Origin: an uncultured Candidatus Saccharibacteria bacterium
Lineage (GTDB): Bacteria; Patescibacteriota; Minisyncoccia; Phycocordibacterales; 2-02-FULL-43-11
Length of the DNA: 64,000 bases
Direction: 5' to 3'
Assembly (NCBI GenBank): GCA_964348785.1
Contig: CAYGDO010000002.1
Location: 2,238-66,237 of the forward strand
Shown here: positions 1-64,000 of the stretch, in pieces
Layout of the letters: the number at the start of each line of letters is the position of its first letter
Numbering within the stretch: the first letter of the stretch is position 1
Notes under the pieces: model-generated
What the model saw: the letters and a program-made list of their open reading frames with translations, nothing else
What the model was told of the DNA's origin: nothing
Databases searched by the model: none
Program-made: the position numbers and the translations under genes

Positions 1-19
1 GTGGAAAAGTAAGGAGGAG

Positions 20-214
20 ATGGAAAAATATATTTTAACCAATAAGGCCGACATTGGTGAAGAACTTGCAGATGTTCTGTACTGGGTTTTGCTTATGAGT
101 AACGATTTAAAAATAGACGTACTTGAAGCGCTTGAAAAGAAAATCTCAAAGAACGAAGAAAAATATCCGGTTGAAAAAGCAAAGGGTAAGCATACTAAAT
201 ACAATAAACTATGA
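20..214 (+). CDS. MazG-like nucleoside-triphosphate pyrophosphohydrolase domain protein (may extend upstream of window; no in-frame stop before pos 20)
   Basis: Translation EELADVLYWVLLMSNDLKIDVLEALEKKISKNEEKYP matches MazG/NTP-PPase helical core; AGGAGG RBS 8 nt upstream of ATG; stop overlaps next start (ATGA) -> translational coupling. Confidence 0.45.
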   Translation: MEKYILTNKADIGEELADVLYWVLLMSNDLKIDVLEALEKKISKNEEKYPVEKAKGKHTKYNKL

Positions 215-1323
215 TGGACTTAACAGGCGCTCTAAACGCCAAACAATTCTATAGGTTTACGGGACCACCAGAACATTGGCTTACAGCATTAAAGCACTGG
301 ACTTGGGGACTAGAAGACCATCATCGAGAACGATGGAAAAATATACAAACCGGCGATGTGTTTTTTATTCATAGTACTGGCGCACAAGCATCAGCGTTTA
401 ATAATGCAACTTCAGGAATAATTGGAATTGGCGTTGTGGGCTTCGATTTCTCAGTAAAAGAAACTCCTCTTTGGCATTATGAGATAAAAAACGGTGTAAA
501 TAGATGGCCACTATTAGTTCCACTTACGGAAATATATTTATTTAGTGAATTACCTGACCCGGCAACATGGGAATCCCCTGAGCCTAAAAATGACACAAGT
601 ACAACAAAGCTCATTGATCAGTTACTCGTAAATCGAATTCCGGTATCCAACATTAAAGGGTTTCCCCAGATGGGAAGTTTTTCTAGTGTATCTTTTGATG
701 TAGCGAAACAGATTTTATTTCAAGATAAACCCCTCTATCTATACTCCGGTCATTCTTTACGAGGTCAAATTAAAAATGAAGATAAACTATCAGACATGGC
801 TGAAGTACATAATGCGACTGAAACTCTACGCTCGGCCGCTTCTCTGAGGTTTTTGGAAGAATTAAATAGACGAATGATTGTTAAACCATTTTCGCACGTG
901 ACTAGGAATAATGATATTCTCGCACGCGCTGAGCTAACCCACCATACTGTTTTAGAACAGCTAATAAGTATTTTTCGCAATAAAGGCTATGTGACTCTTT
1001 CAAATAAACACGTGGATTTATTCGCTTATAACGAGTCAAGATCTTTTCTTTTTGAGGTAAAAAGTACTGAAAATAGAAATTTTCGTGTTCAAGCACGCAA
1101 AGGAATTGTCCAGTTATTTGAGTATGATTATTTCGAAATCAACAAATTCAAAGAGGAAAAGAATATCAAATTTAAGGAGTCATACGATTTACTAGTTCCG
1201 TCACAAGAACCAAAAGATTCTTCCTATATAAGATTCATTAATTCGCTTGATCTTGGTGTTGCGATGGTTAAAGACAAAAAACTAATAGCTATTGGTAACG
1301 ATAGTGGCTTTTCAAATATATGA
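211..1323 (+). CDS. EVE (PUA-like) domain fused to PD-(D/E)xK nuclease domain; putative modification-dependent (type IV-like) restriction endonuclease
   Basis: N-terminal ~120 aa fits EVE pattern (W..GL.D..RERWKNIQTGDVFFIHSTG...GIIGIGVVG...NRWPLLV...); C-terminal region has restriction-endonuclease-like core HVDLFAYNESRSFLFEVKS (D...ExK) followed by QARKGIVQLFEY; ATGA overlap with both neighbours. Confidence 0.5.
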   Translation: MMDLTGALNAKQFYRFTGPPEHWLTALKHWTWGLEDHHRERWKNIQTGDVFFIHSTGAQASAFNNATSGIIGIGVVGFDFSVKETPLWHYEIKNGVNRWPLLVPLTEIYLFSELPDPATWESPEPKNDTSTTKLIDQLLVNRIPVSNIKGFPQMGSFSSVSFDVAKQILFQDKPLYLYSGHSLRGQIKNEDKLSDMAEVHNATETLRSAASLRFLEELNRRMIVKPFSHVTRNNDILARAELTHHTVLEQLISIFRNKGYVTLSNKHVDLFAYNESRSFLFEVKSTENRNFRVQARKGIVQLFEYDYFEINKFKEEKNIKFKESYDLLVPSQEPKDSSYIRFINSLDLGVAMVKDKKLIAIGNDSGFSNI

Positions 1324-2357
1324 AGATTAAATTCAAAAAAGAAGATTTTTATAAATGTTTCGAATTTCCGGTGAAGTATTACCTTGATGAGACTAAATCT
1401 AAATCAAACAGAACCACCGGACAACAGAGAGGACTAGGCTCTATCATAAATGATTTTTTCCTAGGAAAACTAATTGAGATAGGAGTGGCAAGAGCTATTG
1501 AAGAGAGAAGTAATAATAAAAAAATACACTTGGATTTTGATATACATGAATCGGGCGAGAATCACGATAACGATCCTGATATTGTGAAAGTAACAGAATC
1601 GGGAAAAGATCGCGAGCCTAAGTTATATCTTGAAATAAAAAATGTTTCTGAAAATGACAGATTTATAGGCCTTACTTCTGAACAATGCTCTACTATGCTC
1701 GGTAGCAGAATTATTTCAAACGATTCCTCGAGGCTATTCATTGTATACGGAACAGTTTCTTCATCTGATAAATCAAAAATATGTGATGTGTTTGGCGCAT
1801 ATTTGAAATCAGAAATAAAAGATGATCTTTTAGATGGGTTTGCAGATATAGCCGATATTTATCTTGAAATTAAAAGTGTCATAAATACGAAAGAGCTTAC
1901 CGAAAATTGTTTGAAGTTTGATAAAGGGTCGCTGTTTTATGAGACTGAAATATTGGGGCCAGAAATAACTGAGACAAAGGCTAACAAAATAAGAGCTTCA
2001 GAATATGAGACAAAAAATTTAAAGGATGAAGTCTTACCGATAATAATGATGAACAGCTATCCTGCTCCAAAAGAATTCGGCGAATTCAGACTTGAAGGAC
2101 AAACAACCTTATTTATAAAGATTAACGACAAATCAAAAAGAATTTATTTAGACTGCCATTCTAACGGATACATTGAGAATAAATCTCTCGGAAGATTCGA
2201 TCTAAAAAACGGAAAAATGTATGAACTTTTCTTCACAACCATAGGGCGAAATCCTGTTTTAAGCAGAAACAACTTGTGGATCGCCCGGCGGAATGTAAAT
2301 AACATTATCCCAGATACTGTCGAACAGCGAATCGAGTATATAGCAAAAAATATTTAA
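1320..2357 (+). CDS. Putative type II-like restriction endonuclease (PD-(D/E)xK superfamily)
   Basis: Motif NDPDIVKV...(16 aa)...KLYLEIKNV = PD-x(n)-ExK; 3' end overlaps 4 nt convergently with the C5-MTase gene, a common R-M arrangement. Confidence 0.45.
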   Translation: MKIKFKKEDFYKCFEFPVKYYLDETKSKSNRTTGQQRGLGSIINDFFLGKLIEIGVARAIEERSNNKKIHLDFDIHESGENHDNDPDIVKVTESGKDREPKLYLEIKNVSENDRFIGLTSEQCSTMLGSRIISNDSSRLFIVYGTVSSSDKSKICDVFGAYLKSEIKDDLLDGFADIADIYLEIKSVINTKELTENCLKFDKGSLFYETEILGPEITETKANKIRASEYETKNLKDEVLPIIMMNSYPAPKEFGEFRLEGQTTLFIKINDKSKRIYLDCHSNGYIENKSLGRFDLKNGKMYELFFTTIGRNPVLSRNNLWIARRNVNNIIPDTVEQRIEYIAKNI

Positions 2358-3934
2358 GAATTCATTGCTCTCATCATTTGTTTTGCCACAGCTTCAATCA
2401 CTGGAACGCTAACAGAATTTCCAGCTTGTTTGTATAAGGCCGAATCAGAAATTGTGGGCAAAATATAGTCTTTTGGAAAACCTTGAATTCTAAAACATTC
2501 TAAAGGAGTCAATTTTCTTATTCCTTTTTTATCTTTAATTATTGGCACGTTATGTCCGCCCATTCCCATGTTTGCAGTCAGAGTAGGGCATACACTACTT
2601 TTATTTTCTCTAACGTATTGTCTACGCCATTGATAAACTTTTCCTTCTTCTTTTATAAAATTTTTCAATTTTTCAAACAAAGGTTTACCATTGTAATAAT
2701 ATTTTTCTGGAACATTTTTTTCTAATAAATCAGTAATTTTTGTATTCAATTTGATTGGACTAGGAAACTCAAATCTGTCTGAGTATGACTTATTTCTAAA
2801 GCCTACAATATAGATTCTCTCTCTATTTTGAGGAACATTTCCATATTCCATAGTATTTAAAACCTTAATTTTTACATAATAACCGAGGTCTTTTAAGGCC
2901 TCTTCAATAATCCTAAAAGTTTTTCCTCCATCGTGACTCTTTAGATTTTTTACATTCTCCAAAAGAAAACCCTCAGGCTTTCTAGCTTCTAAAATTCGAG
3001 CAATATCAAAAAACAAATTTCCTCTACCTTTTTCATCATTGAATCCTTGTCTGTATCCTGCGATAGAAAAAGCCTGACAAGGAAAACCTCCCAAAATAAA
3101 ATCGAATTTTGGTAAATCATCGATTCCAATCTTTCTAATATCTTCTACTACCAATTTAGAATCCTTAAAATTTAAATCATAAGTTTCTTTACATTTTTGA
3201 TCAAAATCATTTGCAAAAACTGTTTTAAATCCAGCCCTTTCAAAACCTATACGAATACCTCCAATACCAGCAAATAAATCTAAGGTACGAAAACCATGTT
3301 TATTCTTTTTTTGTTTTTCCTCTTGCGGAACATTTTTTATATTACTTATTACTTGAACGACAACTCCTCTAATTTCAACATCTGTCCTAAATAAAGGGCT
3401 CATATTTGGATTTCTAGGTTCCAATCTGATTCTATTTTTTTCGTAATAAAGTCTTTTCAAAGTTGCCTCATTGTCATCAATAATAGCGACGACGGTCTGA
3501 CCGTTTTCTGCAACAGATTGTTTTTTGATAACAACAATATCACCATCAAATATTCCGTCATCAATCATGCTCTCACCAACAACTCGTAAAGCGTAATAAC
3601 CATTTGAATTTTTTATACTAGGGTTTACTATAGAAATAGTATCCTCATGATTTTCGATTACTTCTATAGGCTGTCCGGCAGCAATTCTTCCTAAAACAGG
3701 AATCTCAATGATTGATTTAATTTCTTTCATCGGAGAAAGGCCTCTGACTGAATTTTCCGACCGAGAAAGAAAGCCCTTGTTTTTTAAAGAAGAAATATGT
3801 TCATGCACAGTGGACACAGCCCTAAGTTTTAATTGTTTTTTTATTTCTTCAAAAGTGGGGGATATGCCATTTTCAGAAAAATAACTGTTAACAAAATCAA
3901 ATACTTGTTTTTGTTTTTTTGTTAAATTAGACAT
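2354..3934 (-). CDS. LexA-like repressor (wHTH + S24 peptidase) fused to DNA (cytosine-5)-methyltransferase (Dcm family)
   Basis: N-terminal 200 aa collinear with LexA: MSNLTKKQKQVFDF...HTH, cleavage site RIAAGQP (Ala-Gly), catalytic Ser in VVGESMIDDG and Lys in EATLKRL; C-terminal 320 aa has C5-MTase motifs I FAGIGG, IV GFPCQAFS, VI ENV, VIII QNRERIYIVG, X GNSVSVPV; single uninterrupted 526-aa ORF. Confidence 0.85.
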   Translation of the reverse strand: MSNLTKKQKQVFDFVNSYFSENGISPTFEEIKKQLKLRAVSTVHEHISSLKNKGFLSRSENSVRGLSPMKEIKSIIEIPVLGRIAAGQPIEVIENHEDTISIVNPSIKNSNGYYALRVVGESMIDDGIFDGDIVVIKKQSVAENGQTVVAIIDDNEATLKRLYYEKNRIRLEPRNPNMSPLFRTDVEIRGVVVQVISNIKNVPQEEKQKKNKHGFRTLDLFAGIGGIRIGFERAGFKTVFANDFDQKCKETYDLNFKDSKLVVEDIRKIGIDDLPKFDFILGGFPCQAFSIAGYRQGFNDEKGRGNLFFDIARILEARKPEGFLLENVKNLKSHDGGKTFRIIEEALKDLGYYVKIKVLNTMEYGNVPQNRERIYIVGFRNKSYSDRFEFPSPIKLNTKITDLLEKNVPEKYYYNGKPLFEKLKNFIKEEGKVYQWRRQYVRENKSSVCPTLTANMGMGGHNVPIIKDKKGIRKLTPLECFRIQGFPKDYILPTISDSALYKQAGNSVSVPVIEAVAKQMMRAMNS

Positions 3935-3989
3935 ATTGATATAAAAAATCTTTAGCGCTACACTTATATTATAACCGAAAAAAAACCGA

Positions 3990-4664
3990 ATGAGTCAGCA
4001 AGTTATCCACAATATAAAAAAATACTGGAAAAAAATTTGTAATTTTTTTCTTAAAAAGGGGTTGCCTTTGTTAATAACTCTTATTTTTCTTATTCCCCCT
4101 TTTCTTAGTTTACATGCTTTTGTATTTTCAGAAATAAGTTTCAAAATAAAAACTGAGAAACCTAATGATGGAATACTAAAAATATCTATACTAAAAGAAG
4201 AGGTGAGATATCCTGCATATCAAGATATGATTTCTAAACTATTACAGATACCTCTAAACCTAAATCACTACAATGTATGTTTCCAAAATAAAAGTTATAA
4301 AAAAGAATCTGGAAAAAAAGAATTTTTACCATTAGAAGACGTCACCTTAATAAAAAGTGGTGATCCAAATAATATAATTGAACAATTTGACATGCTAAAT
4401 GAAGATTATGTCTGTAAAAATATAAATCTTTATGAAACAACAATATCTAAGGGAACATATCAAATAAACTTCAATTCCATACCCCAAGAAATAGAAACTA
4501 AAGTAGATATCACAACCACCCCTACGGCCTCTTTAGCCATAACAGACAAAATCATAGGTGTCACAGCTTTCACTCTAGGATTATATGGTATTTTTTTAAT
4601 AATAAGAGAAGTATATTTAATTATAAGTAAAAGAATAATGGAGCTAAAAAAATCCGACGACTAG
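3990..4664 (+). CDS. Hypothetical membrane protein (N- and C-terminal TM helices)
   Basis: ORF with hydrophobic segments LPLLITLIFLIPPFLSLHAFVF and IIGVTAFTLGLYGIFLIIREVYLII; no recognisable family. Confidence 0.4.
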   Translation: MSQQVIHNIKKYWKKICNFFLKKGLPLLITLIFLIPPFLSLHAFVFSEISFKIKTEKPNDGILKISILKEEVRYPAYQDMISKLLQIPLNLNHYNVCFQNKSYKKESGKKEFLPLEDVTLIKSGDPNNIIEQFDMLNEDYVCKNINLYETTISKGTYQINFNSIPQEIETKVDITTTPTASLAITDKIIGVTAFTLGLYGIFLIIREVYLIISKRIMELKKSDD

Positions 4665-4719
4665 CGCCTTACACAAAATTACCCCTTGCTTTTTTGGGGG
4701 AATATGGTATAATAGGAGT

Positions 4720-5037
4720 ATGAATTACATAATAACAGCTATCATTCCTGCCCTTATGGGAACTTCGCTTTTGATAGGAGGACATATGTTAGACAGTAGC
4801 AAAATCATTGCTTCTGCTTGGGAAGCCTCAAATTTGGCCAATAGACATCAAATCAGAACAGTTTTGGAACTCTATTATTTAGATAATAACGAGTATCCAG
4901 AGTCTAAAAATGCTAGCGAACTTTTCGATGAACTTTATAAAAAAGGTTACATCGAAGAGAAGCCAGTAAATCCTGAGGCCTTCGAATATAGAACTGAAAA
5001 CTCTTATCAAAACTACAAATTTAGTATTAAGCAGTAA
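4720..5037 (+). CDS. Pseudopilin/GspG-like domain protein (lacks canonical prepilin leader)
   Basis: NRHQIRTVLELYYLDNNEYPES resembles conserved T2SS GspG/type IV pilin core (A..Q...L..Y..DNG.YP); hydrophobic N-terminus. Confidence 0.4.
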   Translation: MNYIITAIIPALMGTSLLIGGHMLDSSKIIASAWEASNLANRHQIRTVLELYYLDNNEYPESKNASELFDELYKKGYIEEKPVNPEAFEYRTENSYQNYKFSIKQ

Positions 5038-5040
5038 CAA

Positions 5041-5090
5041 AAAACATAAAACTCACCAATAAGGTGAGTTTTATGTTTTTTGTCTAGTTT
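5041..5090 (+). terminator. Rho-independent terminator
   Basis: aaaactcacc-aataa-ggtgagtttt stem-loop followed by TGTTTTTTG. Confidence 0.6.
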
Positions 5091-5147
5091 CAATTTAATT
5101 TAAATAAGCTAGAATTTAGAACACTTTAAAATTTAAAGAAAAACAAA

Positions 5148-6401
5148 ATGGACACAATCAAAGAAAACAAAAATATTTGTATAGACTGCCGTGGCAGAAT
5201 CGAATCACTCCACGAAATGGTAAAACTAACCGAATCAGAAAGAGCTTTGCTTTCAAGACCTAGAAGAGTCTTTACTTTTGGCATACCGGTAAGAATGGAC
5301 AGCGGGGTAGTTCGAGTTTTCAATGGTTACCGTGTCCAATACAACGACGCTCTTGGTCCAACAAAAGGTGGTATCAGATATCACGAAGAAGTTGATTTGG
5401 AAGAAGTTAAAACTCTTTCATTTCTTATGGCTTTGAAATGCTCTTTAGCAGATCTTCCTTTTGGTGGCGGTAAAGGTGGAATTGAAGTTGATCCAACAAA
5501 ATTATCAGTTGGCGAACTTGAAAGACTGACAAGAGGATACGTAAGAGAAATTCACCAATTTATCGGCCCACGAATCGACGTGCCGGCGCCTGACGTAAAT
5601 ACCAACGGACAGATAATGGCATGGTTCGTCGACGAATATTCAAAAATAAAAGGTGAGTTTACTCCTGGAGTAGTGACAGGTAAACCAATAGAACTTGGCG
5701 GATCATTGGGCAGAGAAGAAGCGACAGCTTTGGGTGGCGCATTCGTTCTAGAAAACTTCTTAAAATCAACTAAAAAGTATAAAAAAGGATTAAAGGTAGC
5801 AATCCAAGGATTTGGCAATGTGGGAGGCAATATGGCCAAAATTTTGGATAATTGGGGCTATAAAGTGGTGGCTATTAGCGACGTAAACGGTGCCGTCTAT
5901 GATGAAAAAGGTTTTGCTATAAACAAAGTCTGCGACGCACAAAAGGGAACTTGCAAACCGGATCATTTCAAAGGCAAAAAGATAACCAATCAAGAGCTTT
6001 TGTATTTGCCAGTTGATATCTTGATCCCAGCGGCGCTCTCCAAACAAATCACTTCTGCCAATGCCGATAAAGTAAAAGCAAAAATAATTGTTGAAATGGC
6101 TAATGCTCCTGTAACCGAAGAAGCCGATGCCATTTTGGAGAAGAAAGGAATTACAGTTATTCCAGATATTTTGGCAAATTCTGGCGGTGTTATTGTGAGC
6201 TATTTTGAATGGGTTCAAAACTCCTCAAACGAATATTGGACAAAAGAAAGAGTAAACGAATCGTTAGAAGAAAAAATCGGTTTGGCTTTCAAAAAAGCTT
6301 TTGATTTCAAAATAAAAAATGACATGTCATTTAGAGAGGCCTGTTACGGCATCGCTATTGATAGGATTTTAAAAGCGGAAAGGATGAGAGGGACGGTATA
6401 A
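5148..6401 (+). CDS. gdhA: Glutamate dehydrogenase (Glu/Leu/Phe/Val dehydrogenase family)
   Basis: LPFGGGKGG catalytic glycine-rich motif, GFGNVG Rossmann NAD(P)-binding motif, overall collinearity with GDH. Confidence 0.9.
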   Translation: MDTIKENKNICIDCRGRIESLHEMVKLTESERALLSRPRRVFTFGIPVRMDSGVVRVFNGYRVQYNDALGPTKGGIRYHEEVDLEEVKTLSFLMALKCSLADLPFGGGKGGIEVDPTKLSVGELERLTRGYVREIHQFIGPRIDVPAPDVNTNGQIMAWFVDEYSKIKGEFTPGVVTGKPIELGGSLGREEATALGGAFVLENFLKSTKKYKKGLKVAIQGFGNVGGNMAKILDNWGYKVVAISDVNGAVYDEKGFAINKVCDAQKGTCKPDHFKGKKITNQELLYLPVDILIPAALSKQITSANADKVKAKIIVEMANAPVTEEADAILEKKGITVIPDILANSGGVIVSYFEWVQNSSNEYWTKERVNESLEEKIGLAFKKAFDFKIKNDMSFREACYGIAIDRILKAERMRGTV

Positions 6402-6521
6402 GCGTGGAACGTAGAATGTGGAGCGTAGAACGTAGAACGCAATAATTATCAATAAAAAAGTAATGTGCAAAAAATGCATATTGCAATATAAGTGACATCT
6501 TAAAGGCCACACAATAAAACA

Positions 6522-6920
6522 ATGAATCATTATTACGCAAATCTAGAAGAAGAAACAATAAAGAATAAGGATTTCAGAAGAGTTTTGTTCACTTCTGAAC
6601 ACAGCCAATTGGTTTTGATGTGTGTACCACCAAAAGAAGACATTGGTAAAGAAATTCACGACCTTGATCAATTTATAAGAGTGGAAAAAGGAATAGGTGA
6701 AGCAATAATAGACAACGTTCACCATGTTCTTAGCGATGGCTTTGCAATTATCATTCCAAAAGGCGCCGAGCATAATGTTGTAAACACTTCTCCAAATCAA
6801 GATTTACTTTTATATTCCATCTACACCCCGCCAGAACATAAAAAAGACACTATCCATCACAGCAAAAAAGATGCGATTGCCGACAAAGACCATGAATTTG
6901 ATGGTAAAACTTCTCTTTAG
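6522..6920 (+). CDS. Cupin domain protein
   Basis: Small protein with cupin-like two-motif layout (G.E.H..D..E...V..G.G...I ... H.V.N). Confidence 0.55.
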   Translation: MNHYYANLEEETIKNKDFRRVLFTSEHSQLVLMCVPPKEDIGKEIHDLDQFIRVEKGIGEAIIDNVHHVLSDGFAIIIPKGAEHNVVNTSPNQDLLLYSIYTPPEHKKDTIHHSKKDAIADKDHEFDGKTSL

Positions 6921-7030
6921 TTTCCAAAAATTATAAAAAATGTTATAATGATTTTATGAATAAGAAAATTAAACAAGCTGCTAAAAAGCACAGGAGAAAG
7001 AAAGGCAAAAAAATAAGCATGAGGCAATAA

Positions 7031-7060
7031 AAAAGTCCCCCTAGTGGGGATTTTTTGTTG
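7031..7060 (+). terminator. Rho-independent terminator
   Basis: gtcccccta/gtggggat stem followed by TTTTTTGTTG. Confidence 0.5.
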
Positions 7061-7074
7061 TAATATATAAATGT

Positions 7075-7317
7075 ATGAACAAAGGCAAAAAAGAGGAAAT
7101 AATCAGAATCAAAGTTATTCCAAACTCAAAAAAAGAGATAATCGAAAATGATAAACCAAATCATTGGATTTTTAAGATAAAAGAAAAAGCCGAAAATAAT
7201 ATGGCCAATGATAGGGTTTTAGAAATCGTTAAGACGATGACACACAAAAAAGCTAAAAACGTCAAAATCCTCTCTGGCCATCAAAAACCAACAAAAATAT
7301 TAGTAGCGGAATATTAG
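7075..7317 (+). CDS. DUF167 (YggU) family protein
   Basis: IRIKVIPNSKK...NDRVLEIVKTM...VKILSGHQKPTKIL matches YggU pattern (V.P.AK...GKAN..L...L....V.I..G..S..K.I). Confidence 0.6.
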   Translation: MNKGKKEEIIRIKVIPNSKKEIIENDKPNHWIFKIKEKAENNMANDRVLEIVKTMTHKKAKNVKILSGHQKPTKILVAEY

Positions 7318-7337
7318 AAATAACCTATAATATAAGT

Positions 7338-7697
7338 ATGGAAATAAAAACAAAATACACAAACCTAACCTTAACCCCAGAAACAAAAGAGCAGTTAATC
7401 AAAAAGATTGAGTCTGTGTCTAAAATCGTAGGCGAGGAAGAAAACATTCTATTTGAAGTAGAATTTGAAAAATCTTCTAAACATCAAACAGGAGACGTTT
7501 TCAGAGCTGAGATCAATATGACTGTCGACGGAAAACAATTTCGAGCAGAATCAGAAAAATCAGATTTATTGAGCGCGGTTGATGAAGCTAAAGATGAAAT
7601 TGGGAATATTTTAAGGTCATACAAAAACAAGCAAAAGTCTTGGGTTCGTCGAAGTGGCACACAATTAAAAGAATTTATTCGTAAATTTTATAAATAG
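7338..7697 (+). CDS. hpf: Ribosome hibernation promoting factor (HPF/RaiA family)
   Basis: beta-alpha-beta-beta-beta-alpha layout: MEIKTKYTNLTLTPETKEQLIKKIESV...FEVEFEKSSKHQTGDVFRAEINMTVDGKQFRAESEKSDLLSAVDEAKDEI. Confidence 0.75.
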   Translation: MEIKTKYTNLTLTPETKEQLIKKIESVSKIVGEEENILFEVEFEKSSKHQTGDVFRAEINMTVDGKQFRAESEKSDLLSAVDEAKDEIGNILRSYKNKQKSWVRRSGTQLKEFIRKFYK

Positions 7698-7699
7698 AT

Positions 7700-8368
7700 A
7701 TGTTTGAAAGAATATTAGAGGGCCGACAAAAAACGGTTGTAATTTTAGGGTTATGCGTCATAGCGATAGTTTTGGGTTATTTCATATTAAAAGCTAATCA
7801 AGGTAAAAACATGATTGAGACAACAAAAACGATTCAAACTTCAGAAAATTATACTGGAGCAGTCATTGAAACCAATTTGGGCACTTTTAAAATTTCTTTC
7901 TTAAAAGATAAAAGTCCAGAAACAGTTAAAAACTTTGTCACTTTAGCCAAAAAAGGATTTTATGAAAATACTAAATTTCATAGAGTTATCAAAAATTTCA
8001 TGATTCAAGGTGGCGATCCTAACTCAAAAGATGAAGATAAAAGCCTTTATGGAAGAGGAGGTCCAGGATACCAGTTTAACGATGAAATCTCTGATGAACC
8101 ATTGGTAAGAGGTATAGTAGCCATGGCTAATTCCGGACCAAACACAAACGGTAGCCAATTTTTCATTATCACCACTCCAGCAACTCCTTGGCTTCAAGGT
8201 AAACACACAGCTTTTGCTAAAGTTGTAGAGGGAATGGATACAATAGATAAAATAGAAAAAGTTAAATCTGTTGTTTGTTCTCAAGCAGATTATTATGACC
8301 CAACAAAATTCTGCGACGTCCCACTTGATCCTGTAATCGTAAGCAAAATTTCTCTGATAGAGAATTAA
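7700..8368 (+). CDS. ppiB: Peptidyl-prolyl cis-trans isomerase, cyclophilin type, membrane-anchored
   Basis: FHRVIKNFMIQGGDP, GRGGPGYQFNDE, VAMANSGPNTNGSQFFI cyclophilin signatures; N-terminal TM helix. Confidence 0.85.
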   Translation: MFERILEGRQKTVVILGLCVIAIVLGYFILKANQGKNMIETTKTIQTSENYTGAVIETNLGTFKISFLKDKSPETVKNFVTLAKKGFYENTKFHRVIKNFMIQGGDPNSKDEDKSLYGRGGPGYQFNDEISDEPLVRGIVAMANSGPNTNGSQFFIITTPATPWLQGKHTAFAKVVEGMDTIDKIEKVKSVVCSQADYYDPTKFCDVPLDPVIVSKISLIEN

Positions 8369-8376
8369 AACTCCCA

Positions 8377-8426
8377 TTTGGAGGTTCGACCTCCAAACAA
8401 AAAATCGAGGATAGGCCTCGATTTTT
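8377..8426. terminator. Pair of hairpins between convergent ppiB and fmt (bidirectional terminator)
   Basis: tttggaggttcgacctccaaa and aaaaatcgagg-atagg-cctcgatttttt. Confidence 0.55.
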
Positions 8427-8434
8427 TGTTTAGA

Positions 8435-9292
8435 CTATTTCAAACCGTTTTTAAATGCCTCGTAGGTCATTTCTTTTTTACCTTCCGGAATGACTCTTTT
8501 AATGGCAAAAATTTCATCTTGAAATGTTGCTTCCGTAATCTTCACTCTTATATCAAGACCCTTATGATTTTCAAAAAAATAAACGCCGAGAGTATCTTTT
8601 AAAGCCAAATATTTCAAATAATTTTTTAAATTGTCATCTTTAAAATCAATAAGACCATCTTCTTTTTTAAAAAGTTTGGTAAAAGTAGCTTCGTTGTGAT
8701 TTTGGACTACAGGTTTCAATTTGCCACTTAAATAATCCTCGATATCTTTTGCAAACAATTTAGCGCCAGCTTTAGCAAAAATTTCCTCTAAAACATCATA
8801 CGAAAGATGAAAGCCTGGCAACACAATGCCTATTTGAGACACAATATCTCCATGATCCACTTCTTCATCCATCTTCATAATAGTCACACCGACATTTTGC
8901 TCATTGTTTAAAATTTGATATTGAATAGGTGATGGGCCTCGATATTTTGGCAAAAGTGAAGGATGGATATTAAGAACCCCATACTTAGTAAAATCTAGGA
9001 AACTTTTAGGCAAAATTTTGCCAAAAGAGGCGACCAACAAAAATTCAGGATTATATTTTTTCATTTCACCTAAAAAGGCTTCGTCTATTTTTTCTACCTC
9101 CTTAACCTCAATTTTATTTTTTAGAGCTAAAAGTTTCAACGGAGAATCTTTCACAACCAAACCTCGTCCAGCTTTTTTGGGTACAGGACAAACAACTAAA
9201 ATAGGTTCCAAATTCAATTCTATTAAAGTTTTAAGGACAATAACCGATAGACGAGAACTGCCAAAAAAAATGTACTTCAATTTATTTTGCAT
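8435..9292 (-). CDS. fmt: Methionyl-tRNA formyltransferase (start set at internal Met MQNKLKYIFFG; ORF extends to 9334)
   Basis: N-terminal formyltransferase fold, NIHPSLLPKYRGPSPIQ motif, def-fmt synteny. Confidence 0.85.
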   Translation of the reverse strand: MQNKLKYIFFGSSRLSVIVLKTLIELNLEPILVVCPVPKKAGRGLVVKDSPLKLLALKNKIEVKEVEKIDEAFLGEMKKYNPEFLLVASFGKILPKSFLDFTKYGVLNIHPSLLPKYRGPSPIQYQILNNEQNVGVTIMKMDEEVDHGDIVSQIGIVLPGFHLSYDVLEEIFAKAGAKLFAKDIEDYLSGKLKPVVQNHNEATFTKLFKKEDGLIDFKDDNLKNYLKYLALKDTLGVYFFENHKGLDIRVKITEATFQDEIFAIKRVIPEGKKEMTYEAFKNGLK

Positions 9293-9884
9293 GATTCTTT
9301 TGATGTTTTTCCAATTCTTCTCTAGTAATTTCAACCAAATTTGTAGCCTTATCTATAAAAAGAGTGCCCTTCAAATGATCTGTCTCGTGTTGAAAAATTT
9401 GAGAAATTAGACCGCTCGCACCATAATTTATTTTATTGCCATTAAAATCAAAAGCTTCCAATTTTACCTTTTCACATCTTTTAACCTTGCCATACAAAAG
9501 ACGGACACTAAGACAACCCTCATCCATCTCTTTCATTTTTTTAGAAGTGCTTACAATTAAAGGATTAATAAAAACAAAATCACCTTCAAAATTGGCAATT
9601 TTTATGTTTTTCTTTTTTTCTTTTTTTTCAGTTTCAACCTCTTGTTTATCTTTTTTAGCCTCTCTAGAGTTTGATAAAAAAACACTGCCGAGTACGACAA
9701 AAATATTGAGCGAGACGCCGATTTGAGGAGCGGCAATAGCAACTGCGTCCGCCTCCTGATGAAGACCATCTATCATCTTTTTAATTATTTTTTTCAACTC
9801 CTCCGTACCAAACAAATTTAAAGGGACATCCTTAGCTGTCTCCCTTAAAACCGGATGTTCTTTTTGTAATATATCTATAGTCAC
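9282..9884 (-). CDS. def: Peptide deformylase (with K/E-rich low-complexity insertion)
   Basis: Motifs IAAPQIG (motif 1), EGCLS (motif 2), QHETDHL (motif 3). Confidence 0.85.
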   Translation of the reverse strand: MTIDILQKEHPVLRETAKDVPLNLFGTEELKKIIKKMIDGLHQEADAVAIAAPQIGVSLNIFVVLGSVFLSNSREAKKDKQEVETEKKEKKKNIKIANFEGDFVFINPLIVSTSKKMKEMDEGCLSVRLLYGKVKRCEKVKLEAFDFNGNKINYGASGLISQIFQHETDHLKGTLFIDKATNLVEITREELEKHQKNHAK

Positions 9885-9930
9885 AAAATTAGAATAACCT
9901 ATTTAAAAAACCTTGCAAATGAAACATTCA

Positions 9931-10045
9931 CCCCATTAGAAGCCACGGACATTGAATTTAGATCAAGAAATATTTTTAATAATTATCAAAAATCCAACCG
10001 CAAACAAACATCAATATCCTATATATGTCCTCACCTCTAACGGGA
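9931..10045. repeat. MITE-like palindromic repeat, copy A (degenerate), TIRs CCCCATTAGAAG / CCTCTAACGGGA
   Basis: Shares terminal inverted repeats and internal tagat(c/t)aag motif with copies at 11984, 22057, 57136; right end abuts priA stop codon. Confidence 0.5.
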
Positions 10046-11893
10046 CTAGAATAAATTATCAGGATTGACCTCGACACTAATTCTACTTGGTAATGACATC
10101 AAAATTTCAGCCAATGTTTTGTCTGGCCAAGCATCCTTACTGAGCTTTATAAGAGCTCTGCCTTCCTTAAAAACTGAAAACAAAAATGGATTGTAATCTT
10201 TTAAGGTCTCTCTTATCAAATCAGCGTCTTTGGATTTTTCATCACCTTTCCATTTCAACAAAATCAAAAAACCATATGGGGGATAGGAAAGTGATTTTCT
10301 GTCTCTTAATTCTTCATTGTAAAAATCAAACAAATTACCATCTTTAATTCTAGAAATAACTCTTGAAACATCATCTTTGGTTTGAATAAAAAATCTCTTG
10401 CTGGCTTTACTCAAAGAAAAAACCATTGTCCTCAAGGCAATTTCTTCGGAACTAAATCCTGGGATATTGGAAAACGATTCAGCCGATAATACCGCCACCG
10501 ATTCAACTTCCTCAAAAAGAGCGTTTAAAGACATTTCTGTACCCACCAAAACAGAGCCCGGCGAATCAAGAAAACTTTTTATAGTCTTTTCTATTTTTGC
10601 TTCACCTTTTGTTGAATCCTTATCAAGACGAAAAATCTTTTTTTCTGGAAAACGTTCCTTTAGATTTTCTTCGACTGATTCACTACCCAAACCAAAAGTT
10701 TTTAGATTCCAACTATCGCAATGCTGACATTTTGAACCTTTAGCCACAATTTCATTCAAACATTTGTGACACATAAAAAATCTTTCTCCCAAATTAGAAT
10801 GAAGAAACATAAAAGACTGACAATTTTGACACTTAATTGCCAAACCACAATCTCCACAAAAAATATAAGGCGATATCCCACGTCTTGGAACCAAAACAAA
10901 AGCTCGAGAATTATTTTCGACAGAACCGATAAAATTGAGAAACTCTTGATTTAAAATTCTATCATCCTTTTTTTGTGATTGTTTTTCAACGAGCTCAGAA
11001 ACAAATATCTCCGCTTTTGGTTTAAGACGAAAAGAAGCAGGTATATCCTCATATATTGAACCTTCTCTAATACGCTCCACTGTTTCAACTCGGAGCATCA
11101 CATCACCAAGAATCAATCTAAAACCAGCAAACTTTGCATAAGATTCAATAAAAAATCTAAAATCAACATACGGTCGGCCTTCTTTTTTGTAAAATCTTGA
11201 ACCTTCTTCTTCCAAAATTATGGTGCTGATATCTTTTCTCTGCATTCCAACGAACTGAGGTGTTGAAATCATTAAAACTGGGTGTTCGGTCTCGGAAAAC
11301 TTAGAAAACATTTCGACAGCTTTTGCTTTTGGCATTCTTTGATGTATAAAAAATACATAATCACCGATACCTTTTGAAACAGCGGTGGACCATTTTTTTA
11401 CAGAATCAACGGTGGGCAAGATAATTATCACCGATTTATTTCTAGCAAATTCCTCTCTTATAATTGTTCTGATTCTAGAAATTCTATCCTCAAATGAAGA
11501 TTGTATAGCTCGAACTTCTGGCAATCTACTTTGACTTTCGTAATTAGAAAAATTCAAAAAAGATGAGAAATTTTTTGGAGGCAACAAACTGTGAAGTGTT
11601 GCTCCTGGAGTACCACAAAAATAATTGGCAGTTTCTTTGACCGCTTCCATAAAAGCCTTAGAGAAAAAATTCTTCTGACTAATTCTTGAAATCTTACTCA
11701 TCTTAAAAGGTAAAGATTTGAGATAGCCCTTAGCCTCTGACACGTCTTCAATGGAATCAATTTTTGCCAAAATAATTCTATTTCGTAGGGGCACCTCTAA
11801 AAGATCACCCTCTTTGACATCCTCGGAGGTAAAATAATACAGACTTTTTTTTGGTATTCCTCTAGAAATCGGCAATACCGAAATTAGCTTCAT
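10046..11893 (-). CDS. priA: Primosomal protein N' (PriA) homolog lacking Walker A and with degenerate DEXH box
   Basis: N-terminal 3'-DNA-binding domain, Cys4-Cys4 zinc-finger insert (CGDCGLAIKCQNC...CHKC...CQHC), helicase motif II position reads IILEEEGSRFYKK instead of VIVDEEHDSSYK; no G..GSGKT P-loop anywhere; priA-def-fmt synteny. Confidence 0.75.
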   Translation of the reverse strand: MKLISVLPISRGIPKKSLYYFTSEDVKEGDLLEVPLRNRIILAKIDSIEDVSEAKGYLKSLPFKMSKISRISQKNFFSKAFMEAVKETANYFCGTPGATLHSLLPPKNFSSFLNFSNYESQSRLPEVRAIQSSFEDRISRIRTIIREEFARNKSVIIILPTVDSVKKWSTAVSKGIGDYVFFIHQRMPKAKAVEMFSKFSETEHPVLMISTPQFVGMQRKDISTIILEEEGSRFYKKEGRPYVDFRFFIESYAKFAGFRLILGDVMLRVETVERIREGSIYEDIPASFRLKPKAEIFVSELVEKQSQKKDDRILNQEFLNFIGSVENNSRAFVLVPRRGISPYIFCGDCGLAIKCQNCQSFMFLHSNLGERFFMCHKCLNEIVAKGSKCQHCDSWNLKTFGLGSESVEENLKERFPEKKIFRLDKDSTKGEAKIEKTIKSFLDSPGSVLVGTEMSLNALFEEVESVAVLSAESFSNIPGFSSEEIALRTMVFSLSKASKRFFIQTKDDVSRVISRIKDGNLFDFYNEELRDRKSLSYPPYGFLILLKWKGDEKSKDADLIRETLKDYNPFLFSVFKEGRALIKLSKDAWPDKTLAEILMSLPSRISVEVNPDNLF

Positions 11894-11929
11894 ACATAGA
11901 TTATCTAAGAAAAATGAAGTTTTGTATAC

Positions 11930-11975
11930 TCTGTAGACATCGGATGTCTACAGATTTAAAGTTTGCAACTTTAAA
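11930..11975. promoter_or_regulatory. Two adjacent perfect palindromes in priA/murA divergent intergenic region
   Basis: ctgtagacatc-g-gatgtctacag (11-bp arms) and atttaaagtt-tgc-aactttaaat (10-bp arms). Confidence 0.4.
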
Positions 11976-11983
11976 TGGGGAAG

Positions 11984-12093
11984 CCCCGTTAGAAGTCGGG
12001 TTATGTCAAAAAAATAACTAATTTTTAATACAAATATTGGTGAGTATTTTTTTAGATTAAGATCAAAAATAAAGTTTGCAACTTCTAACGGGG
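11984..12093. repeat. MITE-like palindromic repeat, copy B, TIRs CCCCGTTAGAAG / CTTCTAACGGGG
   Basis: Perfect 12-bp terminal inverted repeats 110 bp apart; AT-rich interior homologous to other copies. Confidence 0.55.
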
Positions 12094-12111
12094 TCATTTA
12101 AAATGACGTGA

Positions 12112-13413
12112 ATGAAATTAAAAGAAGAAAGCTTTGTCGTAGAAGGCTTAAATGGCGAAAGGAAACTAAAGGGCAAGATAAAAGTTAATGGTTCAAAAAA
12201 TGGAGCATTGCCACTTTTGTCTTCTATTTTTCTATTCAAAGGACCTGTTACTTTCACCAACGTCCCAAACATTGAAGATGTAAAAAGAATGTCTGAATTA
12301 TTTAAAGACTTGGGAGTAAAAGTTAAAAAAGGAAAAGATAGTTTGACTCTTGATGCGACCTTAGCCAATAAAAGTAATTTAACTAGAGAACTTTCAAAAA
12401 GACTACGCGCCTCTATTATCCTTTTAGGACCGATCCTTGGAAAAATGGGCAAAGTTCAATTTCCTCATCCGGGAGGTTGTGTTATTGGAGAAAGACCGAT
12501 TGATCTTTTCATAGATAATTTCAAAAAAATGGGATCATCTTTTGAAGAAAAAGATGGCACACATACAATCACGACCAAAAAGGAAGGTCTTTTGGGAACA
12601 GAAATTGTCTTTAAAATTCAGAGTGTCACAGCTTCAGAAACTTTTTTGATGGCTGGAATATTAGCCAAAGGTAAAACTGTATTAAAAAATGTTGCTATAG
12701 AGCCAGAAGTAACGGAACTCGCTCATTTCTTAAAAGCTTGTGGAGCAAAAATTGACGGCATTGGAACTACAACTTTAGAAATAGAAGGTGGGGAATTACT
12801 AAATTCACCATTAACTTCAGTCCCCGTAATACCTGATCGAATCGAAGCTGGTAGTTTTCTGATTTTGGGCGCTCTCTGTGGTAAAAATTTAATAATAGAA
12901 AATTGCGAACCGAAACATCTTGATGTGCCAATAAAAATTTTAGAAGAAATGGGCATTGATTTAGAAGTTGGAGAAAATTCAATTACCGTAAAAGGCCTAA
13001 AGAAAGGGTTCGAAAAAACACGTTCTACAAATGTTAAGACTCACGAGTATCCTGGATTCCCGACAGATATTCAAGCTCCAATGGTTGTCCTTCTTACTCA
13101 ATCAGAAGGTGAAGGAACAGTCTTTGAAACAATTTTTGAGGGCAGATTAAACTACACAGATGAATTAAAGAGAATGGGAGCGGATATAAAAATGTATGAC
13201 GCACACCACGTTACGATTAAAGGACCGACGCCCCTAAGAGGGAAAGATTTACAGAGTCCAGATATCAGAGCCGGCTTAGCATTTTTAATCGCAGCAACAG
13301 TTGCAGAAGGAAAATCAGTAATTGGTAATGCTTATCTGATAGACAGGGGCTATGAAAAAATAGAGAAAAGATTGAAAAAAATTGGCGTGGAAATAAAGAG
13401 AGTTAGCAATTAA
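12112..13413 (+). CDS. murA: UDP-N-acetylglucosamine 1-carboxyvinyltransferase
   Basis: KVNGSKNGALPLL N-terminal motif, full-length collinearity with MurA/EPSP-synthase fold. Confidence 0.9.
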   Translation: MKLKEESFVVEGLNGERKLKGKIKVNGSKNGALPLLSSIFLFKGPVTFTNVPNIEDVKRMSELFKDLGVKVKKGKDSLTLDATLANKSNLTRELSKRLRASIILLGPILGKMGKVQFPHPGGCVIGERPIDLFIDNFKKMGSSFEEKDGTHTITTKKEGLLGTEIVFKIQSVTASETFLMAGILAKGKTVLKNVAIEPEVTELAHFLKACGAKIDGIGTTTLEIEGGELLNSPLTSVPVIPDRIEAGSFLILGALCGKNLIIENCEPKHLDVPIKILEEMGIDLEVGENSITVKGLKKGFEKTRSTNVKTHEYPGFPTDIQAPMVVLLTQSEGEGTVFETIFEGRLNYTDELKRMGADIKMYDAHHVTIKGPTPLRGKDLQSPDIRAGLAFLIAATVAEGKSVIGNAYLIDRGYEKIEKRLKKIGVEIKRVSN

Positions 13414-13458
13414 AAAGATAAATTGGAAACTAATCCATTATTCTGATATATTCCAATC

Positions 13459-14478
13459 ATGAAATTCAATTTCTTCTCTCCAAAAATCGGCATTGATTTA
13501 GGTACAGTGAATACCTTAGTCTACACACCAAAAAAAGGCGTAATATTAAACGAACCCTCTGTTGTTGCCGTATCTGAACAAGAAAACAAAATTTTAGCTA
13601 TTGGCACTGAAGCCAAACAAATGATAGGAAAAACTCCCGACAGCATAGTGGCCTATAGACCAATAAGAGATGGTGTTATTGCGGATTATAGAGTGACAGA
13701 AGCGATGCTCAAATATTTTATCAACAAAGCGCTTGGAAGGTTTAATTTGTTCAAGCCAGATGTTTTGTTATCAGTCCCAGCCGGAATCACCTCAACAGAA
13801 AGAAGAGCGGTGATAGAAGCGGCGGTTAAAGCCGGAGCAAAAAATGCTTACGTCATAAAAGAACCGATCTTGGCAGCTATAGGAGCGGGTATTCCAATCA
13901 ATGAACCAATCGGCAGAATGATAATTGATATTGGAGGAGGCACAACAGACGTCGCGGTAATTTCTTTAGGTGGAATTGTGGCCTCAACGTCAGTAAAATG
14001 CGCCGGCGATAAAATCGATTCTGCAATTGCCGATTACATTAAAAAAACTTTCAATCTAGCGATAGGCGAAAGGACAGCTGAAGAAATAAAAATTAAAATT
14101 GGTTCTGCTGTTCCAGTCGAAGAAGAATTGACCATGACAATAAAAGGGCGAGATTTTGTTACCGGCTTACCAAGAGCAACAGAAATAAAAACCAACGAAA
14201 TAACTAAAGCAATAATGAAGGAACTTCGAGATATGATAAAAGCCATAAAAGACGTCCTTCAAGAAACACCGCCGGAATTATCAGCAGATATAATAGAAAA
14301 AGGGATAATAATGACTGGGGGAACCTCACAACTGCGAAATTTTCCTGAATTGGTTCTACGTAAAACTGGGGTCAAAGCAACCTTGGCAAAAGACCCTCTT
14401 CTTTGTGTTGCCAAAGGAACAGGTATCGCCCTAGAACATTTGGAAATTTACAAGAAAGCAATAACTTCCAAAAAATAG
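13459..14478 (+). CDS. mreB: Rod shape-determining protein MreB
   Basis: IGIDLGTVNTLVY phosphate-1 motif, DIGGGTTDVAV phosphate-2, actin-fold ATPase. Confidence 0.9.
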   Translation: MKFNFFSPKIGIDLGTVNTLVYTPKKGVILNEPSVVAVSEQENKILAIGTEAKQMIGKTPDSIVAYRPIRDGVIADYRVTEAMLKYFINKALGRFNLFKPDVLLSVPAGITSTERRAVIEAAVKAGAKNAYVIKEPILAAIGAGIPINEPIGRMIIDIGGGTTDVAVISLGGIVASTSVKCAGDKIDSAIADYIKKTFNLAIGERTAEEIKIKIGSAVPVEEELTMTIKGRDFVTGLPRATEIKTNEITKAIMKELRDMIKAIKDVLQETPPELSADIIEKGIIMTGGTSQLRNFPELVLRKTGVKATLAKDPLLCVAKGTGIALEHLEIYKKAITSKK

Positions 14479-15188
14479 TGTCCACAAAAGACGAAAAAAA
14501 ACATTTGCTAAATTTGTTATCTCAAATAAAATCTGACAGATTTCATCATGCTTATTTACTAAAAAACTTTAGCGAAGAAGAGTATAAAAGCGTCACAAGC
14601 GGAATAAAAGAAATTCTGGGCAAAAAATTACGACCGGAAGATTTTTTTGAAGAAAATATTGAAAATTTAGGCATTAAAGAATCAAGAAGTTTAAAAGACA
14701 GAGCTCAAGTTACACCACTTGGAGAATATAAAACATTTTTTCTAAAAATCTTATCAGTCACAAAAGAAGCAGAAAATGCTCTTTTAAAATTATTTGAGGA
14801 ACCGCCAGCTAGAAGTATCTTCTTTATCTTTTCAAAAAATATAGGACTTTCCAAAATACTTTTATCGAGAATGGTGGTTATTGAGGGGGAATTAGAAATA
14901 GACAATGAAATTTCAAAAAAAATATTTTCTCTAACAATAGGTGAAAAAATTGAATGGGCAAAAAAAATAGCTGATAAATCAAAAGAGGATGAAAATAAAG
15001 AAGAAATAATATCTTTGTTAAACTCAATAGAAAAAGAAATTATCAAAAAAAAGGGGGTAAACTTAAAAACTAAAGACATTTTAAAAGAACTAGAGCAGAG
15101 CAAAAGTTATTTAAAAGACAGATCGGCTGGAGCAAAAATGATTTTAGAGAACATTTTCATAAATATTCATAGATTATTCAAAGAATAG
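14478..15188 (+). CDS. holB: DNA polymerase III delta' subunit-like (HolB), probable GTG start overlapping mreB stop
   Basis: HAYLL... and ENALLKLFEEPP (cf. NALLKTLEEPP) and SRM (cf. SRC) motifs; ORF track start at 14403 would overlap mreB by 75 nt, GTG at 14478 gives TAGTG junction. Confidence 0.6.
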   Translation: MSTKDEKKHLLNLLSQIKSDRFHHAYLLKNFSEEEYKSVTSGIKEILGKKLRPEDFFEENIENLGIKESRSLKDRAQVTPLGEYKTFFLKILSVTKEAENALLKLFEEPPARSIFFIFSKNIGLSKILLSRMVVIEGELEIDNEISKKIFSLTIGEKIEWAKKIADKSKEDENKEEIISLLNSIEKEIIKKKGVNLKTKDILKELEQSKSYLKDRSAGAKMILENIFINIHRLFKE

Positions 15189-15222
15189 CTAGAAAATTTA
15201 CAAAATGATAATATAAGCATAT

Positions 15223-15774
15223 ATGGCATATAATTTTTCAAAATTAAAGGAAAAAGCAAAAAATTTACAAGAATGGTTAGGTAAGGAATTTGGAGGAGTA
15301 AGAACTTCCCGCGCCAATCCAAATATCTTGGATGCGGTTACAGTAGACGTCTACGGCTCTAAAATGCCAATAAGGCAATTGGCTTCAATAACCAATGAAG
15401 ATCCAAGGACAATGAGAATTGTTCCCTATGACACCACCCAGGCAAAAGCTATAGAAAAAGCAATTACTCTTGCTAATCTTGGCCTTTCGGTAGGAGCAGA
15501 TGACAAGGGCGTTAGAGTCTCTTTTCCTGATTTAACTTCAGAAAGAAGATTGGCGCTTATTAAGGTAGCAAAAGAAAAATTGGAGCAAGCTAAGATAAGT
15601 CTTCGAAAATTAAGAGATGAAGAAGTGGATGAAATTCAAAAAATGGAAAAAGCTAAAACCATAAGCGAAGATGAAAAATTCAGATTAAAAGCCGAATTAC
15701 AAAAAATTATAGACGGAGAATCAAAAATTCTTGACGATAATTTTGCCAAGAAAGAAAAAGAGATCTCTTCTTAA
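15223..15774 (+). CDS. frr: Ribosome recycling factor
   Basis: Full-length collinearity with RRF (GGVRTSRANPNILD...VDVYGS..P..Q.A.I). Confidence 0.9.
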   Translation: MAYNFSKLKEKAKNLQEWLGKEFGGVRTSRANPNILDAVTVDVYGSKMPIRQLASITNEDPRTMRIVPYDTTQAKAIEKAITLANLGLSVGADDKGVRVSFPDLTSERRLALIKVAKEKLEQAKISLRKLRDEEVDEIQKMEKAKTISEDEKFRLKAELQKIIDGESKILDDNFAKKEKEISS

Positions 15775-15776
15775 AA

Positions 15777-16871
15777 ATGACAGCAATCACTCTAATAATA
15801 ATTTTGGGCATATTAATATTCGTCCATGAACTGGGGCATTTTTTAGTTGCCAAAAAATCTGGTATTAGGGTGGATGAATTTGCACTAGGCTTCCCACCTA
15901 AAATTATCTCAAAAAAAGTGGGGGAGACAGAATACAAACTAAACCTCATTCCTTTAGGCGGTTATGTAAAAATTCACGGTGAAGATGGCGATCCAGAAAA
16001 CAACAAAGAAATAGACCCAAAAAGAACATTTGCCAACCAAAAAAACTGGATAAAAATAGCAGTTTTGTCTGCCGGTATATTGGGTAATATAATTTTTGCT
16101 TGGATTTTATTATCTTTCGGTTTTATGTTTGGATTACCTGCTGGAAATGCTGGAATTTTTTCTGATAGAGTGAAAGACAATAGAGTAATCATTCAAGAAG
16201 TTTTAATTGGTTCCCCAGCTGAAAAAATAGGTTTAAAAGTGGGGGATGAAATAATCTCTGCCAATAATGAGAAACAAACCTCAGCCGATAAAAGTCTAAG
16301 CGTAGATGGGGTAAAAAATGTTATAGAAACTTCTAGCGATAAAATAAAATTAGAAATTAAAAGACAAGAAGAAAAATTAAATTTTGAAATTTTACCCGAG
16401 ATCAAAGATGGTGGAGCAAAAAAAGTTGGCATAGCTATGGCTGAATTTGGCACACTCAAGCTACCATTTTATCTAGCGCCAATTGCCAGCGTGAAAGCTA
16501 CATACTTAATGACCAAAGAAACCGCATTTGGCATATCAGGTCTAATTAAAGAAGCTGTTTTAGGAAAAGCCAACTGGTCTTCCGTTTCTGGTCCAATTGG
16601 CATTGCAGGAATGGTTGGAAAGGCCAAAGCCGAAGGTTTTAGTTATCTGATAGTCTTAATTTCTCTCATATCTGTAAATTTAGCGGTCATAAATTTAATA
16701 CCAATACCAGCTCTTGATGGAGGTAGAATATTATTTGTCATAATAGAAGCTATCACAAGAAAACCTATAAAAACTAAAATTGCCCAGACCGTAAACACCA
16801 TTGGATTTTTATTGTTAATGCTTCTTATGCTTGTTGTCACTTATAAAGATATTGTTAAACTTATAAAGTAA
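15777..16871 (+). CDS. rseP: RIP zinc metalloprotease RseP (site-2 protease) with PDZ domain
   Basis: HELGHFLVAKKSGIRV HExxH in TM1, PDZ region GSPAEKIGLKVGDEIISAN, C-terminal LDGG motif. Confidence 0.85.
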   Translation: MTAITLIIILGILIFVHELGHFLVAKKSGIRVDEFALGFPPKIISKKVGETEYKLNLIPLGGYVKIHGEDGDPENNKEIDPKRTFANQKNWIKIAVLSAGILGNIIFAWILLSFGFMFGLPAGNAGIFSDRVKDNRVIIQEVLIGSPAEKIGLKVGDEIISANNEKQTSADKSLSVDGVKNVIETSSDKIKLEIKRQEEKLNFEILPEIKDGGAKKVGIAMAEFGTLKLPFYLAPIASVKATYLMTKETAFGISGLIKEAVLGKANWSSVSGPIGIAGMVGKAKAEGFSYLIVLISLISVNLAVINLIPIPALDGGRILFVIIEAITRKPIKTKIAQTVNTIGFLLLMLLMLVVTYKDIVKLIK

Positions 16872-16883
16872 TCTTTTAATTAA

Positions 16884-18137
16884 ATGCGACAATCCAACCT
16901 CTTCACCAAAACCAGAAAAGAAGCCCCTAAAGATGAAATCTCCAAAAACGCAGAACTGCTGATCCGCGCAGGATATATTCACAAAGAAATGGCTGGGGTT
17001 TATTCTCTACTTCCGCTTGGACTTAGAGTGATAAATAATATTTCTAATATTGTCAGAAAAGAAATGGACGCTCTAGGAGGCCAAGAAGTAACGCTCACTG
17101 TTTTGCAAGACAAAAATTTGTGGGAAAAAGCTGGCAAGTGGAGTGACGCGGTTGTCGATAACTGGTTCAAAACGAAACTAAAAAATGATTCTGAAATTGG
17201 ACTAGGTTATAGTCACGAAGCCGAACTAACTAATTTACTTAAAGATTATGTTCATTCTTGGAGAGATTTACCATTATTCATATATCAGATACAGACAAAA
17301 TTTAGAAATGAAGCTAGAGCAAAAAGCGGTATCATAAGAGGTAGAGAATTTTTAATGAAAGATATGTATTCTTTTTCAAGAACAGAAGAAGAACACGCAA
17401 CCTTTTACGAAAAAGCCAAAGACGCGTATAAAAATATTTTTAATAATATTGGTATCGGTGAGCAAACTTACATCACCTCTTCAAGTGGAGGAAGTTTTTC
17501 AAAATTTTCAGATGAATTTCAAACAATAACCGAGGCGGGAGAAGATGTTATCTATGTTTGTGAAAAATGCAAAATGGCAATCAATGAAGAAATCTACAAA
17601 GAAATGCCGGATTGCCCAAGCTGTCACAACAAAGATTTAATCAAAAAGAAAGCTGTTGAGGTAGGAAATATATTTAATTTGGGAGTCAATTTCTCCAAAC
17701 CTCTTGAATTAAATTTTGCAGATGAAACAGGAACTAAAAAAACTGTAATTATGGGATGTTATGGTATTGGTATTGGTCGCCTTATGGGAACAGTTGTTGA
17801 AGTCTTTGCTGATGATAAAGGTATTATTTGGCCAAAATCCGTCTCGCCATTTCAAGCACATATAATAGAAATAAATCAAAAAGAAAATAAAGAGGTAAAA
17901 GAATTAGTAGAAAAAATTTACAAAGATTTAGAAAAATCAAAAATAGAAACTCTGTTAGACGACAGAAGCTCGACAACAGGAGAAAAATTTGCCGACTCAG
18001 ATTTAATTGGTATTCCTTTTAGAATCATAATCAGTGAAAAAAGTCTCGGACAAAATACTTTTGAAACAAAAGATAGAAAAACCGGAGAAATAAAACAAAG
18101 AACTATTGAGGAAATAAAATCTTGGATTTTAGGATAA
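16884..18137 (+). CDS. proS: Proline--tRNA ligase, short form lacking INS editing domain
   Basis: N-terminus MRQSNLFTKTRKEAPKDEISKNAELLIRAGYI... collinear with bacterial ProS; class II motifs (FRNEARAKSGIIRGREFLMKDMYSF). Confidence 0.85.
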   Translation: MRQSNLFTKTRKEAPKDEISKNAELLIRAGYIHKEMAGVYSLLPLGLRVINNISNIVRKEMDALGGQEVTLTVLQDKNLWEKAGKWSDAVVDNWFKTKLKNDSEIGLGYSHEAELTNLLKDYVHSWRDLPLFIYQIQTKFRNEARAKSGIIRGREFLMKDMYSFSRTEEEHATFYEKAKDAYKNIFNNIGIGEQTYITSSSGGSFSKFSDEFQTITEAGEDVIYVCEKCKMAINEEIYKEMPDCPSCHNKDLIKKKAVEVGNIFNLGVNFSKPLELNFADETGTKKTVIMGCYGIGIGRLMGTVVEVFADDKGIIWPKSVSPFQAHIIEINQKENKEVKELVEKIYKDLEKSKIETLLDDRSSTTGEKFADSDLIGIPFRIIISEKSLGQNTFETKDRKTGEIKQRTIEEIKSWILG

Positions 18138-18239
18138 TTTTCTAAACTACAGCGAAAACTCAAGCACACAACACAAGAACTTATCAAAAAGTCAACCTGT
18201 TTTGTTTTTATAATTTTAAGTTATGATTACAAAACTCAG

Positions 18240-19301
18240 ATGAAAAAATACTTAGAAAAATTTAGAAGATTTGTATCTAACGATATAGGAATTGATTTAG
18301 GGACCGCAAACACCTTAGTCTACGTCAAAGGTAGAGGAATCATAATAAATGAACCCTCTGTTGTCGCTTTTAACCAAAAAACCAACCAGGTGGTGGCTAT
18401 AGGAATCCATGCCAAAAATATGCTGGGCAGAACTCCGCAACATATTTCCGCCATTCGACCACTTGTCGGTGGTGTGATTTCTGACTTTGAAATTACCGAA
18501 GAAATGATTGCTCATCTCATTAGAAAGGCAGAAGATAATTCAAAAAAAATTTTGGGGCCAAGGGTCGTAGTAGGTATTCCTTGTGGTATCACTAATGTAG
18601 AAACAAGAGCAGTAAGAGACGCCACAAAAAATAACGGGGCAAGAGAGGTTTATATTGTAGAACAACCGATGGCAGCAGCGATTGGCATTAGACTTCCCGT
18701 TAAAGAACCCGTTGGTAATATGATAGTTGATATTGGTGGTGGAACAACAGATATCGCTGTTATTTCTTTGGGTGGAATCGTAAGATCAAAAACTTTAAAA
18801 ATAGCAGGGGATAAACTCAATGAAGATATCATCTCCTATATGCGTAACGAATTTAAAATCTTAATTGGCGAAAAAACGGCTGAAAATATAAAAATTTCTA
18901 TTGGCTCTGTAATACCAGATAAAAATAGCTTGGAAACTCCAGTCAAAGGTAGAGACTTAGTAACAGGACTCCCAAGACAAGTCATTATCACTGATGATGA
19001 TATAAGAGAAGCAACAGCGATTTCCATAAATTCAATTTTAGAATCAGCAAAAGAAGTTTTAGAAATAACGCCACCGGAAATAGTCTCAGATATTATGCAT
19101 AGAGGTATATACCTCGTTGGAGGCGGAGCCTTGATCAGAGGATTAAACGAACTTTTATCAGATTACTTAAAAATCCCAGTTTACGTAGCAGAAGACCCGC
19201 TGACCGCCGTAGCAAGGGGGACAGGTTTTATACTTGAAAACCTAGAAGATTTCAAAGATATTCTTATAGAAAACGATAATGCCTTACCTCCAGAAAAATA
19301 A
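18240..19301 (+). CDS. MreB paralog (second actin-like rod-shape protein)
   Basis: IGIDLGTANTLVYVKG, DIGGGTTDIAVISLGGIV; sits immediately upstream of mreC/mreD/PBP2. Confidence 0.85.
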   Translation: MKKYLEKFRRFVSNDIGIDLGTANTLVYVKGRGIIINEPSVVAFNQKTNQVVAIGIHAKNMLGRTPQHISAIRPLVGGVISDFEITEEMIAHLIRKAEDNSKKILGPRVVVGIPCGITNVETRAVRDATKNNGAREVYIVEQPMAAAIGIRLPVKEPVGNMIVDIGGGTTDIAVISLGGIVRSKTLKIAGDKLNEDIISYMRNEFKILIGEKTAENIKISIGSVIPDKNSLETPVKGRDLVTGLPRQVIITDDDIREATAISINSILESAKEVLEITPPEIVSDIMHRGIYLVGGGALIRGLNELLSDYLKIPVYVAEDPLTAVARGTGFILENLEDFKDILIENDNALPPEK

Positions 19302-20067
19302 AAACTCATCAGGCGAATTAAAAAAGAATTTACTAGTTCTTTTTCTACTTATCTTAATCTTGTTTTTTGGAGAAAAACAAAAAGAGACTTTTCAATATAA
19401 ATCAGCCTTTCTAACGACTTACATAAACTTGTCTATAAAAGAAAGCATAGAAAAAGTAAATTCATTTTTTCATATTTTTTCCTCAAAAAGCAAACTGGTT
19501 TCAGAAAATAATGACTTAAAAAAACAACTTGAGATAAAAGATCAGGGTTTATATTTGTTAAATAAAAATCATCAATTAAAGATGACTGAGCTTCAATCAA
19601 CCCTTGAGGGATCAGAAAAAAAAGATTATATCGTCGGTTTTATAATTTCAAAAGCTCCTTCTTTACCCTTTGGTTATGCCATGGTTAATGTTGGATTCAG
19701 GGAAGGTGTCGAAAAAGGCAAACTTGTTATTTATCAAAATTTTTTAGTAGGAAAAGTAGAGTATGTTTCAAACGAACACTCTCTGATAAAATTTTTTGGC
19801 AATGACAAAGAAAATCGAAAGCTGTTAGTTGGAACAGGAAGAGTTGTAAGGACCGCCGAAGGAAATGGTAACGGAAGTTATCTAGTGGAGATGCCAAAAG
19901 ATGCCGAAACAAAATCTGGAGAAGTGGTAAGATTGCTTGAATTTCCCAATTATATATTCGGAGAAACAGTATTGGCCGGAACGTTGGGTAACGCAGAAAA
20001 GAAAATGTTTTTTGCCGAATCCCCTGTAAATTATTTCGAGGTACCTTTCGTTAAAATATTAAAATAA
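19279..20067 (+). CDS. mreC: Rod shape-determining protein MreC-like
   Basis: N-terminal TM + coiled-coil (NNDLKKQLEIKDQ...) then beta-rich G.V..V region; position after mreB. Confidence 0.6.
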   Translation: MPYLQKNKNSSGELKKNLLVLFLLILILFFGEKQKETFQYKSAFLTTYINLSIKESIEKVNSFFHIFSSKSKLVSENNDLKKQLEIKDQGLYLLNKNHQLKMTELQSTLEGSEKKDYIVGFIISKAPSLPFGYAMVNVGFREGVEKGKLVIYQNFLVGKVEYVSNEHSLIKFFGNDKENRKLLVGTGRVVRTAEGNGNGSYLVEMPKDAETKSGEVVRLLEFPNYIFGETVLAGTLGNAEKKMFFAESPVNYFEVPFVKILK

Positions 20068-20328
20068 ATGTCAGAATCAATATACAAAAGAATAACCTTA
20101 TTTATTATATTGCTGACCGCAATCTCAACTACACCCTCTTGGTTTTCAGTAATTATGCTTTTATTGACTTTAATATTGATTAGGAACTACTTTGAAGGAA
20201 TAGTCTTGGCCATGATTTTAGACGGTTCAAAAATGATAGGTGAAAATTATAACGTTACATTTTTAATTACAATCATCTCAATACTCCTCATAATAATCTC
20301 AGGCAGAGTAAGAATGTTATTAAAATAA
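20068..20328 (+). CDS. mreD: MreD-like small polytopic membrane protein
   Basis: 86-aa hydrophobic protein between mreC and PBP2 genes. Confidence 0.4.
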   Translation: MSESIYKRITLFIILLTAISTTPSWFSVIMLLLTLILIRNYFEGIVLAMILDGSKMIGENYNVTFLITIISILLIIISGRVRMLLK

Positions 20329-20332
20329 TAGG

Positions 20333-22039
20333 ATGAATTTTAAACCTTTCTATAAAAACAGAAGAAAAACTGTAAGAGAAATAGATGAGATTTACCCCGA
20401 AGACATATTAATTGATTCTCAAAATCTGCCTTCCTTCTATAGCCCAAATCTAGAGGGCAAAGTCGAAAAAACTATAAGCAAAAACGCTGGCTACATTTTA
20501 ATTGGAGCAATAATAATTTTTTTTAGTTTATTTTGCTGGAGGTTATTTGATTTACAAATAACAAATGGTGATTGGTATAAAGAAAAAAGCTTATTAAATC
20601 AGTTAAGATTCTCTTTAATTTTTACTAAAAGGGGTGCCATACTTGATAGAAACAACTTAGTAATAGCAGAAAATGAATCTAACAAAGACCTCCCATATAT
20701 GGAGAGAAAATACAGAAACACAAAAGGCATTGGCAACATTCTGGGTTTTATCAAATATCCTCAGGTTGATAAAAACGGTTTCTTCTACCAAACAGAGCTC
20801 AAGGGTATTGATGGTATAGAAAAAGCTTTTGATAAAGAATTAGGAGGAGAAAACGGTGTAAAAATTGTCGAGGTAGACTCCAAAAATAAAATACAATCTG
20901 AAAGCACCACAAAAAATCCGATTGATGGTAAAGATGTAAAATTATCTCTAGATTATGAGCTGTCAAAAAAACTTTATGACATCATGGAAAGCCTTTCTGA
21001 AGAAAAAGGCTTCGGTGGAGGAGTGGGGGCTCTTATGGATACAGAAACGGGCGAAATCATAGCTCTTTCTAGTTTCCCAGATTATTCTCCTCAAATCGTT
21101 ACAGACGGCAAAAATGCTAATTTAATAAAACAATACTCCGAAGACTCAAGAAAACCTTATCTCAACAAAGCCGTAGACGGACTTTATACTCCAGGTTCAA
21201 TCGTGAAGCCTTTTTTGGCAACTGGAGTTTTAAATGAACAATTAATCGATCCTTTGAAAACAATACTGAGCACTGGTTCTATCTCCATACCAAATGAATA
21301 TGACCCAGAAAAAAAATCAGTATTTACAGATTGGAAGGCGCATGGAGAGGTTGATATGAGAAAAGCTTTAGCGGTCTCATCAAACGTTTATTTTTACGAA
21401 GTGGGAGGCGGATTTGAAAACCAAAAAGGTTTAGGTATAGACGGAATCGAAAGATATTTAAGACTTTACGGTTTTGGTGGAGAGATAGATGATGTATTTC
21501 TAAAAGGTCAAAAAGGAATAATACCGAATCCAATGTGGAAAGAGCAAAATTTTGATGGCGATCCTTGGAGAATAGGAGATACGTATAACACTTCGATTGG
21601 TCAATATGGTTTACAGGTAACACCGATCCAAGTTGTGAAAGCAATGAGCGCCATTGCCAATAACGGTAAAATTGTAGAGCCAACAATAATTTTTCAAGAC
21701 GGGAATAGCCACATAAAATCATACAGTACCGGTATACCCGAAAAATACTATCAGATTGTGCGAGAAGGAATGAGAATGGCGGTTGAAGAAGGGACAGCAA
21801 GCGGTTTAGATATTCCCCAAGTGAAAATAGCAGCTAAAACCGGAACAGCTGAAATCGGAACAACCAAAAAATACGTTAACTCTTGGGTAATGGGTTTTTT
21901 CCCATACGAAAAACCAAAATATGTTTTTACAGCCTTAATGGAAAAAGGTCCTAGAGAAAATACAGTTGGGGGACTTTATGTCATGCGCCAATTCATAGAA
22001 TGGCTTGCCGTTTATCACCCCGAATACATAAAAATATAA
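20333..22039 (+). CDS. mrdA: Penicillin-binding protein 2 (peptidoglycan D,D-transpeptidase, elongasome)
   Basis: SxxK (GSIVKPF), SxN (VSSNVYF), KTG (AKTGTAE) motifs; N-terminal TM anchor; mreBCD-mrdA synteny. Confidence 0.8.
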   Translation: MNFKPFYKNRRKTVREIDEIYPEDILIDSQNLPSFYSPNLEGKVEKTISKNAGYILIGAIIIFFSLFCWRLFDLQITNGDWYKEKSLLNQLRFSLIFTKRGAILDRNNLVIAENESNKDLPYMERKYRNTKGIGNILGFIKYPQVDKNGFFYQTELKGIDGIEKAFDKELGGENGVKIVEVDSKNKIQSESTTKNPIDGKDVKLSLDYELSKKLYDIMESLSEEKGFGGGVGALMDTETGEIIALSSFPDYSPQIVTDGKNANLIKQYSEDSRKPYLNKAVDGLYTPGSIVKPFLATGVLNEQLIDPLKTILSTGSISIPNEYDPEKKSVFTDWKAHGEVDMRKALAVSSNVYFYEVGGGFENQKGLGIDGIERYLRLYGFGGEIDDVFLKGQKGIIPNPMWKEQNFDGDPWRIGDTYNTSIGQYGLQVTPIQVVKAMSAIANNGKIVEPTIIFQDGNSHIKSYSTGIPEKYYQIVREGMRMAVEEGTASGLDIPQVKIAAKTGTAEIGTTKKYVNSWVMGFFPYEKPKYVFTALMEKGPRENTVGGLYVMRQFIEWLAVYHPEYIKI

Positions 22040-22056
22040 ACGATCACTCTGATTGA

Positions 22057-22170
22057 CCCCGTTAGAGGCAGGACACGGACAGAATATTTGAGTTTCTGTT
22101 CTCTTAGATTCCAGTTAATTTTTAACAATATTTCTCAATCTTAAGTTAATGTCCGTGGCCTCTAACGGGG
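22057..22170. repeat. MITE-like palindromic repeat, copy C, TIRs CCCCGTTAGAGGCAGGACACGGAC / GTCCGTGGCCTCTAACGGGG
   Basis: ~25-bp imperfect terminal inverted repeats, flanked by TTGA direct repeat; interior tttaacaatatttct shared with copy D. Confidence 0.55.
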
Positions 22171-22231
22171 TTGACCGAAATCTCAAAAAAGGTTAAAATT
22201 ATGACTCAAAATTAAAAATAAGGCCTAGAAT

Positions 22232-22699
22232 ATGAGTGAAAAAGAACAATATTTGACCCAAGAAAAACACGACGAATTAGAAAAAGAACTTCAAGAACTA
22301 AAAACGACTAAAAGAAAAGAAGTAGCAGAAAATCTTGAATATGCTAAATCTTTAGGAGATTTGTCAGAAAATGCTGAATATCATGAAGCGAGAGCCATGC
22401 AAGCTGAACTTGAAGACAGAATAAATAAAATTGAAGCAATTCTTAGAACAGCCAAAATAGTTTCTGATAACCACACTGAAAAAGTGAACATTGGCTCAGA
22501 AGTTACATTAGAGAAAGAATCCTCAAAAGAAAAAATCGCATACACAGTAGTCGGTTCAGAAGAAGCTGATATCTCTAAAGGAAAAATCTCTTCCAATTCA
22601 CCTCTTGGTTCTGCGATTTTAGGTAAGAAAAAAGGTGAAAAAGTTAATATTCAAACTCCAAAAGGAAAAATCGCATACACCATAGTGTCCGTAAAATAA
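22232..22699 (+). CDS. greA: Transcription elongation factor GreA
   Basis: N-terminal coiled-coil with SLGDLSENAEYHEAR, C-terminal FKBP-like domain. Confidence 0.9.
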   Translation: MSEKEQYLTQEKHDELEKELQELKTTKRKEVAENLEYAKSLGDLSENAEYHEARAMQAELEDRINKIEAILRTAKIVSDNHTEKVNIGSEVTLEKESSKEKIAYTVVGSEEADISKGKISSNSPLGSAILGKKKGEKVNIQTPKGKIAYTIVSVK

Positions 22700-22720
22700 A
22701 AAAATGTTACAATCTTTCCT

Positions 22721-24178
22721 ATGGCATCACTTGAAGAGCTAAGATCAACACGTTTGGCAAAGTTAGACATACTAAAAAAGTATGGGATGGAGCCTTACCC
22801 AAGTAAAGTTCCACGCACTTTTTGCTTGGCAGATGCTAAGACTAACTTTGAAGAATTTGAAAAAACAAAAAAAGAAATTTCTCTTGCTGGCAGAATAATG
22901 GCCATAAGAGGCCAGGGCGCAATTCAATTTATCGTACTCTACGATGGCAAGGGTAAATTTCAAGCTGTATTTAAAAAAGACGAGATAGAAGAAGGCCTAT
23001 TTAATCTTTTTAACAGTGCAGTTGATATCGGAGATTTTATATCAGTCACCGGTACTTTTTTTACAACACAAAGAGGCGAACAGAGTATTTTGGTTAAATC
23101 GTGGATTATGGCCACAAAATCCATTTCTCCTTTGCCTGAAAAATGGCACGGCATTAAAGACGACGATGAGAGATATAGAAAGAGATATTTGGATATATTG
23201 ATGAATGACGAACTTAAAGATTTATTCATCAAAAAAGCTAAATTTTGGGATGTGACTAGAAACTTCTTAAAAGAAAATGGGTTTTTAGAAGTGGAAACCC
23301 CAACCCTTGAAGTTACAACGGGCGGGGCAGAAGCCACCCCATTTAAAACACATCATAATGATTATGATCTTGATGTGTATTTGCGAATTTCAATCGGAGA
23401 ATTGTGGCAAAAAAGATTAATGGCCGCAGGATTTCCTAAGACTTTTGAAATTGGAAAAGCTTATCGAAATGAAGGTTCAAGTCCAGAACATCTCCAAGAA
23501 TTTACGAATATGGAATTTTATTGGTCTTTTGCCGATTACAACGATGGAATGGATCTAGTTAGAGAAATGTATATTAAAATTGCCAAAGAAGTATTTGGAA
23601 CGACAAAATTTACAACAAGAGGCCACAATTTCGATTTAGCGGATGAATGGCAAAAAATTGACTACTCGGAAGAAATAAAAAAACAAACGGGTATTGATAT
23701 AGAAAAAAATACTGAAAAAGAAATGGCCAAAAAATTGGAGGATTTAAAGGTAAACTACGAAGGGCAAAACAGAGAAAGACTTACTGATTCCCTATGGAAA
23801 TATTGCCGAAAAAATATTTCTGGACCGGCATTTTTGATTAACCATCCCGTGCTGGTCGCACCATTAGCCAAAAGTGTAAAAAACTCAAACGTAGTTCAAA
23901 TGTTTCAACCAATTATAGCTGGAAGCGAATTGGGAAGAGGATATTCTGAATTAAATGATCCAATTGATCAAAAAAATAGATTTGATTCCCAACAAAAACT
24001 CATAGATTCTGGTGATACAGAGGCAATGATGAAAGATGATGAATTCGTTGAAATGCTTGAGCACGGAATGCCTCCAACTTGCGGCTTTGGTTTTGGTGAA
24101 AGACTTTTTGCTTTTCTTGCTGACAAACCGCTTCGAGAATTACAAATGTTTCCTTTGATGAAACCGAAATCTAAATAA
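22721..24178 (+). CDS. lysS: Lysine--tRNA ligase (class II)
   Basis: OB anticodon-binding N-domain, class II motifs (FRNEG, GGAEATPF...), C-terminal GFGFGERL. Confidence 0.9.
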   Translation: MASLEELRSTRLAKLDILKKYGMEPYPSKVPRTFCLADAKTNFEEFEKTKKEISLAGRIMAIRGQGAIQFIVLYDGKGKFQAVFKKDEIEEGLFNLFNSAVDIGDFISVTGTFFTTQRGEQSILVKSWIMATKSISPLPEKWHGIKDDDERYRKRYLDILMNDELKDLFIKKAKFWDVTRNFLKENGFLEVETPTLEVTTGGAEATPFKTHHNDYDLDVYLRISIGELWQKRLMAAGFPKTFEIGKAYRNEGSSPEHLQEFTNMEFYWSFADYNDGMDLVREMYIKIAKEVFGTTKFTTRGHNFDLADEWQKIDYSEEIKKQTGIDIEKNTEKEMAKKLEDLKVNYEGQNRERLTDSLWKYCRKNISGPAFLINHPVLVAPLAKSVKNSNVVQMFQPIIAGSELGRGYSELNDPIDQKNRFDSQQKLIDSGDTEAMMKDDEFVEMLEHGMPPTCGFGFGERLFAFLADKPLRELQMFPLMKPKSK

Positions 24179-24181
24179 TAA

Positions 24182-24694
24182 ATGACTCCTACTGAGGTAT
24201 CAGTAAATAACGAAATGCAAAAGGGTTATAAATACGCCCTTGTAGAACCTATTGGTAAAAATTTCAGAGATGATTTCAAACCAGATCTCACGCCCAAAGA
24301 AATGCTTGAACTCGGTATTTTTGGAGGAGTTTATATAAGAGACGCCATAGATGAATATCCAAAAAATTGGTTTACGAAAGCCAAATTTGCTAAAGGAGAA
24401 AAAAGAGAAACGGATCTAAATTTTTTCAAAGTTGATGCCAGTCAACCTCTTTCAGTATGGCAGAAAAAAGGCTGGATTTACAAAGATGACCCGAGAGGAT
24501 GGTTTGAATGGTATTGCCGCTACTACATGGGAAGAAGAGTAGAAGATGAAGATGACAGACAAATAAAAAGATGGAGAGCTATTAGAAGACATATCGGACA
24601 AATAAATAAAAACTGTAGAGCGGGAGACATAAACTGTAGACCAAAACAAAGACAGGCTTTGCTTCATTGGGCGTACGACAGTAGGAAAATATAG
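24182..24694 (+). CDS. Conserved hypothetical protein (W/Y/R-rich C-terminal motif GWFEWYCRYYMGRR...RQIKRWRAIRRH)
   Basis: Operonic with lysS (4-nt gap); no family assigned from sequence alone. Confidence 0.45.
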   Translation: MTPTEVSVNNEMQKGYKYALVEPIGKNFRDDFKPDLTPKEMLELGIFGGVYIRDAIDEYPKNWFTKAKFAKGEKRETDLNFFKVDASQPLSVWQKKGWIYKDDPRGWFEWYCRYYMGRRVEDEDDRQIKRWRAIRRHIGQINKNCRAGDINCRPKQRQALLHWAYDSRKI

Positions 24695-24727
24695 GGAATA
24701 AAATTTAAAAATAGTTTAATTGCTTTT

Positions 24728-25930
24728 ATGAAAAACCAGAGTAGTATGAACATAATGAGCAAACGAAATTCAATTATTATTATTTTTTTAGTTTTATTAA
24801 CTGGAACGGCTTTTTATTATTCATCCAAAAATATAAACGACGAAATACCCAGTAAAGCTAAAATCGAAGATAATAAAATTAGCTACATATTTTATACCAA
24901 AGATGGTGACATTTTTTCCATAACACCTGATAAATCTTTAACGACAAACTTATCAAAAAAATTAAACCCTGAAGGATTAGTTTCTAGCTCAAAAGGTAAC
25001 AGGATTGCTTACAGGGTAGAATCAACTTCTCAACACGCTATTTATGTAGCCGACGGCGACGGTAGTGATGCTACTCAAATTTTCACAACACCCAATACTG
25101 GATGCGATATAGTTGGAATTTTGGGAGTAGAAAATGATAATAAAAACGTTTTATTCATGTATCTCAATATGACAAACCGAGACGGCATACCATGCATTTC
25201 CAAACCAGGACAAAAAACAGAAGACGGAAATTACTATTACGAAAATGGTGTAGGTCTAAAAAGACTAAAAGATGACTTTTCTCAAAATCTTATGAGTTTT
25301 GATAATGGTAAATTACTTTATGTGACTTATGGCAAAGACAAAGAATTACTTTATGCGACTTATGACAAAGACAAAGAATGGCTAGTCACGATCAATATTT
25401 TTGATTTAAAAACTGAAAAAACGAAAAGCCTTTTTACACTCCCCCCAGAAATACAAAATCAACACCTCTCATTATCTTCTTCAGATCTTTCCGCAAAAAA
25501 TTTCAAAATGGCACTCAGTCTCGCTAATTCTTCTACTAAAGATACTAGTCAAATAACCATATTCGATTCTTCAAATAACACTTATACTCCAGCATCGCCT
25601 CAGGGTGTATTTGCTGAATTCCAAAGATTGTCTGTTTCTCCTAACTTTAAAAACCTAATTTATGTTCATCAGGTTAGAAATAATGAGGAACAATACGTCT
25701 ATAATGTTCAAAATAAAAAAATCCAAGATTTAAATATGGATTTAGGAAATATAATTTGGTTAGACGATTACAACTTATTGTATAGATACCCAGTTATAAA
25801 ATCTTGGCCTGTAAAAGACCATGGAAATTTAATAAAATTTAATATTGAAAATTTTAAAAGGGAGGTATTTTTAGAGACAATATCTGAACTTGTAAATTTC
25901 AACAAGGCAAGCATTCCTTACGGACCTTAA
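24728..25930 (+). CDS. Secreted/anchored beta-propeller (TolB/PD40-like repeat) protein
   Basis: N-terminal TM/signal anchor; repeated ...DG..I.F.....G...IY pattern typical of PD40 blades. Confidence 0.45.
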   Translation: MKNQSSMNIMSKRNSIIIIFLVLLTGTAFYYSSKNINDEIPSKAKIEDNKISYIFYTKDGDIFSITPDKSLTTNLSKKLNPEGLVSSSKGNRIAYRVESTSQHAIYVADGDGSDATQIFTTPNTGCDIVGILGVENDNKNVLFMYLNMTNRDGIPCISKPGQKTEDGNYYYENGVGLKRLKDDFSQNLMSFDNGKLLYVTYGKDKELLYATYDKDKEWLVTINIFDLKTEKTKSLFTLPPEIQNQHLSLSSSDLSAKNFKMALSLANSSTKDTSQITIFDSSNNTYTPASPQGVFAEFQRLSVSPNFKNLIYVHQVRNNEEQYVYNVQNKKIQDLNMDLGNIIWLDDYNLLYRYPVIKSWPVKDHGNLIKFNIENFKREVFLETISELVNFNKASIPYGP

Positions 25931-26010
25931 AAACTAATTGCTGAAAGAAATTTTTGTGGTATTGTAAAGATGTTAATAAAATGCTTATTACTAATTAATT
26001 AGTTAATTTT

Positions 26011-26751
26011 ATGTGGTACCCAATTTTAGGAGTTTTGTTTTTGTTAGTAGTTTCCAGTATTCGCCAAATAAACCAATACGAAAAAGGGGTTAAATTTACG
26101 TTTGGTAAATTTACTTCAATTATGGAACCTGGCTGGAGAATAGTCTGGCCTGTCATTCAAACTTATCAAAAAGTAGACGTCCGAACTAAAGCCGTTGATG
26201 TGCCAGATCAAAATGCTATTACACGCGATAATGTTTCCGTAAGAGTAAACGCTGTCATTTATTACAAAGTAAGTGACGCCAATAAAGCTATCATTGAAGT
26301 TGAAGATTTCCGATATGCCATTTCCCAATACGCACAAACAACAATGAGAAACATTGTCGGAGAAGTTACTTTGGATGAATTACTTTCAAGCAGAGACAAG
26401 ATTGCAGATAGAATCAGAGAAATTGTAGACAAAGAGACTGACGCCTGGGGATTGAAAGTCCAAAACGTTGAACTAAAAGACGTTAGTTTGCCACCAGAAA
26501 TGGAAAGAACTATCGGTAAACAGGCTGAAGCCGAAAGAGAGAAAAGGGCTGTTATTATCAATTCACAAGGCGAACTCGCCGCCTCTGAAAACATTGCCAA
26601 GGCTGCCGAGATGCTCGCCAGAACACCAGGAGCTCTTCATTTAAGAACCCTGCAATCAATCAACGATATGTCGTCTGACGCAAGTAATACCGTTGTCTAC
26701 ATGATTCCAATAGAAGCCCTAAAGGCCATTGAAGGATTCATCAAAAAATAA
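26011..26751 (+). CDS. SPFH/band 7 (stomatin-like) family protein
   Basis: N-terminal TM, TRDNVSVRVNAVIYYKV...AQTTMRNIVGEVTLDELLSSRDKI... stomatin core, coiled-coil C-terminus. Confidence 0.8.
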   Translation: MWYPILGVLFLLVVSSIRQINQYEKGVKFTFGKFTSIMEPGWRIVWPVIQTYQKVDVRTKAVDVPDQNAITRDNVSVRVNAVIYYKVSDANKAIIEVEDFRYAISQYAQTTMRNIVGEVTLDELLSSRDKIADRIREIVDKETDAWGLKVQNVELKDVSLPPEMERTIGKQAEAEREKRAVIINSQGELAASENIAKAAEMLARTPGALHLRTLQSINDMSSDASNTVVYMIPIEALKAIEGFIKK

Positions 26752-27125
26752 TGGGCGAAGAGGACAAAATTTTCGGACCACTTACATTTAGACAATTCTT
26801 ATATCTCGCCATGGGTTCGGGAATTATTTATTTTGCATATAATTACCTTGATAGAAAGGAGGGTATACCTATCATCGTAGTTTCTGCTCTAGTAACTTTC
26901 GCCGTAACATTTATCAATAACACGCCCCGTGTTGTTATAGATGAAAATTATATAAAAATAAAAAGAAGCCATTTTAAAAACACGGAGGAATTTAAAAAAT
27001 GGTTAAACAAAATAACTGCTCAAGTTCAAGCACAGATAACAATCAGAGAAATAAGAAATATACCTAAAGACCCTGAGCTTGAACGAATACTAGAACTTCT
27101 TGAAAACGCAAACAAAAGTAGTTAA
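26751..27125 (+). CDS. Small two-TM membrane protein co-transcribed with SPFH protein
   Basis: TAATG overlap with upstream gene; two hydrophobic helices; not an obvious NfeD OB-fold. Confidence 0.45.
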   Translation: MGEEDKIFGPLTFRQFLYLAMGSGIIYFAYNYLDRKEGIPIIVVSALVTFAVTFINNTPRVVIDENYIKIKRSHFKNTEEFKKWLNKITAQVQAQITIREIRNIPKDPELERILELLENANKSS

Positions 27126-27240
27126 TGACAAAAAATTTGTCATTTTGGCAAATTTTAATACTTAATTAGTTATCCACTATATTAAAATGGTGTATTTTTA
27201 GTATAATTTTGTAGAAAATTATTATTAACAATATAATTTT

Positions 27241-28713
27241 ATGGATAAAACCGAAAAAGAGCTTCGCAATTTCCTGGAGATAAGTTATGCCGAATTAGAA
27301 GAGATGAATGTTAAGGCTGGCCAAAAAGCTCAAAATGATGGGGAAGAAAAATTAAACAAAGAATATTCTGATTATTTAAAAAAAGAAGACCGAATAAAAG
27401 CCGTCACAATTTGCTTTTCCGATATTGAAGGCAGATTTCATATGCTTGATTATGACAAGAAATTTTTTCTTGATTCAATCGACAATCTAACTTTTGACGG
27501 ATCTTCAATCAGGGGGTTCTCAGAACAGTTTGAATCAGACCTACGATTAGAACCAGATTGGGGAAGTCTCCGATTTTTGCCAGCTGACATCTTTGGCGCT
27601 GGAAAAGTCGTTATGTTTGCTGACGTTTTAACAAGAGACAAAAAAGCGTACCCAGCAGATTTTAGAGGCCAACTTAAAGAACTAACTAGAAAACTAAAAA
27701 ATAAAGATGGGATTACAGCTCAAATATCCGCAGAAGTAGAAGGTTTTTTGGTAGATGGAAGAAACGCAGAACAAAATTATTCCGAAGAAAAAGGTTTCTC
27801 TTTAATCTCAGGTAGCGGATATTTTCATTCATTGCCAATGGATAAACTAAAAATCTTTATTGATAGATCAGCCGAAGCTCAAAGAGCTCTCGGCTTTAAA
27901 AATGAAAAAGACCATCCGGAAGTCGCACCCTCACAGTTTGAACTCAACTTCTCATATACAGAAGCGTTACGTGCTTGTGACCAAATTCAGCTTTATAAGC
28001 TTGTTTGTAGGCAAGTAGCTAGCGAAATGGGCATGACTGCCACATTCCTACCAAAACCAATTTCAGGCATAAATGGAAGTGGAATGCACCTAAATCTTTC
28101 AATGTCTAAAAATGGTCTGCCTGCTTCAAAAAACGGAGCGCAGACGAGTCAAAATATTTTCTACAAAAAAGATGGAGAAGAGAAACTTTCAAAAATTGCT
28201 TGGGATGCTATCAGTAGAATCCTAAACCATGCTCCAGAAATTTCTCTTGCATTAAACTCTAGTGTAAACGCTTATAGAAGACTTGATCCTCATTTTGAAG
28301 CTCCAAATCAAATTAAAGTTTCTTCACACGACAGAGGTTCAATGATTAGAATTCCAGCGGGCAACGAAAAAAGCGCCAGAATAGAAATTCGTTCAGTCGC
28401 TCCAGATTCAAATCCTTATCTTGTAGCCCTAACCATCCTAAAAACAATTGAGGAAGGGAAGCCACTCAGCAAAGATGCTGAAAAAAGGGAAAGGCTTAGA
28501 TTTTTACCAGGAAACGTCAACGATGCCATTAAACTATTTAAGGGTAGTGACTTTATCACCAAAATCTTGGGGGAAGAGCCAAAAGAAAAATATCTAAAAT
28601 ATAAACAAATGTCAGCCGACAGATGTGGAAAAGAACTAGGAAAAACTGTAAAAACTTCAGAGATAATTTACCACCACGAAGTAACCAATCAGATGTTGTG
28701 GAATAGGTTTTAA
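27241..28713 (+). CDS. glnA: Glutamine synthetase family protein
   Basis: FDGSSIRG (beta-grasp motif) and NGSGMHLNLSM (catalytic domain) signatures. Confidence 0.75.
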   Translation: MDKTEKELRNFLEISYAELEEMNVKAGQKAQNDGEEKLNKEYSDYLKKEDRIKAVTICFSDIEGRFHMLDYDKKFFLDSIDNLTFDGSSIRGFSEQFESDLRLEPDWGSLRFLPADIFGAGKVVMFADVLTRDKKAYPADFRGQLKELTRKLKNKDGITAQISAEVEGFLVDGRNAEQNYSEEKGFSLISGSGYFHSLPMDKLKIFIDRSAEAQRALGFKNEKDHPEVAPSQFELNFSYTEALRACDQIQLYKLVCRQVASEMGMTATFLPKPISGINGSGMHLNLSMSKNGLPASKNGAQTSQNIFYKKDGEEKLSKIAWDAISRILNHAPEISLALNSSVNAYRRLDPHFEAPNQIKVSSHDRGSMIRIPAGNEKSARIEIRSVAPDSNPYLVALTILKTIEEGKPLSKDAEKRERLRFLPGNVNDAIKLFKGSDFITKILGEEPKEKYLKYKQMSADRCGKELGKTVKTSEIIYHHEVTNQMLWNRF

Positions 28714-28823
28714 AGAATAGCCCCTAGCCATTAGCCTCTAGCAAAATAGCCAGAAAAAAGCCGAGCAAATGAATTATCAAGGTCGAACCTTGATAAAGTT
28801 TCAGTGTATCAATTTTTCACCAT

Positions 28824-28857
28824 ACACTTAATTGTTGCTATAGCAACAATTAAGTGT
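28824..28857. promoter_or_regulatory. Perfect 34-bp palindrome (acacttaattgttgcta|tagcaacaattaagtgt), candidate operator/terminator at AT/GC boundary
   Basis: 17-bp arms with no spacer, immediately followed by TTGACA; lies between glnA-like gene and a GC-rich gene. Confidence 0.4.
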
Positions 28858-28921
28858 ATTTGACAATATTCAAATTATATTTTAGTTTACTGACAGCAGT
28901 ACATCCCAAATCCAAGACCTT

Positions 28922-29470
28922 ATGCCAGACAAAATACTGACACCAAAGTTTCTGAACGCAACAATTGCCCAATTGGCTGTTCAACAGGCCATACGAGTTG
29001 TGACGGGGCCAGACTCGCTGACTGGCCTTCTCAAACGTCAGGCCTTCCACATCGTCGTCCTCGGACCCTCAATGAGGGACGACCGCGAAACCGACTACGC
29101 CGACTGGCCGGCCTACCAAATTCAGCCCGCTCTCATCTATGAGCACGGTGTCGGGAAAGGTGAAGGTCTCTGGACCGATAAATACGACGAGGTTGCAAGG
29201 TGCAAAGCCTTGCAACTCTGGCACGGACGCCAAGACAGCGGTACCGACATCGCTCCACATCTACTCTTTCCCGGAGACACCATCTACTGGGGAGGAGTAA
29301 AACGTCAGGGCATCGTCGTAGCCTGCTCGGGAGTCCAGCCTTGGTTCGACCGGATGATCGCCAACCTCGTGGCCGACATGATAATCGGCCTCTCGTACGA
29401 CGCGTGGATGAGAAGTAACGACAGGATGGATGTCGAACGGAAAATACCTGGCGCCGGCTGGATCACCTGA
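28922..29470 (+). CDS. GC-rich gene, possibly GlcG/HbpS-like (DUF336) protein
   Basis: Local GC far above genome background; HIVVLGP... and GGVKRQGIVVACSGVQPWFDRMIANLVADMI loosely fit DUF336 pattern (GG.PI..GG.V.GAIGVSG); long alternative-frame ORFs typical of GC-rich DNA. Confidence 0.4.
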   Translation: MPDKILTPKFLNATIAQLAVQQAIRVVTGPDSLTGLLKRQAFHIVVLGPSMRDDRETDYADWPAYQIQPALIYEHGVGKGEGLWTDKYDEVARCKALQLWHGRQDSGTDIAPHLLFPGDTIYWGGVKRQGIVVACSGVQPWFDRMIANLVADMIIGLSYDAWMRSNDRMDVERKIPGAGWIT

Positions 29471-29515
29471 ACAATCTTCGCACCGCACTCGTAGCTTCCT
29501 TAACCGGAAGCTTTT

Positions 29516-29956
29516 TTAATTCTTCAAACTATAAATATCCTTCAAAATTTCTACACCATGTTCGGTCGGAGAAACTTTTGGATAAACTTTAGCAACTTTG
29601 CCATCTGGACCAATCAAATAAGAAATTCTTTTTACAAAAATAAATCCGGCGTCATAAAGTTTTAGGACTTCTTTTTTTGGATCAGAAAGTAAAGTAAAAG
29701 GTAAATTATATTTATTAGCAAATTTTCTATGACTCTCAACCGAATCACTGTTTACTCCTAAAACTTTTACGTTGTTTAACTCAAAGTCCTTATACAGATC
29801 ACGAATGACACAAGCCTCTTTTGTACAACCCGGGGTATCATCTTTTGGATAAAAGTACAAAAGCACATATCTACCTTTGTGTTCAGATAAAGAATGGATC
29901 TTACCAAATTGATCTGCTAAGGAAAAATTCGGCGCCAATTCTTTTTCTTTTAACAT
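29516..29956 (-). CDS. bcp: Thiol peroxidase / peroxiredoxin (Bcp/AhpC-TSA family)
   Basis: Peroxidatic Cys motif PKDDTPGCTKEAC; thioredoxin fold. Confidence 0.85.
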   Translation of the reverse strand: MLKEKELAPNFSLADQFGKIHSLSEHKGRYVLLYFYPKDDTPGCTKEACVIRDLYKDFELNNVKVLGVNSDSVESHRKFANKYNLPFTLLSDPKKEVLKLYDAGFIFVKRISYLIGPDGKVAKVYPKVSPTEHGVEILKDIYSLKN

Positions 29957-29959
29957 ATT

Positions 29960-30331
29960 TTAATTATATTTATTACCGTATTCTCTTAGACTTCTAATAA
30001 TTTCTGAAAGTGCCTTACCGCGCTTGGTGAGAGAATATTCAACCTTAGGAGGTTTTTCATGGGGAAATGCCTTTCTTTCGATAACCCCTTCATCTTCTAA
30101 GGTTTTTAACCTGCTGGTTAAAGTTCTGGAATTAATAGCATGTTTGCCAGAAGCTGGTTTTAAAGACACTTGAAGTTCTGTAAATCTTTTTGGACCAGTT
30201 AGAAGATCACGAACAATAAGCATTACCCACAAATCACCAACAATATCCGCCACACGAGCAATAGGGCACACTTTCTCCTCTCTTTTTTTATTTCTGGTAG
30301 ATAAACTCATATTTTTGTGATTTTGATACAA
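29960..30331 (-). CDS. HxlR-family winged-helix transcriptional regulator
   Basis: CPIARVADIVGDLWVMLIVRDL...FTEL...ISSRTLTSRLKTLEDEGVIER...Y.LT.RG pattern. Confidence 0.8.
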   Translation of the reverse strand: MYQNHKNMSLSTRNKKREEKVCPIARVADIVGDLWVMLIVRDLLTGPKRFTELQVSLKPASGKHAINSRTLTSRLKTLEDEGVIERKAFPHEKPPKVEYSLTKRGKALSEIIRSLREYGNKYN

Positions 30332-30457
30332 CCATTACTTTAATTTGTACATTAAAACAGAAAACCAAAATCATTTCAAGAGCAAATTTGATTGACCGAG
30401 TATTACATATGCCTTATACTTTAAAAAGTAAAGTATTAAAAACTAATTTTAAAACAC

Positions 30458-30913
30458 ATGAGTGAAAAAAATATGAAAGGAAAAGATCTTAGAAAAGAAA
30501 GCCCGAGAAGCCCACATATAAAACTTGGTGATTTTTTGATTTTAGGCAGAACAATTGATAAGTGCAGAGCGATGCTTTGGGGAAATATTGGTGAATACCA
30601 CTTTGATTGTCCTCTTGATAATCAACTTTTTGGTTTCAAAGGTATCAAAGGGGAGGATTTCAAGAAATTTGTTGAGACAGGTGCCACAGATGAAGAAATA
30701 ACAAATTGGGTAAATACAAACGGTTTACCAAAGACCAAAGAAGAAATTGAGGTTTGGAACAAGGAAGTTGAGTCAAACAACTATTCAAAGTATAAAGATA
30801 AGAAAGAATGGTTAGGGGGAGAAAACTTAAGACTGGGACTCGATAAAGACGGCACATTATTTGATTTTCTTGATGCCGACGATAAGGATTCTACAGGTCC
30901 AAACGTCTGCTAA
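30458..30913 (+). CDS. DUF5069-like family protein
   Basis: PRSPHIKLGDFLILGRTIDKCRA motif region; divergent from HxlR regulator. Confidence 0.45.
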   Translation: MSEKNMKGKDLRKESPRSPHIKLGDFLILGRTIDKCRAMLWGNIGEYHFDCPLDNQLFGFKGIKGEDFKKFVETGATDEEITNWVNTNGLPKTKEEIEVWNKEVESNNYSKYKDKKEWLGGENLRLGLDKDGTLFDFLDADDKDSTGPNVC

Positions 30914-30933
30914 ATACAAAATTGTAAAGTCGG

Positions 30934-30968
30934 ACAAAAAACTACCTTAATAAGGTGGTTTTTTGTTG
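30934..30968 (+). terminator. Rho-independent terminator
   Basis: aaaaactacctta-ataa-ggtggtttttt + GTTG. Confidence 0.6.
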
Positions 30969-31177
30969 TCTTAGTTATCCACAATATGTTGTATTGTGGG
31001 GCATAGTGTTATAAAATAGTACTCAAGTGGGAAATAGTGGGAAAATGGAAAATATATGAAAACTGAATTAAAAAAATACAAAGTTTCCTCTAAAAAATTT
31101 AAATACGATTTTGTTTTGATTTTATCTTTTTACCAGCCAAAAATTAAAGAGAAAGTTTTGGTTTTAAGAAATAAAAA

Positions 31178-31618
31178 ATGCTTATAGGTGAATACATACA
31201 TGGTTTAGATGATAAAAACAGGCTTTCAATCCCAGCCAAATTTAGAGTTGAACTTGGGAAAAAAATTGTTATCACGCCCGGACTTGATGGGTGTCTTTTT
31301 GTTTTTTCAGAAAAAGAATGGAAAAAAATTGCAGAGAAACTTTCATCAGGAGAGACAAGTATGCTCCAATCTGACAACAGAGGATTCAACAGAAGAATGT
31401 TCGGTGGGGCAGTTGAAGCTGAAATTGATTCAATCGGCAGAATTTTGCTACCTGAGTTCTTAATTGGCATGGCGGAAATAAAAGAAAAAGTGGCAGTCGT
31501 TGGACTTCTTACAAGACTAGAACTCTGGAATGAGAGTGCTTGGAAAAATTATCGTGGAGTTGTTGAAAAGAAAGCTGACACATTGGCAGAAAGATTAGGT
31601 CAGATAGGTGTTCTTTAA
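31178..31618 (+). CDS. mraZ: Transcriptional regulator MraZ
   Basis: Duplicated DxxxR motifs (LDDKNRLSIP ... IDSIGRILLP), dcw cluster position. Confidence 0.85.
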   Translation: MLIGEYIHGLDDKNRLSIPAKFRVELGKKIVITPGLDGCLFVFSEKEWKKIAEKLSSGETSMLQSDNRGFNRRMFGGAVEAEIDSIGRILLPEFLIGMAEIKEKVAVVGLLTRLELWNESAWKNYRGVVEKKADTLAERLGQIGVL

Positions 31619-31621
31619 AAT

Positions 31622-32500
31622 ATGCATATTCCGGTACTTTTAGACGAAATCGTAAATGGTCTTGAAATCAAAGACAAAGAAGTGGTTTTTGATGGCACCT
31701 TAGGCGAAGGTGGTCATTCTAAAAAATTTTTAGAATCTGCAAAAGATGTTTCTCTGGTTGGAACTGATGCTGATAAAAAAGCCTTAGCGAAAACCAAAGA
31801 AAATCTTAAAGATGTTTCTGGAAAAAAGTTTTTATATGAAATGAACTTCCGAAAAGTTGACGAAGCCTTAAAAAATGCAGGTTTAGAAAAAATTGATAAA
31901 GCCCTACTTGATCTAGGATTTTCCAGCAATCAAATAGACGGGGATGACAGAGGATTTTCTTTCATGAAAGATTCACCGCTTGTTATGACTTATGAGCAAA
32001 ATCCAGGAAAAGAGACGACTACAGCTTACGATGTTGTAAATCATTGGAGTGAAGAAAATTTAAAAACCATCATTGAAGCCTACGGCGAAGAAAAAAACGC
32101 ATGGAAAATCGCCAAAGCTATAGTCGCAAAGAGACATGAAGGGGAAATAAAAACTTCCGGCCAATTACGAGAGTTAATAGAAAAAGTATCGAAAAGGAAA
32201 GGAAAAATAAATCCGGCCACAAAGACTTTTCAAGCCATAAGAATTGCTGTCAACGATGAAATAAGAGCGCTTGAAGAAGCTATTCACAAAATATTTTTCT
32301 TGTTAAACCCAAAAGGGAAAATGGCGATTATTTCTTTCCATAGCATAGAAGATAGAGTAGTGAAAAGATTTTTTAAAGAAAAAGAGAAAGAGGGCTTAGG
32401 AAAACAAACAACCAAAAAACCGATCATTGCAGGCGAAGAAGAACTAAAAACAAATCCAAGAGCAAGAAGTGCAAAATTAAGAATTTTTGAAAAAAATTAG
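31622..32500 (+). CDS. rsmH: 16S rRNA (cytosine1402-N4)-methyltransferase
   Basis: MHIPVLLDEIV...DGTLGEGGHS N-terminal signature. Confidence 0.9.
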   Translation: MHIPVLLDEIVNGLEIKDKEVVFDGTLGEGGHSKKFLESAKDVSLVGTDADKKALAKTKENLKDVSGKKFLYEMNFRKVDEALKNAGLEKIDKALLDLGFSSNQIDGDDRGFSFMKDSPLVMTYEQNPGKETTTAYDVVNHWSEENLKTIIEAYGEEKNAWKIAKAIVAKRHEGEIKTSGQLRELIEKVSKRKGKINPATKTFQAIRIAVNDEIRALEEAIHKIFFLLNPKGKMAIISFHSIEDRVVKRFFKEKEKEGLGKQTTKKPIIAGEEELKTNPRARSAKLRIFEKN

Positions 32501-32855
32501 AATGATGAGAAAAATTCACAAAAGAATAAATCAAAGAATTTCTGTAAAAAAGAATGCTCTTTCTAATTTTATTGATTGGAGTATACCAATTTCAACATTG
32601 TTGGTATCAGTACTTCTAATTTCATATGTGATATTCGTTAGTTTAACTACCATAAAATCAGCATCAAGAAGAAACTTTGAAATAAAAATATCTTCTCTAA
32701 TAGAACAAATAAACTCAACTGAAAGTCATCTAGCAAAAATTGAAAACTCCATTACCCCCAAACTGGCAGAAAATTTGGGTTTTTCTGAGACAAAAAAAGT
32801 TCAATATATTTCAAACAAACCAATTAAGGCCGCTTTTCGAGTAAATGAAATATAA
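32487..32855 (+). CDS. ftsL: FtsL-like cell-division protein
   Basis: Small bitopic protein (TM + coiled coil) between rsmH and ftsI. Confidence 0.45.
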   Translation: MKKIRMMRKIHKRINQRISVKKNALSNFIDWSIPISTLLVSVLLISYVIFVSLTTIKSASRRNFEIKISSLIEQINSTESHLAKIENSITPKLAENLGFSETKKVQYISNKPIKAAFRVNEI

Positions 32856-34560
32856 TTTTGAAGGTAGAATAAAGTCTATATATCTTTGTTTTGTGGTTCT
32901 AACTCTAATTGGAGCGACCAGACTCTATTTTCTACAAGTAGTACACGCCCAGGAATACAAAGACAGGCAAAATATAATTGATACCAGAGTCTCTAATGAA
33001 CTTTTTGACCGGGGATCAATCTACTTCACAGAAAAAGGTGATAAACAAAATTTATGGAATGCCGCCAGTCTAAAATCTGGCTATTTGATGTATATAAAAC
33101 CAACAGAGATCGTAGACATAGAAAAAACATATACTGAAATTTCAAAATTTATAAAAATAGAGAAAGATAATTTTATTGAAAAAGCTAATAAAAAAGATGA
33201 CCCTTACGAGGAAATTATAAACAGAGTTGAATCAGAAATCGGCGATAAAATAAAAGATTTAAAACTAAAAGGGGTCTATTTTCAAAAAGAACAATGGAGG
33301 TACTACCCAAACAATAAGCTGGCTTCGCACGTACTTGGATTCGTCGGCTATAAAAATGATGTTTTACAAGGCAGATATGGAATAGAAAGCTATTACGAAG
33401 ACAACCTTAAAAGAGACAGAACTGCTACCCTGAAAAATTTCTTCACCGAACTTTGGAGTAATGCTGGAAAAATTGCCAGCGGAGGAGAAAACTTGGAAGC
33501 CGACATAATAACCTCAATAGAACCTACTGTAGAACGAATGTTAGAAAACGAGTTGGAAGCCGTTACAAAAAAATATGATTCAAAATCAAGTGGAGGAATT
33601 ATTATGAACCCAACAACGGGAGAAATTTACGCAATGGCTTCTTATCCCTCATTTGATCCAAACAATTACAACAAAGAAAAAAATGTTGCCATTTTTTCAA
33701 ACCCTTTAGTAGAAAGAGTTTTTGAAATGGGTTCTATAATAAAGCCTATAACAATCGCCTCAGGTCTAGATCAGGAGATCATTAAAGCCAGTACAACTTA
33801 TAAAGATGAAGGTAGTCTAAAAGTGAGCGATAGAACAATTTACAACTTTGATTTCAAAGGACGTGGAGTTGTATCCATGCAAGAAGTATTAAACCAATCA
33901 CTAAACACCGGCTCAGCTCATGTTGCCTTATTATTAGGAAAAGAAAAATTTTCAGAATATATTGCTAATTTTGGTTTAGGAGAAGAGACGGGTATAGATT
34001 TGCCAGGCGAGTTACCAGGATTATTTAGAAATTTTGAAAAAGGTAGAGACGTAGAAGTAGCAAACGCAGCGTTCGGACAAGGTATTGCTATGACCCCAAT
34101 TGCAACCGTAAGAGCGCTTTCAGTATTAGGTAACGGTGGGGTATTACCGAATCCGCACATAGTAAAAAAAGTAAAATATAAAATTGGCACATTTAAAGAA
34201 AAAAATTTCACAGAAGATGAAATGAAAAGGGTAATCAAAGCAGAAACTTCAGAAGAAATCACTAGAATGCTGGTAGAAGTTTTTGATAAAGCCTTAAAAG
34301 GTGGAATATATAAAATGGAACGTAACAGTATCGCCGCAAAAACAGGAACAGCCCAAATAGCAGAAAAAGGTGGAGGTTATTACAAAGACAAATTTAATCA
34401 CACTTTTTTCGGATACTTCCCGGCATATGATCCTAAATTTATAATATTCCTATACACAGAAGAACCCCATTCAGACTATGCGTCCAATACACTATCTGAA
34501 CCATTTTCCAAATTGGCAAAATTCCTAATAAACTATTACCATATAACACCGGATAGATGA
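32845..34560 (+). CDS. ftsI: Penicillin-binding protein (FtsI/PBP3-like transpeptidase)
   Basis: SxxK (GSIIKPI), SxN (SLNTG), KTG (AKTGTAQ); dcw position. Confidence 0.8.
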   Translation: MKYNFEGRIKSIYLCFVVLTLIGATRLYFLQVVHAQEYKDRQNIIDTRVSNELFDRGSIYFTEKGDKQNLWNAASLKSGYLMYIKPTEIVDIEKTYTEISKFIKIEKDNFIEKANKKDDPYEEIINRVESEIGDKIKDLKLKGVYFQKEQWRYYPNNKLASHVLGFVGYKNDVLQGRYGIESYYEDNLKRDRTATLKNFFTELWSNAGKIASGGENLEADIITSIEPTVERMLENELEAVTKKYDSKSSGGIIMNPTTGEIYAMASYPSFDPNNYNKEKNVAIFSNPLVERVFEMGSIIKPITIASGLDQEIIKASTTYKDEGSLKVSDRTIYNFDFKGRGVVSMQEVLNQSLNTGSAHVALLLGKEKFSEYIANFGLGEETGIDLPGELPGLFRNFEKGRDVEVANAAFGQGIAMTPIATVRALSVLGNGGVLPNPHIVKKVKYKIGTFKEKNFTEDEMKRVIKAETSEEITRMLVEVFDKALKGGIYKMERNSIAAKTGTAQIAEKGGGYYKDKFNHTFFGYFPAYDPKFIIFLYTEEPHSDYASNTLSEPFSKLAKFLINYYHITPDR

Positions 34561-34617
34561 AATTAGAGAGTAGAGGGTAGAAAATAGGAAGAACTGATAT
34601 AAAACACTGAATTTGTT

Positions 34618-35922
34618 ATGAAGAAAATATTTAAAAAGTTTGTAATATGGTGTCTAACAAAAGAAGCAAAAATTCTTTTGAACAGATGGCAACCAAAAGT
34701 AATAGGGGTTACAGGAAGTGTAGGAAAAACATCAACAAAAGATGCCATTTATAGTGCTTTTAAAAATATAGTTCCTACCAGAAAAAACGAAAAAAGTTTT
34801 AATAGTGAAATAGGTGTACCCTTAACCATTCTAAATCTTAAAAATGGCTGGAATAACCCAATTTATTGGTTTTTTAATTTGTTTACAGGATTATTCAAAT
34901 CATTATTCCAAAATCCAAAAGAGAAATGGTTAATAGTAGAAATTGGAGCGGATAGACCAGGAGATATAAAAAACACAGTCAAATGGCTCAAGCTAAATAT
35001 AGCTGTAATAAATAAAATAGGAAAAATACCGGTACACGTAGAATTCTTTCCCTCAGTTGAATCTTTAGCTAAAGAAAAATCAAGCATAATTGACGGTTTA
35101 AAACCAAACGGCACGCTTTTGTTAAACGGTGACGATGAAATAGTAAAAAAAATAGGAGAAGAATCTAAAGGGAAAAAAATTCTATATTATGGTTTTGAAG
35201 AACAAAACGACATACAAGCCTCAAACTATTCAATAATCTACAAAGAAGAAAACGGTATAAAAAAACCGTCTGGCTGTGCCTTCAAAATAAATTACCAAGG
35301 AAAATGTTTACCTTTAGCTATCAACGGCGCTTTAGGCATACAACACGCTTATCCATCGCTTGTTGCCGTCGGAGCATCAGTATTGGCCGGTTTAAACCTC
35401 ATTGATGGAATAGAGGGTCTTAGATCACACAAAACCGCCCCAGGAAGAATGAGGGTCATAGAAGGTATAAAAAATTCTTCCGTTATAGATGACACCTACA
35501 ACTCATCTCCAATCGCAGTCACTGAAGCCTTAAACACGTTAAAAATGATTGAAACTAAAGGCAGAAAAATTGCCATATTAGGAGATATGCTAGAACTTGG
35601 AAAATATAGCGATGATTCTCATCTTGAAATAGGAAAAAACGCATCAAAAATTTGCGATCTTTTAGTCTGCGTCGGAATAAAAGCTAGAAAAATCGCTGAA
35701 GGAGCATTAAACAATGAATTTTCTGAAAAAAATATTCTACAATTTGAAAAATCTGATGAAGCTGGCAAAATGATTCAAAACTTAATAACGGAAAATGATG
35801 TAATCCTAATCAAAGGTTCACAAGGTGCAAGGATGGAAAAAATTGTTTTAGAAATTATGGCCGAGCCAGAAAAAGCAAAAGAACTTTTGGCAAGACAAGA
35901 AAAAGAATGGGAAAGAAGGTAA
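34618..35922 (+). CDS. murF: UDP-N-acetylmuramoyl-tripeptide--D-alanyl-D-alanine ligase
   Basis: Mur ligase P-loop GVTGSVGKTSTKD; DTYNSSP resembles MurF DSYNANP. Confidence 0.65.
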   Translation: MKKIFKKFVIWCLTKEAKILLNRWQPKVIGVTGSVGKTSTKDAIYSAFKNIVPTRKNEKSFNSEIGVPLTILNLKNGWNNPIYWFFNLFTGLFKSLFQNPKEKWLIVEIGADRPGDIKNTVKWLKLNIAVINKIGKIPVHVEFFPSVESLAKEKSSIIDGLKPNGTLLLNGDDEIVKKIGEESKGKKILYYGFEEQNDIQASNYSIIYKEENGIKKPSGCAFKINYQGKCLPLAINGALGIQHAYPSLVAVGASVLAGLNLIDGIEGLRSHKTAPGRMRVIEGIKNSSVIDDTYNSSPIAVTEALNTLKMIETKGRKIAILGDMLELGKYSDDSHLEIGKNASKICDLLVCVGIKARKIAEGALNNEFSEKNILQFEKSDEAGKMIQNLITENDVILIKGSQGARMEKIVLEIMAEPEKAKELLARQEKEWERR

Positions 35923-35979
35923 ATAAATTATCTTGAATAAAAATATAAACGGTGATAAAATTTCTTCATCGTAAATAAG

Positions 35980-38406
35980 GTGAAGCTTACTAATATTTCA
36001 ATGGAAAAAATTAAAGATTTTTTAGCTAACGAGAAACAAAAACTCACGTTTTTTATTGCTATTTTACTGATCTTCATTGCCCTAGGCTCAAACGATGAAG
36101 TAAAAAAATTGGCCCAAAAACAAGTTGCCCAAATCTATTCTGGCCAAACAGAAAGCGGAAGTGGTTCTTATGATAGCTCTTCTTCTTTTTCTAATGACAA
36201 TACAAACACTGAGTCCGGTAACGATAATGCAGAAGACACAAATTCAGGCATCGAAAACAACGAGGATCAAGATCAAGTTAATGATAATAAAAATACTTCA
36301 AATGGAAAAATAAATAAACTATATTGCAAAGGAGCCAATTCAGTAATTTTCACTGGTGTTCAGTATAAAAACGGCGATCCAGAAATCAAACTTGAAGTTG
36401 ATCCAGCTTTTGAAAAGAAAATACAAAAGGAGCGTGGGCTTTCTTTACCACTACCTCTCACTCCAGTTTATGATTTGATCTTTACCGTAACACCAGGTAT
36501 TAATCATTATTGTTTGCCGGAATGGGATGAAGAAGGTAATTTTTTAAGTCACGTTATTCCCCCTGACTCTTTACCTTTCAAGCCATACATAGAGGTGGAT
36601 GGCGAGATACTTGTTGGCCCGGGAGCTCTTGTCCAAAAGGGGCTTAATCCAGATGTTGGGGCTGAACAAGAAGAGTGGCAGTATGTGTGGCGTATTAAGG
36701 GATGGCCGAATGGCATTACCGACAATACTAAGCTAGAAAAACTGATTAAAGCAGTACAAGAAGGGGGTCATGATATAAAGATGGTGGTTGAGAGTACAGT
36801 TAACGGGAGGAAGACAATACATAAAAAAGGTATGGGTTTCGATCTTTGTGCGCCCATAGCGGGTAGTGGTAAATATGGTGTTTCTTTTGCAAGGGGGGAA
36901 TCCAGCACCTTGCAAGTTCCTGCTCTATCAGAAAAAGTTAAGAATTTCTGGGATAATGGGTTAAATAAAATTGAGCCATACAAATCAAATGTAAAAAATT
37001 TTTCCATATTGTCTGATTTAGGCAAATACAATGACGGTTGGGTCAATGACCTATTTAGTAAGAAAAGCCAAGAGGAAGCAGAAAAAAAATATGGTCTAAG
37101 TGGAGTTTTACTACAAGATAAAATAATTCAAGTCGGACTTTCCAGTGGTGCCTGTCGTGGAAGCAAATTCTTGTTTACAAAAAATATTTTGGATAATAAG
37201 GCTGGTATAGCTGCTGATAGCGGAGCAATTATTTTTGATGAAGCTGATACAACGACACTTGTGCATGAGTTTTCTCATACTTTTGCTGGTCTGAACGATG
37301 AGTACGTTTATAAAAAAAACTGGGTGTCTTTGGTGGGCCAAGAAAATCCAGATCAGCTTAAAGCTAGTGGTATAGTTTTAAAAAATTGTAGTTTAAATCC
37401 AATTATTGATTACACTTATAATAAAACAACTTACGCACAAGAAAGACAACCTGGTAAACCAGGATTTATAGGATGTTCTTTTTTCTCTCCTAATCCATTT
37501 CATTTAGATATACCAAGAGAAAATCGCGAATATATATATAGGCCATCTGAAAAAAGTATAATGAACTCAGTGGGTAGTAATAGTAATTTCAATGTCGTCA
37601 GTTGTGGACACATAATGCAGGCCATCAAAGGCGGAGATGCAAAATCATATTTTCCCGAATGTAACAAAATGGAAGGAATCGTGGATGCCGGTATCGCAAA
37701 AGCACCAATATTTCAAAAATTACTGGCAACGATTGGTCTAAATTTAAATAATCAGGTTGCTACTGCTTACTCCGATGAGGAATTATCATCGGAACCCTTT
37801 GAAGGTATTATTGTAGAAAATTTCTTGCCAGATGGAACAATTGAAGGAGATTTTTATAGTTTTTCTGATACAGACAATGTGACCCCTACACCTTCTATTT
37901 CTTTTCAAAACTCTATTCTTGTACCTAATCAAAATGTTTTTGTAGGCACCACTACTACTATCGGCGGTTTTACCGCGATTATTCAAGGAGGCCCTTTTTC
38001 TGTAAATAACCTTAATTTCAAAGTAAATATAACAGGCAGAGGAGGTTCCGTTAATGATTTGTCCAATATTGAACTTTACACTTCAAGTGGAGTGCTAGTT
38101 TCAAATGATGCCAATCCAATGGATAACCAGATCATTTTTAATGACCAATTTATTATTTCGACGTCAACAAGCTATGTCATTAAAGCTACCCTTGATCCAA
38201 ATTTTAGAAGTAGTCAAAAAATTAAACTCTCCACCAATTTTTACAAAAATGATGTGGTTGTGAGAGATTTAAACACGGGCAGAGAACTTCCAGCTTCCAA
38301 AAATAACATTACTCTCAGTGAAATGACCGTTGTGAACCCTAGCGCCAGTAACGGGCAATCATTATGGCAAAAATTCTGGGGATTATTTTTACCGTCCTCG
38401 TGGTAA
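35980..38406 (+). CDS. Large secreted/anchored zinc metallopeptidase (M64 IgA-peptidase-like HEFSHTFAGLNDEY motif)
   Basis: N-terminal TM anchor, S/N/D-rich linker, TLVHEFSHTFAGLNDEY zincin motif, C-terminal beta-rich region. Confidence 0.5.
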   Translation: MKLTNISMEKIKDFLANEKQKLTFFIAILLIFIALGSNDEVKKLAQKQVAQIYSGQTESGSGSYDSSSSFSNDNTNTESGNDNAEDTNSGIENNEDQDQVNDNKNTSNGKINKLYCKGANSVIFTGVQYKNGDPEIKLEVDPAFEKKIQKERGLSLPLPLTPVYDLIFTVTPGINHYCLPEWDEEGNFLSHVIPPDSLPFKPYIEVDGEILVGPGALVQKGLNPDVGAEQEEWQYVWRIKGWPNGITDNTKLEKLIKAVQEGGHDIKMVVESTVNGRKTIHKKGMGFDLCAPIAGSGKYGVSFARGESSTLQVPALSEKVKNFWDNGLNKIEPYKSNVKNFSILSDLGKYNDGWVNDLFSKKSQEEAEKKYGLSGVLLQDKIIQVGLSSGACRGSKFLFTKNILDNKAGIAADSGAIIFDEADTTTLVHEFSHTFAGLNDEYVYKKNWVSLVGQENPDQLKASGIVLKNCSLNPIIDYTYNKTTYAQERQPGKPGFIGCSFFSPNPFHLDIPRENREYIYRPSEKSIMNSVGSNSNFNVVSCGHIMQAIKGGDAKSYFPECNKMEGIVDAGIAKAPIFQKLLATIGLNLNNQVATAYSDEELSSEPFEGIIVENFLPDGTIEGDFYSFSDTDNVTPTPSISFQNSILVPNQNVFVGTTTTIGGFTAIIQGGPFSVNNLNFKVNITGRGGSVNDLSNIELYTSSGVLVSNDANPMDNQIIFNDQFIISTSTSYVIKATLDPNFRSSQKIKLSTNFYKNDVVVRDLNTGRELPASKNNITLSEMTVVNPSASNGQSLWQKFWGLFLPSSW

Positions 38407-38469
38407 AAAAGACAAGTTTAAACTAGAAACGGGAGGAGAAGATAAATAAATTAAAAAATTAATAAAAAA

Positions 38470-39981
38470 ATGAAAATCATAAAAAAATACAACTTGGAAA
38501 TCGTCGTCTTCTTCTGCGGGGCCATTGTAATGGTTTACGAAATGGTCGGCTCTAGAGTAATAGGGCCATATGTAGGCATATCAACATATGTTTGGACTAG
38601 TTTAATAGGTGTTATCTTAGCAAGCTTAAGTGCGGGGTATTATTTCGGAGGAAATTTAGCAGACAAAAAACCTCAAGTAAAACCCTTGGTCATATTTATT
38701 TTATGCGCATCAATATCGATTTCTTTAGCAACTGTCATAAAAGATTTCGTAGCCATAAAATTATCTTCAGCAAGTTTTTCACTTGAAATAAAAGCGCTAC
38801 TTCTTTCTATAATACTTTTTGCTCCCGCCAGTTTTTTCTTAGGCACCGTCTCTCCTTACGCTGTGAAATTAAAAATATTATCATTGGAAAATGCAGGGAA
38901 AACAGCCGGCAATCTTTACGCCTTATCAACTTTGGGAAGTATCATCGGCACATTTATGGCCGGATTTTACATCATCCCTCACCTTGGATCTACGACGTCT
39001 CTTTTTTTAATTTCTTTCCTACTAATTATTCTGCCTACATTGATCTTAAAAAAAACTGATCTGGAAATAAAAACCCTCCTGTCTTTTTTAGTTTCTATTG
39101 TCATTTTTGCCATATGTATTTTCCTATCCTCAGCAATAAAAATATCTATTCTAGAAGATAAAGACACCGAATATAACAAAATATGGGTCTACGAAAGTAC
39201 ATATCCTTACCCAAACGGTAAAAAAACTATAAACCTGATGAACGACCCTATAGGCACTCAAAGTGCCATGTACATAGATGAGCCGACAGAAATAGTTTTT
39301 GATTATTTAAAATTTTATAATTTGTATGAGCATTTCAAAACAAACACAAAAGAAACCTTAATGATAGGAGGAGCAGCTTATACTTACCCCACACATTTTT
39401 TAGATAAAAATAAAAAAGCCAATATGGATGTAGTTGAAATAGATCCAGGCATGACAGAAATTGCAAAAAAATATTTCCAACTTAAAGACAGTCCGAGACT
39501 TTCTATTTTTCACGAAGATGGCAGAATTTTTTTAAACAATAATAAGAAAAAGTATGATGTAATCTTTCTTGATGCTTATAACTCAGCCCTTTCTGTACCG
39601 TTTCATTTAACAACAATAGAGACAGTAAAAAAAATCTACGATTCTTTGAGTGATGATGGTGTGGTGATGGCCAACGTAATTTCATCTATAAACGGTGAAA
39701 AAGGTAAATTTTTAAGAGCTGAATATAAAACATTTAAAAAAATGTTTCCTCAAATATTATTATTTCCAACATCAGACCAAAAAGATGAAAGTATGGCCCA
39801 AAATATAATGTTAATAGCCTTTAAATCAGACAAAAAAGCATCTTTAACGAGTAAAGATCAAAAAATATCCGCCATGCTTTCAAAAGTATACACAGGAGAA
39901 ATAATTGATGATGCCCCAATTTTAACAGATGATTATGCACCTGTTGAACATTATAGAAAATCAATGCTCAAAAAATCCTGA
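38470..39981 (+). CDS. Spermidine synthase-like domain fused to N-terminal multi-TM domain
   Basis: 7+ TM helices then SpeE-like domain (IGGAAYTYP, VVEIDPGMTEIAKKYF, FHEDGRIFL, YDVIFLDAYNS). Confidence 0.7.
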   Translation: MKIIKKYNLEIVVFFCGAIVMVYEMVGSRVIGPYVGISTYVWTSLIGVILASLSAGYYFGGNLADKKPQVKPLVIFILCASISISLATVIKDFVAIKLSSASFSLEIKALLLSIILFAPASFFLGTVSPYAVKLKILSLENAGKTAGNLYALSTLGSIIGTFMAGFYIIPHLGSTTSLFLISFLLIILPTLILKKTDLEIKTLLSFLVSIVIFAICIFLSSAIKISILEDKDTEYNKIWVYESTYPYPNGKKTINLMNDPIGTQSAMYIDEPTEIVFDYLKFYNLYEHFKTNTKETLMIGGAAYTYPTHFLDKNKKANMDVVEIDPGMTEIAKKYFQLKDSPRLSIFHEDGRIFLNNNKKKYDVIFLDAYNSALSVPFHLTTIETVKKIYDSLSDDGVVMANVISSINGEKGKFLRAEYKTFKKMFPQILLFPTSDQKDESMAQNIMLIAFKSDKKASLTSKDQKISAMLSKVYTGEIIDDAPILTDDYAPVEHYRKSMLKKS

Positions 39982-40105
39982 ACGCTATCAATAATAAATA
40001 ACTATAAAAATTGACAAAGATGATTGTTAAATGATAACAATTAGGTACTTCGGTTGTTAAAAACTAGGCAAAACAGGCAAAACTCAGTAACTCTAGGCAA
40101 AAACA

Positions 40106-40831
40106 ATGAAGACGAAACTGTTCTTTGCGATACTTTGGTTCAGCATTCAAAACGCTTTCAGTTGGACGTGGCCCGAAGTCAGTATTCGGTCCATGTACGG
40201 TAGCCAATTTCTCGATCCCGGGACCGGTTACGTCATTTATGACAAACCGGTAGTCCAGAGCGATCTGGAAATCGGAATTCCGTTTGGTTTCAGGGTGAAT
40301 GTCCTCAACTCCAAAAGCCTCAATGGAGGATGGGGCGAAACGCTCGGCGACGAAATGGACTACACGCTGGGCTGGAGAGGTGCGATCATCAAGAATTTCG
40401 GTTTGGACGTGTCTGTCACGTTTCTTGACGAATTACATCTTTTCCAAATGGGGGAAGACGACATCTTCTACAGCAGGTTCCATCTCTCGTACACCCATAA
40501 TGAATGGCGGTTTTCAGGAATTTGGGAGAACTATACCACTTTCTCCAGTGGTCACCTCACAGGAGGGGATTTGGTCGGACTTGGTGTTGAGCGAGAGTTC
40601 GCCCTTGTAGGCGAGTGGCTAATCCTCGAAGCAGAAACGGCCACCCTCTACAACGCGGGGGCCCTTCATCGGGAGGGTTTTTTTCAGAGGGGAATGATCA
40701 ATCTGGGATGGGAAATTTCTAAAGGGCTCACAATAATTGCCCCCAGAGTGGACTTCTATGTTCCGTTCGAAAATCATCACCACAAAAGGAACGACGCTGT
40801 GGTGTTCATGGGACTGAAGTATCGGTTCTGA
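40106..40831 (+). CDS. GC-rich secreted protein with beta-barrel-like C-terminus (ends GLKYRF)
   Basis: Signal-peptide-like N-terminus, aromatic-rich alternating pattern, terminal Phe typical of OM beta-barrels; GC content well above flanks. Confidence 0.5.
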   Translation: MKTKLFFAILWFSIQNAFSWTWPEVSIRSMYGSQFLDPGTGYVIYDKPVVQSDLEIGIPFGFRVNVLNSKSLNGGWGETLGDEMDYTLGWRGAIIKNFGLDVSVTFLDELHLFQMGEDDIFYSRFHLSYTHNEWRFSGIWENYTTFSSGHLTGGDLVGLGVEREFALVGEWLILEAETATLYNAGALHREGFFQRGMINLGWEISKGLTIIAPRVDFYVPFENHHHKRNDAVVFMGLKYRF

Positions 40832-40849
40832 CCACACGCTCGGATCGAT

Positions 40850-40930
40850 CGACGACTCGGATTTTCTGGGTCGTTTTTTTTATTTACCTCACCCAAACAA
40901 AAACCACTTAAACTGAGTTAAGTGGTTTTT
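40850..40930 (+). terminator. Two tandem rho-independent terminators
   Basis: cgacgactcgg-attttc-tgggtcgtTTTTTTT and aaaaaccacttaa-ctgag-ttaagtggttttt. Confidence 0.6.
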
Positions 40931-41036
40931 ATCAACCTTTATTTTACTTTGTGTTTTTTAATGAATAAAGGAAAACGTGTAAAATTCAAAATTTTTAAAC
41001 AACGTCCCTATTCAACAAATACAAATTCAACAAAAT

Positions 41037-41711
41037 TTATTGGGTAAAGAAAGTGTTATTCAATGTATAAGTGGTATTACCAGAACCATCAACAGATTCT
41101 AAAATGTAATAATACAACCTGTTATTTTGAAGACCTGTAATGGTCACATTGGATGAAGAGCTAAATACATTAGTACTTACACTAGGAGCAAATTCAAAAA
41201 GAAACGGCCAAGATGTCCCATACATCACTCGTCCCTTAGAAGCTTCACTGGTACTCCAACTAACATTTACCGAATTGCCATTAACTACGGCAACCTGAGG
41301 ATAAATAACGGGAGCCCAAATGTCACCACCGATGTTTCCAGTAGAACCGCTATTGTTTATTGAACCACCACTATTCATTTGAGAATTAATAAGAGAGAGA
41401 GTTTGAGGTCCAACTCTACCTACAGCAGAAAGATCATTTGCTGACTGAAAACGTGATACGGCTTTTTCAGTTAAACTACCATAATATCCGGTTACAATTC
41501 CTTCTGGATAGATTGTGCTATTACCAGCAAGAAAAGTTTGAAGAGAAGTTACATCAGAATTTGTCATTCCTGGATCAAGTTCTTGAGTAAGTAACGCTGC
41601 ATCTGCCTTAAACGGCATTACAAGCACCAAAGCCATAAATGACGCAGTAATAAATGCGGCCAAAGATAAATTGCTACTATTAGGCGCAATAGCCATAATT
41701 GTTTTTTTCAT
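41037..41711 (-). CDS. Secreted protein with peptidoglycan-binding-like domain and Fn3-like beta-sandwich
   Basis: Signal/anchor MKKTIMAIAP...; DVTSLQTFLAGNS...YGSLTEKAVSRFQ resembles PG_binding_1; W/Y-rich beta domain. Confidence 0.45.
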   Translation of the reverse strand: MKKTIMAIAPNSSNLSLAAFITASFMALVLVMPFKADAALLTQELDPGMTNSDVTSLQTFLAGNSTIYPEGIVTGYYGSLTEKAVSRFQSANDLSAVGRVGPQTLSLINSQMNSGGSINNSGSTGNIGGDIWAPVIYPQVAVVNGNSVNVSWSTSEASKGRVMYGTSWPFLFEFAPSVSTNVFSSSSNVTITGLQNNRLYYYILESVDGSGNTTYTLNNTFFTQ

Positions 41712-42026
41712 AGAAATAAATATAAATGATAAGGAAAGAGAGATCTTTTATTCCAATAAACGAGAATGCGTGAATTTGACTTTGCACAACATTCGAGCGC
41801 GCTTGAAATAAGCTGTCAGAAGGCTAAAAAACGGACCATGCCTTAGACAATAATAAATAATAGTCAAACTTATAGCGACCCCAAATCTATTCCCGTCTAT
41901 TAATAGTTTGGCTACCTCCACTAACAAAACCAATTAGATATTAAGCCTTGATATTTTAACATAATAAAACTACATAAGCTTGTATCTTTATATTGAAAAC
42001 GTGTTGTGGTTTATTAAAAGAAAAAC

Positions 42027-42344
42027 CTATTTATTAAATTTTTTTTCAATAAATCGCGCAAAAGAATTGTCGGGAGAACAACCAGCATATACCTTAGTCC
42101 ATCCAAAACCAACAATAGGGATACCGCCATAAGATTTACACTCCTCTTCAGAGTATGTTTTTTTATAAAAAACATACGTGCCTCCGTTATCTGGACAAAC
42201 ATCACCAAAACATACAGTTTTAATTTTGTATGGATTTATTATATAGGCCAATAAAAGTATTAAAATAATAGAAAATAAAATTTTTAAAAATTTTTTCATA
42301 AAGGGAATTATAGCATTTAAGAAGGGGAGTCGGGGGGGGTTCAA
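42027..42344 (-). CDS. Small secreted Cys-rich protein (likely starts at internal MKKFLKIL)
   Basis: Signal/TM then CFGDVCPDNGG...CKSYGG...GCSPDN. Confidence 0.35.
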   Translation of the reverse strand: MNPPRLPFLNAIIPFMKKFLKILFSIILILLLAYIINPYKIKTVCFGDVCPDNGGTYVFYKKTYSEEECKSYGGIPIVGFGWTKVYAGCSPDNSFARFIEKKFNK

Positions 42345-42650
42345 ATCCCATTAGGGTCTAAAAATTACAAAACAAAAACAGAGCATCCACTCTGTTTTTG
42401 GTAATTTGTGACCCTAATGGGAATTTTGAAACTTACAGTTTCAGTACACCTTTCCCATTTGCTTATAATAAGAATTACTCGCAAATAAGGGAGAAGGTTT
42501 TCAAATCCCATACGCAAGTGAATCAATTCACTTGCTTAGGGTCATTAATAAAAATGGCTTTGGAAAAAACCAAAGCTAATTTTTATACTAATGACCCTAA
42601 TTAGTGAAAATTGGAATCTACTTTTAAAGCAAATGAAAGTTTTTAAAGTC

Positions 42651-42992
42651 TTATTTAGTTAAGTATATATATGAGTAGAAAAGTATAAAAAACATTACAA
42701 AATATATAAGTGCATACAAACCATATATCTTGTGAGGGGTATATGCCACTTTCTTAGCTTCAAGATAGTCTTCTTGATGTTTTTTATCAAAATATTCAAG
42801 AATTAAAGAAATTGTAAGTCCAAAAGTTATTATTATCCAAAACCACAAATTCTCGTTACCTCCAAACGATTTAGCAAAAACATCTGGAGAAAAAGACAAC
42901 AACAAGAACGTGTTAACAAAAATAAGGCTGACTATTAATATAATTTTAATTTTTCTACGCACGGATGATAACAGCAATAAGATTAACCACAT
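42651..42992 (-). CDS. Small multi-TM membrane protein
   Basis: Hydrophobic ORF; overlaps next ORF by 38 nt in a different frame. Confidence 0.3.
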   Translation of the reverse strand: MWLILLLLSSVRRKIKIILIVSLIFVNTFLLLSFSPDVFAKSFGGNENLWFWIIITFGLTISLILEYFDKKHQEDYLEAKKVAYTPHKIYGLYALIYFVMFFILFYSYIYLTK

Positions 42993-43221
42993 TCAAAATA
43001 ACAGAGATTATTCCCAATGTCATACCTGCCATTCCTAATGCCCTAGAACCTCCTTTTCTGGCCTGGAATCCAAATACAGTAGCTATTATTGCCGCTATCA
43101 ATCCGACTACTATCAACAAAGAAGGAGATAATTTAATATACAAAATCTTTGACCAAACCCAAGGAAAAAAGAATATGGTCGAAATAATAATACTTAAAAT
43201 GCCTTTCCATGACGCTTTCAT
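42955..43221 (-). CDS. Small multi-TM membrane protein
   Basis: Hydrophobic ORF within tRNA-Glu-adjacent repeat region. Confidence 0.3.
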   Translation of the reverse strand: MKASWKGILSIIISTIFFFPWVWSKILYIKLSPSLLIVVGLIAAIIATVFGFQARKGGSRALGMAGMTLGIISVILNVVNLIAVIIRA

Positions 43222-43875
43222 AATTTGTTCAGTCAGTTTTATTAATAATATTTATTATAACACTATAGATAATATTTTATTCTTAATAAGGTTTATACCC
43301 CTAATGGGATTTTCCTTCGACTCTCAGCTAGCCGTCGCTCGAAACAGTCACATTCGCTCTGCTAAGCTCAGTACTTCCTCGCTCTCGCTTGGTCGCTAGG
43401 CACCGACTCGCTTGTTTTTTCTGCTGAAAAAACATAGCTCCGTCGTTCAAATCCCATACGCAAAGCGAGCAGTCGCTTTGCTTAGGGTCATTAATAAAAA
43501 TGGCATAACTAATGGGAATTTTGCCCGCGACTAAAACTTTTTCGTCAAAAAGTTTTGTCTGGGCACCGACTCGCGCTTCGCCGAAACGGCTCAATGCGCT
43601 CCGTCGTTCAAATCCCATTAGGATCTAAAAATTACAAAACAAAAACAGAGCATCCACTCTGTTTTTGGTAATTTGTGACCCTAATAGAAACAGGGACTTG
43701 GTCACAAATCATTTTGTGCCGTCGCACAAAATGTTCGCGACCCCAGCTCAGCATTTTGCGAAACGTAAAATATGCCTGCGCTTTTCAAATCCCATATGCA
43801 AAGCGAGCAGTCGCTTTGCTTAGGGTCATTAATAAAAATGGCTTTGGAAAAAACCAAAGCTCATTTTTATACTAA

Positions 43876-43950
43876 TGACCCTAATGGGATTTGAACCCAT
43901 GTTACCGGATTGAAAATCCGATGTCCTAGACCAGGCTAGACGATAGGGCC
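43876..43950 (-). tRNA. tRNA-Glu (anticodon UUC)
   Basis: Minus strand GGCCCTA-TC-GTCT-AGCCTGGTCTA-GGAC-A-TCGGA-TTTTCAA-TCCGG-TAAC-ATGGG-TTCAAAT-CCCAT-TAGGGTC-A folds as cloverleaf; collinear with E. coli tRNA-Glu. Confidence 0.85.
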
Positions 43951-44084
43951 AGCACCATAATTATAGCAAATTATCAATAACCAATTTTCAAATTTTCATT
44001 GAAATTGCTAAAAGCTAGTGGCTAATAGCTAGGCGCTAGTATATACCATTTTTATGAAAAAAGGCAAAAAAAATCCCCAAGAGA

Positions 44085-44290
44085 GGGGACCCAAAAGGGA
44101 AGGAAGGTCAGGCCGGAAGGGCTTCAGCGACTGCATCAAGGACGATGCCCTCGTCAAGATCACATCCATCACGAGGATACTCCCTGAAAAAAGCGCTGAC
44201 GGCCCAAACTGCGCCTTCACGGCCATGGAGACCAAACCGTTGACACAGCCACACACAGTAGGCGACAGGGTTCATACTAGTTCAATAATA
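44085..44290 (+). ncRNA. GC-rich non-coding-looking patch with SRP-RNA-like GGUCAGGCCGGAAGG motif (speculative)
   Basis: 200 nt of high GC in AT-rich context; overlapping ORFs on both strands look non-protein-like; GGTCAGGCCGGAAGG resembles SRP RNA domain IV GGUCAGGUCCGGAAGG. Confidence 0.2.
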
Positions 44291-44344
44291 TACCTCAAAA
44301 ACTCAAAAAAACAAGTTTGAGTGGTATTTTATACAAACCGTAAA

Positions 44345-44797
44345 TTAAGAAAATAATTGATCAACGACACTTTTCACATCACTACCATCCGCTTTTCCTT
44401 TTAGATCTTTCATGAGGCCAGACATGAGCATTCCAGATTTTGTCTTATCGGTAATTCCAAGCTCAGCTTTTTTATTTTTGGCAATTTTTAAAATTTCTTC
44501 TCTACTCATCATTTGAGGCAAATAAACTTCCAAAATTTTAAGCTCATCTTCTTCAGTCTTTACTAAATCTTCTCTTCCACCAGCTTTAAACTGCTCAATA
44601 GAATCCTTTCTCTGTTTAACCAATCTTTTAATAACAGACAGGGCTTCTTCATCTCCCAGTTCGGTCTTACCTGGTTTGTTTATAAGTTCGTTCAAAAAAA
44701 CCGCTTTTACTGATTTCAAAGTATTCAACCTTAAAGTATCCCTAGCGATCATTGCTTTTTTGGCTTCGTCTTGTATTTGTTGAAATAAACTAACCAT
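44345..44797 (-). CDS. GatB/YqeY domain protein
   Basis: MVSLFQQIQDEAKKAMIARD...LSVIKRLVKQRKDSIEQFKAGGREDLVKTEEDELKILEVYLP matches YqeY; start set at internal Met. Confidence 0.7.
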   Translation of the reverse strand: MVSLFQQIQDEAKKAMIARDTLRLNTLKSVKAVFLNELINKPGKTELGDEEALSVIKRLVKQRKDSIEQFKAGGREDLVKTEEDELKILEVYLPQMMSREEILKIAKNKKAELGITDKTKSGMLMSGLMKDLKGKADGSDVKSVVDQLFS

Positions 44798-44927
44798 ATT
44801 AAATAAAAAATAAAATATTAAAAACCATAAAGTATACAATGAAGATTATAACACGTGAAAAACCGTGGACTATTAATACCTAATGCCTAATGGCTAATGG
44901 CTATTTTTAAATGATATAATCTATCTC

Positions 44928-45995
44928 ATGAATTCCAGTGTCCTTATTGTAATAATTGTAGCTTTGGTTCTAATCATAGGAATCAACGCTTACATTCTTT
45001 GGAAACTATCTTCAAAAAAGGATGAGAAAGGAGAAAAAAATGATGTTGGTTTCCAATTACTTCTTCAACACGTAAATGATTTATCAAGAACGCTGGATGC
45101 AAAAATAGGGGAGACGACCAGACAAATGAACGAATCAGTAAAAACCCAATTTGGCGAATCTGCAAAATTAATCAGAGAAGTAACCGTCGGTCTAACAAAA
45201 CTCGATGAAACTAATAGACAGGTGGTTTCTTTTGCTGATCAACTTCAAAATCTTCAAGATATTCTAAAAAATCCAAAACAAAGAGGAATTCTTGGTGAAT
45301 ATTATCTTGAAACTCTACTTAAAAATGTTTTACCTCCAGGCCAATACCAAATGCAATACGCATTTTCAAATGGTGAAATCGTAGATGCGGTGGTTTTTGT
45401 AAAAGATAAAATTATTCCGATAGATTCAAAATTTAGTTTGGAAAATTATAATCGTCTGACAGAAGAAAAAAATCCCACTGAAAAAGAACGTTTAGAAAAA
45501 CTTTTTGTAAACGATTTAAAAAACCGTATTCAAGAAACTTCAAAATATATAAGACCAAACGAAAATACAATGGATTTTGCTTTTATGTTTATTCCTCACG
45601 AAGCTATTTATTACGATTTACTTATAAACAAAGTTGGAGCAGTGACAGAAGATACTGAAAATCTTATCCAAAGAGCTGCCAATAAATACAAAGTTATTAT
45701 CGTTTCCCCGACGTCATTTTTGGCCTATCTACAAACAGTATTACAAGGACTGAAAGCCATGCAGATAGAAGAAACTGCCAAAGATATAATCAAAAGAGTG
45801 GAAGAACTTGGTAAACATTTAAAAAACTATGAGGAATATCACAAAAAACTTGGTAACTCTCTTGGTACCGCCGTCAGCCATTTCAATAATGCAGGAAAAG
45901 AATTTAAAAAACTTGATAAAGATGTTGTCCGTATCACAGGAAATGTTGTAGGGATAGAAACACTGTCGATTGAAAAACCCGAGTCGGAAGAATAG
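44928..45995 (+). CDS. rmuC: DNA recombination protein RmuC
   Basis: N-terminal TM, long coiled-coil, conserved C-terminal FAFMFIPHEAIYYDL region. Confidence 0.8.
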   Translation: MNSSVLIVIIVALVLIIGINAYILWKLSSKKDEKGEKNDVGFQLLLQHVNDLSRTLDAKIGETTRQMNESVKTQFGESAKLIREVTVGLTKLDETNRQVVSFADQLQNLQDILKNPKQRGILGEYYLETLLKNVLPPGQYQMQYAFSNGEIVDAVVFVKDKIIPIDSKFSLENYNRLTEEKNPTEKERLEKLFVNDLKNRIQETSKYIRPNENTMDFAFMFIPHEAIYYDLLINKVGAVTEDTENLIQRAANKYKVIIVSPTSFLAYLQTVLQGLKAMQIEETAKDIIKRVEELGKHLKNYEEYHKKLGNSLGTAVSHFNNAGKEFKKLDKDVVRITGNVVGIETLSIEKPESEE

Positions 45996-46015
45996 GATTT
46001 AAATACAATTTTAAA

Positions 46016-46528
46016 ATGTTTAATTATAAAAAAAACAAAGGTTTCACTCTGGTCGAACTCCTTGTGGTAATTTCAATCATAGGAATTCTTTCCAGTGTTG
46101 TGTTTGCCAGTTTAAGTTCAGCAAGAAAGAGAGCAAGAGATGCAATTAGAAAATCAGATTTAGCCCAAATAGGAAAAGCTCTGGAAATCAACTATACGAA
46201 AAATGGGAATTACACCACACCCGAAAACTGTAGTGGAGACACCAGCCTGGGCGCAACAGGCGCATGTGTAGTAAACGGAGTCACAAATGATTGGGATTCT
46301 GGTAGCGACTTAAGAGATTTAGTTGTCGATGGTTCTTTGAGCGCCTTGCCAAAAGATCCTATAAACAGCGGGGTCTATTACTACCATTATGAAGTCTGGA
46401 ATGCAGATGAAGCATATTATGTAGGTGACCCGGGAGCGGTGGGAAGACCTGCAGGGCAGGCATACCAGTTATGCGCCCAAACATTGGAATCAACCGGCGC
46501 TCAGTACTGTATATTCAAGACAAATTAA
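46016..46528 (+). CDS. Type IV pilin / prepilin-type N-terminal cleavage-methylation domain protein
   Basis: KGFTLVELLVVISIIGIL class III signal peptide. Confidence 0.75.
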   Translation: MFNYKKNKGFTLVELLVVISIIGILSSVVFASLSSARKRARDAIRKSDLAQIGKALEINYTKNGNYTTPENCSGDTSLGATGACVVNGVTNDWDSGSDLRDLVVDGSLSALPKDPINSGVYYYHYEVWNADEAYYVGDPGAVGRPAGQAYQLCAQTLESTGAQYCIFKTN

Positions 46529-46605
46529 TAAATTAACGCTCGACTAAATTACTCCTTTCTCAAGCTTGCTTTTTAAACAGATTTGAGTATAATTTCGCCT
46601 TACAT

Positions 46606-46953
46606 ATGGCAAAAGCTAAAACAGAGGGAGAAGTTAGCAAAATCGCAGTTATAAAAACTGGCGGTAAACAATACCTTGTAAAAGAAGGTGATACTCTTAA
46701 AATTGAAAAAATTACCGGTCTAAAAGAAGGAGATAAGGTATCTTTCAAAGAAGTACTCTTAACTTCAAATGGTTCTGAAGCAAAAATCGGAACTCCAATC
46801 GTCCCTTCATCAGAAGTTGCAGGAACAATTGTAGAAATGGGAAGAAATCCAAAAGTTATAGTAATAAAATATAAACAGAAAAGCAGATACTACAAGAAAA
46901 ACGGACACAAACAACCTTACGCTAAAGTAAAAATTGAATCTATCAAAGCTTAA
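46606..46953 (+). CDS. rplU: 50S ribosomal protein L21
   Basis: AVIKTGGKQYLVKEGDTLKIEKI core matches L21 (YAVIKTGGKQYKV.EGD.L.VEKL). Confidence 0.8.
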   Translation: MAKAKTEGEVSKIAVIKTGGKQYLVKEGDTLKIEKITGLKEGDKVSFKEVLLTSNGSEAKIGTPIVPSSEVAGTIVEMGRNPKVIVIKYKQKSRYYKKNGHKQPYAKVKIESIKA

Positions 46954-46962
46954 GTAGTCATC

Positions 46963-46990
46963 AAAAAACAGCCTCCGGGCTGTTTTTTGG
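46963..46990 (+). terminator. Rho-independent terminator
   Basis: aaaaacagcc-tccg-ggctgtttttt. Confidence 0.6.
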
Positions 46991-47026
46991 TAGTATTTAG
47001 CATTTACATATGCTAGGATTTGTTGT

Positions 47027-49207
47027 ATGAAAAAGTATATATTTTTAGCCTTATTTTCTTTACTTATAACAATCCCGACTGTTTATGCACAAGAAATTAC
47101 ATTTTCAAATGACTTACAAATAGGTAGCCAAAACAACGATGTTGTCGCATTACAAACGTGGCTAATCAATCAAGGTTACGACATACCATCTGTAAGTTCG
47201 GGAAAAATTGCAAAAGGCTATTTCGGCCAGCAAACTCGTATGGCTCTATCATCTTATCAAAAATCTGTCGGCCTTCCTTCGTTCGGTTTTTTTGGCAAAA
47301 TGACACGCGAAAAGTTAAATAAAAATACAAAGATTTCTACTTTGACTGTCACATCACCAAACGGTGGGGAAAAGTGGCAGAAAGGAACATACCAAACAAT
47401 CACTTGGAATGCACCCCAATATTTTAAGGCGACAACCGTTGATATAAAATTGATACAGTATTATCAGCCATGTACAGGACAAATTTGTCCAATGGTTGGG
47501 CAAATGCCAATTCGTCCATACGAAATTGCAAAAAATATAAATGTAGACAAACACGCTTACATTTGGAATGTTGGAAATTTTCCACCAACAGTGGACCCAG
47601 TCGATGGAATGGGTGTTGGAATACTTCTTCCTAATGGAGACGGTCAATACACCATCCAAATTTGTGAATCCGGAACTTCAAATTGCACTTCAAGTAAAAA
47701 ACCATTTACTATTACAAACGAAAATAAATCATCTCCTACAATAAACGGTCTTGATGCTCCTACCACTCTTACCGTAGGACAAACAGGAACATGGACCGTT
47801 AGAGCAAGTGACCCCCAAAATGGACAATTAAGCTATAACGTAAGCTGGGGAGATGAAAACGGGGTTGATTCTTCGGGGACTGTGATTATGCCGTCTCCTC
47901 CGTATTTCACCCAATCCTCTACATTTACTCACTCGTATTCGCGTGCTGGCACATTTACTATCATATTTACAGTCAAAAACATTTCAGGACTTAGTGCTCA
48001 AACTAAAACGACAGTAGTCGTAACTAATCCGTCATCATCTTCCGTAAAAATTCTCTATCCAAACGGTGGGGAAAAATGGAACGCTGGAAATACATACACA
48101 ATATCTTTCAATTCTACAATACGTCCAGTAACGTTTTACATTGAAGGGTACTCCACAAACAACATTAATAATTTAAGCAGTATGATAGGAACTGTTACGC
48201 AACCAGATGTTACAACATTGAATTTTGTAATACCAAAAGACACTTGGTATGGTGACAAATTTAAGATTAAAATTTGTGCTGAAGATTGTAAGTTGAGCCA
48301 CAGTAGCGATTCGTATTTTACTATTATTCCAGAAAGAAAACCCACTATTTCAGTAACACTTCTTAATTCTTTTGAGGATAAAGCAGGAAAAGGTTCCAGT
48401 TTTCAGCCAGGATGGAGCTCTATCCATAATCCAAATTTTACTAATGCTGATTGGAATTTTGAAATGGTACTAGACTTACCCTCAGCAAAGACTATTGAAT
48501 ACATCCACCTACAACACGACCCTGTCTCCGCTTCAACTGAACGTTGGTCCACAAATATAGAAAGAGTAGGTTCTGCCAGCTGGAAGGATTACCCACTTGT
48601 TATTTTTGAAAATGGAAAACAATTGAATACAGATTTTGATCAGAAAATTTATCTTGAACCAGGAATTCATAATCTTAAACTTTATGCTCAGGTTGAAAAA
48701 AATAAATTTTCCGGAGGCCATATTATGCTAGGTTTTAATGACACTTGGTTAAAAACTAATATTCCTGCTTCAGCATACACCCCTCCTCTCGGTGATTGTA
48801 AACCGATTCCAGTTCCTGAGGTACCATTGCCTGTATTATCTACAATAGAGGGTGCTCAGCCTTCAATAAATTTAATTACACCAAATGGAGGCGAAACTTT
48901 TCAATTAGGTAAAATATATCGTATTGTTTGGAATTCGACGAATGTTGATAAAGCAACCTTACGATATTCGTTTCCTCCCTATGGAAATTCTGGTCATGTA
49001 AGTTCTGACGATATTGCCTTCCTTATTCCTAACCAAGGATATTATGACTGGCCTGTCAAAGTCACTCCGTTTGTAGATAAAAGAGTTATAATTACGGTTG
49101 CAGGATATAATACAGGGGCAGGAATAAGCACAGGACATCCTCAAAGTATAGATTATTCTGACGATTATGTTTCCTTAAAAGAATGTGCGAATGATATCAA
49201 TTTATAA
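47027..49207 (+). CDS. Large secreted protein: peptidoglycan-binding domain + repeated SPNGGE beta-sandwich modules + PKD-like domain
   Basis: Signal peptide; ALQTWLINQGYD...GYFGQQTRMALSSYQ (PG_binding_1-like); modules starting TSPNGGEKWQKGTYQTITWN, YPNGGEKWNAGNTYTISFN, TPNGGETFQLGKIYRIVWN; SYNVSWGDENG (PKD-like). Confidence 0.55.
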   Translation: MKKYIFLALFSLLITIPTVYAQEITFSNDLQIGSQNNDVVALQTWLINQGYDIPSVSSGKIAKGYFGQQTRMALSSYQKSVGLPSFGFFGKMTREKLNKNTKISTLTVTSPNGGEKWQKGTYQTITWNAPQYFKATTVDIKLIQYYQPCTGQICPMVGQMPIRPYEIAKNINVDKHAYIWNVGNFPPTVDPVDGMGVGILLPNGDGQYTIQICESGTSNCTSSKKPFTITNENKSSPTINGLDAPTTLTVGQTGTWTVRASDPQNGQLSYNVSWGDENGVDSSGTVIMPSPPYFTQSSTFTHSYSRAGTFTIIFTVKNISGLSAQTKTTVVVTNPSSSSVKILYPNGGEKWNAGNTYTISFNSTIRPVTFYIEGYSTNNINNLSSMIGTVTQPDVTTLNFVIPKDTWYGDKFKIKICAEDCKLSHSSDSYFTIIPERKPTISVTLLNSFEDKAGKGSSFQPGWSSIHNPNFTNADWNFEMVLDLPSAKTIEYIHLQHDPVSASTERWSTNIERVGSASWKDYPLVIFENGKQLNTDFDQKIYLEPGIHNLKLYAQVEKNKFSGGHIMLGFNDTWLKTNIPASAYTPPLGDCKPIPVPEVPLPVLSTIEGAQPSINLITPNGGETFQLGKIYRIVWNSTNVDKATLRYSFPPYGNSGHVSSDDIAFLIPNQGYYDWPVKVTPFVDKRVIITVAGYNTGAGISTGHPQSIDYSDDYVSLKECANDINL

Positions 49208-49213
49208 AAAATT

Positions 49214-50455
49214 ATGAAAATCAATAATCAAAAAGGTTTTGTTGTTCAAGGAGCAATCGTGATAATAGCTTTGCTGTTAATTAGTGGGGGAGCATATTAT
49301 GCTGTAAAAAATCAAGACACGACTCCTGATAAAGATAATCTAAATGCGAATCAAAATATAAAAGATGTAACCCTTATAAAAGAAGTAACAATTATGGTGC
49401 CTGATAATATGGAATCCTATTTGACGGCAATGAATAAATATATTTTTGATGGAGGAAATAACCCTTCAAAAACATGGACTTTTGTAGCTAAAAAAATACC
49501 CACCACACCTTCAAGCGACATAATTAAAACAAGCGCTCAAGTCGCAGCTGAACAGATAGATACACAGGGCGGAATTCCTAGCGCTGAAGTTGTGTATTTA
49601 AAAATAGTAAATAAAACTGCTTATATCTTATTAGCAATGCAAATAGATTCGTGGGTTAGTGTTTCAACAAGCTTAGCAAAAATCAAGCCTTTAGTTGAAA
49701 AAACGCTTTTACAATTCCCAGAAATAGAATCTGTTGTTTTTGATACCGCTCCTGGAGATAAAATAGAAGATATTGAAAAATCATATAAAAGAAAATCAGT
49801 GTTGCCAATCACGATTCTTTCGCCAAACGGAGGAGAAAACTTTGTGGTAGATGGCGGGGATATAAATGCCTCAATCCCAGTGAATTTTACACTAAATAAA
49901 CCCCAAGGTTTTTCAGTCTACCTCATAGACTCAAAACAAAACATTACGGCTTCTTGGGCTACTGACAATCGATTCAATTCGGATTTAAAAATAAATTATA
50001 AATTTAATGTTAATTCTTTGATAAGCGGTGAAAAAAATTCTTCTCCAACCAAAGCAGGGGAGTACAAAATCAAGATTTGTGACTATGATGGAAATAATTG
50101 TGATACGAGTGATAATTATTTTACTATCATAGATAATCGCAAATCTTCAATCAGAGTCCTTTCACCAAACGGGGGAGAAAAATTATTAATTGGTAATAAA
50201 TATGAAGTTAAATGGTCCACTTCAAACAATAGCGATTTTGTAAGATTATTCCTTATGCCTGGCAATATACCGATTACATCAATGGCCAATGCAACAGCAG
50301 AATTTTCTTCACCATTTTCTTGGACAATAAATACAAATATCTTACCCGGACAATATAAAGTAGAGGCCAGACTTTACACCCCTTATGGCGACGTCCCTAG
50401 CCAAATATCATTTGATCAAAGTGATGACTATTTCACCGTTATTGCTTCAAAATAA
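49214..50455 (+). CDS. Secreted protein with SPNGGE repeat modules (paralog of upstream gene)
   Basis: SPNGGENFVVDGG..., SPNGGEKLLIGNKYEVKWSTS modules; N-terminal anchor. Confidence 0.5.
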   Translation: MKINNQKGFVVQGAIVIIALLLISGGAYYAVKNQDTTPDKDNLNANQNIKDVTLIKEVTIMVPDNMESYLTAMNKYIFDGGNNPSKTWTFVAKKIPTTPSSDIIKTSAQVAAEQIDTQGGIPSAEVVYLKIVNKTAYILLAMQIDSWVSVSTSLAKIKPLVEKTLLQFPEIESVVFDTAPGDKIEDIEKSYKRKSVLPITILSPNGGENFVVDGGDINASIPVNFTLNKPQGFSVYLIDSKQNITASWATDNRFNSDLKINYKFNVNSLISGEKNSSPTKAGEYKIKICDYDGNNCDTSDNYFTIIDNRKSSIRVLSPNGGEKLLIGNKYEVKWSTSNNSDFVRLFLMPGNIPITSMANATAEFSSPFSWTINTNILPGQYKVEARLYTPYGDVPSQISFDQSDDYFTVIASK

Positions 50456-50591
50456 AAATATTCAACGAAAATAAAGGCGCTACAAAAATATATATTTTAA
50501 ACGTACGCGCATATTTAAACACACTAGGTTAATTAAAAAGGGTCCGACCTGTGTCAGACCCTCGACAAAAACCTGCTCGGGTAGCCGCACC

Positions 50592-50936
50592 CTACCAGGC
50601 GTATCGGCCGTTGAGTCCCTTCCATCCCGGGTCGGCTACCCGGGCGAGGAGCAGATCGCCATCGATCCGCTCGTTGTTGGAGCAGTGCACCATCGCACCG
50701 CGCCCGTTGGGGGCCAACTCCCGGAGATCACAATCGGGGATATAGGAATCAGTCGCCCGACGGATCCACACCTGGCCGTCCATGGTTACCACCGTCTGTG
50801 TCGAATTGTTGGAGTCATGACGGCCCCAATCACTCTCCTCGGGACTCGCGATGACCACGTCGTTGGACTTGGGCAATCCTGTCACATGAACGAACCCCAG
50901 TGCCCGAAGGGTCTCAGCCTGTGTTAAATTCATAAA
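50592..50936 (-). CDS. GC-rich hypothetical protein (start at MNLTQAE with GGAGG RBS)
   Basis: GGAGG 8 nt upstream of ATG; followed (minus strand) by stem-loop gggtctgac-acag-gtcggaccc + TTTTTA terminator at 50534-50575; GC content far above background. Confidence 0.35.
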   Translation of the reverse strand, partial: FMNLTQAETLRALGFVHVTGLPKSNDVVIASPEESDWGRHDSNNSTQTVVTMDGQVWIRRATDSYIPDCDLRELAPNGRGAMVHCSNNERIDGDLLLARVADPGWKGLNGRYAW

Positions 50937-51202
50937 AGCGCCTCCAACTTTCCGACAGATACTTGCCCACAATCTAAACTTGAATGCCTGGTTCAAGAAA
51001 AGATATTGGCTTAACCAAAAAGGGGTTTCGAAGCCCTTTAAGTTGGTCTGGGATGGTAGCAAATCTATGCCCCTGTCCCAAAGTACCTATTGTCAATATT
51101 ATAACATATATAGGAGAAAAAGCAAGGAATCTGCCTCCCCGTAAAACAGGAAGCCTGTCACGGGGTAGGCACGCTTTACGTCTCCTGTTTTTGAAAACTG
51201 TC

Positions 51203-51814
51203 TTACTCTCTATGCTTCAGTGCATTTTTCAAAGTATCCGCATCGGCATATTCAAGTTCAGTTCCAGTCGATAAACCACGTCCTAAAACTGTAATTTTGA
51301 AGTTATCGACAGATATTGGGGAAAGATGGGACACAATGAAATCGCCAGTGTTTTCACCCTCAGAATTGGCATTTAAAGCCAAAATAACCTCTTTTAAACC
51401 CTCTTTTGAGAGCTTTTTGACCAAAGATATCAATTCTTTCAATCTAATCTTTTTTTCAGGTTCTTTATCCAAAATTGGCACACTACCACCCAAAACAAAA
51501 TACAATCCTTTATAAGCTCCACTTTTTTCAACCATTTCAAAATCAACGTCACGAGAGACAATCATCAATATAGTTTTGTCACGATTTTTATCAGAACAAA
51601 TATTGCAAAGCTCGGCCGAAGACCCCACGTGAAAAAATCTATGGCAAGAAGCGCATTCTTTAGAAGTTTTTCTAACATTAACAATCAGTTTTGATAGGGA
51701 ATCAGAATAACTAAACTCTCTAGTCAAAATAAAATAAGCAAAACGTTTGGCCTGTCTTGGACCAATACCTGGAAATTGTCGAAACGCCTCTACCAATCGG
51801 TTAAATTCTTCCAT
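51203..51814 (-). CDS. recR: Recombination protein RecR
   Basis: N-terminal HhH (FPGIGPRQAKR), C4 zinc finger CASCH...CNICSD, Toprim domain. Confidence 0.9.
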   Translation of the reverse strand: MEEFNRLVEAFRQFPGIGPRQAKRFAYFILTREFSYSDSLSKLIVNVRKTSKECASCHRFFHVGSSAELCNICSDKNRDKTILMIVSRDVDFEMVEKSGAYKGLYFVLGGSVPILDKEPEKKIRLKELISLVKKLSKEGLKEVILALNANSEGENTGDFIVSHLSPISVDNFKITVLGRGLSTGTELEYADADTLKNALKHRE

Positions 51815-51819
51815 CTTAT

Positions 51820-53262
51820 TTAAAAATTATCTAATCCTTTGCCGGGAACATTTGGAGTCGAAGAGAAATCATTAAAATCACCCTTTTCTAAACTCATAAA
51901 AGTTGATCTATCAGAATCAAAATACAATTCAACTTTACCAGTCGGTCCATTTCTATGCTTTTCAATCAAAATTTCAGCGATATTTGGCTTTTCACTGTTT
52001 TCATTATATTTATCTTCACGATGAATAAACATAACGACATCAGCGTCCTGTTCAATAGAACCAGAATCCCTAAGGTCTGAAAGTCTTGGTCTGCCACCTC
52101 TTTGTTCAACTGCACGATTTAACTGCGACAAAGCAAGAACGGGAATATTTAATTCACGAGCCAAATTCTTTAGAGAACGAGAAAGTTCCGTAACTTGTTG
52201 AACAACAGAATCAGATGCACGACTGTCTGTGGGGACCATAAGCTGTAAATAATCGACAATAATTAATCCAAGATTTTTTTCACTTTTCAACCTACGGGCC
52301 ACTGATCTCATTTTTATAATATTATTGCCAGGTTGATCATCAATATAAACTGGTGCCTTTGAGAGTCTGTCCAGTGAGTCTCTAATTCTGTCAAAATCAT
52401 TTTCAGCAGACAATCTACCAGTTCGAAGTTTCCAAGCATCAACTCTAGATTCAGCGGCAAGCATTCTATCAACCAACTGTTGAGAGCTCATTTCAAGAGA
52501 AAAGACACAAACAGGAATAGAATGATTGATAGCAGCTTGTCTTGCTATATCAAGAGCAAGAGAAGTTTTACCCATAGAAGGACGGGCTGCCAAAATTATC
52601 AAATCTGATTTTTGAAGACCGGCCAACTTATTATCAAGACTTGGAAAACCAGTTGGTACACCACGAAGTTCATCTTTTGATTTATGCAATTTATCAATTC
52701 TTTCCCATGCCTCACCTAAAATATCTTTGAGTTCTAAAAACTTATGATTTTTAGAAGTTGAGTTCGCAACTTCATAAATTCTTTTTTCTGCCTTATCAAG
52801 CAATTGCTCAACGTCCGCTACTTCGTCATAACCCAAATAAGTAATATACTCAGCGGCCTCAATAAGACTTCTCATCAGATTTTTATTGTGAACAATGTTA
52901 GCGTACTGTCTGACATTTACCGAAGAGGGAACATACTCAATAAGTTCAGCCAAATAAGTACTGCCACCGATTGATTCCAAACTACCTTTTTCTTTTAATC
53001 TGGAAGAAATCGTTAACAAATCTATTGGTTCATTTTTTCCAAGAAGTTCAAGCATTACCTCAAAAATAATGCGGTGTTTATCAAAATAAAAAGACTTAGG
53101 AGAAACAATGTCCACTATTTCATAGACTGCTCCAGGTCTCATCATAACTGAACCGAGCAATGCTTTTTCCGCCTCAAGATTTTGAGGTGGTACTTTTAAA
53201 GTGTTTGTACTCATATGTGTCGCCTGATTTCTTGTATTTTTTGTAATTGCCATGAAAGGCAT
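51820..53262 (-). CDS. dnaB: Replicative DNA helicase DnaB
   Basis: N-terminal PPQNLEAEKALLGSVM, Walker A ARPSMGKTSLALD, RecA-like C-domain. Confidence 0.9.
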   Translation of the reverse strand: MPFMAITKNTRNQATHMSTNTLKVPPQNLEAEKALLGSVMMRPGAVYEIVDIVSPKSFYFDKHRIIFEVMLELLGKNEPIDLLTISSRLKEKGSLESIGGSTYLAELIEYVPSSVNVRQYANIVHNKNLMRSLIEAAEYITYLGYDEVADVEQLLDKAEKRIYEVANSTSKNHKFLELKDILGEAWERIDKLHKSKDELRGVPTGFPSLDNKLAGLQKSDLIILAARPSMGKTSLALDIARQAAINHSIPVCVFSLEMSSQQLVDRMLAAESRVDAWKLRTGRLSAENDFDRIRDSLDRLSKAPVYIDDQPGNNIIKMRSVARRLKSEKNLGLIIVDYLQLMVPTDSRASDSVVQQVTELSRSLKNLARELNIPVLALSQLNRAVEQRGGRPRLSDLRDSGSIEQDADVVMFIHREDKYNENSEKPNIAEILIEKHRNGPTGKVELYFDSDRSTFMSLEKGDFNDFSSTPNVPGKGLDNF

Positions 53263-53470
53263 TTTAGCACAGTGGGAAATAATAAAAGTTATAAAAGTTA
53301 TTAAGCTGTGGGGAAGGTGGGGAGATCATAAACAATTTCTAAGACCTAATTATTAATTTCTAATACAAAATCCCAGCCCCCTAGCCCAGAACACACTCTG
53401 AGGCTTTTTTATTTTTTGAAACAACCTTGACGATAAATAAATTAAGGGTAATCTCTATTTGGAACAAACC

Positions 53471-53623
53471 ATGAACAACGACACTGAAGTCCGGGTGGAT
53501 CGCCTAAGGGATGATAGGACTCTTCGAAGAAGTCTCGCCGTCGCGACAGTCACAGTTCTGGCCTTGGGATTTGCCCTTGGCCTTCTCTGGCTCTGGGTCG
53601 GCAACAAACCGTTTTGAGGATAG
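53471..53623 (+). CDS. GC-rich 50-aa ORF with one TM helix (MNNDTEVRVDRLRDDRTLRRSLAVATVTVLALGFALGLLWLWVGNKPF)
   Basis: High-GC codon usage unlike host; TTGACG -35-like upstream; no SD; coding status uncertain. Confidence 0.25.
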
Positions 53624-53729
53624 AGTCCGATGGCGGTTTTTTTATTGCAACTTAGGACGAGGTCAAACTTTTTTGAAACAAAATGCCCACAAATACAGTT
53701 TGATATTCATAGATTAAATAGTTATAATC

Positions 53730-54410
53730 GTGCGCAATATGCAAGCAGTAATACTAGCCGCCGGACGTGGCAAAAGAATGAATCATCTGACAAATGACAC
53801 ACCAAAACCTATGATACAGGTTGGTGGTAAAAATTTGATTGAATGGAAATTAGAGAGACTGCCAAAAGAAGTGGATGAAGTAATTTTGGTCATTGGTTAT
53901 CTTGGTGAAAAAATCAAAAATTATTTTGGTTCAAATTTTGCTGGCAAAAAAATAACCTATGTTGAACAAGGTGATTTAAGTGGAACAGGTTCAGCATTAT
54001 TTAGAGTAAAAGACCTACTTAGTGGACAATTTATAGTAATGATGGGGGATGATATTTATGGAGAAGATGATGTCAAAAAGGCGCTTTCAAATGGTTGGAG
54101 TATTTTAGTAGAAAAAGTAAAAACACCAAAAAAAGGTGCAAAAATTATCCTTAATGAAGATAATACGATAAAAGATATTATTGAAAGATCTGATTTAAAT
54201 ATAGGAGAAATAAACAATGCTGGAATGTACGTTTTGGGAACAGAAATTTTCAATTATCCCTTAGTGCCAATAGGTAATGATGAATTTGGATTACCCCAAA
54301 CAATAGTTAAGGCTCTTAAAGATTTCAAAATAAAAATAATAGAAGAAACTGGCTGGATACAAGTCACTAACCCAGAAGATGTAGAAAAAGCTGGAAAATT
54401 AATTAAATAA
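53730..54410 (+). CDS. Sugar-phosphate nucleotidyltransferase (NTP_transferase family)
   Basis: AVILAAGRGKRMNHLTNDTPKPMIQVGGKNLIEW signature G..RGKR loop. Confidence 0.75.
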   Translation: MRNMQAVILAAGRGKRMNHLTNDTPKPMIQVGGKNLIEWKLERLPKEVDEVILVIGYLGEKIKNYFGSNFAGKKITYVEQGDLSGTGSALFRVKDLLSGQFIVMMGDDIYGEDDVKKALSNGWSILVEKVKTPKKGAKIILNEDNTIKDIIERSDLNIGEINNAGMYVLGTEIFNYPLVPIGNDEFGLPQTIVKALKDFKIKIIEETGWIQVTNPEDVEKAGKLIK

Positions 54411-54412
54411 AT

Positions 54413-55798
54413 TTAAACTCTTTTTATAGTTTGTTCTCCTTCACTGTCATTCACCTCAAAACCTAAATCTTTTATTTGATTTCTAATTAAATCAGATTTT
54501 GCCCAATCTTTAGCATCTCTTGCTTTTTTTCTTTCCTCCAAAAGATTCTTAACTTCTATCGGCAAAACTATAGACTTCTCATCTCGACTAATTTTTTCCA
54601 AATTTAAACCCAAAACTTTATCAAATTCCAAAATAGTGGCTTTCTTATTTTCTCCTAAAACAGCATCGTCTTTGATTAAATCCCAAAGGACAGCAACAGC
54701 TTGAGAAAAATTTAAATCATCATTTATGGCTTCTTTAAAACGATCAATGTAATACTCATTTACCTTACCTAAATTCTTTACAGAGGTAATAAATGAAACA
54801 ATTTTAAAAAATGCATTCTGACTGGCTTCCAATGCCTCAAAAGAAAAATCCATTTGAGTTCTGTAATGAGCACCAAGCAAATAGTACCTATAAGCGACGG
54901 GATTAAAGCCTTTTTCAATAATAGTCCTAAGAGTAACAAAGCCCTCGCCTGACTTTGCCATTTTATTGCCTGATAAATTCAGATGTTCATTATGAAGCCA
55001 ATATTTTGCCATCGGAACTCCAAAAGCTGATTCGGATTGAGCAATTTCATTATTATGATGTGTGCCAATATGATCCACTCCACCAGTATGAATATCAAAC
55101 GGAACTCCAAGATATTTTTCTGACATTCCCGAACACTCAATATGCCAACCAGGAAAACCCTTACCCCAAGGAGACTGCCAACCCAAATCCTTATTAAATT
55201 TCCACAAACAAAAGTCTGATTGAGATTTCTTTTCTGGATTTATAGCAACTCTTGCTCCATCTTTTTTATTATCCGTTGCAAAGCTTCCCAATTTTCCGTA
55301 ATCAGAAAATTTTGAAGTTTCAAAATAGACACCATCAGAAATTTTATAAATGAGATTTTTATTTTCTAATTTTTTTATAATAGCAATGTCAGCATCAATA
55401 TTATCGCTTGCTCTTGGCATAACATCTGGCAAAGAAATATTGAGAATTTTCAAGTCTTCAACAAAAGCATTTTCATAAAACAAAGCAATCTCTTTCATTG
55501 ATTCAAGATTCAAAGGTTTTCCTTCTCTTAAAATGGCCTTTGTCATTTTATCTTCTCCTTCATCAGAATCTGTTACCAGCTGACCAACATCAGTAATATT
55601 CATTACCTGTCTAACTTTATAACCGCCAAAAAGTAAAGTTCTCTTAAGTAAATCAACAAAAACATACGCTCTTAGATTGCCAATATGAGCATAGTTGTAA
55701 ACAGTGGGGCCACAGTTGTACATTCTAACTTCCTCTTTTTTAATAGGGGAGAAAATTTCTTTTTTACCTGACAGAGTATTTAAAAGCTTTAATTCCAT
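54413..55798 (-). CDS. cysS: Cysteine--tRNA ligase
   Basis: MYNCGPTVYNYAHIGN (HIGH), KMAKSGEG (KMSKS-like), Zn-binding Cys. Confidence 0.9.
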   Translation of the reverse strand: MELKLLNTLSGKKEIFSPIKKEEVRMYNCGPTVYNYAHIGNLRAYVFVDLLKRTLLFGGYKVRQVMNITDVGQLVTDSDEGEDKMTKAILREGKPLNLESMKEIALFYENAFVEDLKILNISLPDVMPRASDNIDADIAIIKKLENKNLIYKISDGVYFETSKFSDYGKLGSFATDNKKDGARVAINPEKKSQSDFCLWKFNKDLGWQSPWGKGFPGWHIECSGMSEKYLGVPFDIHTGGVDHIGTHHNNEIAQSESAFGVPMAKYWLHNEHLNLSGNKMAKSGEGFVTLRTIIEKGFNPVAYRYYLLGAHYRTQMDFSFEALEASQNAFFKIVSFITSVKNLGKVNEYYIDRFKEAINDDLNFSQAVAVLWDLIKDDAVLGENKKATILEFDKVLGLNLEKISRDEKSIVLPIEVKNLLEERKKARDAKDWAKSDLIRNQIKDLGFEVNDSEGEQTIKRV

Positions 55799-55815
55799 AA
55801 AAAGATACTACCATC

Positions 55816-56733
55816 TTAAAGCCATTTTTTCATCTTGAAAAAAGCATAAAAAAATAAACCAAGTAACACTTCACCACCAGCAATAATCCAAAAAGAATTT
55901 GGAAGATTAATGAAAGGCGTACCCTTTGCTCCGATTTGAAACCAAGAAGTGATGATGCTTAAAGGTAAAGTTATAAAAGCGATAACAGTCAAAGCTTGAG
56001 TAATTTGATTTTGCTTAGTAGTCAAAAGAGCATTGTTGGTCTCTCGTAGTTCAGACATAAACTCCAACATATTTCGGATAGAATTTTCTACTTTTACATA
56101 TTCACCAATAAGAGATCTCAAATAAAACCGGAATTCTTCACCAAAAAATTTAATTGAGGCAACTTCAAAAGATTCTAAAATCTCGTCATGAAGACTGGTT
56201 GCCCGTTTAAAATCCAAAAGCTCTCTTGAGACCTCTGACAATTTCTTAACCATTTCCTTTTCTCTACCTTTAAAAATCTCATCCTCAATAGAAGCCAGTT
56301 TGTCTTTAATCCTTTCAGTTTTATGCAAAATAGATTCATAAATCTTTTTAAGCATTTCAAAAAAGATAAAGCCGGCGTGAGCACCTTTTGCTCCTTTTTC
56401 TAAGATTGCCTCAACTTCCAAAGATTTTGATAACGCGAGAAGGGCATCAACTTCTCCATATCTCGTAGTAATAATAAAATTCTTTCCAACGATAAAATCC
56501 ATTTCTTGATCATCTTGCCCACCATCAACATTTTTTCGAAGAGAAGGGAAGTGAAGAATTAAATAAATAAAGTTGTCATACAAATCAACCTTGGGTCTTA
56601 AGGTTGGAATATTGAGTTCATGCGCAACTAAAGGATGAATATTGTATTCAGAAACAATCTGCCTAATTTCATCAACAGATGGAGAAATTAAATCTACCCA
56701 GACTAAATTTCCAGAGTGATATTTTTGTATCAT
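55816..56733 (-). CDS. CorA-family divalent cation transporter homolog lacking the GMN motif
   Basis: N-terminal CorA fold (WVDLISPSVDEI...IHPLVAHEL...RPKVDLYDNFIYLILHFP), two C-terminal TMs; position of YGMNF reads SWFQIGAKG. Confidence 0.65.
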   Translation of the reverse strand: MIQKYHSGNLVWVDLISPSVDEIRQIVSEYNIHPLVAHELNIPTLRPKVDLYDNFIYLILHFPSLRKNVDGGQDDQEMDFIVGKNFIITTRYGEVDALLALSKSLEVEAILEKGAKGAHAGFIFFEMLKKIYESILHKTERIKDKLASIEDEIFKGREKEMVKKLSEVSRELLDFKRATSLHDEILESFEVASIKFFGEEFRFYLRSLIGEYVKVENSIRNMLEFMSELRETNNALLTTKQNQITQALTVIAFITLPLSIITSWFQIGAKGTPFINLPNSFWIIAGGEVLLGLFFYAFFKMKKWL

Positions 56734-56802
56734 AGTTAGAAAAATTATATCACAAAAATTTACATTGCTTTAATTTAAAATCCGTTTATAGTTCTGTGTT
56801 AG

Positions 56803-57069
56803 ATGAAAAGAAAAAGATCTCATTGGATTTTCCAGGGAGGGTTCAAACGACAAAAAAGAGCAGGGGAATCTCCCCAAAAATGTGCGGAATGCCACATGCC
56901 GATAAACAATGGGGAAGTCTACACTGGAGAAATCTGGAAACATTATGGTAGATTGATCACTCTTAGACGACATGAAAATTGCACAACACGGCTAGAACGT
57001 GGTCATGTTTGGTGCGCCATCACAGCACTTTCTCTCATCGTCCCAACCACTACTCCCATCACCCGGTAG
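56803..57069 (+). CDS. Possible small Cys/His-containing protein in mildly GC-enriched patch
   Basis: 88-aa ORF with CAECH...HENC; ends inside hairpin accactac...gtagtggtTTTTTTT (57046-57080). Confidence 0.25.
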   Translation: MKRKRSHWIFQGGFKRQKRAGESPQKCAECHMPINNGEVYTGEIWKHYGRLITLRRHENCTTRLERGHVWCAITALSLIVPTTTPITR

Positions 57070-57135
57070 TGGTTTTTTTAATGTTTGTCCAAACCTTTCT
57101 TCTGCCAAGAAAGAAAGTTTGGTTACAAACATTAA

Positions 57136-57259
57136 TCCCGTTAGAAGTAGGGCACAGACAGGATGTTTACATTTCATAACTTTTGAGTATTTGATAATCT
57201 TTAACAATGTTTCTTAATCTAGATTTAGTATCTGTAGCTTCTAATGGGATAAATCCTGA
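57136..57259. repeat. MITE-like palindromic repeat, copy D, TIRs TCCCGTTAGAAG / CTTCTAATGGGA
   Basis: Left arm cccgttagaagtagggcacagacagga parallels copy C cccgttagaggcaggacacggacagaa; interior ctttaacaatgtttcttaatct parallels copy C. Confidence 0.55.
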
Positions 57260-57442
57260 AAAAATTTAGACCGAAAGTGAAACGCTCTACGTTTTCCACT
57301 TCATGTATTACAAATGGACGCCATCTGCAATGCATCTGCAAATATATGTTGGTTTTTATTACACTTCACGTTGTACAATACACGCTTTGCGTCTAAAAAT
57401 TTGCGATTTAACCCGCCTATATGAGATAATTCACTCCACGTT

Positions 57443-58705
57443 ATGGACAACTTCGTAAAAAAACATTTAATACTAACCCTAATCGGATTAATCCTACTTA
57501 GTGGCTCTTTTTGGTCTGGAATGGAATATGGAAAAAATCTTAAACCAGATATAGAAAAAATTTCATCAATCATAAACAAAGAAACAGACAAACCGGCAGA
57601 TGTTGATTTTTCCCCGTTCTGGAAAACTTGGAAAACTTTAGATGAAAAATTTGTCGGAAAGGGAACTACGACTGTATCTAGCCAGGACAAAGTTTGGGGA
57701 GCCATCTCAGGTCTAGCATCTTCCATGGGGGATCCTTTCACCACTTTTATGCCTCCAGAAGAGAACAAATTTTTTGAAAGCGAAATATCAGGTAGTTTTG
57801 AGGGAGTCGGTATGGAAATCAGCAACAAAGATGGTGAACTCTCTGTCATAGCACCCTTAAAAGGCACCCCGGCATATAGAGCGGGTATACAGCCTGGAGA
57901 TAAAATTTTAAAGATAAACGATACCCCTTCTATCTTAATGAAAAGTGAGCAAGCAATAAAAATTATAAGGGGACCAAAAGGTACCACCGTTAAATTTTTA
58001 ATTGAAAGAAAGGGCAAAGAACCTTTTGAAATAAAAGTGGTAAGAGACAAAATACAAATCCCAACAATTGATACCGAGTTTCGCCAGTTAGCAAGCAACG
58101 ACAATTCTGGAAGTGGTTTGAGAGATGACGGCATCTTTGTTATCCGTCTCTATAATTTTTCTGCAATTTCACCAATGCTTTTCCAAAATGCCCTAAGAGA
58201 ATTTGTAGAATCTGGTTCACATAAACTATTACTTGATTTAAGAGGTAACCCTGGAGGATATCTTGAAGCTTCCGTTGATATGGCAAGTTGGTTTTTGCCT
58301 GCCGGTAAAATAATAGTAAGAGAAAATTATGGTACAAAAAGAGAAGAATCGTCCCATAGAAGTAGAGGGTACAATGTTTTCAAAAATTACAATCTAAAAA
58401 TGACAATTTTAGTCAACGGCGGTTCTGCCTCTGCCTCAGAAATTTTAGCTGGAGCACTTCAAGAATATAAAGTAGCGACATTGGTTGGAACAAAGACTTT
58501 TGGCAAAGGATCTGTTCAAGAATTGGTAAAAATAACCCCCGAAACATCTTTAAAAGTTACGATAGCCAAATGGCTGACTCCAATGGGTAAATCAATATCT
58601 GAAGAAGGATTAACTCCAGATTATATAGTAGAAAATACTGAAAAAGATGCAAAAGCCAACAAAGATACACAATTCAACAAAGCAATAGAAATCTTAAATA
58701 AATAG
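57443..58705 (+). CDS. ctpA: Carboxy-terminal processing protease (S41 family) with PDZ domain
   Basis: PDZ (GIQPGDKILKIND), LLDLRGNPGGYL, GGSASASEILAGAL (Ser nucleophile), TKTFGKGSVQ (Lys). Confidence 0.85.
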   Translation: MDNFVKKHLILTLIGLILLSGSFWSGMEYGKNLKPDIEKISSIINKETDKPADVDFSPFWKTWKTLDEKFVGKGTTTVSSQDKVWGAISGLASSMGDPFTTFMPPEENKFFESEISGSFEGVGMEISNKDGELSVIAPLKGTPAYRAGIQPGDKILKINDTPSILMKSEQAIKIIRGPKGTTVKFLIERKGKEPFEIKVVRDKIQIPTIDTEFRQLASNDNSGSGLRDDGIFVIRLYNFSAISPMLFQNALREFVESGSHKLLLDLRGNPGGYLEASVDMASWFLPAGKIIVRENYGTKREESSHRSRGYNVFKNYNLKMTILVNGGSASASEILAGALQEYKVATLVGTKTFGKGSVQELVKITPETSLKVTIAKWLTPMGKSISEEGLTPDYIVENTEKDAKANKDTQFNKAIEILNK

Positions 58706-58789
58706 CACTAAAACCTTCAAAAGATTCAACTTTATATCGAGCACTTAGAATATTGACTTAAAACCTATTTCAGTTTATAGTTCTGAAAG

Positions 58790-58960
58790 ATTTCAGTTTG
58801 GGCGTCTGTGTAGGAGTTCCCGACGCCGGGGAGGATGGTTACACCACGGGTGGGGTAATTTAACCTCCAGTCCTTGAATCGCCTTTGGGCGGTGACACGG
58901 ACACGAGCTCCGGGGGGTTGTTTAGAATGGTATGCCTGAGCCATTCTGCAACCCCCCTCA
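58790..58960 (+). ncRNA. GC-rich ~170-nt candidate small RNA ending in strong intrinsic terminator
   Basis: GC-rich segment between ctpA and rplI; nested hairpin ggggggttg-tttagaatggtatgcctgagccattctg-caacccccc followed by TCATTTTTTA. Confidence 0.25.
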
Positions 58961-59047
58961 TTTTTTATTACAATATTTAATATTGCCTAAAAGGATATAA
59001 TCGGTTAAACTTCACCCCACATTAGTTTTATGTAATATAGTGAAAAT

Positions 59048-59557
59048 ATGAAAGTTATACTATTGAAAGACGTAGCAAAAATGGGAAAGAGAAATGACAT
59101 AAAAAACGTGTCTGACGGACATGCTTTAAACTTATTGATACCTAAAGGTTTAGTTGAAATAGCTACACCAAAATCATTGAAAAGAGTTGAAGTTGTAAAA
59201 CAGAGAGAAACTGAAGAAAAGAAAATAAAAACTGATTTGTTGCTAAAGAATTTCGGCGATCTAAAAGGTGTAATTGTTGAAATTGCAAAACCGGCCAATG
59301 AACAAGGTCATTTGTTCGCTCAAATACATAAAGATGAAATAATATCAGCAGTAAAAGAACAGACTAGATTAGACATAGAATCCGAATATCTATTGACTAA
59401 AGATAACGAACCAGTAAAAACAATCGGGGAGCATGAGATAGAGGTAAAAATAGAAGATAGAGCTGTAAAGTTTACATTATCCGTCAAAAGCACAGGAGAA
59501 GCTCATAAATCCGAAACTAAAGAAAAGACTTCTAAACCTAAAGCAAAAAAGAAATAA
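59048..59557 (+). CDS. rplI: 50S ribosomal protein L9
   Basis: MKVILLKDVAKMGKRNDIKNVSDGHALNLLIPKGLV N-domain. Confidence 0.9.
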   Translation: MKVILLKDVAKMGKRNDIKNVSDGHALNLLIPKGLVEIATPKSLKRVEVVKQRETEEKKIKTDLLLKNFGDLKGVIVEIAKPANEQGHLFAQIHKDEIISAVKEQTRLDIESEYLLTKDNEPVKTIGEHEIEVKIEDRAVKFTLSVKSTGEAHKSETKEKTSKPKAKKK

Positions 59558-59564
59558 CTAATCA

Positions 59565-59598
59565 AACAAAAAACCACCAGAAGGTGGTTTTTTGTTTG
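59565..59598. terminator. Bidirectional terminator between rplI and rpmA
   Basis: caaaaaaccacc-agaa-ggtggttttttg. Confidence 0.6.
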
Positions 59599-59618
59599 AA
59601 CTAAAACTTAAAATTTAA

Positions 59619-59891
59619 TTATTTAACAGAAACAACTTTTCTCATTACTGTTCTGCCATCATATTTAATCTTCTTTTTGTTCTTAAATTCTACAACACCC
59701 TCTTTCATAGCAAAGATACTGTCATCTCTACCTCTTTTGGTGTTTAGACCAGCCATAAATTTTGTACCTCTTTGTTTAACAATGATACTGCCAATTTTGG
59801 CTTTCTGACCACCTGAAAGCTTGACCCCAAGATATTGTGGATTTGATGTCGTTAGGTTTTTCGCTGTACCGCCCGCTTTTCTATGTGCCAT
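59619..59891 (-). CDS. rpmA: 50S ribosomal protein L27
   Basis: MAHRKAGGTAKN...LGVKLSGGQ...GSIIVKQRGTKF collinear with L27. Confidence 0.9.
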   Translation of the reverse strand: MAHRKAGGTAKNLTTSNPQYLGVKLSGGQKAKIGSIIVKQRGTKFMAGLNTKRGRDDSIFAMKEGVVEFKNKKKIKYDGRTVMRKVVSVK

Positions 59892-59946
59892 TTTAAAAAA
59901 TTGGCTACAACCACGATTTAAAGATAAAGTAACAAACCCCTAAACT

Positions 59947-60405
59947 GTGGCCAAACGCCTAATTACTGTTATAATTTTTAACATGCAAATTGTAAAAGAA
60001 ATCTGGAAAAAATGCAAATCCAAAGAGGTAATGCTCGTTATTACAATAGTCATGTTCGGTTCTCTGTCTTTTGGGCTAGGAAGATTGTCAAAGACATACG
60101 AAAACAAACCGCAAGTGAGCATCATAACCCCTAAAAATATGGTTGAAAAAATAACTGTTGAAAAAATAGCTCTAAGTGGCGATAAATTGGTGGCTAACCC
60201 AATATCAGCAACTAAAAATAATATCAAAGAAGAGGAGAGCAAAGAGGGTATAGTTGTGGCCTCAAAAACAGGCAAAAAATATCATTTGCCGTGGTGTTCG
60301 GGAGCAAAAACAATTTCAGACAATAATAAAATATGGTTTAATTCAATAGACGAAGCCAAAAAAGCGGGTTATACTCCAGCTCTAAATTGTAAGGGGCTGA
60401 AATAA
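59947..60405 (+). CDS. Membrane-anchored protein with C-terminal Cys/His motif (KYHLPWCSG...EAKKAGYTPALNCKG)
   Basis: TM near N-terminus; conserved-looking H-x3-C ... Y-x5-C-x-G tail; family not assigned. Confidence 0.4.
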   Translation: MAKRLITVIIFNMQIVKEIWKKCKSKEVMLVITIVMFGSLSFGLGRLSKTYENKPQVSIITPKNMVEKITVEKIALSGDKLVANPISATKNNIKEEESKEGIVVASKTGKKYHLPWCSGAKTISDNNKIWFNSIDEAKKAGYTPALNCKGLK

Positions 60406-60457
60406 TAATTTGCTTATTAAATTTTTTATTTTTGATATTTAATTTTTAATTTAAATC

Positions 60458-60766
60458 ATGAACACAATTTTAAAAATCGGCGGTTTTATATTAATAGCCA
60501 TAGGATCTATAGGTCTTTTTTTACCTTTTATCCAGGGATTATTTCTTATAGCCGTTGGAGTGTACTTTATCTCAAGAGTTGATAAGGAATTTGAACAAAG
60601 TGTTATCAAATTTATAGAAAAAGGTAAAAATAAATTTCCAAGATATAAAAAATATTTTGAATCGATAGAAAGAATCTATATTAAATTAGTTAAATGGGGT
60701 AAAAAAGAAAAGGGAAGTGAACAAGAAGAAAAAACCGAAACTCAGCAAGAAAACAAAGAACTGTAA
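60458..60766 (+). CDS. DUF454 (YbaN-like) small membrane protein
   Basis: IGGFILIAIGSIGLFLPFIQGLFLIAVGVYFISRVDKEF matches YbaN pattern G..G..LP..P...F.LLA...F.R.S. Confidence 0.55.
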   Translation: MNTILKIGGFILIAIGSIGLFLPFIQGLFLIAVGVYFISRVDKEFEQSVIKFIEKGKNKFPRYKKYFESIERIYIKLVKWGKKEKGSEQEEKTETQQENKEL

Positions 60767-60772
60767 TTCCAG

Positions 60773-60846
60773 GCATCCTTAGCTCAGTTGGTTAGAGCGT
60801 GCGATTCACATTCGCAAGGTCGGAGGTTCGAATCCTCCAGGGTGCA
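60773..60846 (+). tRNA. tRNA-Val (anticodon CAC)
   Basis: GCATCCT-TA-GCTC-AGTTGGTTA-GAGC-G-TGCGA-TTCACAT-TCGCA-AGGTC-GGAGG-TTCGAAT-CCTCC-AGGGTGC-A cloverleaf. Confidence 0.85.
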
Positions 60847-61150
60847 CTAGCAACCTAACAAGCAATCTGCATTGCTTGTGTGGAGGATTCGAAAAGGTTC
60901 TCCCATATCGAGTCCGCGAGATGGGAAACCTGTACTGACCCTGTAAGGGTCGATCCCTACAGGATGCATCAGACTGAACAAGCAAACGATTTTGCTTGTG
61001 TTAGGGATCGAAGACCTTTTGAGCCTAAAATTGATTTTAAGAAAATTTTAGCCAAAAGGTGTACTGAAACTGTAAGTTTCGATATCCCTCCATTCCATGG
61101 TGCACCAGACTGAGCAAGCAAACGTCCGCCAGCTGGCGGATTGATTGCTT
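60847..61150. repeat. tRNA-Val-downstream repeat array (hairpins NcaagcaaN..ttgcttgNg, T-arm-like fragments, repeated cagactga(a/g)caagcaaacg)
   Basis: Three related hairpin units; segment ggattcgaaaaggttctcccatatcgagtccgcgagatgggaaac is homologous to the element inserted in tRNA-Pro (63641-63753). Confidence 0.45.
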
Positions 61151-61192
61151 TAAATATCTTTTATACAATAGCAACATAATTTAAATAAAAAT

Positions 61193-61552
61193 ATGTTCAA
61201 AAAATTAACAGAATTTTCATACAAAAGAAACTGGAAAGAAGCGGTTGGATTTTATCTATCATATTTACTTATGGGCCTCATTTTAGGTTTTATTGCTGGT
61301 GCATTATTTGGAATAATCATGCCTAATAGAAATTTAAGCGAGGGTCTAAAAATTGGAGTGATCGTTGGCGCAATATATACTTTAATAATTTCTTCTATCG
61401 TATTAGTACAAAGAAAACTGTACAAAAATTTCGGATGGATCATCTTAACTTTGTTAAGCGTCATCTTAACAATTTTTGGTGGTGCGATACTTGGATTAAT
61501 AATACCAGCTTTTATGACCACCAGAGGAATCGGAACAGAAAGTTTGAAATAG
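61193..61552 (+). CDS. Small multi-TM membrane protein
   Basis: Three hydrophobic helices; no family assigned. Confidence 0.4.
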   Translation: MFKKLTEFSYKRNWKEAVGFYLSYLLMGLILGFIAGALFGIIMPNRNLSEGLKIGVIVGAIYTLIISSIVLVQRKLYKNFGWIILTLLSVILTIFGGAILGLIIPAFMTTRGIGTESLK

Positions 61553-61574
61553 TGGCTAATTATTTCCGTTTTCA

Positions 61575-61622
61575 ACTATATATAAATCATTGACTAAAAT
61601 GCTTTTTTGTGATATCATTAAA
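61575..61622 (+). promoter_or_regulatory. 48-bp direct repeat copy 1 carrying sigma70-like promoter (TTGACT-17-TGaTATCAT)
   Basis: ctatatataaatcattgactaaaatgcttttttgtgatatcattaaaa; 47/48 identical to copy at 62068. Confidence 0.5.
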
Positions 61623-61723
61623 AAAGAATCCCTACTCGTATGGGTAGGTGGCTCACCAGGAGCAACGGGGCAATATTTCCCGCCTCGCACAAGGGAAATG
61701 GAAATGCAAATTGAACAGGTCGT

Positions 61724-61984
61724 ATGACCAACACACAGCAGTACCGGATCGTCGGAGGGCCGTCTCGTGAGGAACTTTTCGACGCCCTACGTCTTCGGCA
61801 TGAAGGAAGAAAGGTTTCCTTCAACGGACAGCCCACACGGACGTTTGAAGTGTCCGTAGACAACATTGGCGTCGAAGACGGAAGTGGGCACAGATGGTTG
61901 CTGTGCCTCTCAAACCCGTCAGGCTTTTTCGAAGGGTACTTCGATACCGCCAAACGGGAAGGGGTTCTGAGGCCGAAGAACTAG
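61724..61984 (+). CDS. GC-rich small protein (86 aa) in cassette 1
   Basis: Downstream of promoter repeat with ~95-nt structured leader; plausible globular sequence QYRIVGGPSREELFDALRLRHEGRKVSF...; followed by hairpin + T-run. Confidence 0.4.
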   Translation: MTNTQQYRIVGGPSREELFDALRLRHEGRKVSFNGQPTRTFEVSVDNIGVEDGSGHRWLLCLSNPSGFFEGYFDTAKREGVLRPKN

Positions 61985-62067
61985 ACATTCCACCGGCAAC
62001 ACGGGGCGCTTCACTCTCACGAGTGGTGCGTCCTTTTTCTTTTCTGTTTTATTTTATGATTTTTTAC

Positions 62068-62115
62068 TATATATAAATCATTGACTAAAATCCTTTTTTG
62101 TGATATCATTAAAAC
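62068..62115 (+). promoter_or_regulatory. 48-bp direct repeat copy 2 carrying the same promoter
   Basis: ctatatataaatcattgactaaaatccttttttgtgatatcattaaaa; followed by ~95-nt leader with 10-bp stem ttgcctgtag...ctacaggcaa. Confidence 0.5.
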
Positions 62116-62211
62116 TGGTTAGTTTTTTGTCATTTTGCCTGTAGAAATGGCACCCTTATACAAGGCAAAAGGGGTGTCAAACTACAGGCAAACATCAAAT
62201 CTATATCGGCA

Positions 62212-62766
62212 ATGAAAAATACGCTGGCATTGGTAATGGCAGTATTAGTCTGGACGTCTTCGTCCTTCGGGCAAGTTTTTGAACTCAAGCTCGAAGATAG
62301 TCAGGGAGGATTGTACACTCTCAATGATACAATCTCAAGGATGGAAATCGTCCCCGGAACCCCGCCCAACGAACTTCAATTTATCACGATGGGAACGCTC
62401 CAGTTGAAATTCTCATCAGCCTTTTCCGGACCGACCCTTCAAAAAGACGTAATGTACGAAGGCGTGCTCTCTGGAGGAGACCCGGGGTGGTGGACGCCAT
62501 ACATACAGTTAAATGAGCCGTGGGACTTCATGGTCTCAAAATTTGCGGGTCAACCCGTAACATTCTGGTTCGACGAATTGTCCCTCGACGACGTGCATAC
62601 GTCGATCGTGGTGGCTGAATTTTTTGCAATAAAATCAGAGACCGAGTGGCTACGCGGGAACCTCCAATACGGCGTCAGTGCCGTCCCCGAACCCGAAACC
62701 TATGCACTCGGAGTCGGGATCGGCCTCATCGCCTTCGGCGTCGTGCGACGCCGTTTCAAGAAGTAG
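62212..62766 (+). CDS. GC-rich secreted protein with PEP-CTERM sorting signal
   Basis: Signal peptide MKNTLALVMAVLVWTSSSFGQ; C-terminus VPEPETYALGVGIGLIAFGVVRRRFKK = PEP motif + TM helix + Arg cluster. Confidence 0.6.
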   Translation: MKNTLALVMAVLVWTSSSFGQVFELKLEDSQGGLYTLNDTISRMEIVPGTPPNELQFITMGTLQLKFSSAFSGPTLQKDVMYEGVLSGGDPGWWTPYIQLNEPWDFMVSKFAGQPVTFWFDELSLDDVHTSIVVAEFFAIKSETEWLRGNLQYGVSAVPEPETYALGVGIGLIAFGVVRRRFKK

Positions 62767-62862
62767 ACGGTATTGTACGTCATTCGCACACGACGTACGC
62801 AGGGGGAAGGATTCACATCCGACCCCTTTTTTATTTTCAAACAATAGACTAAAATCATAAAA

Positions 62863-63540
62863 ATGCTTGCTAAGATAAAAAATAATATTTTCCCCATTAT
62901 CTATTTACTGTGGTTAATTTTTACCGTTCTTATTACCTTCAGTGTTAGCAAATTGAGTAATGACAACATTACCCATATAGTAATACTGATTATTCTGGTC
63001 TTATCTCTTTTTGCCTTTAAATTATTTAAACCTAAAAATCCTAAACGATTTTTTATCATTTCCTCTGTCATCTTGGCAACATTGTGCGAAGGGGCATATA
63101 TGATCAGCAAACCGGTACGCGAATCCCTTATAATCACAAAAAATTCAACTTTCATTGAATTTATACAAAATTATGCAATTGATTTGACCTTTACTGTACC
63201 AGCATATATTTTAATCTTTTTTGTCATTTGGAAACTTATTAATAAATATAACTACTCAACTTTTGAATACATTTTCTTGATGGCATTTGGACAAGCACTT
63301 GGGGATGGAAACGCATTTTTCTTTGCCAATCCTTTTATGTTGGTATTTATCCCATACATAATGCTAAATTATCACGCAATGAATATATTTCCTTATTTAA
63401 AAATCAGAGACTTTCTTAAAGATATTCCAAAAAGTAACTCCAAATGGAAATACCCGGTAACTGTTCTTTCATTGTTCGTAACTTACATTTTTGCTGGAGG
63501 TATAATACACATTGTCGCCAAAACTATCGGTTTGGAATAG
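62863..63540 (+). CDS. Polytopic membrane protein, hypothetical
   Basis: 6 predicted TM segments; no family assigned. Confidence 0.45.
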   Translation: MLAKIKNNIFPIIYLLWLIFTVLITFSVSKLSNDNITHIVILIILVLSLFAFKLFKPKNPKRFFIISSVILATLCEGAYMISKPVRESLIITKNSTFIEFIQNYAIDLTFTVPAYILIFFVIWKLINKYNYSTFEYIFLMAFGQALGDGNAFFFANPFMLVFIPYIMLNYHAMNIFPYLKIRDFLKDIPKSNSKWKYPVTVLSLFVTYIFAGGIIHIVAKTIGLE

Positions 63541-63568
63541 AATAAAAACTTCTAATATTGATAAATAA

Positions 63569-63639
63569 CGGGGCGTAATATAGTGGTCGTATACACCCTT
63601 CGGGAGGGTGAGGCCCGAGTTCGATTCTCGGCGCCCCGA
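63569..63639 (+). tRNA. tRNA-Pro (anticodon CGG)
   Basis: CGGGGCG-TA-ATAT-AGTGGTC-GTAT-A-CACCC-TTCGGGA-GGGTG-AGGC-CCGAG-TTCGATT-CTCGG-CGCCCCG-A cloverleaf, U33, G37. Confidence 0.8.
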
Positions 63640-63640
63640 A

Positions 63641-63773
63641 TGAACGAAGTGAGTGAAGAGGGCGAGCGAGCAAACTGCTTTGCTCGCGTCCAGAATCGAA
63701 AGGTTTTTCCTTATCGAGTCTGCGAGATGGAAAAACATCTGGCTACGTGGTAGCCGATTCTCGGCGCCCCGAA
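63641..63773 (+). repeat. 113-bp element inserted after tRNA-Pro plus 19-bp direct duplication of tRNA-Pro 3' end (CGATTCTCGGCGCCCCGAA at 63622-63640 and 63755-63773)
   Basis: Perfect 19-bp direct repeat; intervening sequence homologous to tRNA-Val-downstream repeats (hairpin gagcgagcaaa-ctgc-tttgctcgc; ...gaatcgaaaggtttttccttatcgagtctgcgagatggaaaaac). Confidence 0.55.
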
Positions 63774-63792
63774 TAAAAGGTATAATTAAAAA

Positions 63793-64000
63793 ATGATAAT
63801 AGTAGATGTGGAATCATCAGGAATAGACTCGGGAAAATGTTCACTTCTTTCAGTTGGTGCAATTGATTTTGACACACCAGGAAGACAATTTTATGAAGAA
63901 TGCAGAGTGTTTGATGGAGCTCATATAGAAAAGGAGGCTCTAAATGTAAATGGATTTACAGAGGAACAGGCAACCGACAAAAATAGACAAAGCGACAAAG
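63793..64000 (+). CDS. DEDD-family 3'-5' exonuclease (DnaQ-like), 3'-truncated by window end
   Basis: IIVDVESSGID = Exo I motif D-x-E-(T/S)-(T/S)-G. Confidence 0.55.
   Translation, partial: MIIVDVESSGIDSGKCSLLSVGAIDFDTPGRQFYEECRVFDGAHIEKEALNVNGFTEEQATDKNRQSDK

Follow-up and report, generated by a model that had tools for sequence, protein, structure and literature searches.

The SsoII-type autoregulatory C5-cytosine methyltransferases (MTases) include M.SsoII, M.Ecl18kI, M.EcoRII, M.MspI and M.ScrFIA (PMC3874152). These Type II enzymes carry an extra N-terminal DNA-binding region, a short helix-turn-helix (HTH), which acts on their own promoter and sets the balance between methyltransferase (M) and restriction endonuclease (R). 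In C-protein restriction-modification (R-M) systems such as PvuII (PMC2175313), a transcription factor of the cassette's own times M versus R expression; C proteins are small HTH_3 activator-repressors which are co-transcribed with R and have no sensor domain. R-M systems are known to harm their own hosts and to induce the SOS response (PMC3874152).

Our analysis of a 64-kb stretch of DNA (the window, meaning the whole stretch analysed) revealed a gene which resembles the SsoII type in that a Type II C5-MTase bears an extra N-terminal region predicted to act on its own promoter and to set the M:R balance. However, this region is a full LexA of about 200 aa, with a PF01726 winged HTH (wHTH) and an S24 autoprotease, and retains an intact signal-sensing self-cleavage apparatus. 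Moreover, its predicted operator is a direct repeat within the promoter spacer, and the M and R genes are convergent. The N-terminus has no sequence relationship to the regulatory HTH of SsoII or Ecl18kI, so that the fusion may work similarly but is not a member of that group. As in C-protein systems, the cassette's own transcription factor would time M and R expression. We know of no mechanism by which Type II R-M systems sense and answer self-inflicted damage, and a LexA–MTase fusion would be a simple answer: the protecting enzyme itself bears the damage sensor and is freed from autorepression when breaks appear.

Architecture and distribution of the LexA–methyltransferase fusion

The fusion gene (2354..3934, minus strand, including the stop codon) is one uninterrupted frame of 526 aa. 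It begins with a LexA wHTH domain (aa 1-65; 3740..3934, minus strand; recognition helix AVSTVHEHISSL), which matches LexA_DNA_bind (PF01726, E 1.7e-15), followed by an S24 autoprotease and dimerisation domain (aa 79-193; 3356..3700, minus strand) matching Peptidase_S24 (PF00717, E 1.4e-29). A variable linker rich in Lys, Glu and Gln (aa 194-214; 3293..3355, minus strand) leads into an M.Bsp6I-like C5-MTase domain (aa 215-526; 2357..3292, minus strand), of which aa 215-521 match DNA_methylase (PF00145, E 4.2e-93) over model positions 1-323 of 324. Among the NCBIfam profiles, the lexA equivalog TIGR00498 is matched with 185.4 bits (cutoff 110.95) over model positions 1-202 of 203 and dcm TIGR00675 with 343 bits; residues 2-196 align end to end with E. 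coli LexA structures. An earlier note on this DNA had proposed a complete LexA in frame with a complete C5-MTase, and these profile matches to both halves of a single frame confirm, at the level of sequence, a genuine full LexA as the N-terminal half and a full C5-MTase as the C-terminal half.

The motifs named at that time are all found in the translation: RIAAGQP (aa 83-89), GESM (120-123), ATLKRL (157-162), PCQ (285-287) and ENV (326-328), as well as motifs VIII and X; together with FAGIGG, QNRER and GNSV, the MTase half thus has motifs I, IV, VI, VIII and X. The assignment to the S24 type likewise holds, as the PF00717 match is accompanied by the predicted self-cleavage bond Ala86-Gly87 (3674..3679, minus strand) and a dyad of Ser122 (3569..3571, minus strand) and Lys160 (3455..3457, minus strand) at canonical spacing. 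Across 78 full-length homologues, the alanine is present in 78 and the glycine in 77, while Ser, Lys and the MTase motifs PCQ, ENV, QNRER and GNSV are each present in all; PCQ contains the catalytic Cys286 (3077..3079, minus strand). The least conserved segment is the linker, which varies in length and has a mean column conservation of 0.58 versus 0.80-0.89 in the domains, and the target-recognition region of the MTase reaches 0.91. An AF2 model of the whole fusion was set aside (mean pLDDT 51) because the alignment was too shallow in diversity.

Since Ala-Gly, Ser and Lys are strictly conserved, a RecA*-type self-cleavage which detaches the wHTH is plausible. It has to be weighed against a simpler reading, in which the LexA part is a constitutive autorepressor and dimerisation module, functionally analogous to the SsoII-type N-terminal region or a C protein, and cleavage has no physiological role. 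Autoregulation alone would account for the operator position described below and for the need to make MTase first, and LexA proteins without cleavage exist. Furthermore, recA was observed neither in the window nor in 1.13 Mb of related flanks, a sample too small to be informative. However, a pure dimerisation role would not be expected to keep Ala-Gly, Ser and Lys, which persist in the 78 homologues while neighbouring residues vary; the autocleavage residues, as well as the MTase catalytic residues, are also kept in LexA fusions to other MTase families. We therefore regard a module for autorepression alone as quite unlikely.

The fusion is present as one intact ORF in at least 520 species-representative Patescibacteria genomes at 71-85% identity, and clustering at 90% identity gives more than 120 clusters with the LexA–MTase architecture. 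The earlier note had asked whether a stop or frameshift was masked at the junction. An assembly, frameshift or annotation error merging two neighbouring genes has nothing in its favour but the general risk with metagenome-assembled contigs, and is refuted by the homologues, all 78 of which, from independent assemblies, are single ORFs (521-529 aa aligned length), by the number of genomes, and by a linker which is conserved yet variable in length. The junction is thus genuine, and the chance of an artefact is negligible. A phage or plasmid origin was rejected, as the fused version was absent from IMG/VR viral contigs, 72,556 plasmids and INPHARED phages.

Consistent with the view that the fusion had not been described before, our literature search, which did not cover the study of the Patescibacteria SOS network by Sanchez-Osuna et al. 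2017 (Environ Microbiol), found no published account of a LexA–MTase fusion; papers citing that study offered nothing specific.

The restriction-modification cassette and its predicted target

The stop codon of the fusion overlaps by 4 nt that of a convergent gene of family F12 (1320..2357, plus strand; 345 aa). Its product is assigned to the PD-(D/E)XK nucleases on both its invariant motif and its fold and is a candidate restriction endonuclease; neither PHROGs nor a profile-versus-PDB sequence search gave a match for it. There is no terminator-like hairpin at the M/R junction. The nuclease gene is preceded by a translationally coupled 370-aa ORF (211..1323, plus strand) with a weak EVE-like N-terminus and a weak Hjc-like PD-(D/E)XK C-terminus, whose membership in the system is uncertain because it has no counterpart beside the fusion at any other locus. 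The first gene of this convergent three-gene operon encodes a MazG-like pyrophosphohydrolase (1..214, plus strand), which is cut by the window edge and has 115 aa in the full contig.

Comparison of 80 related cassettes revealed an abutting convergent gene at every fusion locus, drawn from about eight unrelated families, including RE_Bsp6I (26 of the 80), the NgoFVII C-terminal domain, PDDEXK_5 and other PD-(D/E)XK nucleases. The convergent neighbours had previously been taken for generic co-repressed genes; they instead form the endonuclease side of an R-M cassette. HTH_3 C-protein genes lie on the nuclease side in 19 of the 80 cassettes and Vsr genes in 7, and the cassette in this window has no HTH_3 C gene. 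The comparison also brings to light unannotated nuclease families (F3, F9, F12, F14 and F19), which are probably GCNGC isoschizomers.

Nucleotide homology between loci starts some 90 nt ahead of the ATG and extends to the fusion stop, with non-syntenic flanks and a different gene upstream of the fusion in every genome. The divergent neighbour (3990..4664), for which co-regulation had been suggested, therefore falls outside the unit. These boundaries and partners identify the fusion as the M gene of a mobile Type II R-M cassette which is discrete and non-syntenic.

The target of the MTase is probably GCNGC, as suggested by the partner families, the nearest unfused MTases and pentamer depletion. 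Of about 1020 pentamers, the four that fit GCNGC occupy the four lowest ranks both in the window (observed/expected 0.39-0.51) and across the related loci (1.13 Mb; 0.54-0.61). Plasmids carry the closest unfused MTases, which share 57% identity with the MTase domain and are paired with annotated Bsp6I-family endonucleases. The cassette thus resembles the Bsp6I system (GC^NGC) and the Streptococcus and Lactococcus plasmid systems in its MTase and in the depletion of GCNGC in the hosts. However, the plasmid MTases have no LexA part, and the partner in this window is an unrelated PD-(D/E)XK nuclease, in a family which swaps among its roughly eight partner types. We also considered a GCGC specificity like that of M.HhaI, the closest solved MTase structure, since a GCGC occurs in the leader; it was rejected, as GCGC is not depleted in the window or the related loci whereas GCNGC is the most depleted pentamer. 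The target-recognition region of M.HhaI differs from that of the fusion. As GCNGC is contained in only 5 of 78 promoters, the earlier suggestion of an HTH that directs methylation to operator sites is unsupported.

Promoter, predicted operator and probable links to the SOS response

A LexA-box-like palindrome had been expected in 3935-3990. No palindromic LexA box was found upstream of the fusion gene; the conserved element is a direct repeat, TTCGG-N6-TTCGG, with a period of 11 bp (3975..3990, minus strand), which we predict to be the operator. It fills the 17-bp spacer between the -35 region (TTGCTGACTCA; 3991..4000, minus strand; a weak match in this window, with a consensus of TTGACT in relatives) and the -10 hexamer TATAAT, which starts 1 nt past it (3968..3973, minus strand) and is conserved in 64-69 of 74 aligned promoters. 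This is the sole exact copy in the window, and 75 of 81 loci have the repeat once, lying 40-57 nt ahead of the ATG; in rearranged promoters it survives in inverted orientation or with altered half-sites. Alphaproteobacteria, too, have LexA boxes which are direct repeats with this period (GTTC-N7-GTTC; PMC8565304).

Where the recognition helix changes from ST[V/I]HEH to STAH[F/Y][H/Y], both half-sites shift together from TTCGG to TTCTA. This co-variation and the position of the repeat suggest that the wHTH binds it. The period of 11 remains unchanged in these cases, as does a second element about 13 nt upstream of the operator, TGTGGATAA (4003..4011, minus strand), the reverse complement of the consensus DnaA box TTATCCACA. 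It is exact in 52 of 79 promoters and has one mismatch in 12 more, and similar boxes are clustered at dnaA-dnaN in one Moranbacteria locus. DnaA may therefore bind this box; as an alternative, it could be another site for the wHTH. Near the transcription start lies a TGTAGC(GC) element (3955..3962, minus strand), whose TGTAGC is more than 90% conserved and which is shared by the promoter of a standalone lexA. For the 5′ leader from TGTAGC to the ATG, no conserved RNA structure was predicted.

The same LexA lineage is found elsewhere. A collection-wide pattern scan revealed standalone lexA genes of the same clade with identical promoter and operator, one of which adjoins uvrB, and the operator also precedes a dinB gene on an unrelated metagenome contig (L151) and lies in promoters of other LexA-module genes. 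An intermediate proposal of our own, that the repeat is a private operator of a dedicated non-SOS repressor, was withdrawn in view of these genes. Moreover, the LexA module, with its promoter, is found in fusion with MTases of at least four families, among them N6_N4, Eco57I/TaqI-like and other C5 MTases, with endonuclease partners of the MvaI/BcnI and LlaMI types; it also occurs unfused, as its own gene 2-25 nt ahead of one for an MTase. The fusion is thus no one-off design.

The fusion accordingly shares with the LexA family (TIGR00498) an equivalog match, the Ala-Gly/Ser/Lys residues, a predicted autoregulatory operator, an 11-bp-period direct repeat, and same-clade relatives beside uvrB with the same box before dinB. 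It differs in being covalently joined to a DNA methyltransferase inside a mobile R-M cassette, and in having no regulon beyond itself detectable in the sampled flanks. These likenesses raise the question whether the primary role of the fusion is that of SOS master regulator of the cell, possibly as the only canonical-clade LexA in these reduced genomes, with the MTase as passenger or SOS effector. Such a reading treats the R-M linkage as secondary and overlaps with the one we prefer. In its favour, the full LexA equivalog score of 185 bits exceeds the 117-142 bits of divergent paralogues in the flanks, a second canonical-clade LexA was seen neither in the window, which has no standalone lexA, nor in any flank, and the standalone relatives and the dinB promoter tie the operator to SOS genes. 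Against it stand the sharp-bounded cassette in a new genomic context in each species, always with a nuclease partner; one contig with two copies of the fusion and differing nuclease partners (L008, L041); the occurrence of the module on MTases of at least four unrelated families, each family having a separate endonuclease; and the absence of any further operator (0-1 mismatch, promoter context) in 1.25 Mb from 88 sources. In addition, three related genomes have another LexA-family gene, divergent in sequence, no more than 10 kb from the cassette. These paralogues (L025, L054 and L078) were rejected as the true host LexA on their scores, and the L025 copy is surrounded by genes of a prophage or mobile element; all that follows from them is that these genomes encode a LexA-family protein besides the fusion. 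Neither dinB nor uvrB was found in the window or the sampled flanks. We consider it unlikely that the fusion serves primarily as master regulator of the SOS response.

A proposed damage-responsive circuit and its implications

The reading we prefer, to which we give roughly an even chance, is that the fusion is the SOS-wired, autorepressing M gene of a mobile Type II R-M cassette, in which damage-triggered self-cleavage favours protection. From the conserved residues and promoter elements we infer DNA binding, self-cleavage, its dependence on RecA and the direction of the physiological effect. The fusion would dimerise through its S24 domain and place two wHTHs on TTCGG-N6-TTCGG, so that the MTase represses its own synthesis; in a naive cell the repressor would be absent and MTase would be made first. 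DNA damage, including double-strand breaks from self-restriction, would give rise to RecA-ssDNA filaments, which would stimulate cleavage at Ala86-Gly87 and detach the DNA-binding domain. The promoter would then be derepressed and MTase would accumulate with the S24 domain still attached. Stronger M transcription would probably also interfere with the nuclease operon, as the abutting convergent genes have no terminator between them. Since the operator is the SOS box of the lineage, fronting standalone lexA genes and dinB, the cassette would be plugged into the host's own SOS circuit, whatever that is, and the conserved upstream DnaA box may supply a replication-linked input. DNA methylation would thus probably respond to DNA damage.

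The effect of cleavage could also run in the opposite direction. Fragments of E. coli LexA are rapidly degraded by ClpXP and Lon after cleavage; if the products of the fusion were degraded likewise, MTase could fall instead of rise. Protection would then drop and the nuclease would kill the damaged or infected cell, as in abortive infection or addiction, and R-M systems do kill, and induce SOS, when the M:R balance tips (PMC3874152). However, cleavage would also derepress the promoter, so that synthesis goes up, and the whole S24 domain and the linker lie between the MTase and the cleavage site. We judge such a killing role improbable.

The net outcome of our preferred circuit would be a damage-triggered move to protection, and the Type II system would have its own built-in form of restriction alleviation. 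In Type I restriction alleviation, ClpXP degrades HsdR after DNA damage, and to our knowledge alleviation is established for Type I enzymes only, with no Type II equivalent. The proposed outcome is similar, as the balance would shift away from restriction and spare repaired or new unmodified DNA. However, the Type I route is proteolysis of the restriction subunit, whereas that of the fusion would be transcriptional, through LexA self-cleavage. If true, it would be the first built-in mechanism of restriction alleviation and autoimmunity feedback for Type II systems.

The arrangement is repeated, with LexA fused to or placed before MTases of at least four families, with Bsp6I-, MvaI/BcnI- and LlaMI-type partners. 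With a confidence somewhat short of even, we tentatively propose that Patescibacteria possess a whole class of Type II R-M systems hard-wired to SOS, in which RecA*-induced cleavage raises methylation and damps restriction, and in which the DnaA box may couple MTase supply to the initiation of replication. Its wide occurrence (at least 520 species) and its modularity across several MTase and endonuclease families would point to a general regulatory strategy, in an uncultured radiation with reduced genomes whose regulation is poorly understood. The cassette would also represent a compact damage-inducible module of promoter, repressor and enzyme. Comparisons of SOS regulons which count fusion genes as plain lexA would be affected. 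Public annotation names the fusion either 'LexA' or 'cytosine methyltransferase', each of which misses the other half, and PADLOC recognises the MTase half only.

The fusion protein and its relatives

The gene at 2354..3934 on the minus strand is a single reading frame of 526 codons, and Pfam finds three domains in its product, LexA_DNA_bind (aa 1-65), Peptidase_S24 (aa 79-193) and DNA_methylase (aa 215-521). According to NCBIfam, the first 199 residues are a full LexA equivalog (185 bits against a cutoff of 111) and the remainder matches dcm with 343 bits; among solved structures, E. coli LexA aligns over its full length with aa 2-196, and M.HhaI aligns with aa 209-524. Every LexA and C5 methyltransferase (MTase) motif named in the earlier note is present, and HMM searches of the kind which it proposed recover both expected halves. 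A frameshift that hides a gene pair, its concern, and a chimera are excluded by the relatives of the fusion. At least 520 genomes encode one in a scan of one genome per GTDB species, and the best 80 of these, 71-85% identical to the fusion, are all intact single ORFs. These 80 come from Nomura-, Giovannoni-, Vogel-, Moran-, Uhr-, Falkow-, Staskawicz-, Zambryski- and Taylorbacteria (Paceibacteria/Parcubacteria), besides one Shapirobacteria. A protein search with the fusion yielded more than 120 clusters (90% identity level), each of which has the three domains and matches it with 79-84% identity at 100% coverage. Clustering of a library at 50% identity reduces the family to essentially one cluster, and the nearest unfused MTases are 55-61% identical. 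Four short cassette-bearing contigs (L024, L028, L055 and L070) are filed in Flavobacteriales, Rhabdochlamydiaceae, Bdellovibrionales and Gammaproteobacteria bins, and many Paceibacteria-like ones are labelled "uncultured Candidatus Saccharibacteria"; for these contigs, misbinning or mislabelling is probable.

In an alignment of 78 fusions, Ala86, Ser122 and Lys160 are invariant and Gly87 is present in 77, while the MTase motifs PCQ, ENV, QNRER and GNSV occur in all 78; variation is found at positions beside the cleavage and catalytic residues and in the linker between S24 domain and MTase. Alongside this invariance of the residues for self-cleavage, we consider it improbable that the S24 domain serves for dimerisation only.

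Public databases annotate the fusions either as "transcriptional repressor LexA" or as "DNA (cytosine-5)-methyltransferase 1". The literature searched (Sanchez-Osuna et al. 2017 on the SOS network of Patescibacteria lay outside it) describes neither a LexA-MTase fusion nor LexA-type control of restriction-modification (R-M), and the earlier note likewise did not recognise such a fusion as described. In the main review of R-M regulation, LexA appears only together with toxin-antitoxin systems, and the SOS response only as a consequence of restriction (PMC3874152). The kinds of components are already known, namely LexA, a Bsp6I-like R-M system and MTases with N-terminal autoregulatory domains. 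What is new is their combination, a signal-sensing and apparently autocleavable repressor on an MTase, which recurs across MTase families.

A restriction-modification cassette with exchangeable nucleases

In every locus with enough sequence, the gene directly 3′ of the fusion is convergent and abuts or overlaps its stop codon, except in L072 and L081, where both genes are co-directional. These partners fall into about eight unrelated families: F1 (~187 aa, 26 loci; RE_Bsp6I in Pfam), F3 (~355 aa, 13 loci), F4 (~388 aa, 10 loci; NgoFVII C-terminal DNA-binding domain in Pfam), F6 (~150 aa, 8 loci; PD-(D/E)XK endonuclease in Pfam), F9 (~285 aa, 6 loci), F12 (~348 aa, 5 loci and the window), F14 (~279 aa, 5 loci) and F19 (~315 aa, 3 loci). 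The window's partner (1320..2357, plus strand; AF2 model with pLDDT 93.5) belongs to F12, whose 73 members all lack annotation and share the invariant residues D72, P86-D87 and E105-x-K107. Pfam searches also placed a 73-aa HTH_3 protein, a typical controller protein, 3′ of the nuclease gene in 19 loci and a Vsr mismatch endonuclease upstream in seven. Compared at the nucleotide level, the loci become similar abruptly about 90 nt 5′ of the ATG and remain so up to the stop codon of the fusion; beyond the cassette boundaries, nucleotide comparison found nothing in common among the flanks. The cassette is a discrete R-M unit.

In the window's contig (ENA ERZ27247837, 170,396 bp) the flank is ordinary chromosome with mreB, murA, def, fmt, ppiase and gdh, and no fused LexA-MTase was found in the viral contigs, plasmids or phages searched. 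Two cassettes with different nucleases, L008 and L041, lie on one Vogelbacteria contig (CAIRHC010000009.1). One partner is Bsp6I-like and the other belongs to F14; since both cassettes carry the same operator, they should cross-regulate. A large serine recombinase (F7, ~445 aa), which may be the agent of cassette mobility, was observed within about 6 kb of the cassette in seven loci (L025, L031, L033, L044, L065, L068 and L071), in most of them directly beside it on either side. The nuclease gene of the window is the last of a three-gene operon with 4-nt overlaps, preceded by a gene for a MazG-like pyrophosphohydrolase (1..214, plus strand) and a 370-aa ORF (211..1323, plus strand). The latter has a weakly EVE-like N-terminus and a weakly Hjc-like PD-(D/E)XK C-terminus with a D...EVK motif and may encode a modification-dependent nuclease; it is absent beside the fusion in all other loci compared. 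One F12 member, P0324, is annotated from a Micrarchaeia (DPANN archaeon) bin, a hint that ultra-small bacteria and archaea exchange R-M genes, unless the bin is wrong.

Three independent lines, partner families, nearest unfused MTases and pentamer depletion, indicate that the target of the MTase is probably GCNGC. Bsp6I cuts GC^NGC and NgoFVII recognises GCSGC. The unfused MTases closest to the fusion (57% identity) are plasmid-borne in Streptococcus thermophilus and Lactococcus, and the annotation of their neighbouring genes reads "Bsp6I family type II restriction endonuclease". Relative to a maximal-order Markov expectation, the lowest four places among about 1020 pentamers all fall to GCNGC, both in the window (16-17 observed vs 33-41 expected) and in the related loci (1.13 Mb; O/E 0.54-0.61); GCGC showed no depletion by Markov expectation. 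Conservation within the protein peaks in the target-recognition region (0.91), in keeping with exchangeable nucleases that are isoschizomers of one specificity. Behind GCNGC, TTGAC/GTCAA ranks as the window's next most depleted pentamer (78 observed vs 132 expected); CATG, CGCG and GATC are also low there (O/E 0.64-0.69), and CCWGG and GGWCC are depleted in the related loci. These depletions may reflect other R-M pressures or avoidance of -35-like sequences.

Promoter architecture and the lineage of the LexA module

Alignment of 74 promoters on the repeat TTCGG-N6-TTCGG revealed a common layout, which reads 5′ to 3′ TGTGGATAA(C) about 13 nt ahead of the repeat, a TTGACT-like -35, a 17-nt spacer consisting of TTCGG-N6-TTCGG-T, TATAAT, ~5 nt, TGTAGC(GC)AAA, an A/T-rich leader and the ATG, typically 56 nt past the first TTCGG. 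In the window, on the minus strand, TGTGGATAA occupies 4003..4011, the repeat 3975..3990, the -10 element 3968..3973 and TGTAGCGC 3955..3962. The TGTAGC(GC) motif just 3′ of the -10 is conserved to more than 90%, and we found neither RNA structure nor a Shine-Dalgarno-like sequence in the leader. The repeat resembles the alphaproteobacterial LexA box GTTC-N7-GTTC in its 11-bp period (PMC8565304) and is placed where a bound dimer would exclude RNA polymerase. It stays with the gene in rearranged promoters, inverted in L066 and inverted as TTCGA-N6-TTCGA in L075, and the promoter of P0213, a 777-aa relative, carries GTTC-N7-TTTC. That the repeat is the LexA site is best supported by a concerted change: where the recognition helix reads STAH(F/Y)(H/Y) in place of ST(V/I)HEH, both half-sites become (C/T)TTCTA together, while the 11-bp period and the TGTGGATAA box remain in place. 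Tandem 11-bp arrays containing TTCGG, for example four copies of GTGTTCGGTAC ahead of TATAAT or TTCGG(T/C)TATAA repeats, were also observed in L150 (~2439-2500, minus strand), L136, L160, L176 and L182, where no LexA gene adjoins them.

The TGTGGATAA element does not co-vary with the recognition helix and is kept where the half-site changes. Its sequence is exactly complementary to the DnaA box consensus TTATCCACA, and 52 of 79 related promoters carry the exact box about 13 nt 5′ of the operator. In the Moranbacteria locus L100, this 9-mer family clusters at dnaN-dnaA (8331-8451 and 9917-9937), with eight boxes against 2.3 expected, a number reached in none of 200 shuffles. Because of the exact complementarity and this clustering, DnaA may read the element, which suggests a DnaA input into lexA and MTase promoters. 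In the same locus (GCA_002790655.1), a lexA that has the whole promoter module overlaps an ORF of 344 aa (5711-6745) with a D...ELK motif and without Pfam match, and the pair adjoins dciA, dnaN and dnaA.

In 88 sources totalling 1.25 Mb, every exact copy of the operator precedes a LexA-module gene. A search with the LexA part of P0213 yielded 2506 relatives, including many standalone proteins of 196-203 aa (52-60% identity) and fusions to PF01555 and PF02086 MTases. In a collection-wide metagenome scan for operator plus -10 pattern, a LexA-module gene lay directly 3′ in 30 of 83 matches, only eight of the 30 being of the 525-aa type; the remaining matches were mostly intragenic or within tandem repeats. 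One standalone lexA (L142), followed by uvrB, has the complete promoter architecture including DnaA box and TGTAGC. In L151, the operator (931-953) fills a TTGACT...TATAAT spacer 29 nt 5′ of a DinB gene (960-2177) whose product belongs to the Pfam IMS (impB/mucB/samB) family of Y-family polymerases. This contig stems from the 0.1-µm fraction of Hainich groundwater and holds the sole non-lexA target of SOS type that we saw. These relatives and operators identify the module as a genuine LexA of the Patescibacteria carrying the SOS box of its lineage; the fusion inherited an ancestral lexA promoter. The operators before standalone lexA and dinB genes argue against a private R-M regulator. No standalone lexA lies within the 64-kb window. 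That the fusion also serves as, or simply is, the host SOS regulator is a rather unlikely reading.

In three flanks, another gene of the LexA family lies no more than 10 kb from the cassette, its product ~30% identical to the LexA part of the fusion (L025, 3287-3994; L054, 6006-6584; L078, 7432-8076). The LexA equivalog model (TIGR00498) gives these divergent paralogues 117-142 bits and the R-M-linked proteins 175-185 bits. The L025 paralogue may be a prophage repressor because its neighbours are a ParB-MTase, a terminase-small-subunit-like HTH protein and a large serine recombinase. In L091, L106, L139 and L140, a standalone lexA of the same clade directly precedes a conserved gene of 271-303 aa without Pfam match; in L091, surrounding resolvase, Fic, Zot-like and ArdC-like genes suggest that the pair sits in a mobile element.

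A proposed circuit and other LexA-methyltransferase pairings

Around the observed anatomy, conservation, co-variation and target depletion we propose a circuit of LexA control over the cassette, in which the binding of DNA, the cleavage and its dependence on RecA, the stability of the product and the direction of the effect are predicted. The fusion would bind the spacer repeat and repress its own synthesis, and this autorepression would give MTase-first expression in a naive cell, followed by a low steady state. Since C5-MTases are mutagenic, a low steady state is desirable and the frequent Vsr neighbours are explained. DNA damage or self-restriction breaks would lead to RecA filaments that stimulate cleavage at Ala86-Gly87, detaching the wHTH; the promoter would then be derepressed, and the S24-MTase product would accumulate. 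That cleavage destabilises the MTase and leads to suicide seems to us unlikely. Because the stop codons are shared and no terminator-like hairpin was found at the M/R junction, increased transcription of the MTase gene should continue into the nuclease operon in antisense direction. Overall, the circuit is predicted to shift the cell towards protection when DNA is damaged.

The same LexA module also occurs with other MTases. In an unfused arrangement (L093 and L095-L097; P0451, P0413), a 196-aa lexA lies 2-25 nt 5′ of a gene for an 832-840-aa C5+N6 MTase with an Eco57I-like N6 domain, with a convergent partner of ~395 aa and the operator CCTTC-N6-CCTTC abutting the -10; P0213 (L083) is the fused form. 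Further loci (L109, L126, L134, L156, L171, L124, L166 and L098) carry the module fused to N6_N4 MTases (477-621 aa), to an Eco57I/N6_Mtase plus TaqI_C enzyme (888 aa) or to a different C5 MTase (550 aa), the last with a LlaMI-family REase as partner. The abutting convergent partner of the 621-aa N6_N4 fusion in L109 is a full-length MvaI/BcnI REase, L098 retains only MvaI/BcnI fragments, and the partners in L126, L134, L156 and L171 have no Pfam match. Ala-Gly, Ser and Lys are intact in the fusions P0213, P0365 and P0443 and in six from the metagenome scan (L109, L124, L126, L156, L171 and L166). The module also adjoins a PLD-family nuclease operon and occurs in mobile-element contexts. Finally, at the far end of the window, ARAGORN predicts a tRNA-Pro(CGG) at 63569..63639, which the Rfam tRNA model does not report at its gathering threshold.

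Follow-up and report, generated by a model that had tools for sequence, protein, structure and literature searches.

Patescibacteria genomes are about 1 Mb in size and leave little room for selfish DNA. What, then, are the four similar palindromic repeats in the window analysed here, a 64,000-nucleotide stretch of DNA from an uncultured Candidatus Saccharibacteria bacterium, given that the element they represent is nonetheless spread over many lineages? We consider it probable, though not settled, that the four repeats are members of a non-autonomous DNA transposon (MITE) family of Patescibacteria.

Four repeats with common 13-nt ends

An initial annotation had reported four copies of an inverted-repeat element, and all four are real. 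With up to one mismatch allowed, the window contains the arm CCCGTTAGARG 9 times where 0.87 would be expected; 0 of 100 shuffles reached 9, and 8 of the 9 matches form the four pairs of the following copies:

9931..10045, minus strand: copy A, 115 bp, type 1, with the polarity 5'-TIR-A/G-stem2 on the minus strand
11984..12093, no strand assigned: copy B, 110 bp, with the shared 13-nt ends, an unrelated interior and a polarity that cannot be assigned
22057..22170, plus strand: copy C, 114 bp, type 1, ends C...G
57136..57249, plus strand: copy D, 114 bp, type 1, ends T...A

The boundaries first given for A, B and C are correct, whereas copy D ends at 57249 and not at 57259. The terminal inverted repeats described for all four copies likewise exist, but their extent has to be corrected to 13 nt, Y-CCCGTTAGARG-Y, which includes the base outside CCC/GGG; this outermost base belongs to the repeat because it is complementary to its partner in 144 of 149 elements of the wider family, among the matches listed. 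A relaxed search of the 64-kb window found no fifth copy.

The interiors of A, C and D are homologous throughout (alignment z of about 8 against shuffles), in agreement with the kinship first noticed between C and D, and copy A aligns with C and D solely as the reverse complement (72-74% over 102-106 nt). In contrast, the interior of copy B shows no relation to those of the other copies, whichever way it is turned (z of about 0), so that the motif tagat(c/t)aaga, once thought common to A and B, is not significant.

The copies lie next to genes for a PriA-like protein, MurA, PBP2/MrdA, GreA and an S41 CtpA-like protease, and the names priA, murA, greA and ctpA used before hold, the PriA-like assignment having strong E-values that are yet below the NCBIfam cut-offs. 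Copy A is located in the priA-def spacer, 1 nt past the priA stop codon (CTA 10046-10048, plus strand), copy B between the divergent priA and murA genes, where 5 nt separate it from the murA -10 box downstream, and copy D in about 300 additional nt that lie past the terminator of the ORF at 56803-57069 and ahead of the ctpA promoter (57401-57430). In our best explanation, the window copies occupy promoter-proximal or intercistronic spacers and thereby spare gene function.

Empty sites in sister genomes

All four copies are missing from the orthologous sites of sister Paceibacteria genomes and are therefore insertions; none of 17 sister loci contains a copy of the element. The priA-def spacer that holds copy A measures 43 nt in loci L130 and L133 and 161 nt in the window, and the spacer of copy B 80 nt in L130, 75 nt in L133 and 218 nt in the window. 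For copy C, three loci (L122, L125 and L127) whose GreA is 85-91% identical have a 65-nt spacer with an uninterrupted aaTTGACC...TAAAAT. For copy D, the ORF-to-ctpA spacer is 86-92 nt long in L134 and L137, compared with 373 nt in the window.

A family spread over Patescibacteria

The same ends are present in at least 119 loci, almost all of them from Patescibacteria metagenome-assembled genomes of many named candidate lineages, with up to 3 copies per 8-kb block among the matches listed. The scan pattern demanded the 13-nt ends, so divergent relatives would go unseen. No true copies were found in 2.9 million viral contigs. The searchable literature (open-access full text only) and Rfam yielded no earlier description, the copies having no Rfam match at the gathering score, nor the region around copy C at E <= 10; a prior description elsewhere is not excluded.

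Among the matches listed, the elements are 100-129 bp long, with a few of 65-184 bp, all below the bound of about 300 bp expected of a MITE. They lack coding capacity and contain only short, stop-rich frames. The whole element forms a hairpin whose arms vary together at their variable positions; in stem 1, 98.5% of the pairs are Watson-Crick, and the arm variants AGAAG and AGAGG are both common. A, C and D represent the commonest subtype, which is polar: beside one repeat, an invariant unpaired A (79 of 80 among the matches listed) faces G-Y-R and is followed by a 7-bp GC-rich stem (stem 2) with covarying pairs and then by an AT-rich variable segment. Stem 2 takes one of two forms, a distal one or a local hairpin at 14 nt from the end, and is often headed by GTAG or GCAG, the local subtype reading GTAG-GAAATC-TTTA-GATTTC and the distal one combining GCAG with a long-range stem.

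Of 149 copies, 88 (59%) stand between exact 4-bp direct repeats, and only 6 of these repeats extend to 5 bp (among the matches listed). The consensus is TNNA, and the flanking 4-mers vary. Since the duplications of near-identical copies from one genome (two at L049, and L057) differ, TTCA versus CGCA, the repeat derives from the target. In the window, the TTGA direct repeat noted around copy C is present at 22053-22056 and 22171-22174; A, B and D lack exact duplications, which counts against a MITE. The terminal repeats, the 4-bp duplication, the multi-copy state, the empty sites and the absence of coding capacity nevertheless support the initial proposal of a MITE-like element, while its alternative, a REP/BIME-like repeat, is disfavoured because the duplication comes from the target.

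One could still suppose that these are chance palindromes, or ordinary terminators or operators that share a short motif, as all copies are intergenic hairpins in AT-rich DNA and B has just its ends in common with the other three. This supposition is refuted, with virtually nothing left in its favour, by the shuffles, the homologous interiors of A, C and D, the conserved arm spacing, the target duplications and empty sites, and the further loci with the same ends.

Copies in promoters

Copies C and B bear on two promoters of the window, the second of them putative:

22171..22199, plus strand: greA promoter, TTGACC-17-TAAAAT, 10/12 consensus matches
12076..12104, plus strand: putative hybrid murA promoter from a consensus scan, its function inferred and not shown

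The greA promoter is conserved in 5 of 5 aligned genomes. Copy C sits in its -35 box, which is rebuilt by the right-hand TTGA of the duplication. At murA, TTGCAA (12076-12081) lies within the 3' end of copy B, and 17 nt separate it from the native TAAAAT (12099-12104); the murA ATG at 12112, 7 nt past TAAAAT, gives a leaderless-type layout. The native promoter in relatives reads TTGAAT-16-TAAAAT-6-ATG. Judged from sequence alone, copy B may donate a -35 box to murA. The earlier suggestion that the copies may supply promoters fits B. No conserved internal sigma-70 promoter was detected in the elements. Across the family, 9 of 44 non-start copies among the matches listed adjoin a hexamer that matches TTGACA in at least 5 of 6 positions, for which the background is 0.57% per position.

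Copies on start codons

Among the matches listed, 103 of 150 copies, and 77 of 88 polar copies, adjoin an ORF at offset 0 (ORF of at least 60 aa, or at least 20 aa where it runs off the locus end). At these sites TGRA is duplicated, and ATG or GTG is restored by the last base of the element, T..A ends pairing with ATG and C..G ends with GTG; the 5 nt upstream of the element repeat ATGRA at 72-81% per position (among the matches listed). In each of 7 comparisons with orthologues, the conserved N-terminus falls on the second ATG. Nearly all elements have the same polarity relative to the gene, 74:3 overall and 45:0 in the distal subtype (among the matches listed). The genes involved are diverse and mostly housekeeping, without Shine-Dalgarno motifs (92 clusters among 103 genes, 107 Pfam families, among the matches listed), and the start codons occupied include those of topA, gyrA, ssb, alaS and clpP; apparently, housekeeping genes, including the normally essential gyrA and topA, are not destroyed by an element on the start codon. 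A Shine-Dalgarno-like motif precedes only 7% of targeted genes, and TANNNT is found 5-8 nt before the first ATG in 38% of targeted versus 22% of control genes of the same loci (both among the matches listed).

In 32 of 103 copies, the frame set by the first ATG is free of stops throughout the element, compared with 12-23 in the other five frames, and in 19 of 34 copies whose length is 1 (mod 3) this upstream ORF stops at the arm UAA, 4 nt before the real ATG; in-frame read-through occurs in only 1 of 69 (all among the matches listed). Bypassing of the gene-60 type is unlikely because no stop codon follows the first ATG.

Such exact placement at the first codons of genes of normally essential kinds, which must therefore still be expressed, could be taken to mean that the element is a functional module that acts in cis, as RNA or as DNA: a conserved regulatory hairpin that heads leaderless mRNAs, is recognised by a protein conserved in Patescibacteria (to control stability, translation or RNase III processing, for instance), spreads by transposition and is kept by selection. 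The core conserved across lineages, the roughly two-fold excess of the open frame, the stops at the arm UAA and the different subtypes on orthologous genes of different genomes (L086/L098 and L039/L056) all fit such a module. We nevertheless regard it as improbable: the genes are functionally unrelated, copies are lacking in sister genomes, stem 1 mismatches in gene sense comprise 9 G.U and 11 A.C, folding energy in sense minus antisense is only -0.9 kcal/mol (p = 0.04), and both an Rfam match and a conserved internal promoter are missing. A cis-regulatory RNA such as a riboswitch or leader is rejected on the same counts, there being neither a coherent gene set nor strand-specific conservation of structure, and the structured RNA once envisaged has no support from the stem mismatches, which lack a G.U excess on either strand.

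Double-strand or single-strand mobility

The near-fixed polarity is a difficulty for a MITE, as symmetric ends and a symmetric duplication fail to predict it. Moreover, the concerted arm changes, the invariant junction and the covarying stem suggest recognition of a folded single strand, more typical of HUH- or integron-type systems, and it is unusual for a MITE that a 13-nt end stays identical in many lineages, albeit in a scan that required this end. The element might move in folded, single-stranded form as an HUH-type hairpin, in the manner of IS200/IS605-derived palindromic elements or REP/REPIN-RAYT; a Y1 transposase, possibly a domesticated host gene, would recognise the subterminal hairpin. 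A strand-specific mechanism would explain the polarity, and the near-perfect pairing of a wholly hairpin-shaped element without an RNA-type G.U bias is in keeping with it. This reading, too, seems to us a poor one, as HUH transposition leaves no target duplication, whereas most copies carry one that differs even between near-identical copies. Both ends have the same sequence rather than distinct left and right forms, the three polar copies of the window (A, C and D; n = 3) are oppositely oriented relative to neighbouring genes, and no Y1 gene was seen, albeit without a systematic search.

Under the MITE explanation, in which an element spans 100-125 bp, a transposase supplied in trans would cut with a 4-bp stagger; movement is inferred and the enzyme is not identified. 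Insertions would persist where the duplication rebuilds the interrupted signal. In a -35 box this would give TTGA-element-TTGACA, of which copy C would be an example, and at a start codon A-TGRA-element-TGRA, in which the last base of the element (A or G) would recreate ATG or GTG. Favoured targets would be genes without a Shine-Dalgarno motif, frequently with a -10-like box 5-8 nt upstream of the ATG, and the predicted transcript reads AUG - hairpin - AUG - ORF. Ribosomes may start at the first AUG, translate the short upstream ORF, thereby opening the hairpin, and re-initiate at the second AUG; both steps are inferred, not shown. The re-initiation model rests only on the roughly two-fold frame bias, and related copies are not independent. 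Orphan arms, repeat-flanked ORFs and the ORFs of the window yielded neither a transposase nor an autonomous element with these ends (about 0.9-1 Mb of sampled loci).

Comparison with known systems

The element resembles bacterial MITEs (Correia/Neisseria, RUP/BOX, ERIC, Nezha), which, too, are non-coding, measure about 100-150 bp, end in terminal inverted repeats, duplicate a short stretch of the target and occur in multiple copies between genes or near promoters; those MITEs can also contribute promoter boxes and, when co-transcribed, form long hairpins. To our knowledge, the transposase of Correia elements is unknown as well. However, the ends differ in sequence, the duplication is 4 bp (TNNA) and not the TA of Correia elements, the element inhabits many Patescibacteria lineages and not a single genus, and for most copies the site is exactly a start codon or within a -35 box, with fixed polarity relative to the gene and a conserved hairpin module at one end. 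IS1380-family insertion sequences, no more than a tentative lead, have ends beginning with CC and 4-5 bp duplications, and a 4-bp TCGA duplication has been reported for IS1380 itself.

REP/BIME and REPIN-RAYT repeats are likewise palindromic and hairpin-forming, many copies here have a G-Y-A-G head before the stem, and the overall hairpin of about 100 nt is doublet-like, as in REPINs. Yet the absence of target duplication that marks REP/BIME-RAYT is not met: the present element has a true 13-bp inverted repeat, a target-derived 4-bp duplication and a single asymmetric core instead of two inverted REPs, and none of its copies was seen with an associated RAYT gene. Of the palindrome of 20-40 nt with a GTAG or CGTC head that typifies REPs, the local subtype shows the GTAG head, but the distal one has GCAG and a long-range stem. 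IS200/IS605-derived palindromic elements, which have distinct left and right subterminal hairpins and insert 3' of a fixed tetra- or pentanucleotide without duplicating it, are rejected as well, the ends being identical and the flanking 4-mers varied and duplicated. The element also recalls integron attC sites, imperfect hairpins of 57-141 bp in which bases outside the helix specify the active strand, the outer stem has conserved GTT/AAC triplets and the loop varies. The triplet order is AAC...GTT in attC, as in R''(RYYYAAC)...R'(GTTRRRY), but GTT...AAC here (GTTAGAG...CTCTAAC), neither cassette arrays nor an integrase are present, and the copies are dispersed at the starts of housekeeping genes with target duplications, so attC is not met either. 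Rickettsia palindromic elements, mycobacterial MIRUs (with small ORFs whose stops and starts couple translation) and mitochondrial 'byp' elements (with duplicated take-off and landing codons) are similarly selfish hairpins or short repeats tolerated inside or between coding units; the present element differs in its lack of in-frame translation and in its location at the start codon itself.

Implications and an unoccupied target

A bolder reading, which we regard as possible but rather unlikely, is that the family goes beyond a parasite that is merely tolerated and is a Patescibacteria-wide mobile module, guided to promoter landmarks (the -35 hexamer and the point where transcription or translation of leaderless genes starts) with fixed polarity, making 'AUG - hairpin/upstream ORF - AUG' units whose expression would depend on translation-coupled unwinding or on a conserved hairpin-binding protein. 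If true, mobile DNA would thereby have a new means of rewiring how translation begins in bacteria largely without Shine-Dalgarno sequences. The family offers a testable handle on how translation starts without such sequences in Patescibacteria (leaderless starts, re-initiation) and on what mobilises their DNA. The motif of 13-nt ends and a 4-bp TNNA duplication has practical use too, as a marker that can help to flag possible Patescibacteria contigs in bins labelled as other phyla and can serve to correct gene-start calls and to hunt for the missing transposase. The window itself contains an unoccupied target site at the rmuC start (44915..44932, plus strand; TATAAT-7 nt-ATGAA), and the rmuC orthologue in locus L068 is filled at exactly that point, reading tgcTATAATctcaatATGCAAT, then the element (CCCG...CGGG), then ATGCAAA.

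Four copies of one repeat family

The four copies of the repeat family, with limits that include the outer complementary base, and the genes around them are as follows.

Copy A: 9931-10045
Copy B: 11984-12093
Copy C: 22057-22170
Copy D: 57136-57249
Genes around the copies: a PriA-like protein (under the NCBIfam cut-offs), MurA, PBP2/MrdA, GreA and an S41 protease
Gene downstream of A: def

Paired arms, CCCGTTAGARG ... CYTCTAAYGGG, are read in the sequence at all four sites at which the initial annotation had claimed a copy, with 86-91 nt between the arms. Allowing at most one mismatch, the arm motif occurs nine times in the window against 0.87 expected, a number reached by none of 100 shuffles, and the four arm pairs make up eight of the nine matches; a relaxed search of the window did not find a fifth copy. 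The end of D, previously set at 57259, was 10 nt too far, while the neighbouring genes were named correctly, with the reservation on the PriA-like protein. The shared interiors that had been described hold for three copies only. A resembles C and D solely as its reverse complement (72-74% over 102-106 nt), and with the ends removed the interiors of reverse-complemented A, C and D align much better than shuffled sequence (z ~8). The interior of B, in contrast, is unrelated to the others (z ~0 in both orientations). Judged by the named relatives of GreA, MurA and CtpA, the window belongs to a Paceibacteria (Parcubacteria) genome.

Empty sites in related genomes

In genomes whose GreA is 85-91% identical, the PBP2-greA spacer is 65 nt long and reads aaTTGACC-17-TAAAAT, whereas the filled site in the window reads TTGA[C]TTGACC, [C] being the copy. 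Since the spacer is uninterrupted in these genomes, C was inserted into the -35 box upstream of greA, and its duplication rebuilt the box, which confirms the TTGA direct repeat noted earlier around this copy. In genomes whose MurA is 75-77% identical, the priA-def spacer, which holds A in the window, measures 43 nt rather than 161 nt, and the priA-murA spacer, which holds B, 75-80 nt rather than 218 nt. Copy D lies within ~300 nt absent from relatives, between a conserved terminator and a conserved ctpA promoter, and none of the 17 sister loci compared carries a copy. By these empty sites, the window copies are insertions.

Relatives with MurA 75-77% identical have the murA promoter TTGAAT-16-TAAAAT-6-ATG. 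In the window the murA -10 box is preceded by B at a distance of 5 nt and by TTGCAA, part of B itself, at a distance of 17 nt, which looks like a hybrid promoter made of the B-derived TTGCAA and the native -10 box. The earlier proposal that the copies may supply promoters fits the layout at murA, where the hybrid promoter is only inferred. A conserved internal sigma-70 promoter was not detected.

Other small elements are seen at these sites. A 58-nt palindrome directly upstream of D (57078-57135; TTAATGTTTGT...ACAAACATTAA, inner stem CCAAAC...GTTTGG) lies inside the ~300 nt missing from sister genomes and may be a second small inserted element. The priA-murA spacer contains, at 11929-11981, a perfect hairpin TCTGTAGACATCGGATGTCTACAGA followed by AAAGTTTGCAACTTTAAATGGGG, which equals the 3' end of B (12070-12093) at 19 of 23 positions and could be what is left of an earlier tandem copy. 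The PBP2-greA spacer seems to have received insertions repeatedly; in a more remote relative, with GreA 72% identical, it carries a different ~130-nt insertion that is not of this family (locus L128, 1303-1500).

Distribution across genomes

A scan for the paired-arm pattern, with one genome per prokaryotic species, returned at least 119 loci, nearly all in Patescibacteria metagenome-assembled genomes. Among the matches listed, the labels include Paceibacteria, Kaiser-, Lloyd-, Azam-, Zambryski-, Nomura-, Jorgensen-, Moran-, Yanofsky-, Lipton-, Sungii-, Portnoy-, Gribaldo-, Falkow-, Komeili- and Levyibacteria, Kazan and many Saccharibacteria, and seven loci have other phylum labels. Labels of this kind (loci L023, L032, L033, L039, L064 and L087) include Syntrophobacter, Elusimicrobia, Planctomycetota, Gammaproteobacteria, delta proteobacterium and Bdellovibrionales; at least L039 has a canonical copy and may be mis-binned Patescibacteria DNA, and L023 and L064 hold a different, GC-rich nested variant.

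The 8-kb blocks of the matches listed, together with the window, contain 150 elements and 17 orphan arms; solitary arms are thus almost absent, and the orphan arms examined are mostly degenerate copies or 28-nt mini-hairpins. Mini-hairpins of ~28 nt, consisting of the two ends alone, or tandem elements occur at L031 1263-1290, L009 6786-6810, L107 ~2831-2860 and L071 6504-6720. The mini-hairpins could be internal deletions or excision products, and the tandem elements of this set have only ATGAAT or ATTCAT in between. Across 2.9 million viral contigs the paired pattern had no match and single ends had 11, all without a partner arm and by appearance due to chance, on which grounds a phage origin was rejected.

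Ends, duplication and stems

In 144 of 149 elements the bases just outside CCC and GGG complement each other (T..A in 107, C..G in 36), so the terminal inverted repeats (TIRs), already recognized in the initial annotation, extend to a full 13 nt. An exact 4-bp direct repeat with the consensus TNNA surrounds 88 of 149 copies and extends to 5 bp in only 6. Near-identical copies of one genome differ in this duplication, indicating that it is copied from the target and not encoded by the element. A, C and D belong to the 88 of 150 elements that are polar, with the order 5'-TIR - A - stem 2 (GGWCGCG-like) ... AT-rich ... stem 2' - G-Y-R - TIR-3'. In 79 of 80 the junction A is kept, and the side facing it reads GCG, GCA or GTG. 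In "distal" copies the AT-rich segment forms the stem-2 loop, in "local" copies it comes after a local stem-2 hairpin, and many distal copies, as judged by eye, have an apparent local partner too.

Both stems are maintained. Stem 1 is 98.5% Watson-Crick, the two arms changing jointly at the variable positions (AGAAG, AGAGG, AGAAA, AGAGA), and stem 2 covaries (G-C 29 vs A-T 18; T-A 38 vs A-T 10; C-G 45 vs A-T 5). The few stem-1 mismatches, read in gene sense over 105 elements, comprise 9 G.U and 11 A.C; pairing is kept, but not in the pattern expected of an RNA made from a single strand. An asymmetry in strand folding, first seen in A and D, is not general, the mean bias in folding energy being a marginal -0.9 kcal/mol (p = 0.04); with mismatches symmetric as well, strand-specific structure was dropped as evidence for RNA. 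Rfam gave no match at the gathering score or at E <= 10 around C, on which basis a known RNA family was rejected. The structured-RNA function suggested at the outset is unsupported.

Placement at start codons and -35 boxes

Within the 8-kb blocks of the matches listed and the window, 103 of the 150 elements (77 of 88 polar, 26 of 62 non-polar) lie at zero spacing from the start codon of an ORF with a minimum length of 60 aa, or 20 aa for an ORF cut by the end of the locus. Immediately before the element, the opening 5 nt of the gene (ATGRA) are repeated with 72-81% identity per position, and the base in sixth place is the element's T. Where the ends are C..G, the copy is followed by GTG rather than ATG, indicating that the duplication is TGRA and that the last base of the element recreates the start codon. 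For seven such genes with element-free orthologues in the window, alignments begin at residues 1-3 in four and are offset by 8-48 residues in three, partly because the ORF caller over-extended the window ORFs; on this comparison the second ATG is the real N-terminus. The rmuC site is filled in locus L068 and empty at window 44928. Among the 44 non-start copies, nine, C included, have a TTGACA-like hexamer (at least 5/6) exactly at the element edge, where ~0.5 would be expected by chance, and in six of the nine a -10 box lies 17 nt further on. The duplication and the terminal base thus restore -35 boxes and start codons.

The start-codon genes are diverse housekeeping genes, e.g., topA, gyrA, ssb, tig, alaS, clpP and hpf, forming 92 clusters among 103 genes with 107 Pfam families matched; a regulon was rejected, the downstream genes being unrelated. 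Only 7% have a Shine-Dalgarno-like motif, and in 38% the first ATG is preceded at a distance of 5-8 nt, most often 6-7 nt, by TANNNT; the corresponding figures are 9% and 22% (-10 box) for control genes of the same loci and 2% and 32% for window genes. The TANNNT peak at 6-7 nt before ATG is also seen in window genes and the matched loci L001-L119, e.g., at murA and rmuC. We infer that leaderless mRNAs are common here; at start-codon sites the element would sit at about +5 of the transcript.

Fixed polarity

Of the 77 polar copies at start codons, 74 have the A-stem 2 end turned towards the ORF (distal 45:0, local 19:3), a fixed polarity that symmetric ends and a symmetric duplication do not predict. 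An internal sigma-70 promoter was rejected as the cause: none is conserved in either orientation, the fraction of elements with at least 9/12 consensus matches equals that of shuffled interiors, and TANNNT positions inside elements are weakly clustered. The polar window copies A, C and D have the same orientation as their adjoining genes, an arrangement rare elsewhere. The polarity remains unexplained; selection on the transcript or guided, oriented insertion could account for it.

Proposed mode of action

We infer that a transposase acting in trans would make 4-bp staggered cuts. At start-codon sites the promoter would still fire at the first AUG, and the RNA would then carry the hairpin (mean about -39 kcal/mol), followed by a second AUG without a Shine-Dalgarno sequence. 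In 32 of 103 copies the interior lacks a stop in the frame of the first AUG, vs 12-23 for the other five frames. Lengths equal to 1, 2 and 0 (mod 3) are found in 50, 30 and 23 copies, and in 19 of 34 copies of the first class the frame ends with the UAA of the arm, 4 nt short of the real ATG. Unwinding by translation and subsequent re-initiation would fit, with the caveat that the statistics are soft, the copies being related. An alternative, untested here, is RNase III processing, as reportedly occurs in Correia elements. An in-frame coding insert or ribosome bypass was rejected, with read-through in 1 of 69 and no stop after the first ATG.

Comparison with known systems

The elements are, as the initial annotation had proposed, mobile DNA with MITE hallmarks: every testable MITE criterion is passed, except that no autonomous partner was identified, either among the orphan arms (degenerate copies and mini-hairpins) or among repeat-flanked ORFs (ordinary genes). 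No transposase was found among the window ORFs scanned close to repeat-rich regions and beside the copies. The nearest transposase lead, a tentative one, would be IS1380-type elements (CC ends, 4-5 bp duplications). The alternative REP/BIME reading is disfavoured, and the criteria for REP/RAYT and IS200/IS605 elements fail: the duplication is target-derived and the ends are identical. The elements differ from attC sites in their reversed box order and absence of arrays, and from a regulatory RNA family in their incoherent downstream genes and lack of G.U bias and Rfam match. Unusual features are the spread over many Patescibacteria lineages, the start-codon/-35 placement, the fixed polarity and the conserved structured end. 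Open-access full-text literature gave nothing relevant on the motif, Patescibacteria MITEs, start-codon insertions or leaderless mRNAs in Patescibacteria.

Other repeats in the window

The region 42339-43951 contains tRNA-Glu(ttc) on the minus strand (43875-43951) and beside it several opposite-strand copies of its 3' end (GTTCAAATCCCAT...), two 85-nt palindromic units that are 96% identical (42339-42423 and 43606-43690), and three 76-nt repeats (starts 42483, 43429 and 43767), with small ORFs without a Pfam match in between. The region has the look of a tRNA gene scarred by successive integrations. The arms of the palindrome, TCCCATTAGGGTC, equal the MITE end at 10 of 13 positions. Derivation of the MITE ends from a tRNA was rejected as unsupported: only the 3' end of the window tRNA-Glu resembles the repeat (10/13), and 50 tRNAs of the loci reach at most 6/12. 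A 34-nt inverted repeat, 91% complementary (42420-42453 / 61055-61088), joins this region to that after tRNA-Val (60773-60847), where three related terminator-like hairpins start at 60857, 60977 and 63665.

A 55-nt direct repeat, 95% identical (61569-61623 / 62060-62114), with a promoter-like TTGACT...GATATCAT, lies upstream of two small ORFs, one of which (62212-62766) shows a weak PEP-CTERM motif. Two paralogues resembling MreB (13459-14478 / 18240-19301), separated by 5 kb, share a 39-nt stretch of 82% identity near their N-terminal coding ends.

Follow-up and report, generated by a model that had tools for sequence, protein, structure and literature searches.

Introduction

The 3' end of a tRNA gene is a favoured landing site for several kinds of mobile DNA. 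Integrative elements that target tRNA and tmRNA genes (those with tyrosine-integrase att sites, and their non-autonomous derivatives of CIME type) insert at the 3' end, leave the gene intact, give rise to a repeat of about 18-22 bp running from the T-loop to the end of the gene, and accrete in tandem. Casposon and CRISPR-repeat style integration proceeds by staggered cuts which duplicate 14-37 bp of the target, and the targets of some casposons are tRNA 3' ends. Rickettsia palindromic elements, REP/BIME, Correia elements and the GC clusters of yeast mitochondria are short, hairpin-forming repeats, GC-richer than their host and devoid of a linked transposase. Structures resembling tRNA serve processing or stability in tmRNA, bacterial YrlA, mascRNA of MALAT1 and viral 3' tRNA-like structures. 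TIGR arrays, which have been reported in Patescibacteria, consist of ~36-nt units with two 9-12-nt spacers and adjoin a Nop-domain (Tas) gene (PMC12045711).

Here we describe elements found behind the tRNA genes of a window of 64,000 nucleotides, by which we mean the whole stretch of DNA analysed. They share with tRNA-targeting integrative elements the 3'-end site, the intact gene, a repeat that starts in the T-loop and tandem accretion at the same tRNA. They differ in having no integrase, no cargo and a period of only ~130-230 nt, as well as in a covarying three-way-junction body, an antisense copy of the target that is split by a hairpin (H), and occurrence at more than 25 tRNA species. Among the marks of an att site, the direct repeat of the tRNA 3' end is present and the integrase is absent, and the insert is conserved scaffold save for 42602-43295. 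A polar array anchored at one end, with a target-sized repeat of ~20 bp between inserts, also recalls casposon and CRISPR integration, but no Cas1/casposase gene was seen, the scaffold is a single conserved one, and the antisense copy would be unaccounted for. Like the palindromic repeats, the elements are non-coding, multi-copy, GC-rich, long-lived and tolerated in or next to RNA genes, whereas those repeats lack a single target class and target-matched sense and antisense segments.

The guide-hairpin-guide layout, with two variable segments around a conserved stem that are complementary to a DNA target, is shared with the bridge/seek RNAs of IS110/IS1111 and with tigRNAs, and the elements carry a tandem G.A motif resembling that of box C/D RNAs. 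Both antisense segments, however, read the same target strand, and unlike at IS110/IS1111 no DEDD/Tnp recombinase gene adjoins the elements. The window yielded neither a DEDD/Tnp recombinase gene nor one for a Nop-domain (Tas) protein, and no DEDD/Tas gene was seen beside the elements elsewhere; a TIGR array was rejected for the missing Tas gene and on unit length (130-210 nt here). The predicted closing helix of the element, made of acceptor and T stem and ending at the discriminator, is akin to tRNA-like structures, and as modelled it could be a substrate of RNase P, RNase Z or the CCA-adding enzyme. In contrast to them, the helix is an exact copy of the tRNA next to it, with a paired discriminator, and a three-way junction replaces the T-loop; none of the tRNA-like families of Rfam matches the elements.

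The array behind tRNA-Glu

An earlier note on this DNA had described a thicket of inverted repeats next to an intact tRNA-Glu(UUC) gene. The gene was confirmed and the antisense copies are real, but the inverted copies proved to be an internal segment of units that all run in one direction. Read on the tRNA-Glu (minus) strand, the region 42338-43875 holds five units, E1-E5, joined head to tail in a single direction; three are complete, one carries a second scaffold type and one is truncated. A full unit consists, in order, of a terminator-like hairpin (T1), the antisense of the acceptor 3' strand, hairpin H, the antisense of T-stem and T-loop (GAAUCGAA), a scaffold and a direct repeat (DR). 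The scaffold is a conserved three-way junction, and the DR repeats the part of the tRNA that begins in the T-loop (~position 57) and runs up to the discriminator. Eight relatives show the same order as the window. Scores in the list below refer to R1, a covariance model built only from foreign sequences, with none from the window.

43876-43950, minus: intact tRNA-Glu(UUC) (ARAGORN, 43875-43951; Rfam RF00005, 62.5 bits)
43675-43875, minus: unit E1, complete, subtype-A scaffold (R1 66.4 bits, E = 1.8e-15)
43829-43875, minus: E1 T1, terminator-like hairpin directly after the tRNA, the unit B palindrome (terminator scan; repeat families)
43820-43828, minus: E1 antisense of discriminator and acceptor 3' strand, TGACCCTAA (sequence reading)
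43798-43819, minus: E1 hairpin H, GCAAAGCGACTGCTCGCTTTGC, the inserted hairpin that splits the antisense copy (repeat families; sequence reading)
43784-43797, minus: E1 antisense of T-stem 3' strand and T-loop, ATATGGGATTTGAA (R1 alignment; sequence reading)
43701-43783, minus: E1 three-way-junction scaffold with GA-motif arm hp1 and arm P3/hp2, GGGGUCGCG...UGUGAC (R1 alignment; fold)
43675-43700, minus: E1 DR of the tRNA 3' part, partly decayed, CAAGTCCCTGTTTCTATTAGGGTCAC (R1 alignment; sequence reading)
43509-43674, minus: unit E2 (R1 52.4 bits, E = 8e-12)
43626-43674, minus: E2 T1, unit A hairpin
43607-43625, minus: E2 antisense, unsplit
43523-43606, minus: E2 scaffold, subtype B
43509-43522, minus: E2 DR, truncated
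43296-43508, minus: unit E3, with a T1 remnant (R1 33.3 bits, E = 8e-7)
43482-43490, minus: E3 antisense-acceptor
43460-43481, minus: E3 H
43446-43459, minus: E3 antisense-T
43314-43445, minus: E3 scaffold with an expansion of ~90 nt
43296-43313, minus: E3 DR
42602-43295, minus: segment between two DR copies, with two small hydrophobic ORFs, 42955-43221 (88 aa) and 42651-42992 (113 aa)
42592-42601, minus: DR remnant preceding E4, ATTAGGGTCA (sequence reading)
42408-42591, minus: unit E4, second (type I) scaffold (blastn; type I alignment)
42545-42591, minus: E4 T1
42536-42544, minus: E4 antisense-acceptor
42514-42535, minus: E4 H, version 1
42500-42513, minus: E4 antisense-T
42428-42499, minus: E4 scaffold
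42408-42427, minus: E4 DR
42338-42407, minus: unit E5, truncated, without scaffold
42359-42407, minus: E5 T1, unit A
42338-42358, minus: E5 antisense, perfect over 21 nt

The part of tRNA-Glu from T-loop to discriminator (43876-43896) is the source copied, sense and antisense, in every unit. Its 21-mer, GGTTCAAATCCCATTAGGGTC, occurred three times at no more than 3 mismatches and not at all in shuffles. The core TCAAATCCCAT had six exact occurrences, all inside 42341-43894; five of the six lie on the plus strand, and three of those five are broken after CCCAT by a 25-nt hairpin. On the minus strand, part-copies were located at 42408-42427, 42592-42601, 43296-43313, 43509-43522 and 43675-43700. 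Where at least seven copies had been claimed, we counted about ten copies and part-copies, the gene itself not included. The two repeat units named previously were also recovered, unit A in two copies of 96% identity and unit B in three copies, one of them truncated; a combined unit A/B pattern gave four matches in the window as against none in shuffles. Both versions of H, said to differ in sequence and yet to pair, are present and base-paired (GCAAGTGAAT/ATTCACTTGC and GCAAAGCGA/TCGCTTTGC), and homologues of H (GCGAGC.AACUGCUU.GCUCGC) are found at the corresponding place in many foreign elements. The terminator scan showed an enrichment of terminator-like hairpins, with 9 observed against 1.6 expected.

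In the acceptor antisense of E1 the base facing T71 is A, while the 5' strand of the tRNA itself has G2 there. The segment is therefore the complement of the 3' strand, and its derivation from the tRNA's own 5' strands was rejected. The antisense also complements the genomic base after the discriminator and then runs on into the T1 palindrome. E4 aligned by blastn with 80% identity over 140 nt to a copy downstream of another species' tRNA-Glu (locus L030); its type I alignment shows compensatory swaps, and its R1 score was only 11 bits, which is not significant. The two hydrophobic ORFs between the DR copies matched no Pfam family and had no homologue among the relative loci compared; possibly they are cargo, or unrelated genes trapped in the array. 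The Cys-rich ORF (42027-42302), which had been counted as embedded together with them, lies outside and flanks the array.

The element family

Elements follow all three tRNA genes of the window. The other two loci, behind tRNA-Val (60773-61105) and tRNA-Pro (63569-63772), both lie outside the interval flagged earlier.

60773-60847, plus: tRNA-Val(CAC) (ARAGORN)
60848-60968, plus: type I unit V1 (type I alignment)
60969-61105, plus: type I unit V2, followed by the start of a third (type I alignment)
63569-63639, plus: tRNA-Pro(CGG)
63640-63772, plus: one unit (R1 16.9 bits, E = 0.014)

The tRNA-Pro unit has H, antisense-T, a type I scaffold and a perfect 18-nt DR at 63755-63772.

A pattern derived from the scaffold was run on metagenome contigs and matched at least 120 of them. 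Together these reveal a family of non-coding elements of 130-210 nt in Patescibacteria, placed directly behind tRNA and tmRNA genes and in the same orientation as these. For 87 of the 126 pattern instances we found the end of a tRNA gene on the same strand at 22-116 nt upstream, with more than 25 anticodons represented, and tmRNA 3' ends carry elements as well. The scaffold body of ~90-130 nt is conserved and covaries across more than 100 independent contigs, which stem from many projects. Among model matches, 92 of 148 lay directly behind a tRNA, and in loci that had not been picked via the pattern a type II unit was present behind 12 of 60 tRNAs. The period from the tRNA 3' part to its DR is 132-228 nt and is filled by conserved scaffold, tandem arrays are present at other loci too, and the GC content of the element exceeded that of its flanks in 89 of 94 loci. 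The pattern matches on two viral contigs (L081 and L082) were chance hits within GC-rich coding sequence, with no sign of a phage attP origin.

Each element is matched to its own tRNA. We scored this match in 87 elements against a control with permuted tRNAs. The DR agreed at 15/17 positions or better in 47 of the 87, compared with 2 of 1471 in the control; the antisense T-stem agreed at 4/5 or better in 44 (control, 6.5%), and the antisense acceptor at 7/8 or better in 26 (control, 1.7%). Only 5 of 144 tRNAs without a scaffold had an antisense copy, by which the antisense was rejected as a general trait of tRNA terminators. The left edge of the DR is sharp and falls at T-loop position 56-58 (GGTT/CGATTC in the tRNA versus GACC/GATTC in the element, the slash marking the edge), while the right edge varies to give a length of 18-22 bp. 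The antisense segment and the DR form inverted repeats of 12-22 nt that equal the target and are not element-specific ends.

The family is absent from Rfam, and full-text searches of the literature found no paper describing such elements. The Rfam search of the region that the earlier note had suggested yielded no known structured RNA: against Rfam 15 only the tRNA genes of the window reached the gathering threshold, and at E <= 5 the region 42200-44400 gave only generic microRNA-hairpin matches, far under thresholds. Known ribozymes and a group I intron were discarded for want of an Rfam match, as was a guess of SRP RNA at 44070-44290. An exact scan for units A and B in genome and metagenome contig collections, which lack the source genome and its close relatives, returned no match, and an exact look-up of the RmuC protein gave no record.

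Folding and covariation

Read on the tRNA strand, the scaffold shows the evolutionary pattern of a structured RNA. RNAalifold predicted 28 pairs, 17 of them with compensatory changes. Paired cells made up 94.8% as compared to 75.1% in shuffles and at most 44% when partners were slid, and the covariation score of 0.534 (0.175 in shuffles), a statistic that ignores kinship, was reached by none of 500 shuffles. In an independent sequence set 93.8% were paired against 66.7%, with double changes at 24 of the 28 pairs. One G.U pair was invariant (29/29), and another alternates between G-C and G-U; the invariant pair places the fold on the tRNA-sense strand. Of the three readings offered in the earlier note, that of a structured-RNA locus, which it had rated as not negligible, is thereby the best supported, and the compensatory hairpin changes on which it relied are one case of covariation throughout the family.

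The predicted RNA fold of E1 had -66.8 kcal/mol (z = -7.5), and a further element reached z = -9.3. Predicted folds are closed by a helix between the antisense and the DR, which is a copy of acceptor stem plus T stem ending at the discriminator, itself paired. Where the DR has diverged from the tRNA, however, the antisense fits the tRNA version in 29 cases and that of the DR in 7. Selection may thus act on a pairing other than the antisense:DR helix. The alternative partner could be the 3' half of the tRNA itself, across T1. Between the close relatives L131 and L167 the outermost pair of H has changed from G:C to A:T on both sides.

Inheritance and search for mobility enzymes

Comparison of the same tRNA-Glu site among relatives showed patchy and not identical occupation, as the site is empty in L016, L019, L050 and L075 and holds one to several units in others. 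In 60 of 80 cases the closest scaffold relative resided at a tRNA for another amino acid. Loci L063 and L162 are identical through tRNA, element and DR, and diverge exactly after the DR; no near-identical pair of filled and empty sites was found. Copies sharing a contig resemble one another less than they resemble those of other contigs (47 vs 3), so that recent intragenomic bursts were rejected and the copies within one contig are old. The order tRNA-Gly-element-hup is kept among organisms that share no more than 52-83% identity in their HU proteins, and the scaffold subtype follows HU similarity. Such retention resembles vertical inheritance under selection, which speaks for a function in the host.

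As had been claimed for integrases, no recombinase domain was detected among the 51 ORFs of at least 150 aa in the window, and neither were transposase or reverse-transcriptase domains. Within 4 kb of ~120 elements there was no recurrent recombinase cluster, and the neighbours that clustered were housekeeping genes only. Neither a HUH gene nor an autonomous partner element with the same ends turned up in the window or near these elements. An ORF in L023, taken by eye for a serine-recombinase fragment, belongs to no Pfam family. One recurrent neighbour protein matches only helix-turn-helix (HTH) DNA-binding domains, which is uninformative. A retro-copy of a CCA-tailed RNA was rejected, since CCA follows the DR in only 5 of 37 cases where the gene lacks CCA, about the chance level; the idea of a primer-binding site, with the antisense pairing to the mature tRNA 3' end, was likewise given up because CCA is not complemented.

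Proposed explanation and alternatives

We hold, with moderate confidence, that the units belong to a family of non-autonomous, RNA-structured elements specific for tRNA ends and probably selfish. Such an element would sit at the 3' end of the tRNA gene and leave it intact, as the insert has the tRNA 3' end on either side of it. The universal GAAUCGAA and the variable antisense segments may recognise the T-loop and the 3' half by base pairing, and the folded transcript would be closed by a helix reproducing the cognate acceptor and T stems. As the modelled helix mimics these stems, RNase P and RNase Z could excise the element cleanly from the tRNA precursor. The array may have grown through successive acquisitions at the end of the tRNA or through unequal recombination of its 20-nt direct repeats, with older units decaying. 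The second reading of the earlier note, a nest of tRNA-derived SINE/MITE, holds in so far as the elements are short, non-coding, multi-copy and tRNA-linked, but only ~20 nt per end are tRNA-derived. Against selfishness stand the mobility machinery that was searched for and not found, the age of same-contig copies and the long vertical retention. T1, judged by its sequence, looks like a real intrinsic terminator, which would limit co-transcription of the element with the tRNA. Moreover, retargeting to a new tRNA requires a change of both antisense segments and the DR, with the conserved H in between, and no mechanism considered accounts for this.

The chief alternative is a host-functional, tRNA-linked non-coding RNA that is not mobile, whose closing helix copies the cognate acceptor and T stems and which spread by local duplication; we consider it possible but rather unlikely. 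Its transcription, with or just after the tRNA, is put forward with equal reserve, and so are its candidate roles in tRNA metabolism: it might signal processing or punctuation, draw off as a decoy the enzymes or toxins by which the tRNA 3' half is recognised, or be a CCA-tailed or charged tRNA-like RNA. Covariation of RNA type with an invariant G.U pair, the kept tRNA-Gly-element-hup order with subtypes that track host relatedness, the two-sided swap in H between L131 and L167, the high prevalence within the window and in unselected loci, the old within-genome copies and an antisense that remains matched to the intact tRNA all speak for it. It fits poorly with the patchy presence at the syntenic tRNA, the many decayed or truncated units in the window (the E3 expansion, E5 and the E1 DR), a scaffold lineage independent of tRNA identity and the terminator between tRNA and element. 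As many as five units in tandem, with differing scaffold types, stand behind one tRNA, which is unexpected for a dosage-sensitive function, and the scaffold core also lies within the D-loop of tRNA pseudo-copies, which resembles insertion behaviour.

The preferred reading of selfish, RNA-structured elements can be taken further, though only speculatively: a doubtful extension is that they form a new class of base-pairing-guided elements, in which a scaffold, two programmable antisense segments and the GAAUCGAA complement of the T-loop choose the tRNA or tmRNA end, while the tRNA-mimicking helix lets host enzymes excise the transcript. This would amount to an RNA-guided colonisation of tRNA genes without a linked protein gene, a notion that we advance just as hesitantly, and as a variant the mimic RNAs might be CCA-tailed or even aminoacylated.

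We think it improbable that the units are DNA-level non-autonomous elements mobilised in trans, whether CIME-like mini integrative elements or single-strand hairpin derivatives of the IS200/IS605 PATE or IS91 type. In the former case, itself improbable, a tyrosine or serine recombinase encoded elsewhere would recombine in the T-loop; in the latter, no more credible to us, insertion would occur 3' of GTTC in the T-loop and the hairpins would be protein-recognition structures in single-stranded DNA. The sharp left edge of the DR inside the T-loop agrees with either, as its position is the crossover site of T-loop-specific integrases and GTTC is the IS91 target. tmRNA genes are targeted too, as by integrases, strand-specific hairpins tolerating G.T are also typical of single-stranded-DNA transposons, and L063 and L162 split exactly after the DR. 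But neither the window nor the surroundings of ~120 copies yielded a recombinase or HUH gene. One recombinase specificity cannot cover more than 25 tRNA 3' halves, each with matched sense and antisense. The covariation of the scaffold helices has no known counterpart in att arms, and IS200/IS605 and IS91 elements are not known to duplicate their target. The decayed hotspot of classical integrase islands proposed in the earlier note, with repeats as leftover attL/attR and the rest as island debris, is very improbable and, for the array as a whole, largely refuted. Direct repeats of the tRNA 3' end beginning in the T-loop are indeed the classical att signature, such repeats bracket 42602-43295 with its two ORFs, and in L023 a second repeat lies 3.3 kb downstream with genes between. 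The stereotyped period with a conserved covarying scaffold inside, recurring behind more than 25 anticodons, the antisense copies left unaccounted for, and the lack of an integrase in the window, of a recombinase near ~120 elements and of a Pfam match for the L023 ORF weigh against it. That the likeness arose by chance, or that a repetitive region was wrongly assembled, is hardly credible: the organism is uncultured and repeats are prone to mis-assembly, but the window patterns gave no matches in shuffles, the same architecture recurs in more than 100 independent contigs of many projects, and R1 E-values go down to 1e-15 in the window.

Implications

If the family is as it appears, a sizeable share of Patescibacteria tRNA genes bear an uncatalogued structured passenger, 20% in the unselected sample with one of the two scaffold types counted and 3/3 in the window. 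The passenger occupies an essential gene without breaking it, each copy matched to its own tRNA, and we know of no transposition, integration or guide-RNA mechanism by which a ~150-nt element would gain matched sense and antisense of more than 25 targets. A guide-hairpin-guide design on a universal RNA gene could interest tool builders, if the directing of recombination or processing proves true. In annotations of Patescibacteria the units show up as false att sites, tRNA fragments and spurious small ORFs, and they break synteny exactly at tRNA ends; the covariance model is ready for re-annotation.

Repeats of the tRNA-Glu 3' end form an array of five units

The repeats behind tRNA-Glu are a local case of a widespread family of structured elements coupled by sequence to tRNA and tmRNA 3' ends. 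The window carries three tRNA genes, of which tRNA-Glu(UUC) lies at 43876-43950 on the minus strand. An earlier note had described a thicket of repeats at 42338-43950 built from the 3' end of this gene, and the thicket proved to be real. The 21-mer reported there occurred 3 times at up to 3 mismatches and never in shuffles, and its core, TCAAATCCCAT, was found exactly 6 times in the window, always inside 42341-43894. A repeat finder recovered both units that had been proposed, namely A, present twice at 96% identity, and B, present three times with one copy truncated, as well as a perfect 22-nt inverted repeat at both ends of the flagged region, and a combined pattern for units A and B gave 4 matches as against 0 in shuffles. 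Terminator-like hairpins were enriched (9 vs 1.6 expected), and base pairing was possible in both versions of the inserted hairpin. The inverted copies described there correspond to an antisense segment inside each unit.

The RmuC gene adjoining the locus identified the organism as a member of Patescibacteria (Parcubacteria/Paceibacteria-like). When 80 related loci were gathered through RmuC and searched with the thicket by blastn, the sequence downstream of tRNA-Glu was found to be conserved between species, and the thicket also matched sequence adjoining a tRNA-Gln. Read in the direction of the tRNA, the units have a common order. The tRNA 3' end is followed by a variable, often terminator-like hairpin (T1). 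Next come two antisense segments with a conserved hairpin (H) between them: the first is complementary to the discriminator and the 3' strand of the acceptor, the second to the 3' strand of the T-stem and the T-loop, and it is the second that terminates in GAATCGAA. Beyond a GC-rich scaffold, the tRNA sequence from T-loop to discriminator is repeated directly (direct repeat, DR). Therefore, 42338-43875 is a head-to-tail array of five units (E1-E5).

Units and intervening segment behind tRNA-Glu
43675-43875, minus strand: E1, complete
43509-43674, minus strand: E2, complete, with truncated DR
43296-43508, minus strand: E3, complete, with expanded scaffold and T1 as a remnant
42602-43295, minus strand: segment between E3 and E4 (690 bp) in which two small ORFs of 88 and 113 aa, both hydrophobic, overlap
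42408-42591, minus strand: E4, with scaffold of a second type
42338-42407, minus strand: E5, T1 and antisense only

On its left the DR has a sharp boundary within the T-loop (GGTT/CGATTC in the tRNA vs GACC/GATTC in the element); the right edge falls 0-5 nt beyond the discriminator, except where units are in tandem. Direct repeats of the 3' end of tRNA-Glu stand on either side of the ORF pair between E3 and E4. Pfam gave no family for either ORF, and about 1.9 Mb of related loci yielded no homologue; the pair may represent cargo or trapped genes, or the ORFs may be spurious.

The scaffold is conserved like a structured RNA

Twenty-nine foreign elements were aligned with MAFFT, and the RNAalifold consensus contained 28 pairs; compensatory changes occurred in 17 of these. 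Altogether 94.8% of cells were paired, compared to 75.1% in shuffles and at most 44% with partners slid. The covariation score of 0.534 vs 0.175 was reached by 0 of 500 shuffles, which supports the structured-RNA possibility raised in the earlier note. One pair was G.U in 29/29 sequences and its neighbour alternated between G-C and G-U; since G.U pairs are mismatches on the opposite strand, the fold was assigned to the tRNA strand. A covariance model of this scaffold, R1, built solely from these foreign sequences, matched four units in the window.

R1 matches in the window
E1: 66.4 bits, E = 1.8e-15
E2: 52.4 bits, E = 8e-12
E3: 33.3 bits, E = 8e-7
tRNA-Pro unit: 16.9 bits, E = 0.014

The structural conservation is strand-specific, every R1 match in the window being on the strand of the adjoining tRNA. 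In an independent set, the R1 matches in the RmuC loci, 93.8% vs 66.7% were paired and 24 of the 28 pairs showed double changes. The whole element is predicted to fold into a closed structure, in which antisense and DR form a helix and which also contains hairpin H and a three-way junction; folding z-scores were -9.3 and -7.5. One scaffold arm carries a tandem G.A motif (CGGAG/CGAG). GC content of the element exceeded that of its flanks in 89/94 loci, in hosts of 27 to 65% GC. The conserved arm P3, GGGGUCGCG-hairpin-CGUGACC (alignment A1; window 43701-43745), resembles a palindrome of the tRNA-Glu 3' end, GGGTCAC…GTGACCC, tipped by an A/T-run hairpin. Older palindromes of tRNA ends and terminators, nested within one another, may have been the source of the scaffold.

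Variable parts of the elements match the adjoining tRNA

The scaffold pattern GAATCGAA NNN CGGAG ... GAGBBGGKGYM matched at least 120 metagenome contigs; two matches in viral contigs lay inside coding sequence and were discarded as chance. A same-strand tRNA gene ended 22-116 nt upstream in 87/126 instances, and more than 25 anticodons were represented (Gly, Glu, Trp, Arg, Pro, Leu, Lys, Cys, Met, Phe, Ala, His, Thr, Tyr). The variable parts match whichever tRNA adjoins, as compared with a control in which tRNAs were permuted among loci. The DR matched at 15 or more of 17 positions in 47/87 elements (control 2/1471), the antisense T-stem at 4 or more of 5 in 44/87 (control 6.5%) and the antisense acceptor at 7 or more of 8 in 26/87 (control 1.7%). 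Antisense copies were rare behind tRNAs without a scaffold (5/144) and thus belong to the element. The unit was present at 12/60 tRNAs in loci chosen independently of the pattern.

Several elements without an ARAGORN tRNA sit behind putative tmRNA (ssrA) 3' ends, GGTTCGATTCC...ATCTCCAC, an identity assigned by eye from the 3' end only. Such ends, with matching direct repeats, occur upstream of R1 matches in L129, L174, L152, L180, L145, L089 and L148. In most tRNA genes of the comparison contigs (L001-L202), the discriminator is followed not by CCA but by C and usually A ('CA…'), and the direct repeats carry over this C.

Elements lie behind all three tRNA genes of the window

Besides the tRNA-Glu array, the window contains two further element loci.

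Elements behind the other tRNA genes
60848-61125, plus strand: tRNA-Val(CAC) array, two units of the second scaffold type (type I; V1, V2) and the start of a third
63640-63772, plus strand: tRNA-Pro(CGG), single unit

The type I scaffold is common to E4, the tRNA-Val and tRNA-Pro units, L030, L072, L045 and L066, and shows compensatory swaps of its own, e.g. AAGG...CCTG vs AACC...GGTG. No terminator hairpin lies between the tRNA-Val units, and a single terminator, TCCGCCAGCTGGCGGA, ends the array. V2 and E4 have an identical 26-nt stretch, AAAGGTGTACTGAAACTGTAAGTTTC. The tRNA-Pro unit has exactly the same H (GCGAGCAAACTGCTTTGCTCGC) as L063 and L158, both from other organisms, and its DR is a perfect 18-nt copy.

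Distribution of the elements is patchy but old

Several observations are evidence for gain and loss. Presence/absence variation, which the earlier note had proposed to look for, was seen: L016, L019, L050 and L075 have no element at the syntenic tRNA-Glu locus, which is occupied in other relatives. Tandem arrays are present in many contigs, and the nearest scaffold relative was at a tRNA of a different amino acid in 60/80 cases. Upstream of the intact gene, some contigs carry partial pseudo-copies of tRNA-Glu (L031 8120-8400, L018 4352-4500 and L070 1-300, all minus strand) whose D-loop contains the scaffold core, R1 positions 13-101, as an insert. There the layout runs …TCGTCTGATG, then scaffold…GTGAC, then TAGGAC…, and a local hairpin takes the place of the antisense:DR helix. 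The contigs L063 (13150-13800) and L162 (2350-2990), which come from different sources, are 100% identical over tRNA-Glu, element and DR (about 245 nt) and unrelated from exactly after the DR onward, which suggests that the repeat end is a rearrangement breakpoint.

Other observations are evidence for long retention. The arrangement tRNA-Gly, element, hup is common to 12 loci whose HU proteins are just 52-83% identical, and the scaffold subtype tracks HU similarity. The outermost pair of H differs between L131 and L167, which are close relatives, with both sides changed from G:C to A:T. A copy resembled copies on its own contig less closely than those on other contigs (47 vs 3).

Nature of the elements

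The elements are non-autonomous, as judged from the window and the neighbouring DNA examined. No recombinase, transposase, reverse transcriptase or HUH domain was found among the 51 window ORFs of at least 150 aa, in agreement with the earlier statement that the window holds no integrase, and no recurrent recombinase lay within 4 kb of about 120 elements, whose neighbours are housekeeping genes. The window genes are those of an ordinary chromosome (mreB/C, PBPs, Mur ligase, aminoacyl-tRNA synthetases, dnaB, recR, greA, ribosomal proteins). The family appears to be undescribed: in the region no Rfam family besides tRNA matched, even at E up to 5, and no published description of such an element was found in a full-text literature search. 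TIGR arrays, which occur in Patescibacteria, differ in having 36-nt units and a linked Tas gene (PMC12045711).

We give an even chance to the reading that these are non-autonomous and probably selfish elements with a specificity for the 3' ends of tRNA genes. Such an element would recognise the T-loop and 3' half because GAAUCGAA and the two variable antisense segments, laid out as guide, hairpin, guide, base-pair with them. The tRNA would be left intact because its 3' end lies on both sides of the element, and the element would be tolerated because its transcript mimics tRNA ends and could be cut out by RNase P and RNase Z. Arrays may extend at the tRNA end, or through unequal exchange between the 20-nt repeats, and decay afterwards. 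The main rival, a host-functional tRNA-linked RNA, appears about half as probable. Two observations are difficult for the selfish-element reading: where the DR has drifted, the antisense matches the intact tRNA in 29 cases and the DR in 7, and T1 resembles a real terminator. A DNA element mobilised in trans is rather unlikely. Classical att debris, the decayed integration hotspot of the earlier note, is very improbable, as the conserved, covarying scaffold recurs in a widespread family. Matched antisense on both sides of a conserved H, for more than 25 targets, is unexplained by any mechanism considered.

Three further readings were rejected. The antisense is not a primer-binding site for mature tRNA, since it complements the genomic base after the discriminator and not CCA; nor is it a copy of the tRNA 5' strands, since it has A opposite T71 whereas the 5' strand has G2. 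A retro-copy of a CCA-tailed RNA was discarded, as CCA follows the DR at chance frequency.

Neighbouring features of the window

Between tRNA-Glu and yqeY, at 44070-44290, lies a GC-rich island (up to 52% GC vs about 33% for the genome) with a terminator-like hairpin at its end on the minus strand. Its likeness by eye to SRP RNA (CAGGCCGGAAGGGC) was set aside, as no Rfam match was obtained at E up to 5. The ORFs at 211-1323 and 1320-2357 had no Pfam family. They lie beside an ORF of 526 aa (2354-3934, minus strand) in which a complete LexA (DNA-binding domain and S24 peptidase) is fused to a C-5 cytosine DNA methyltransferase.
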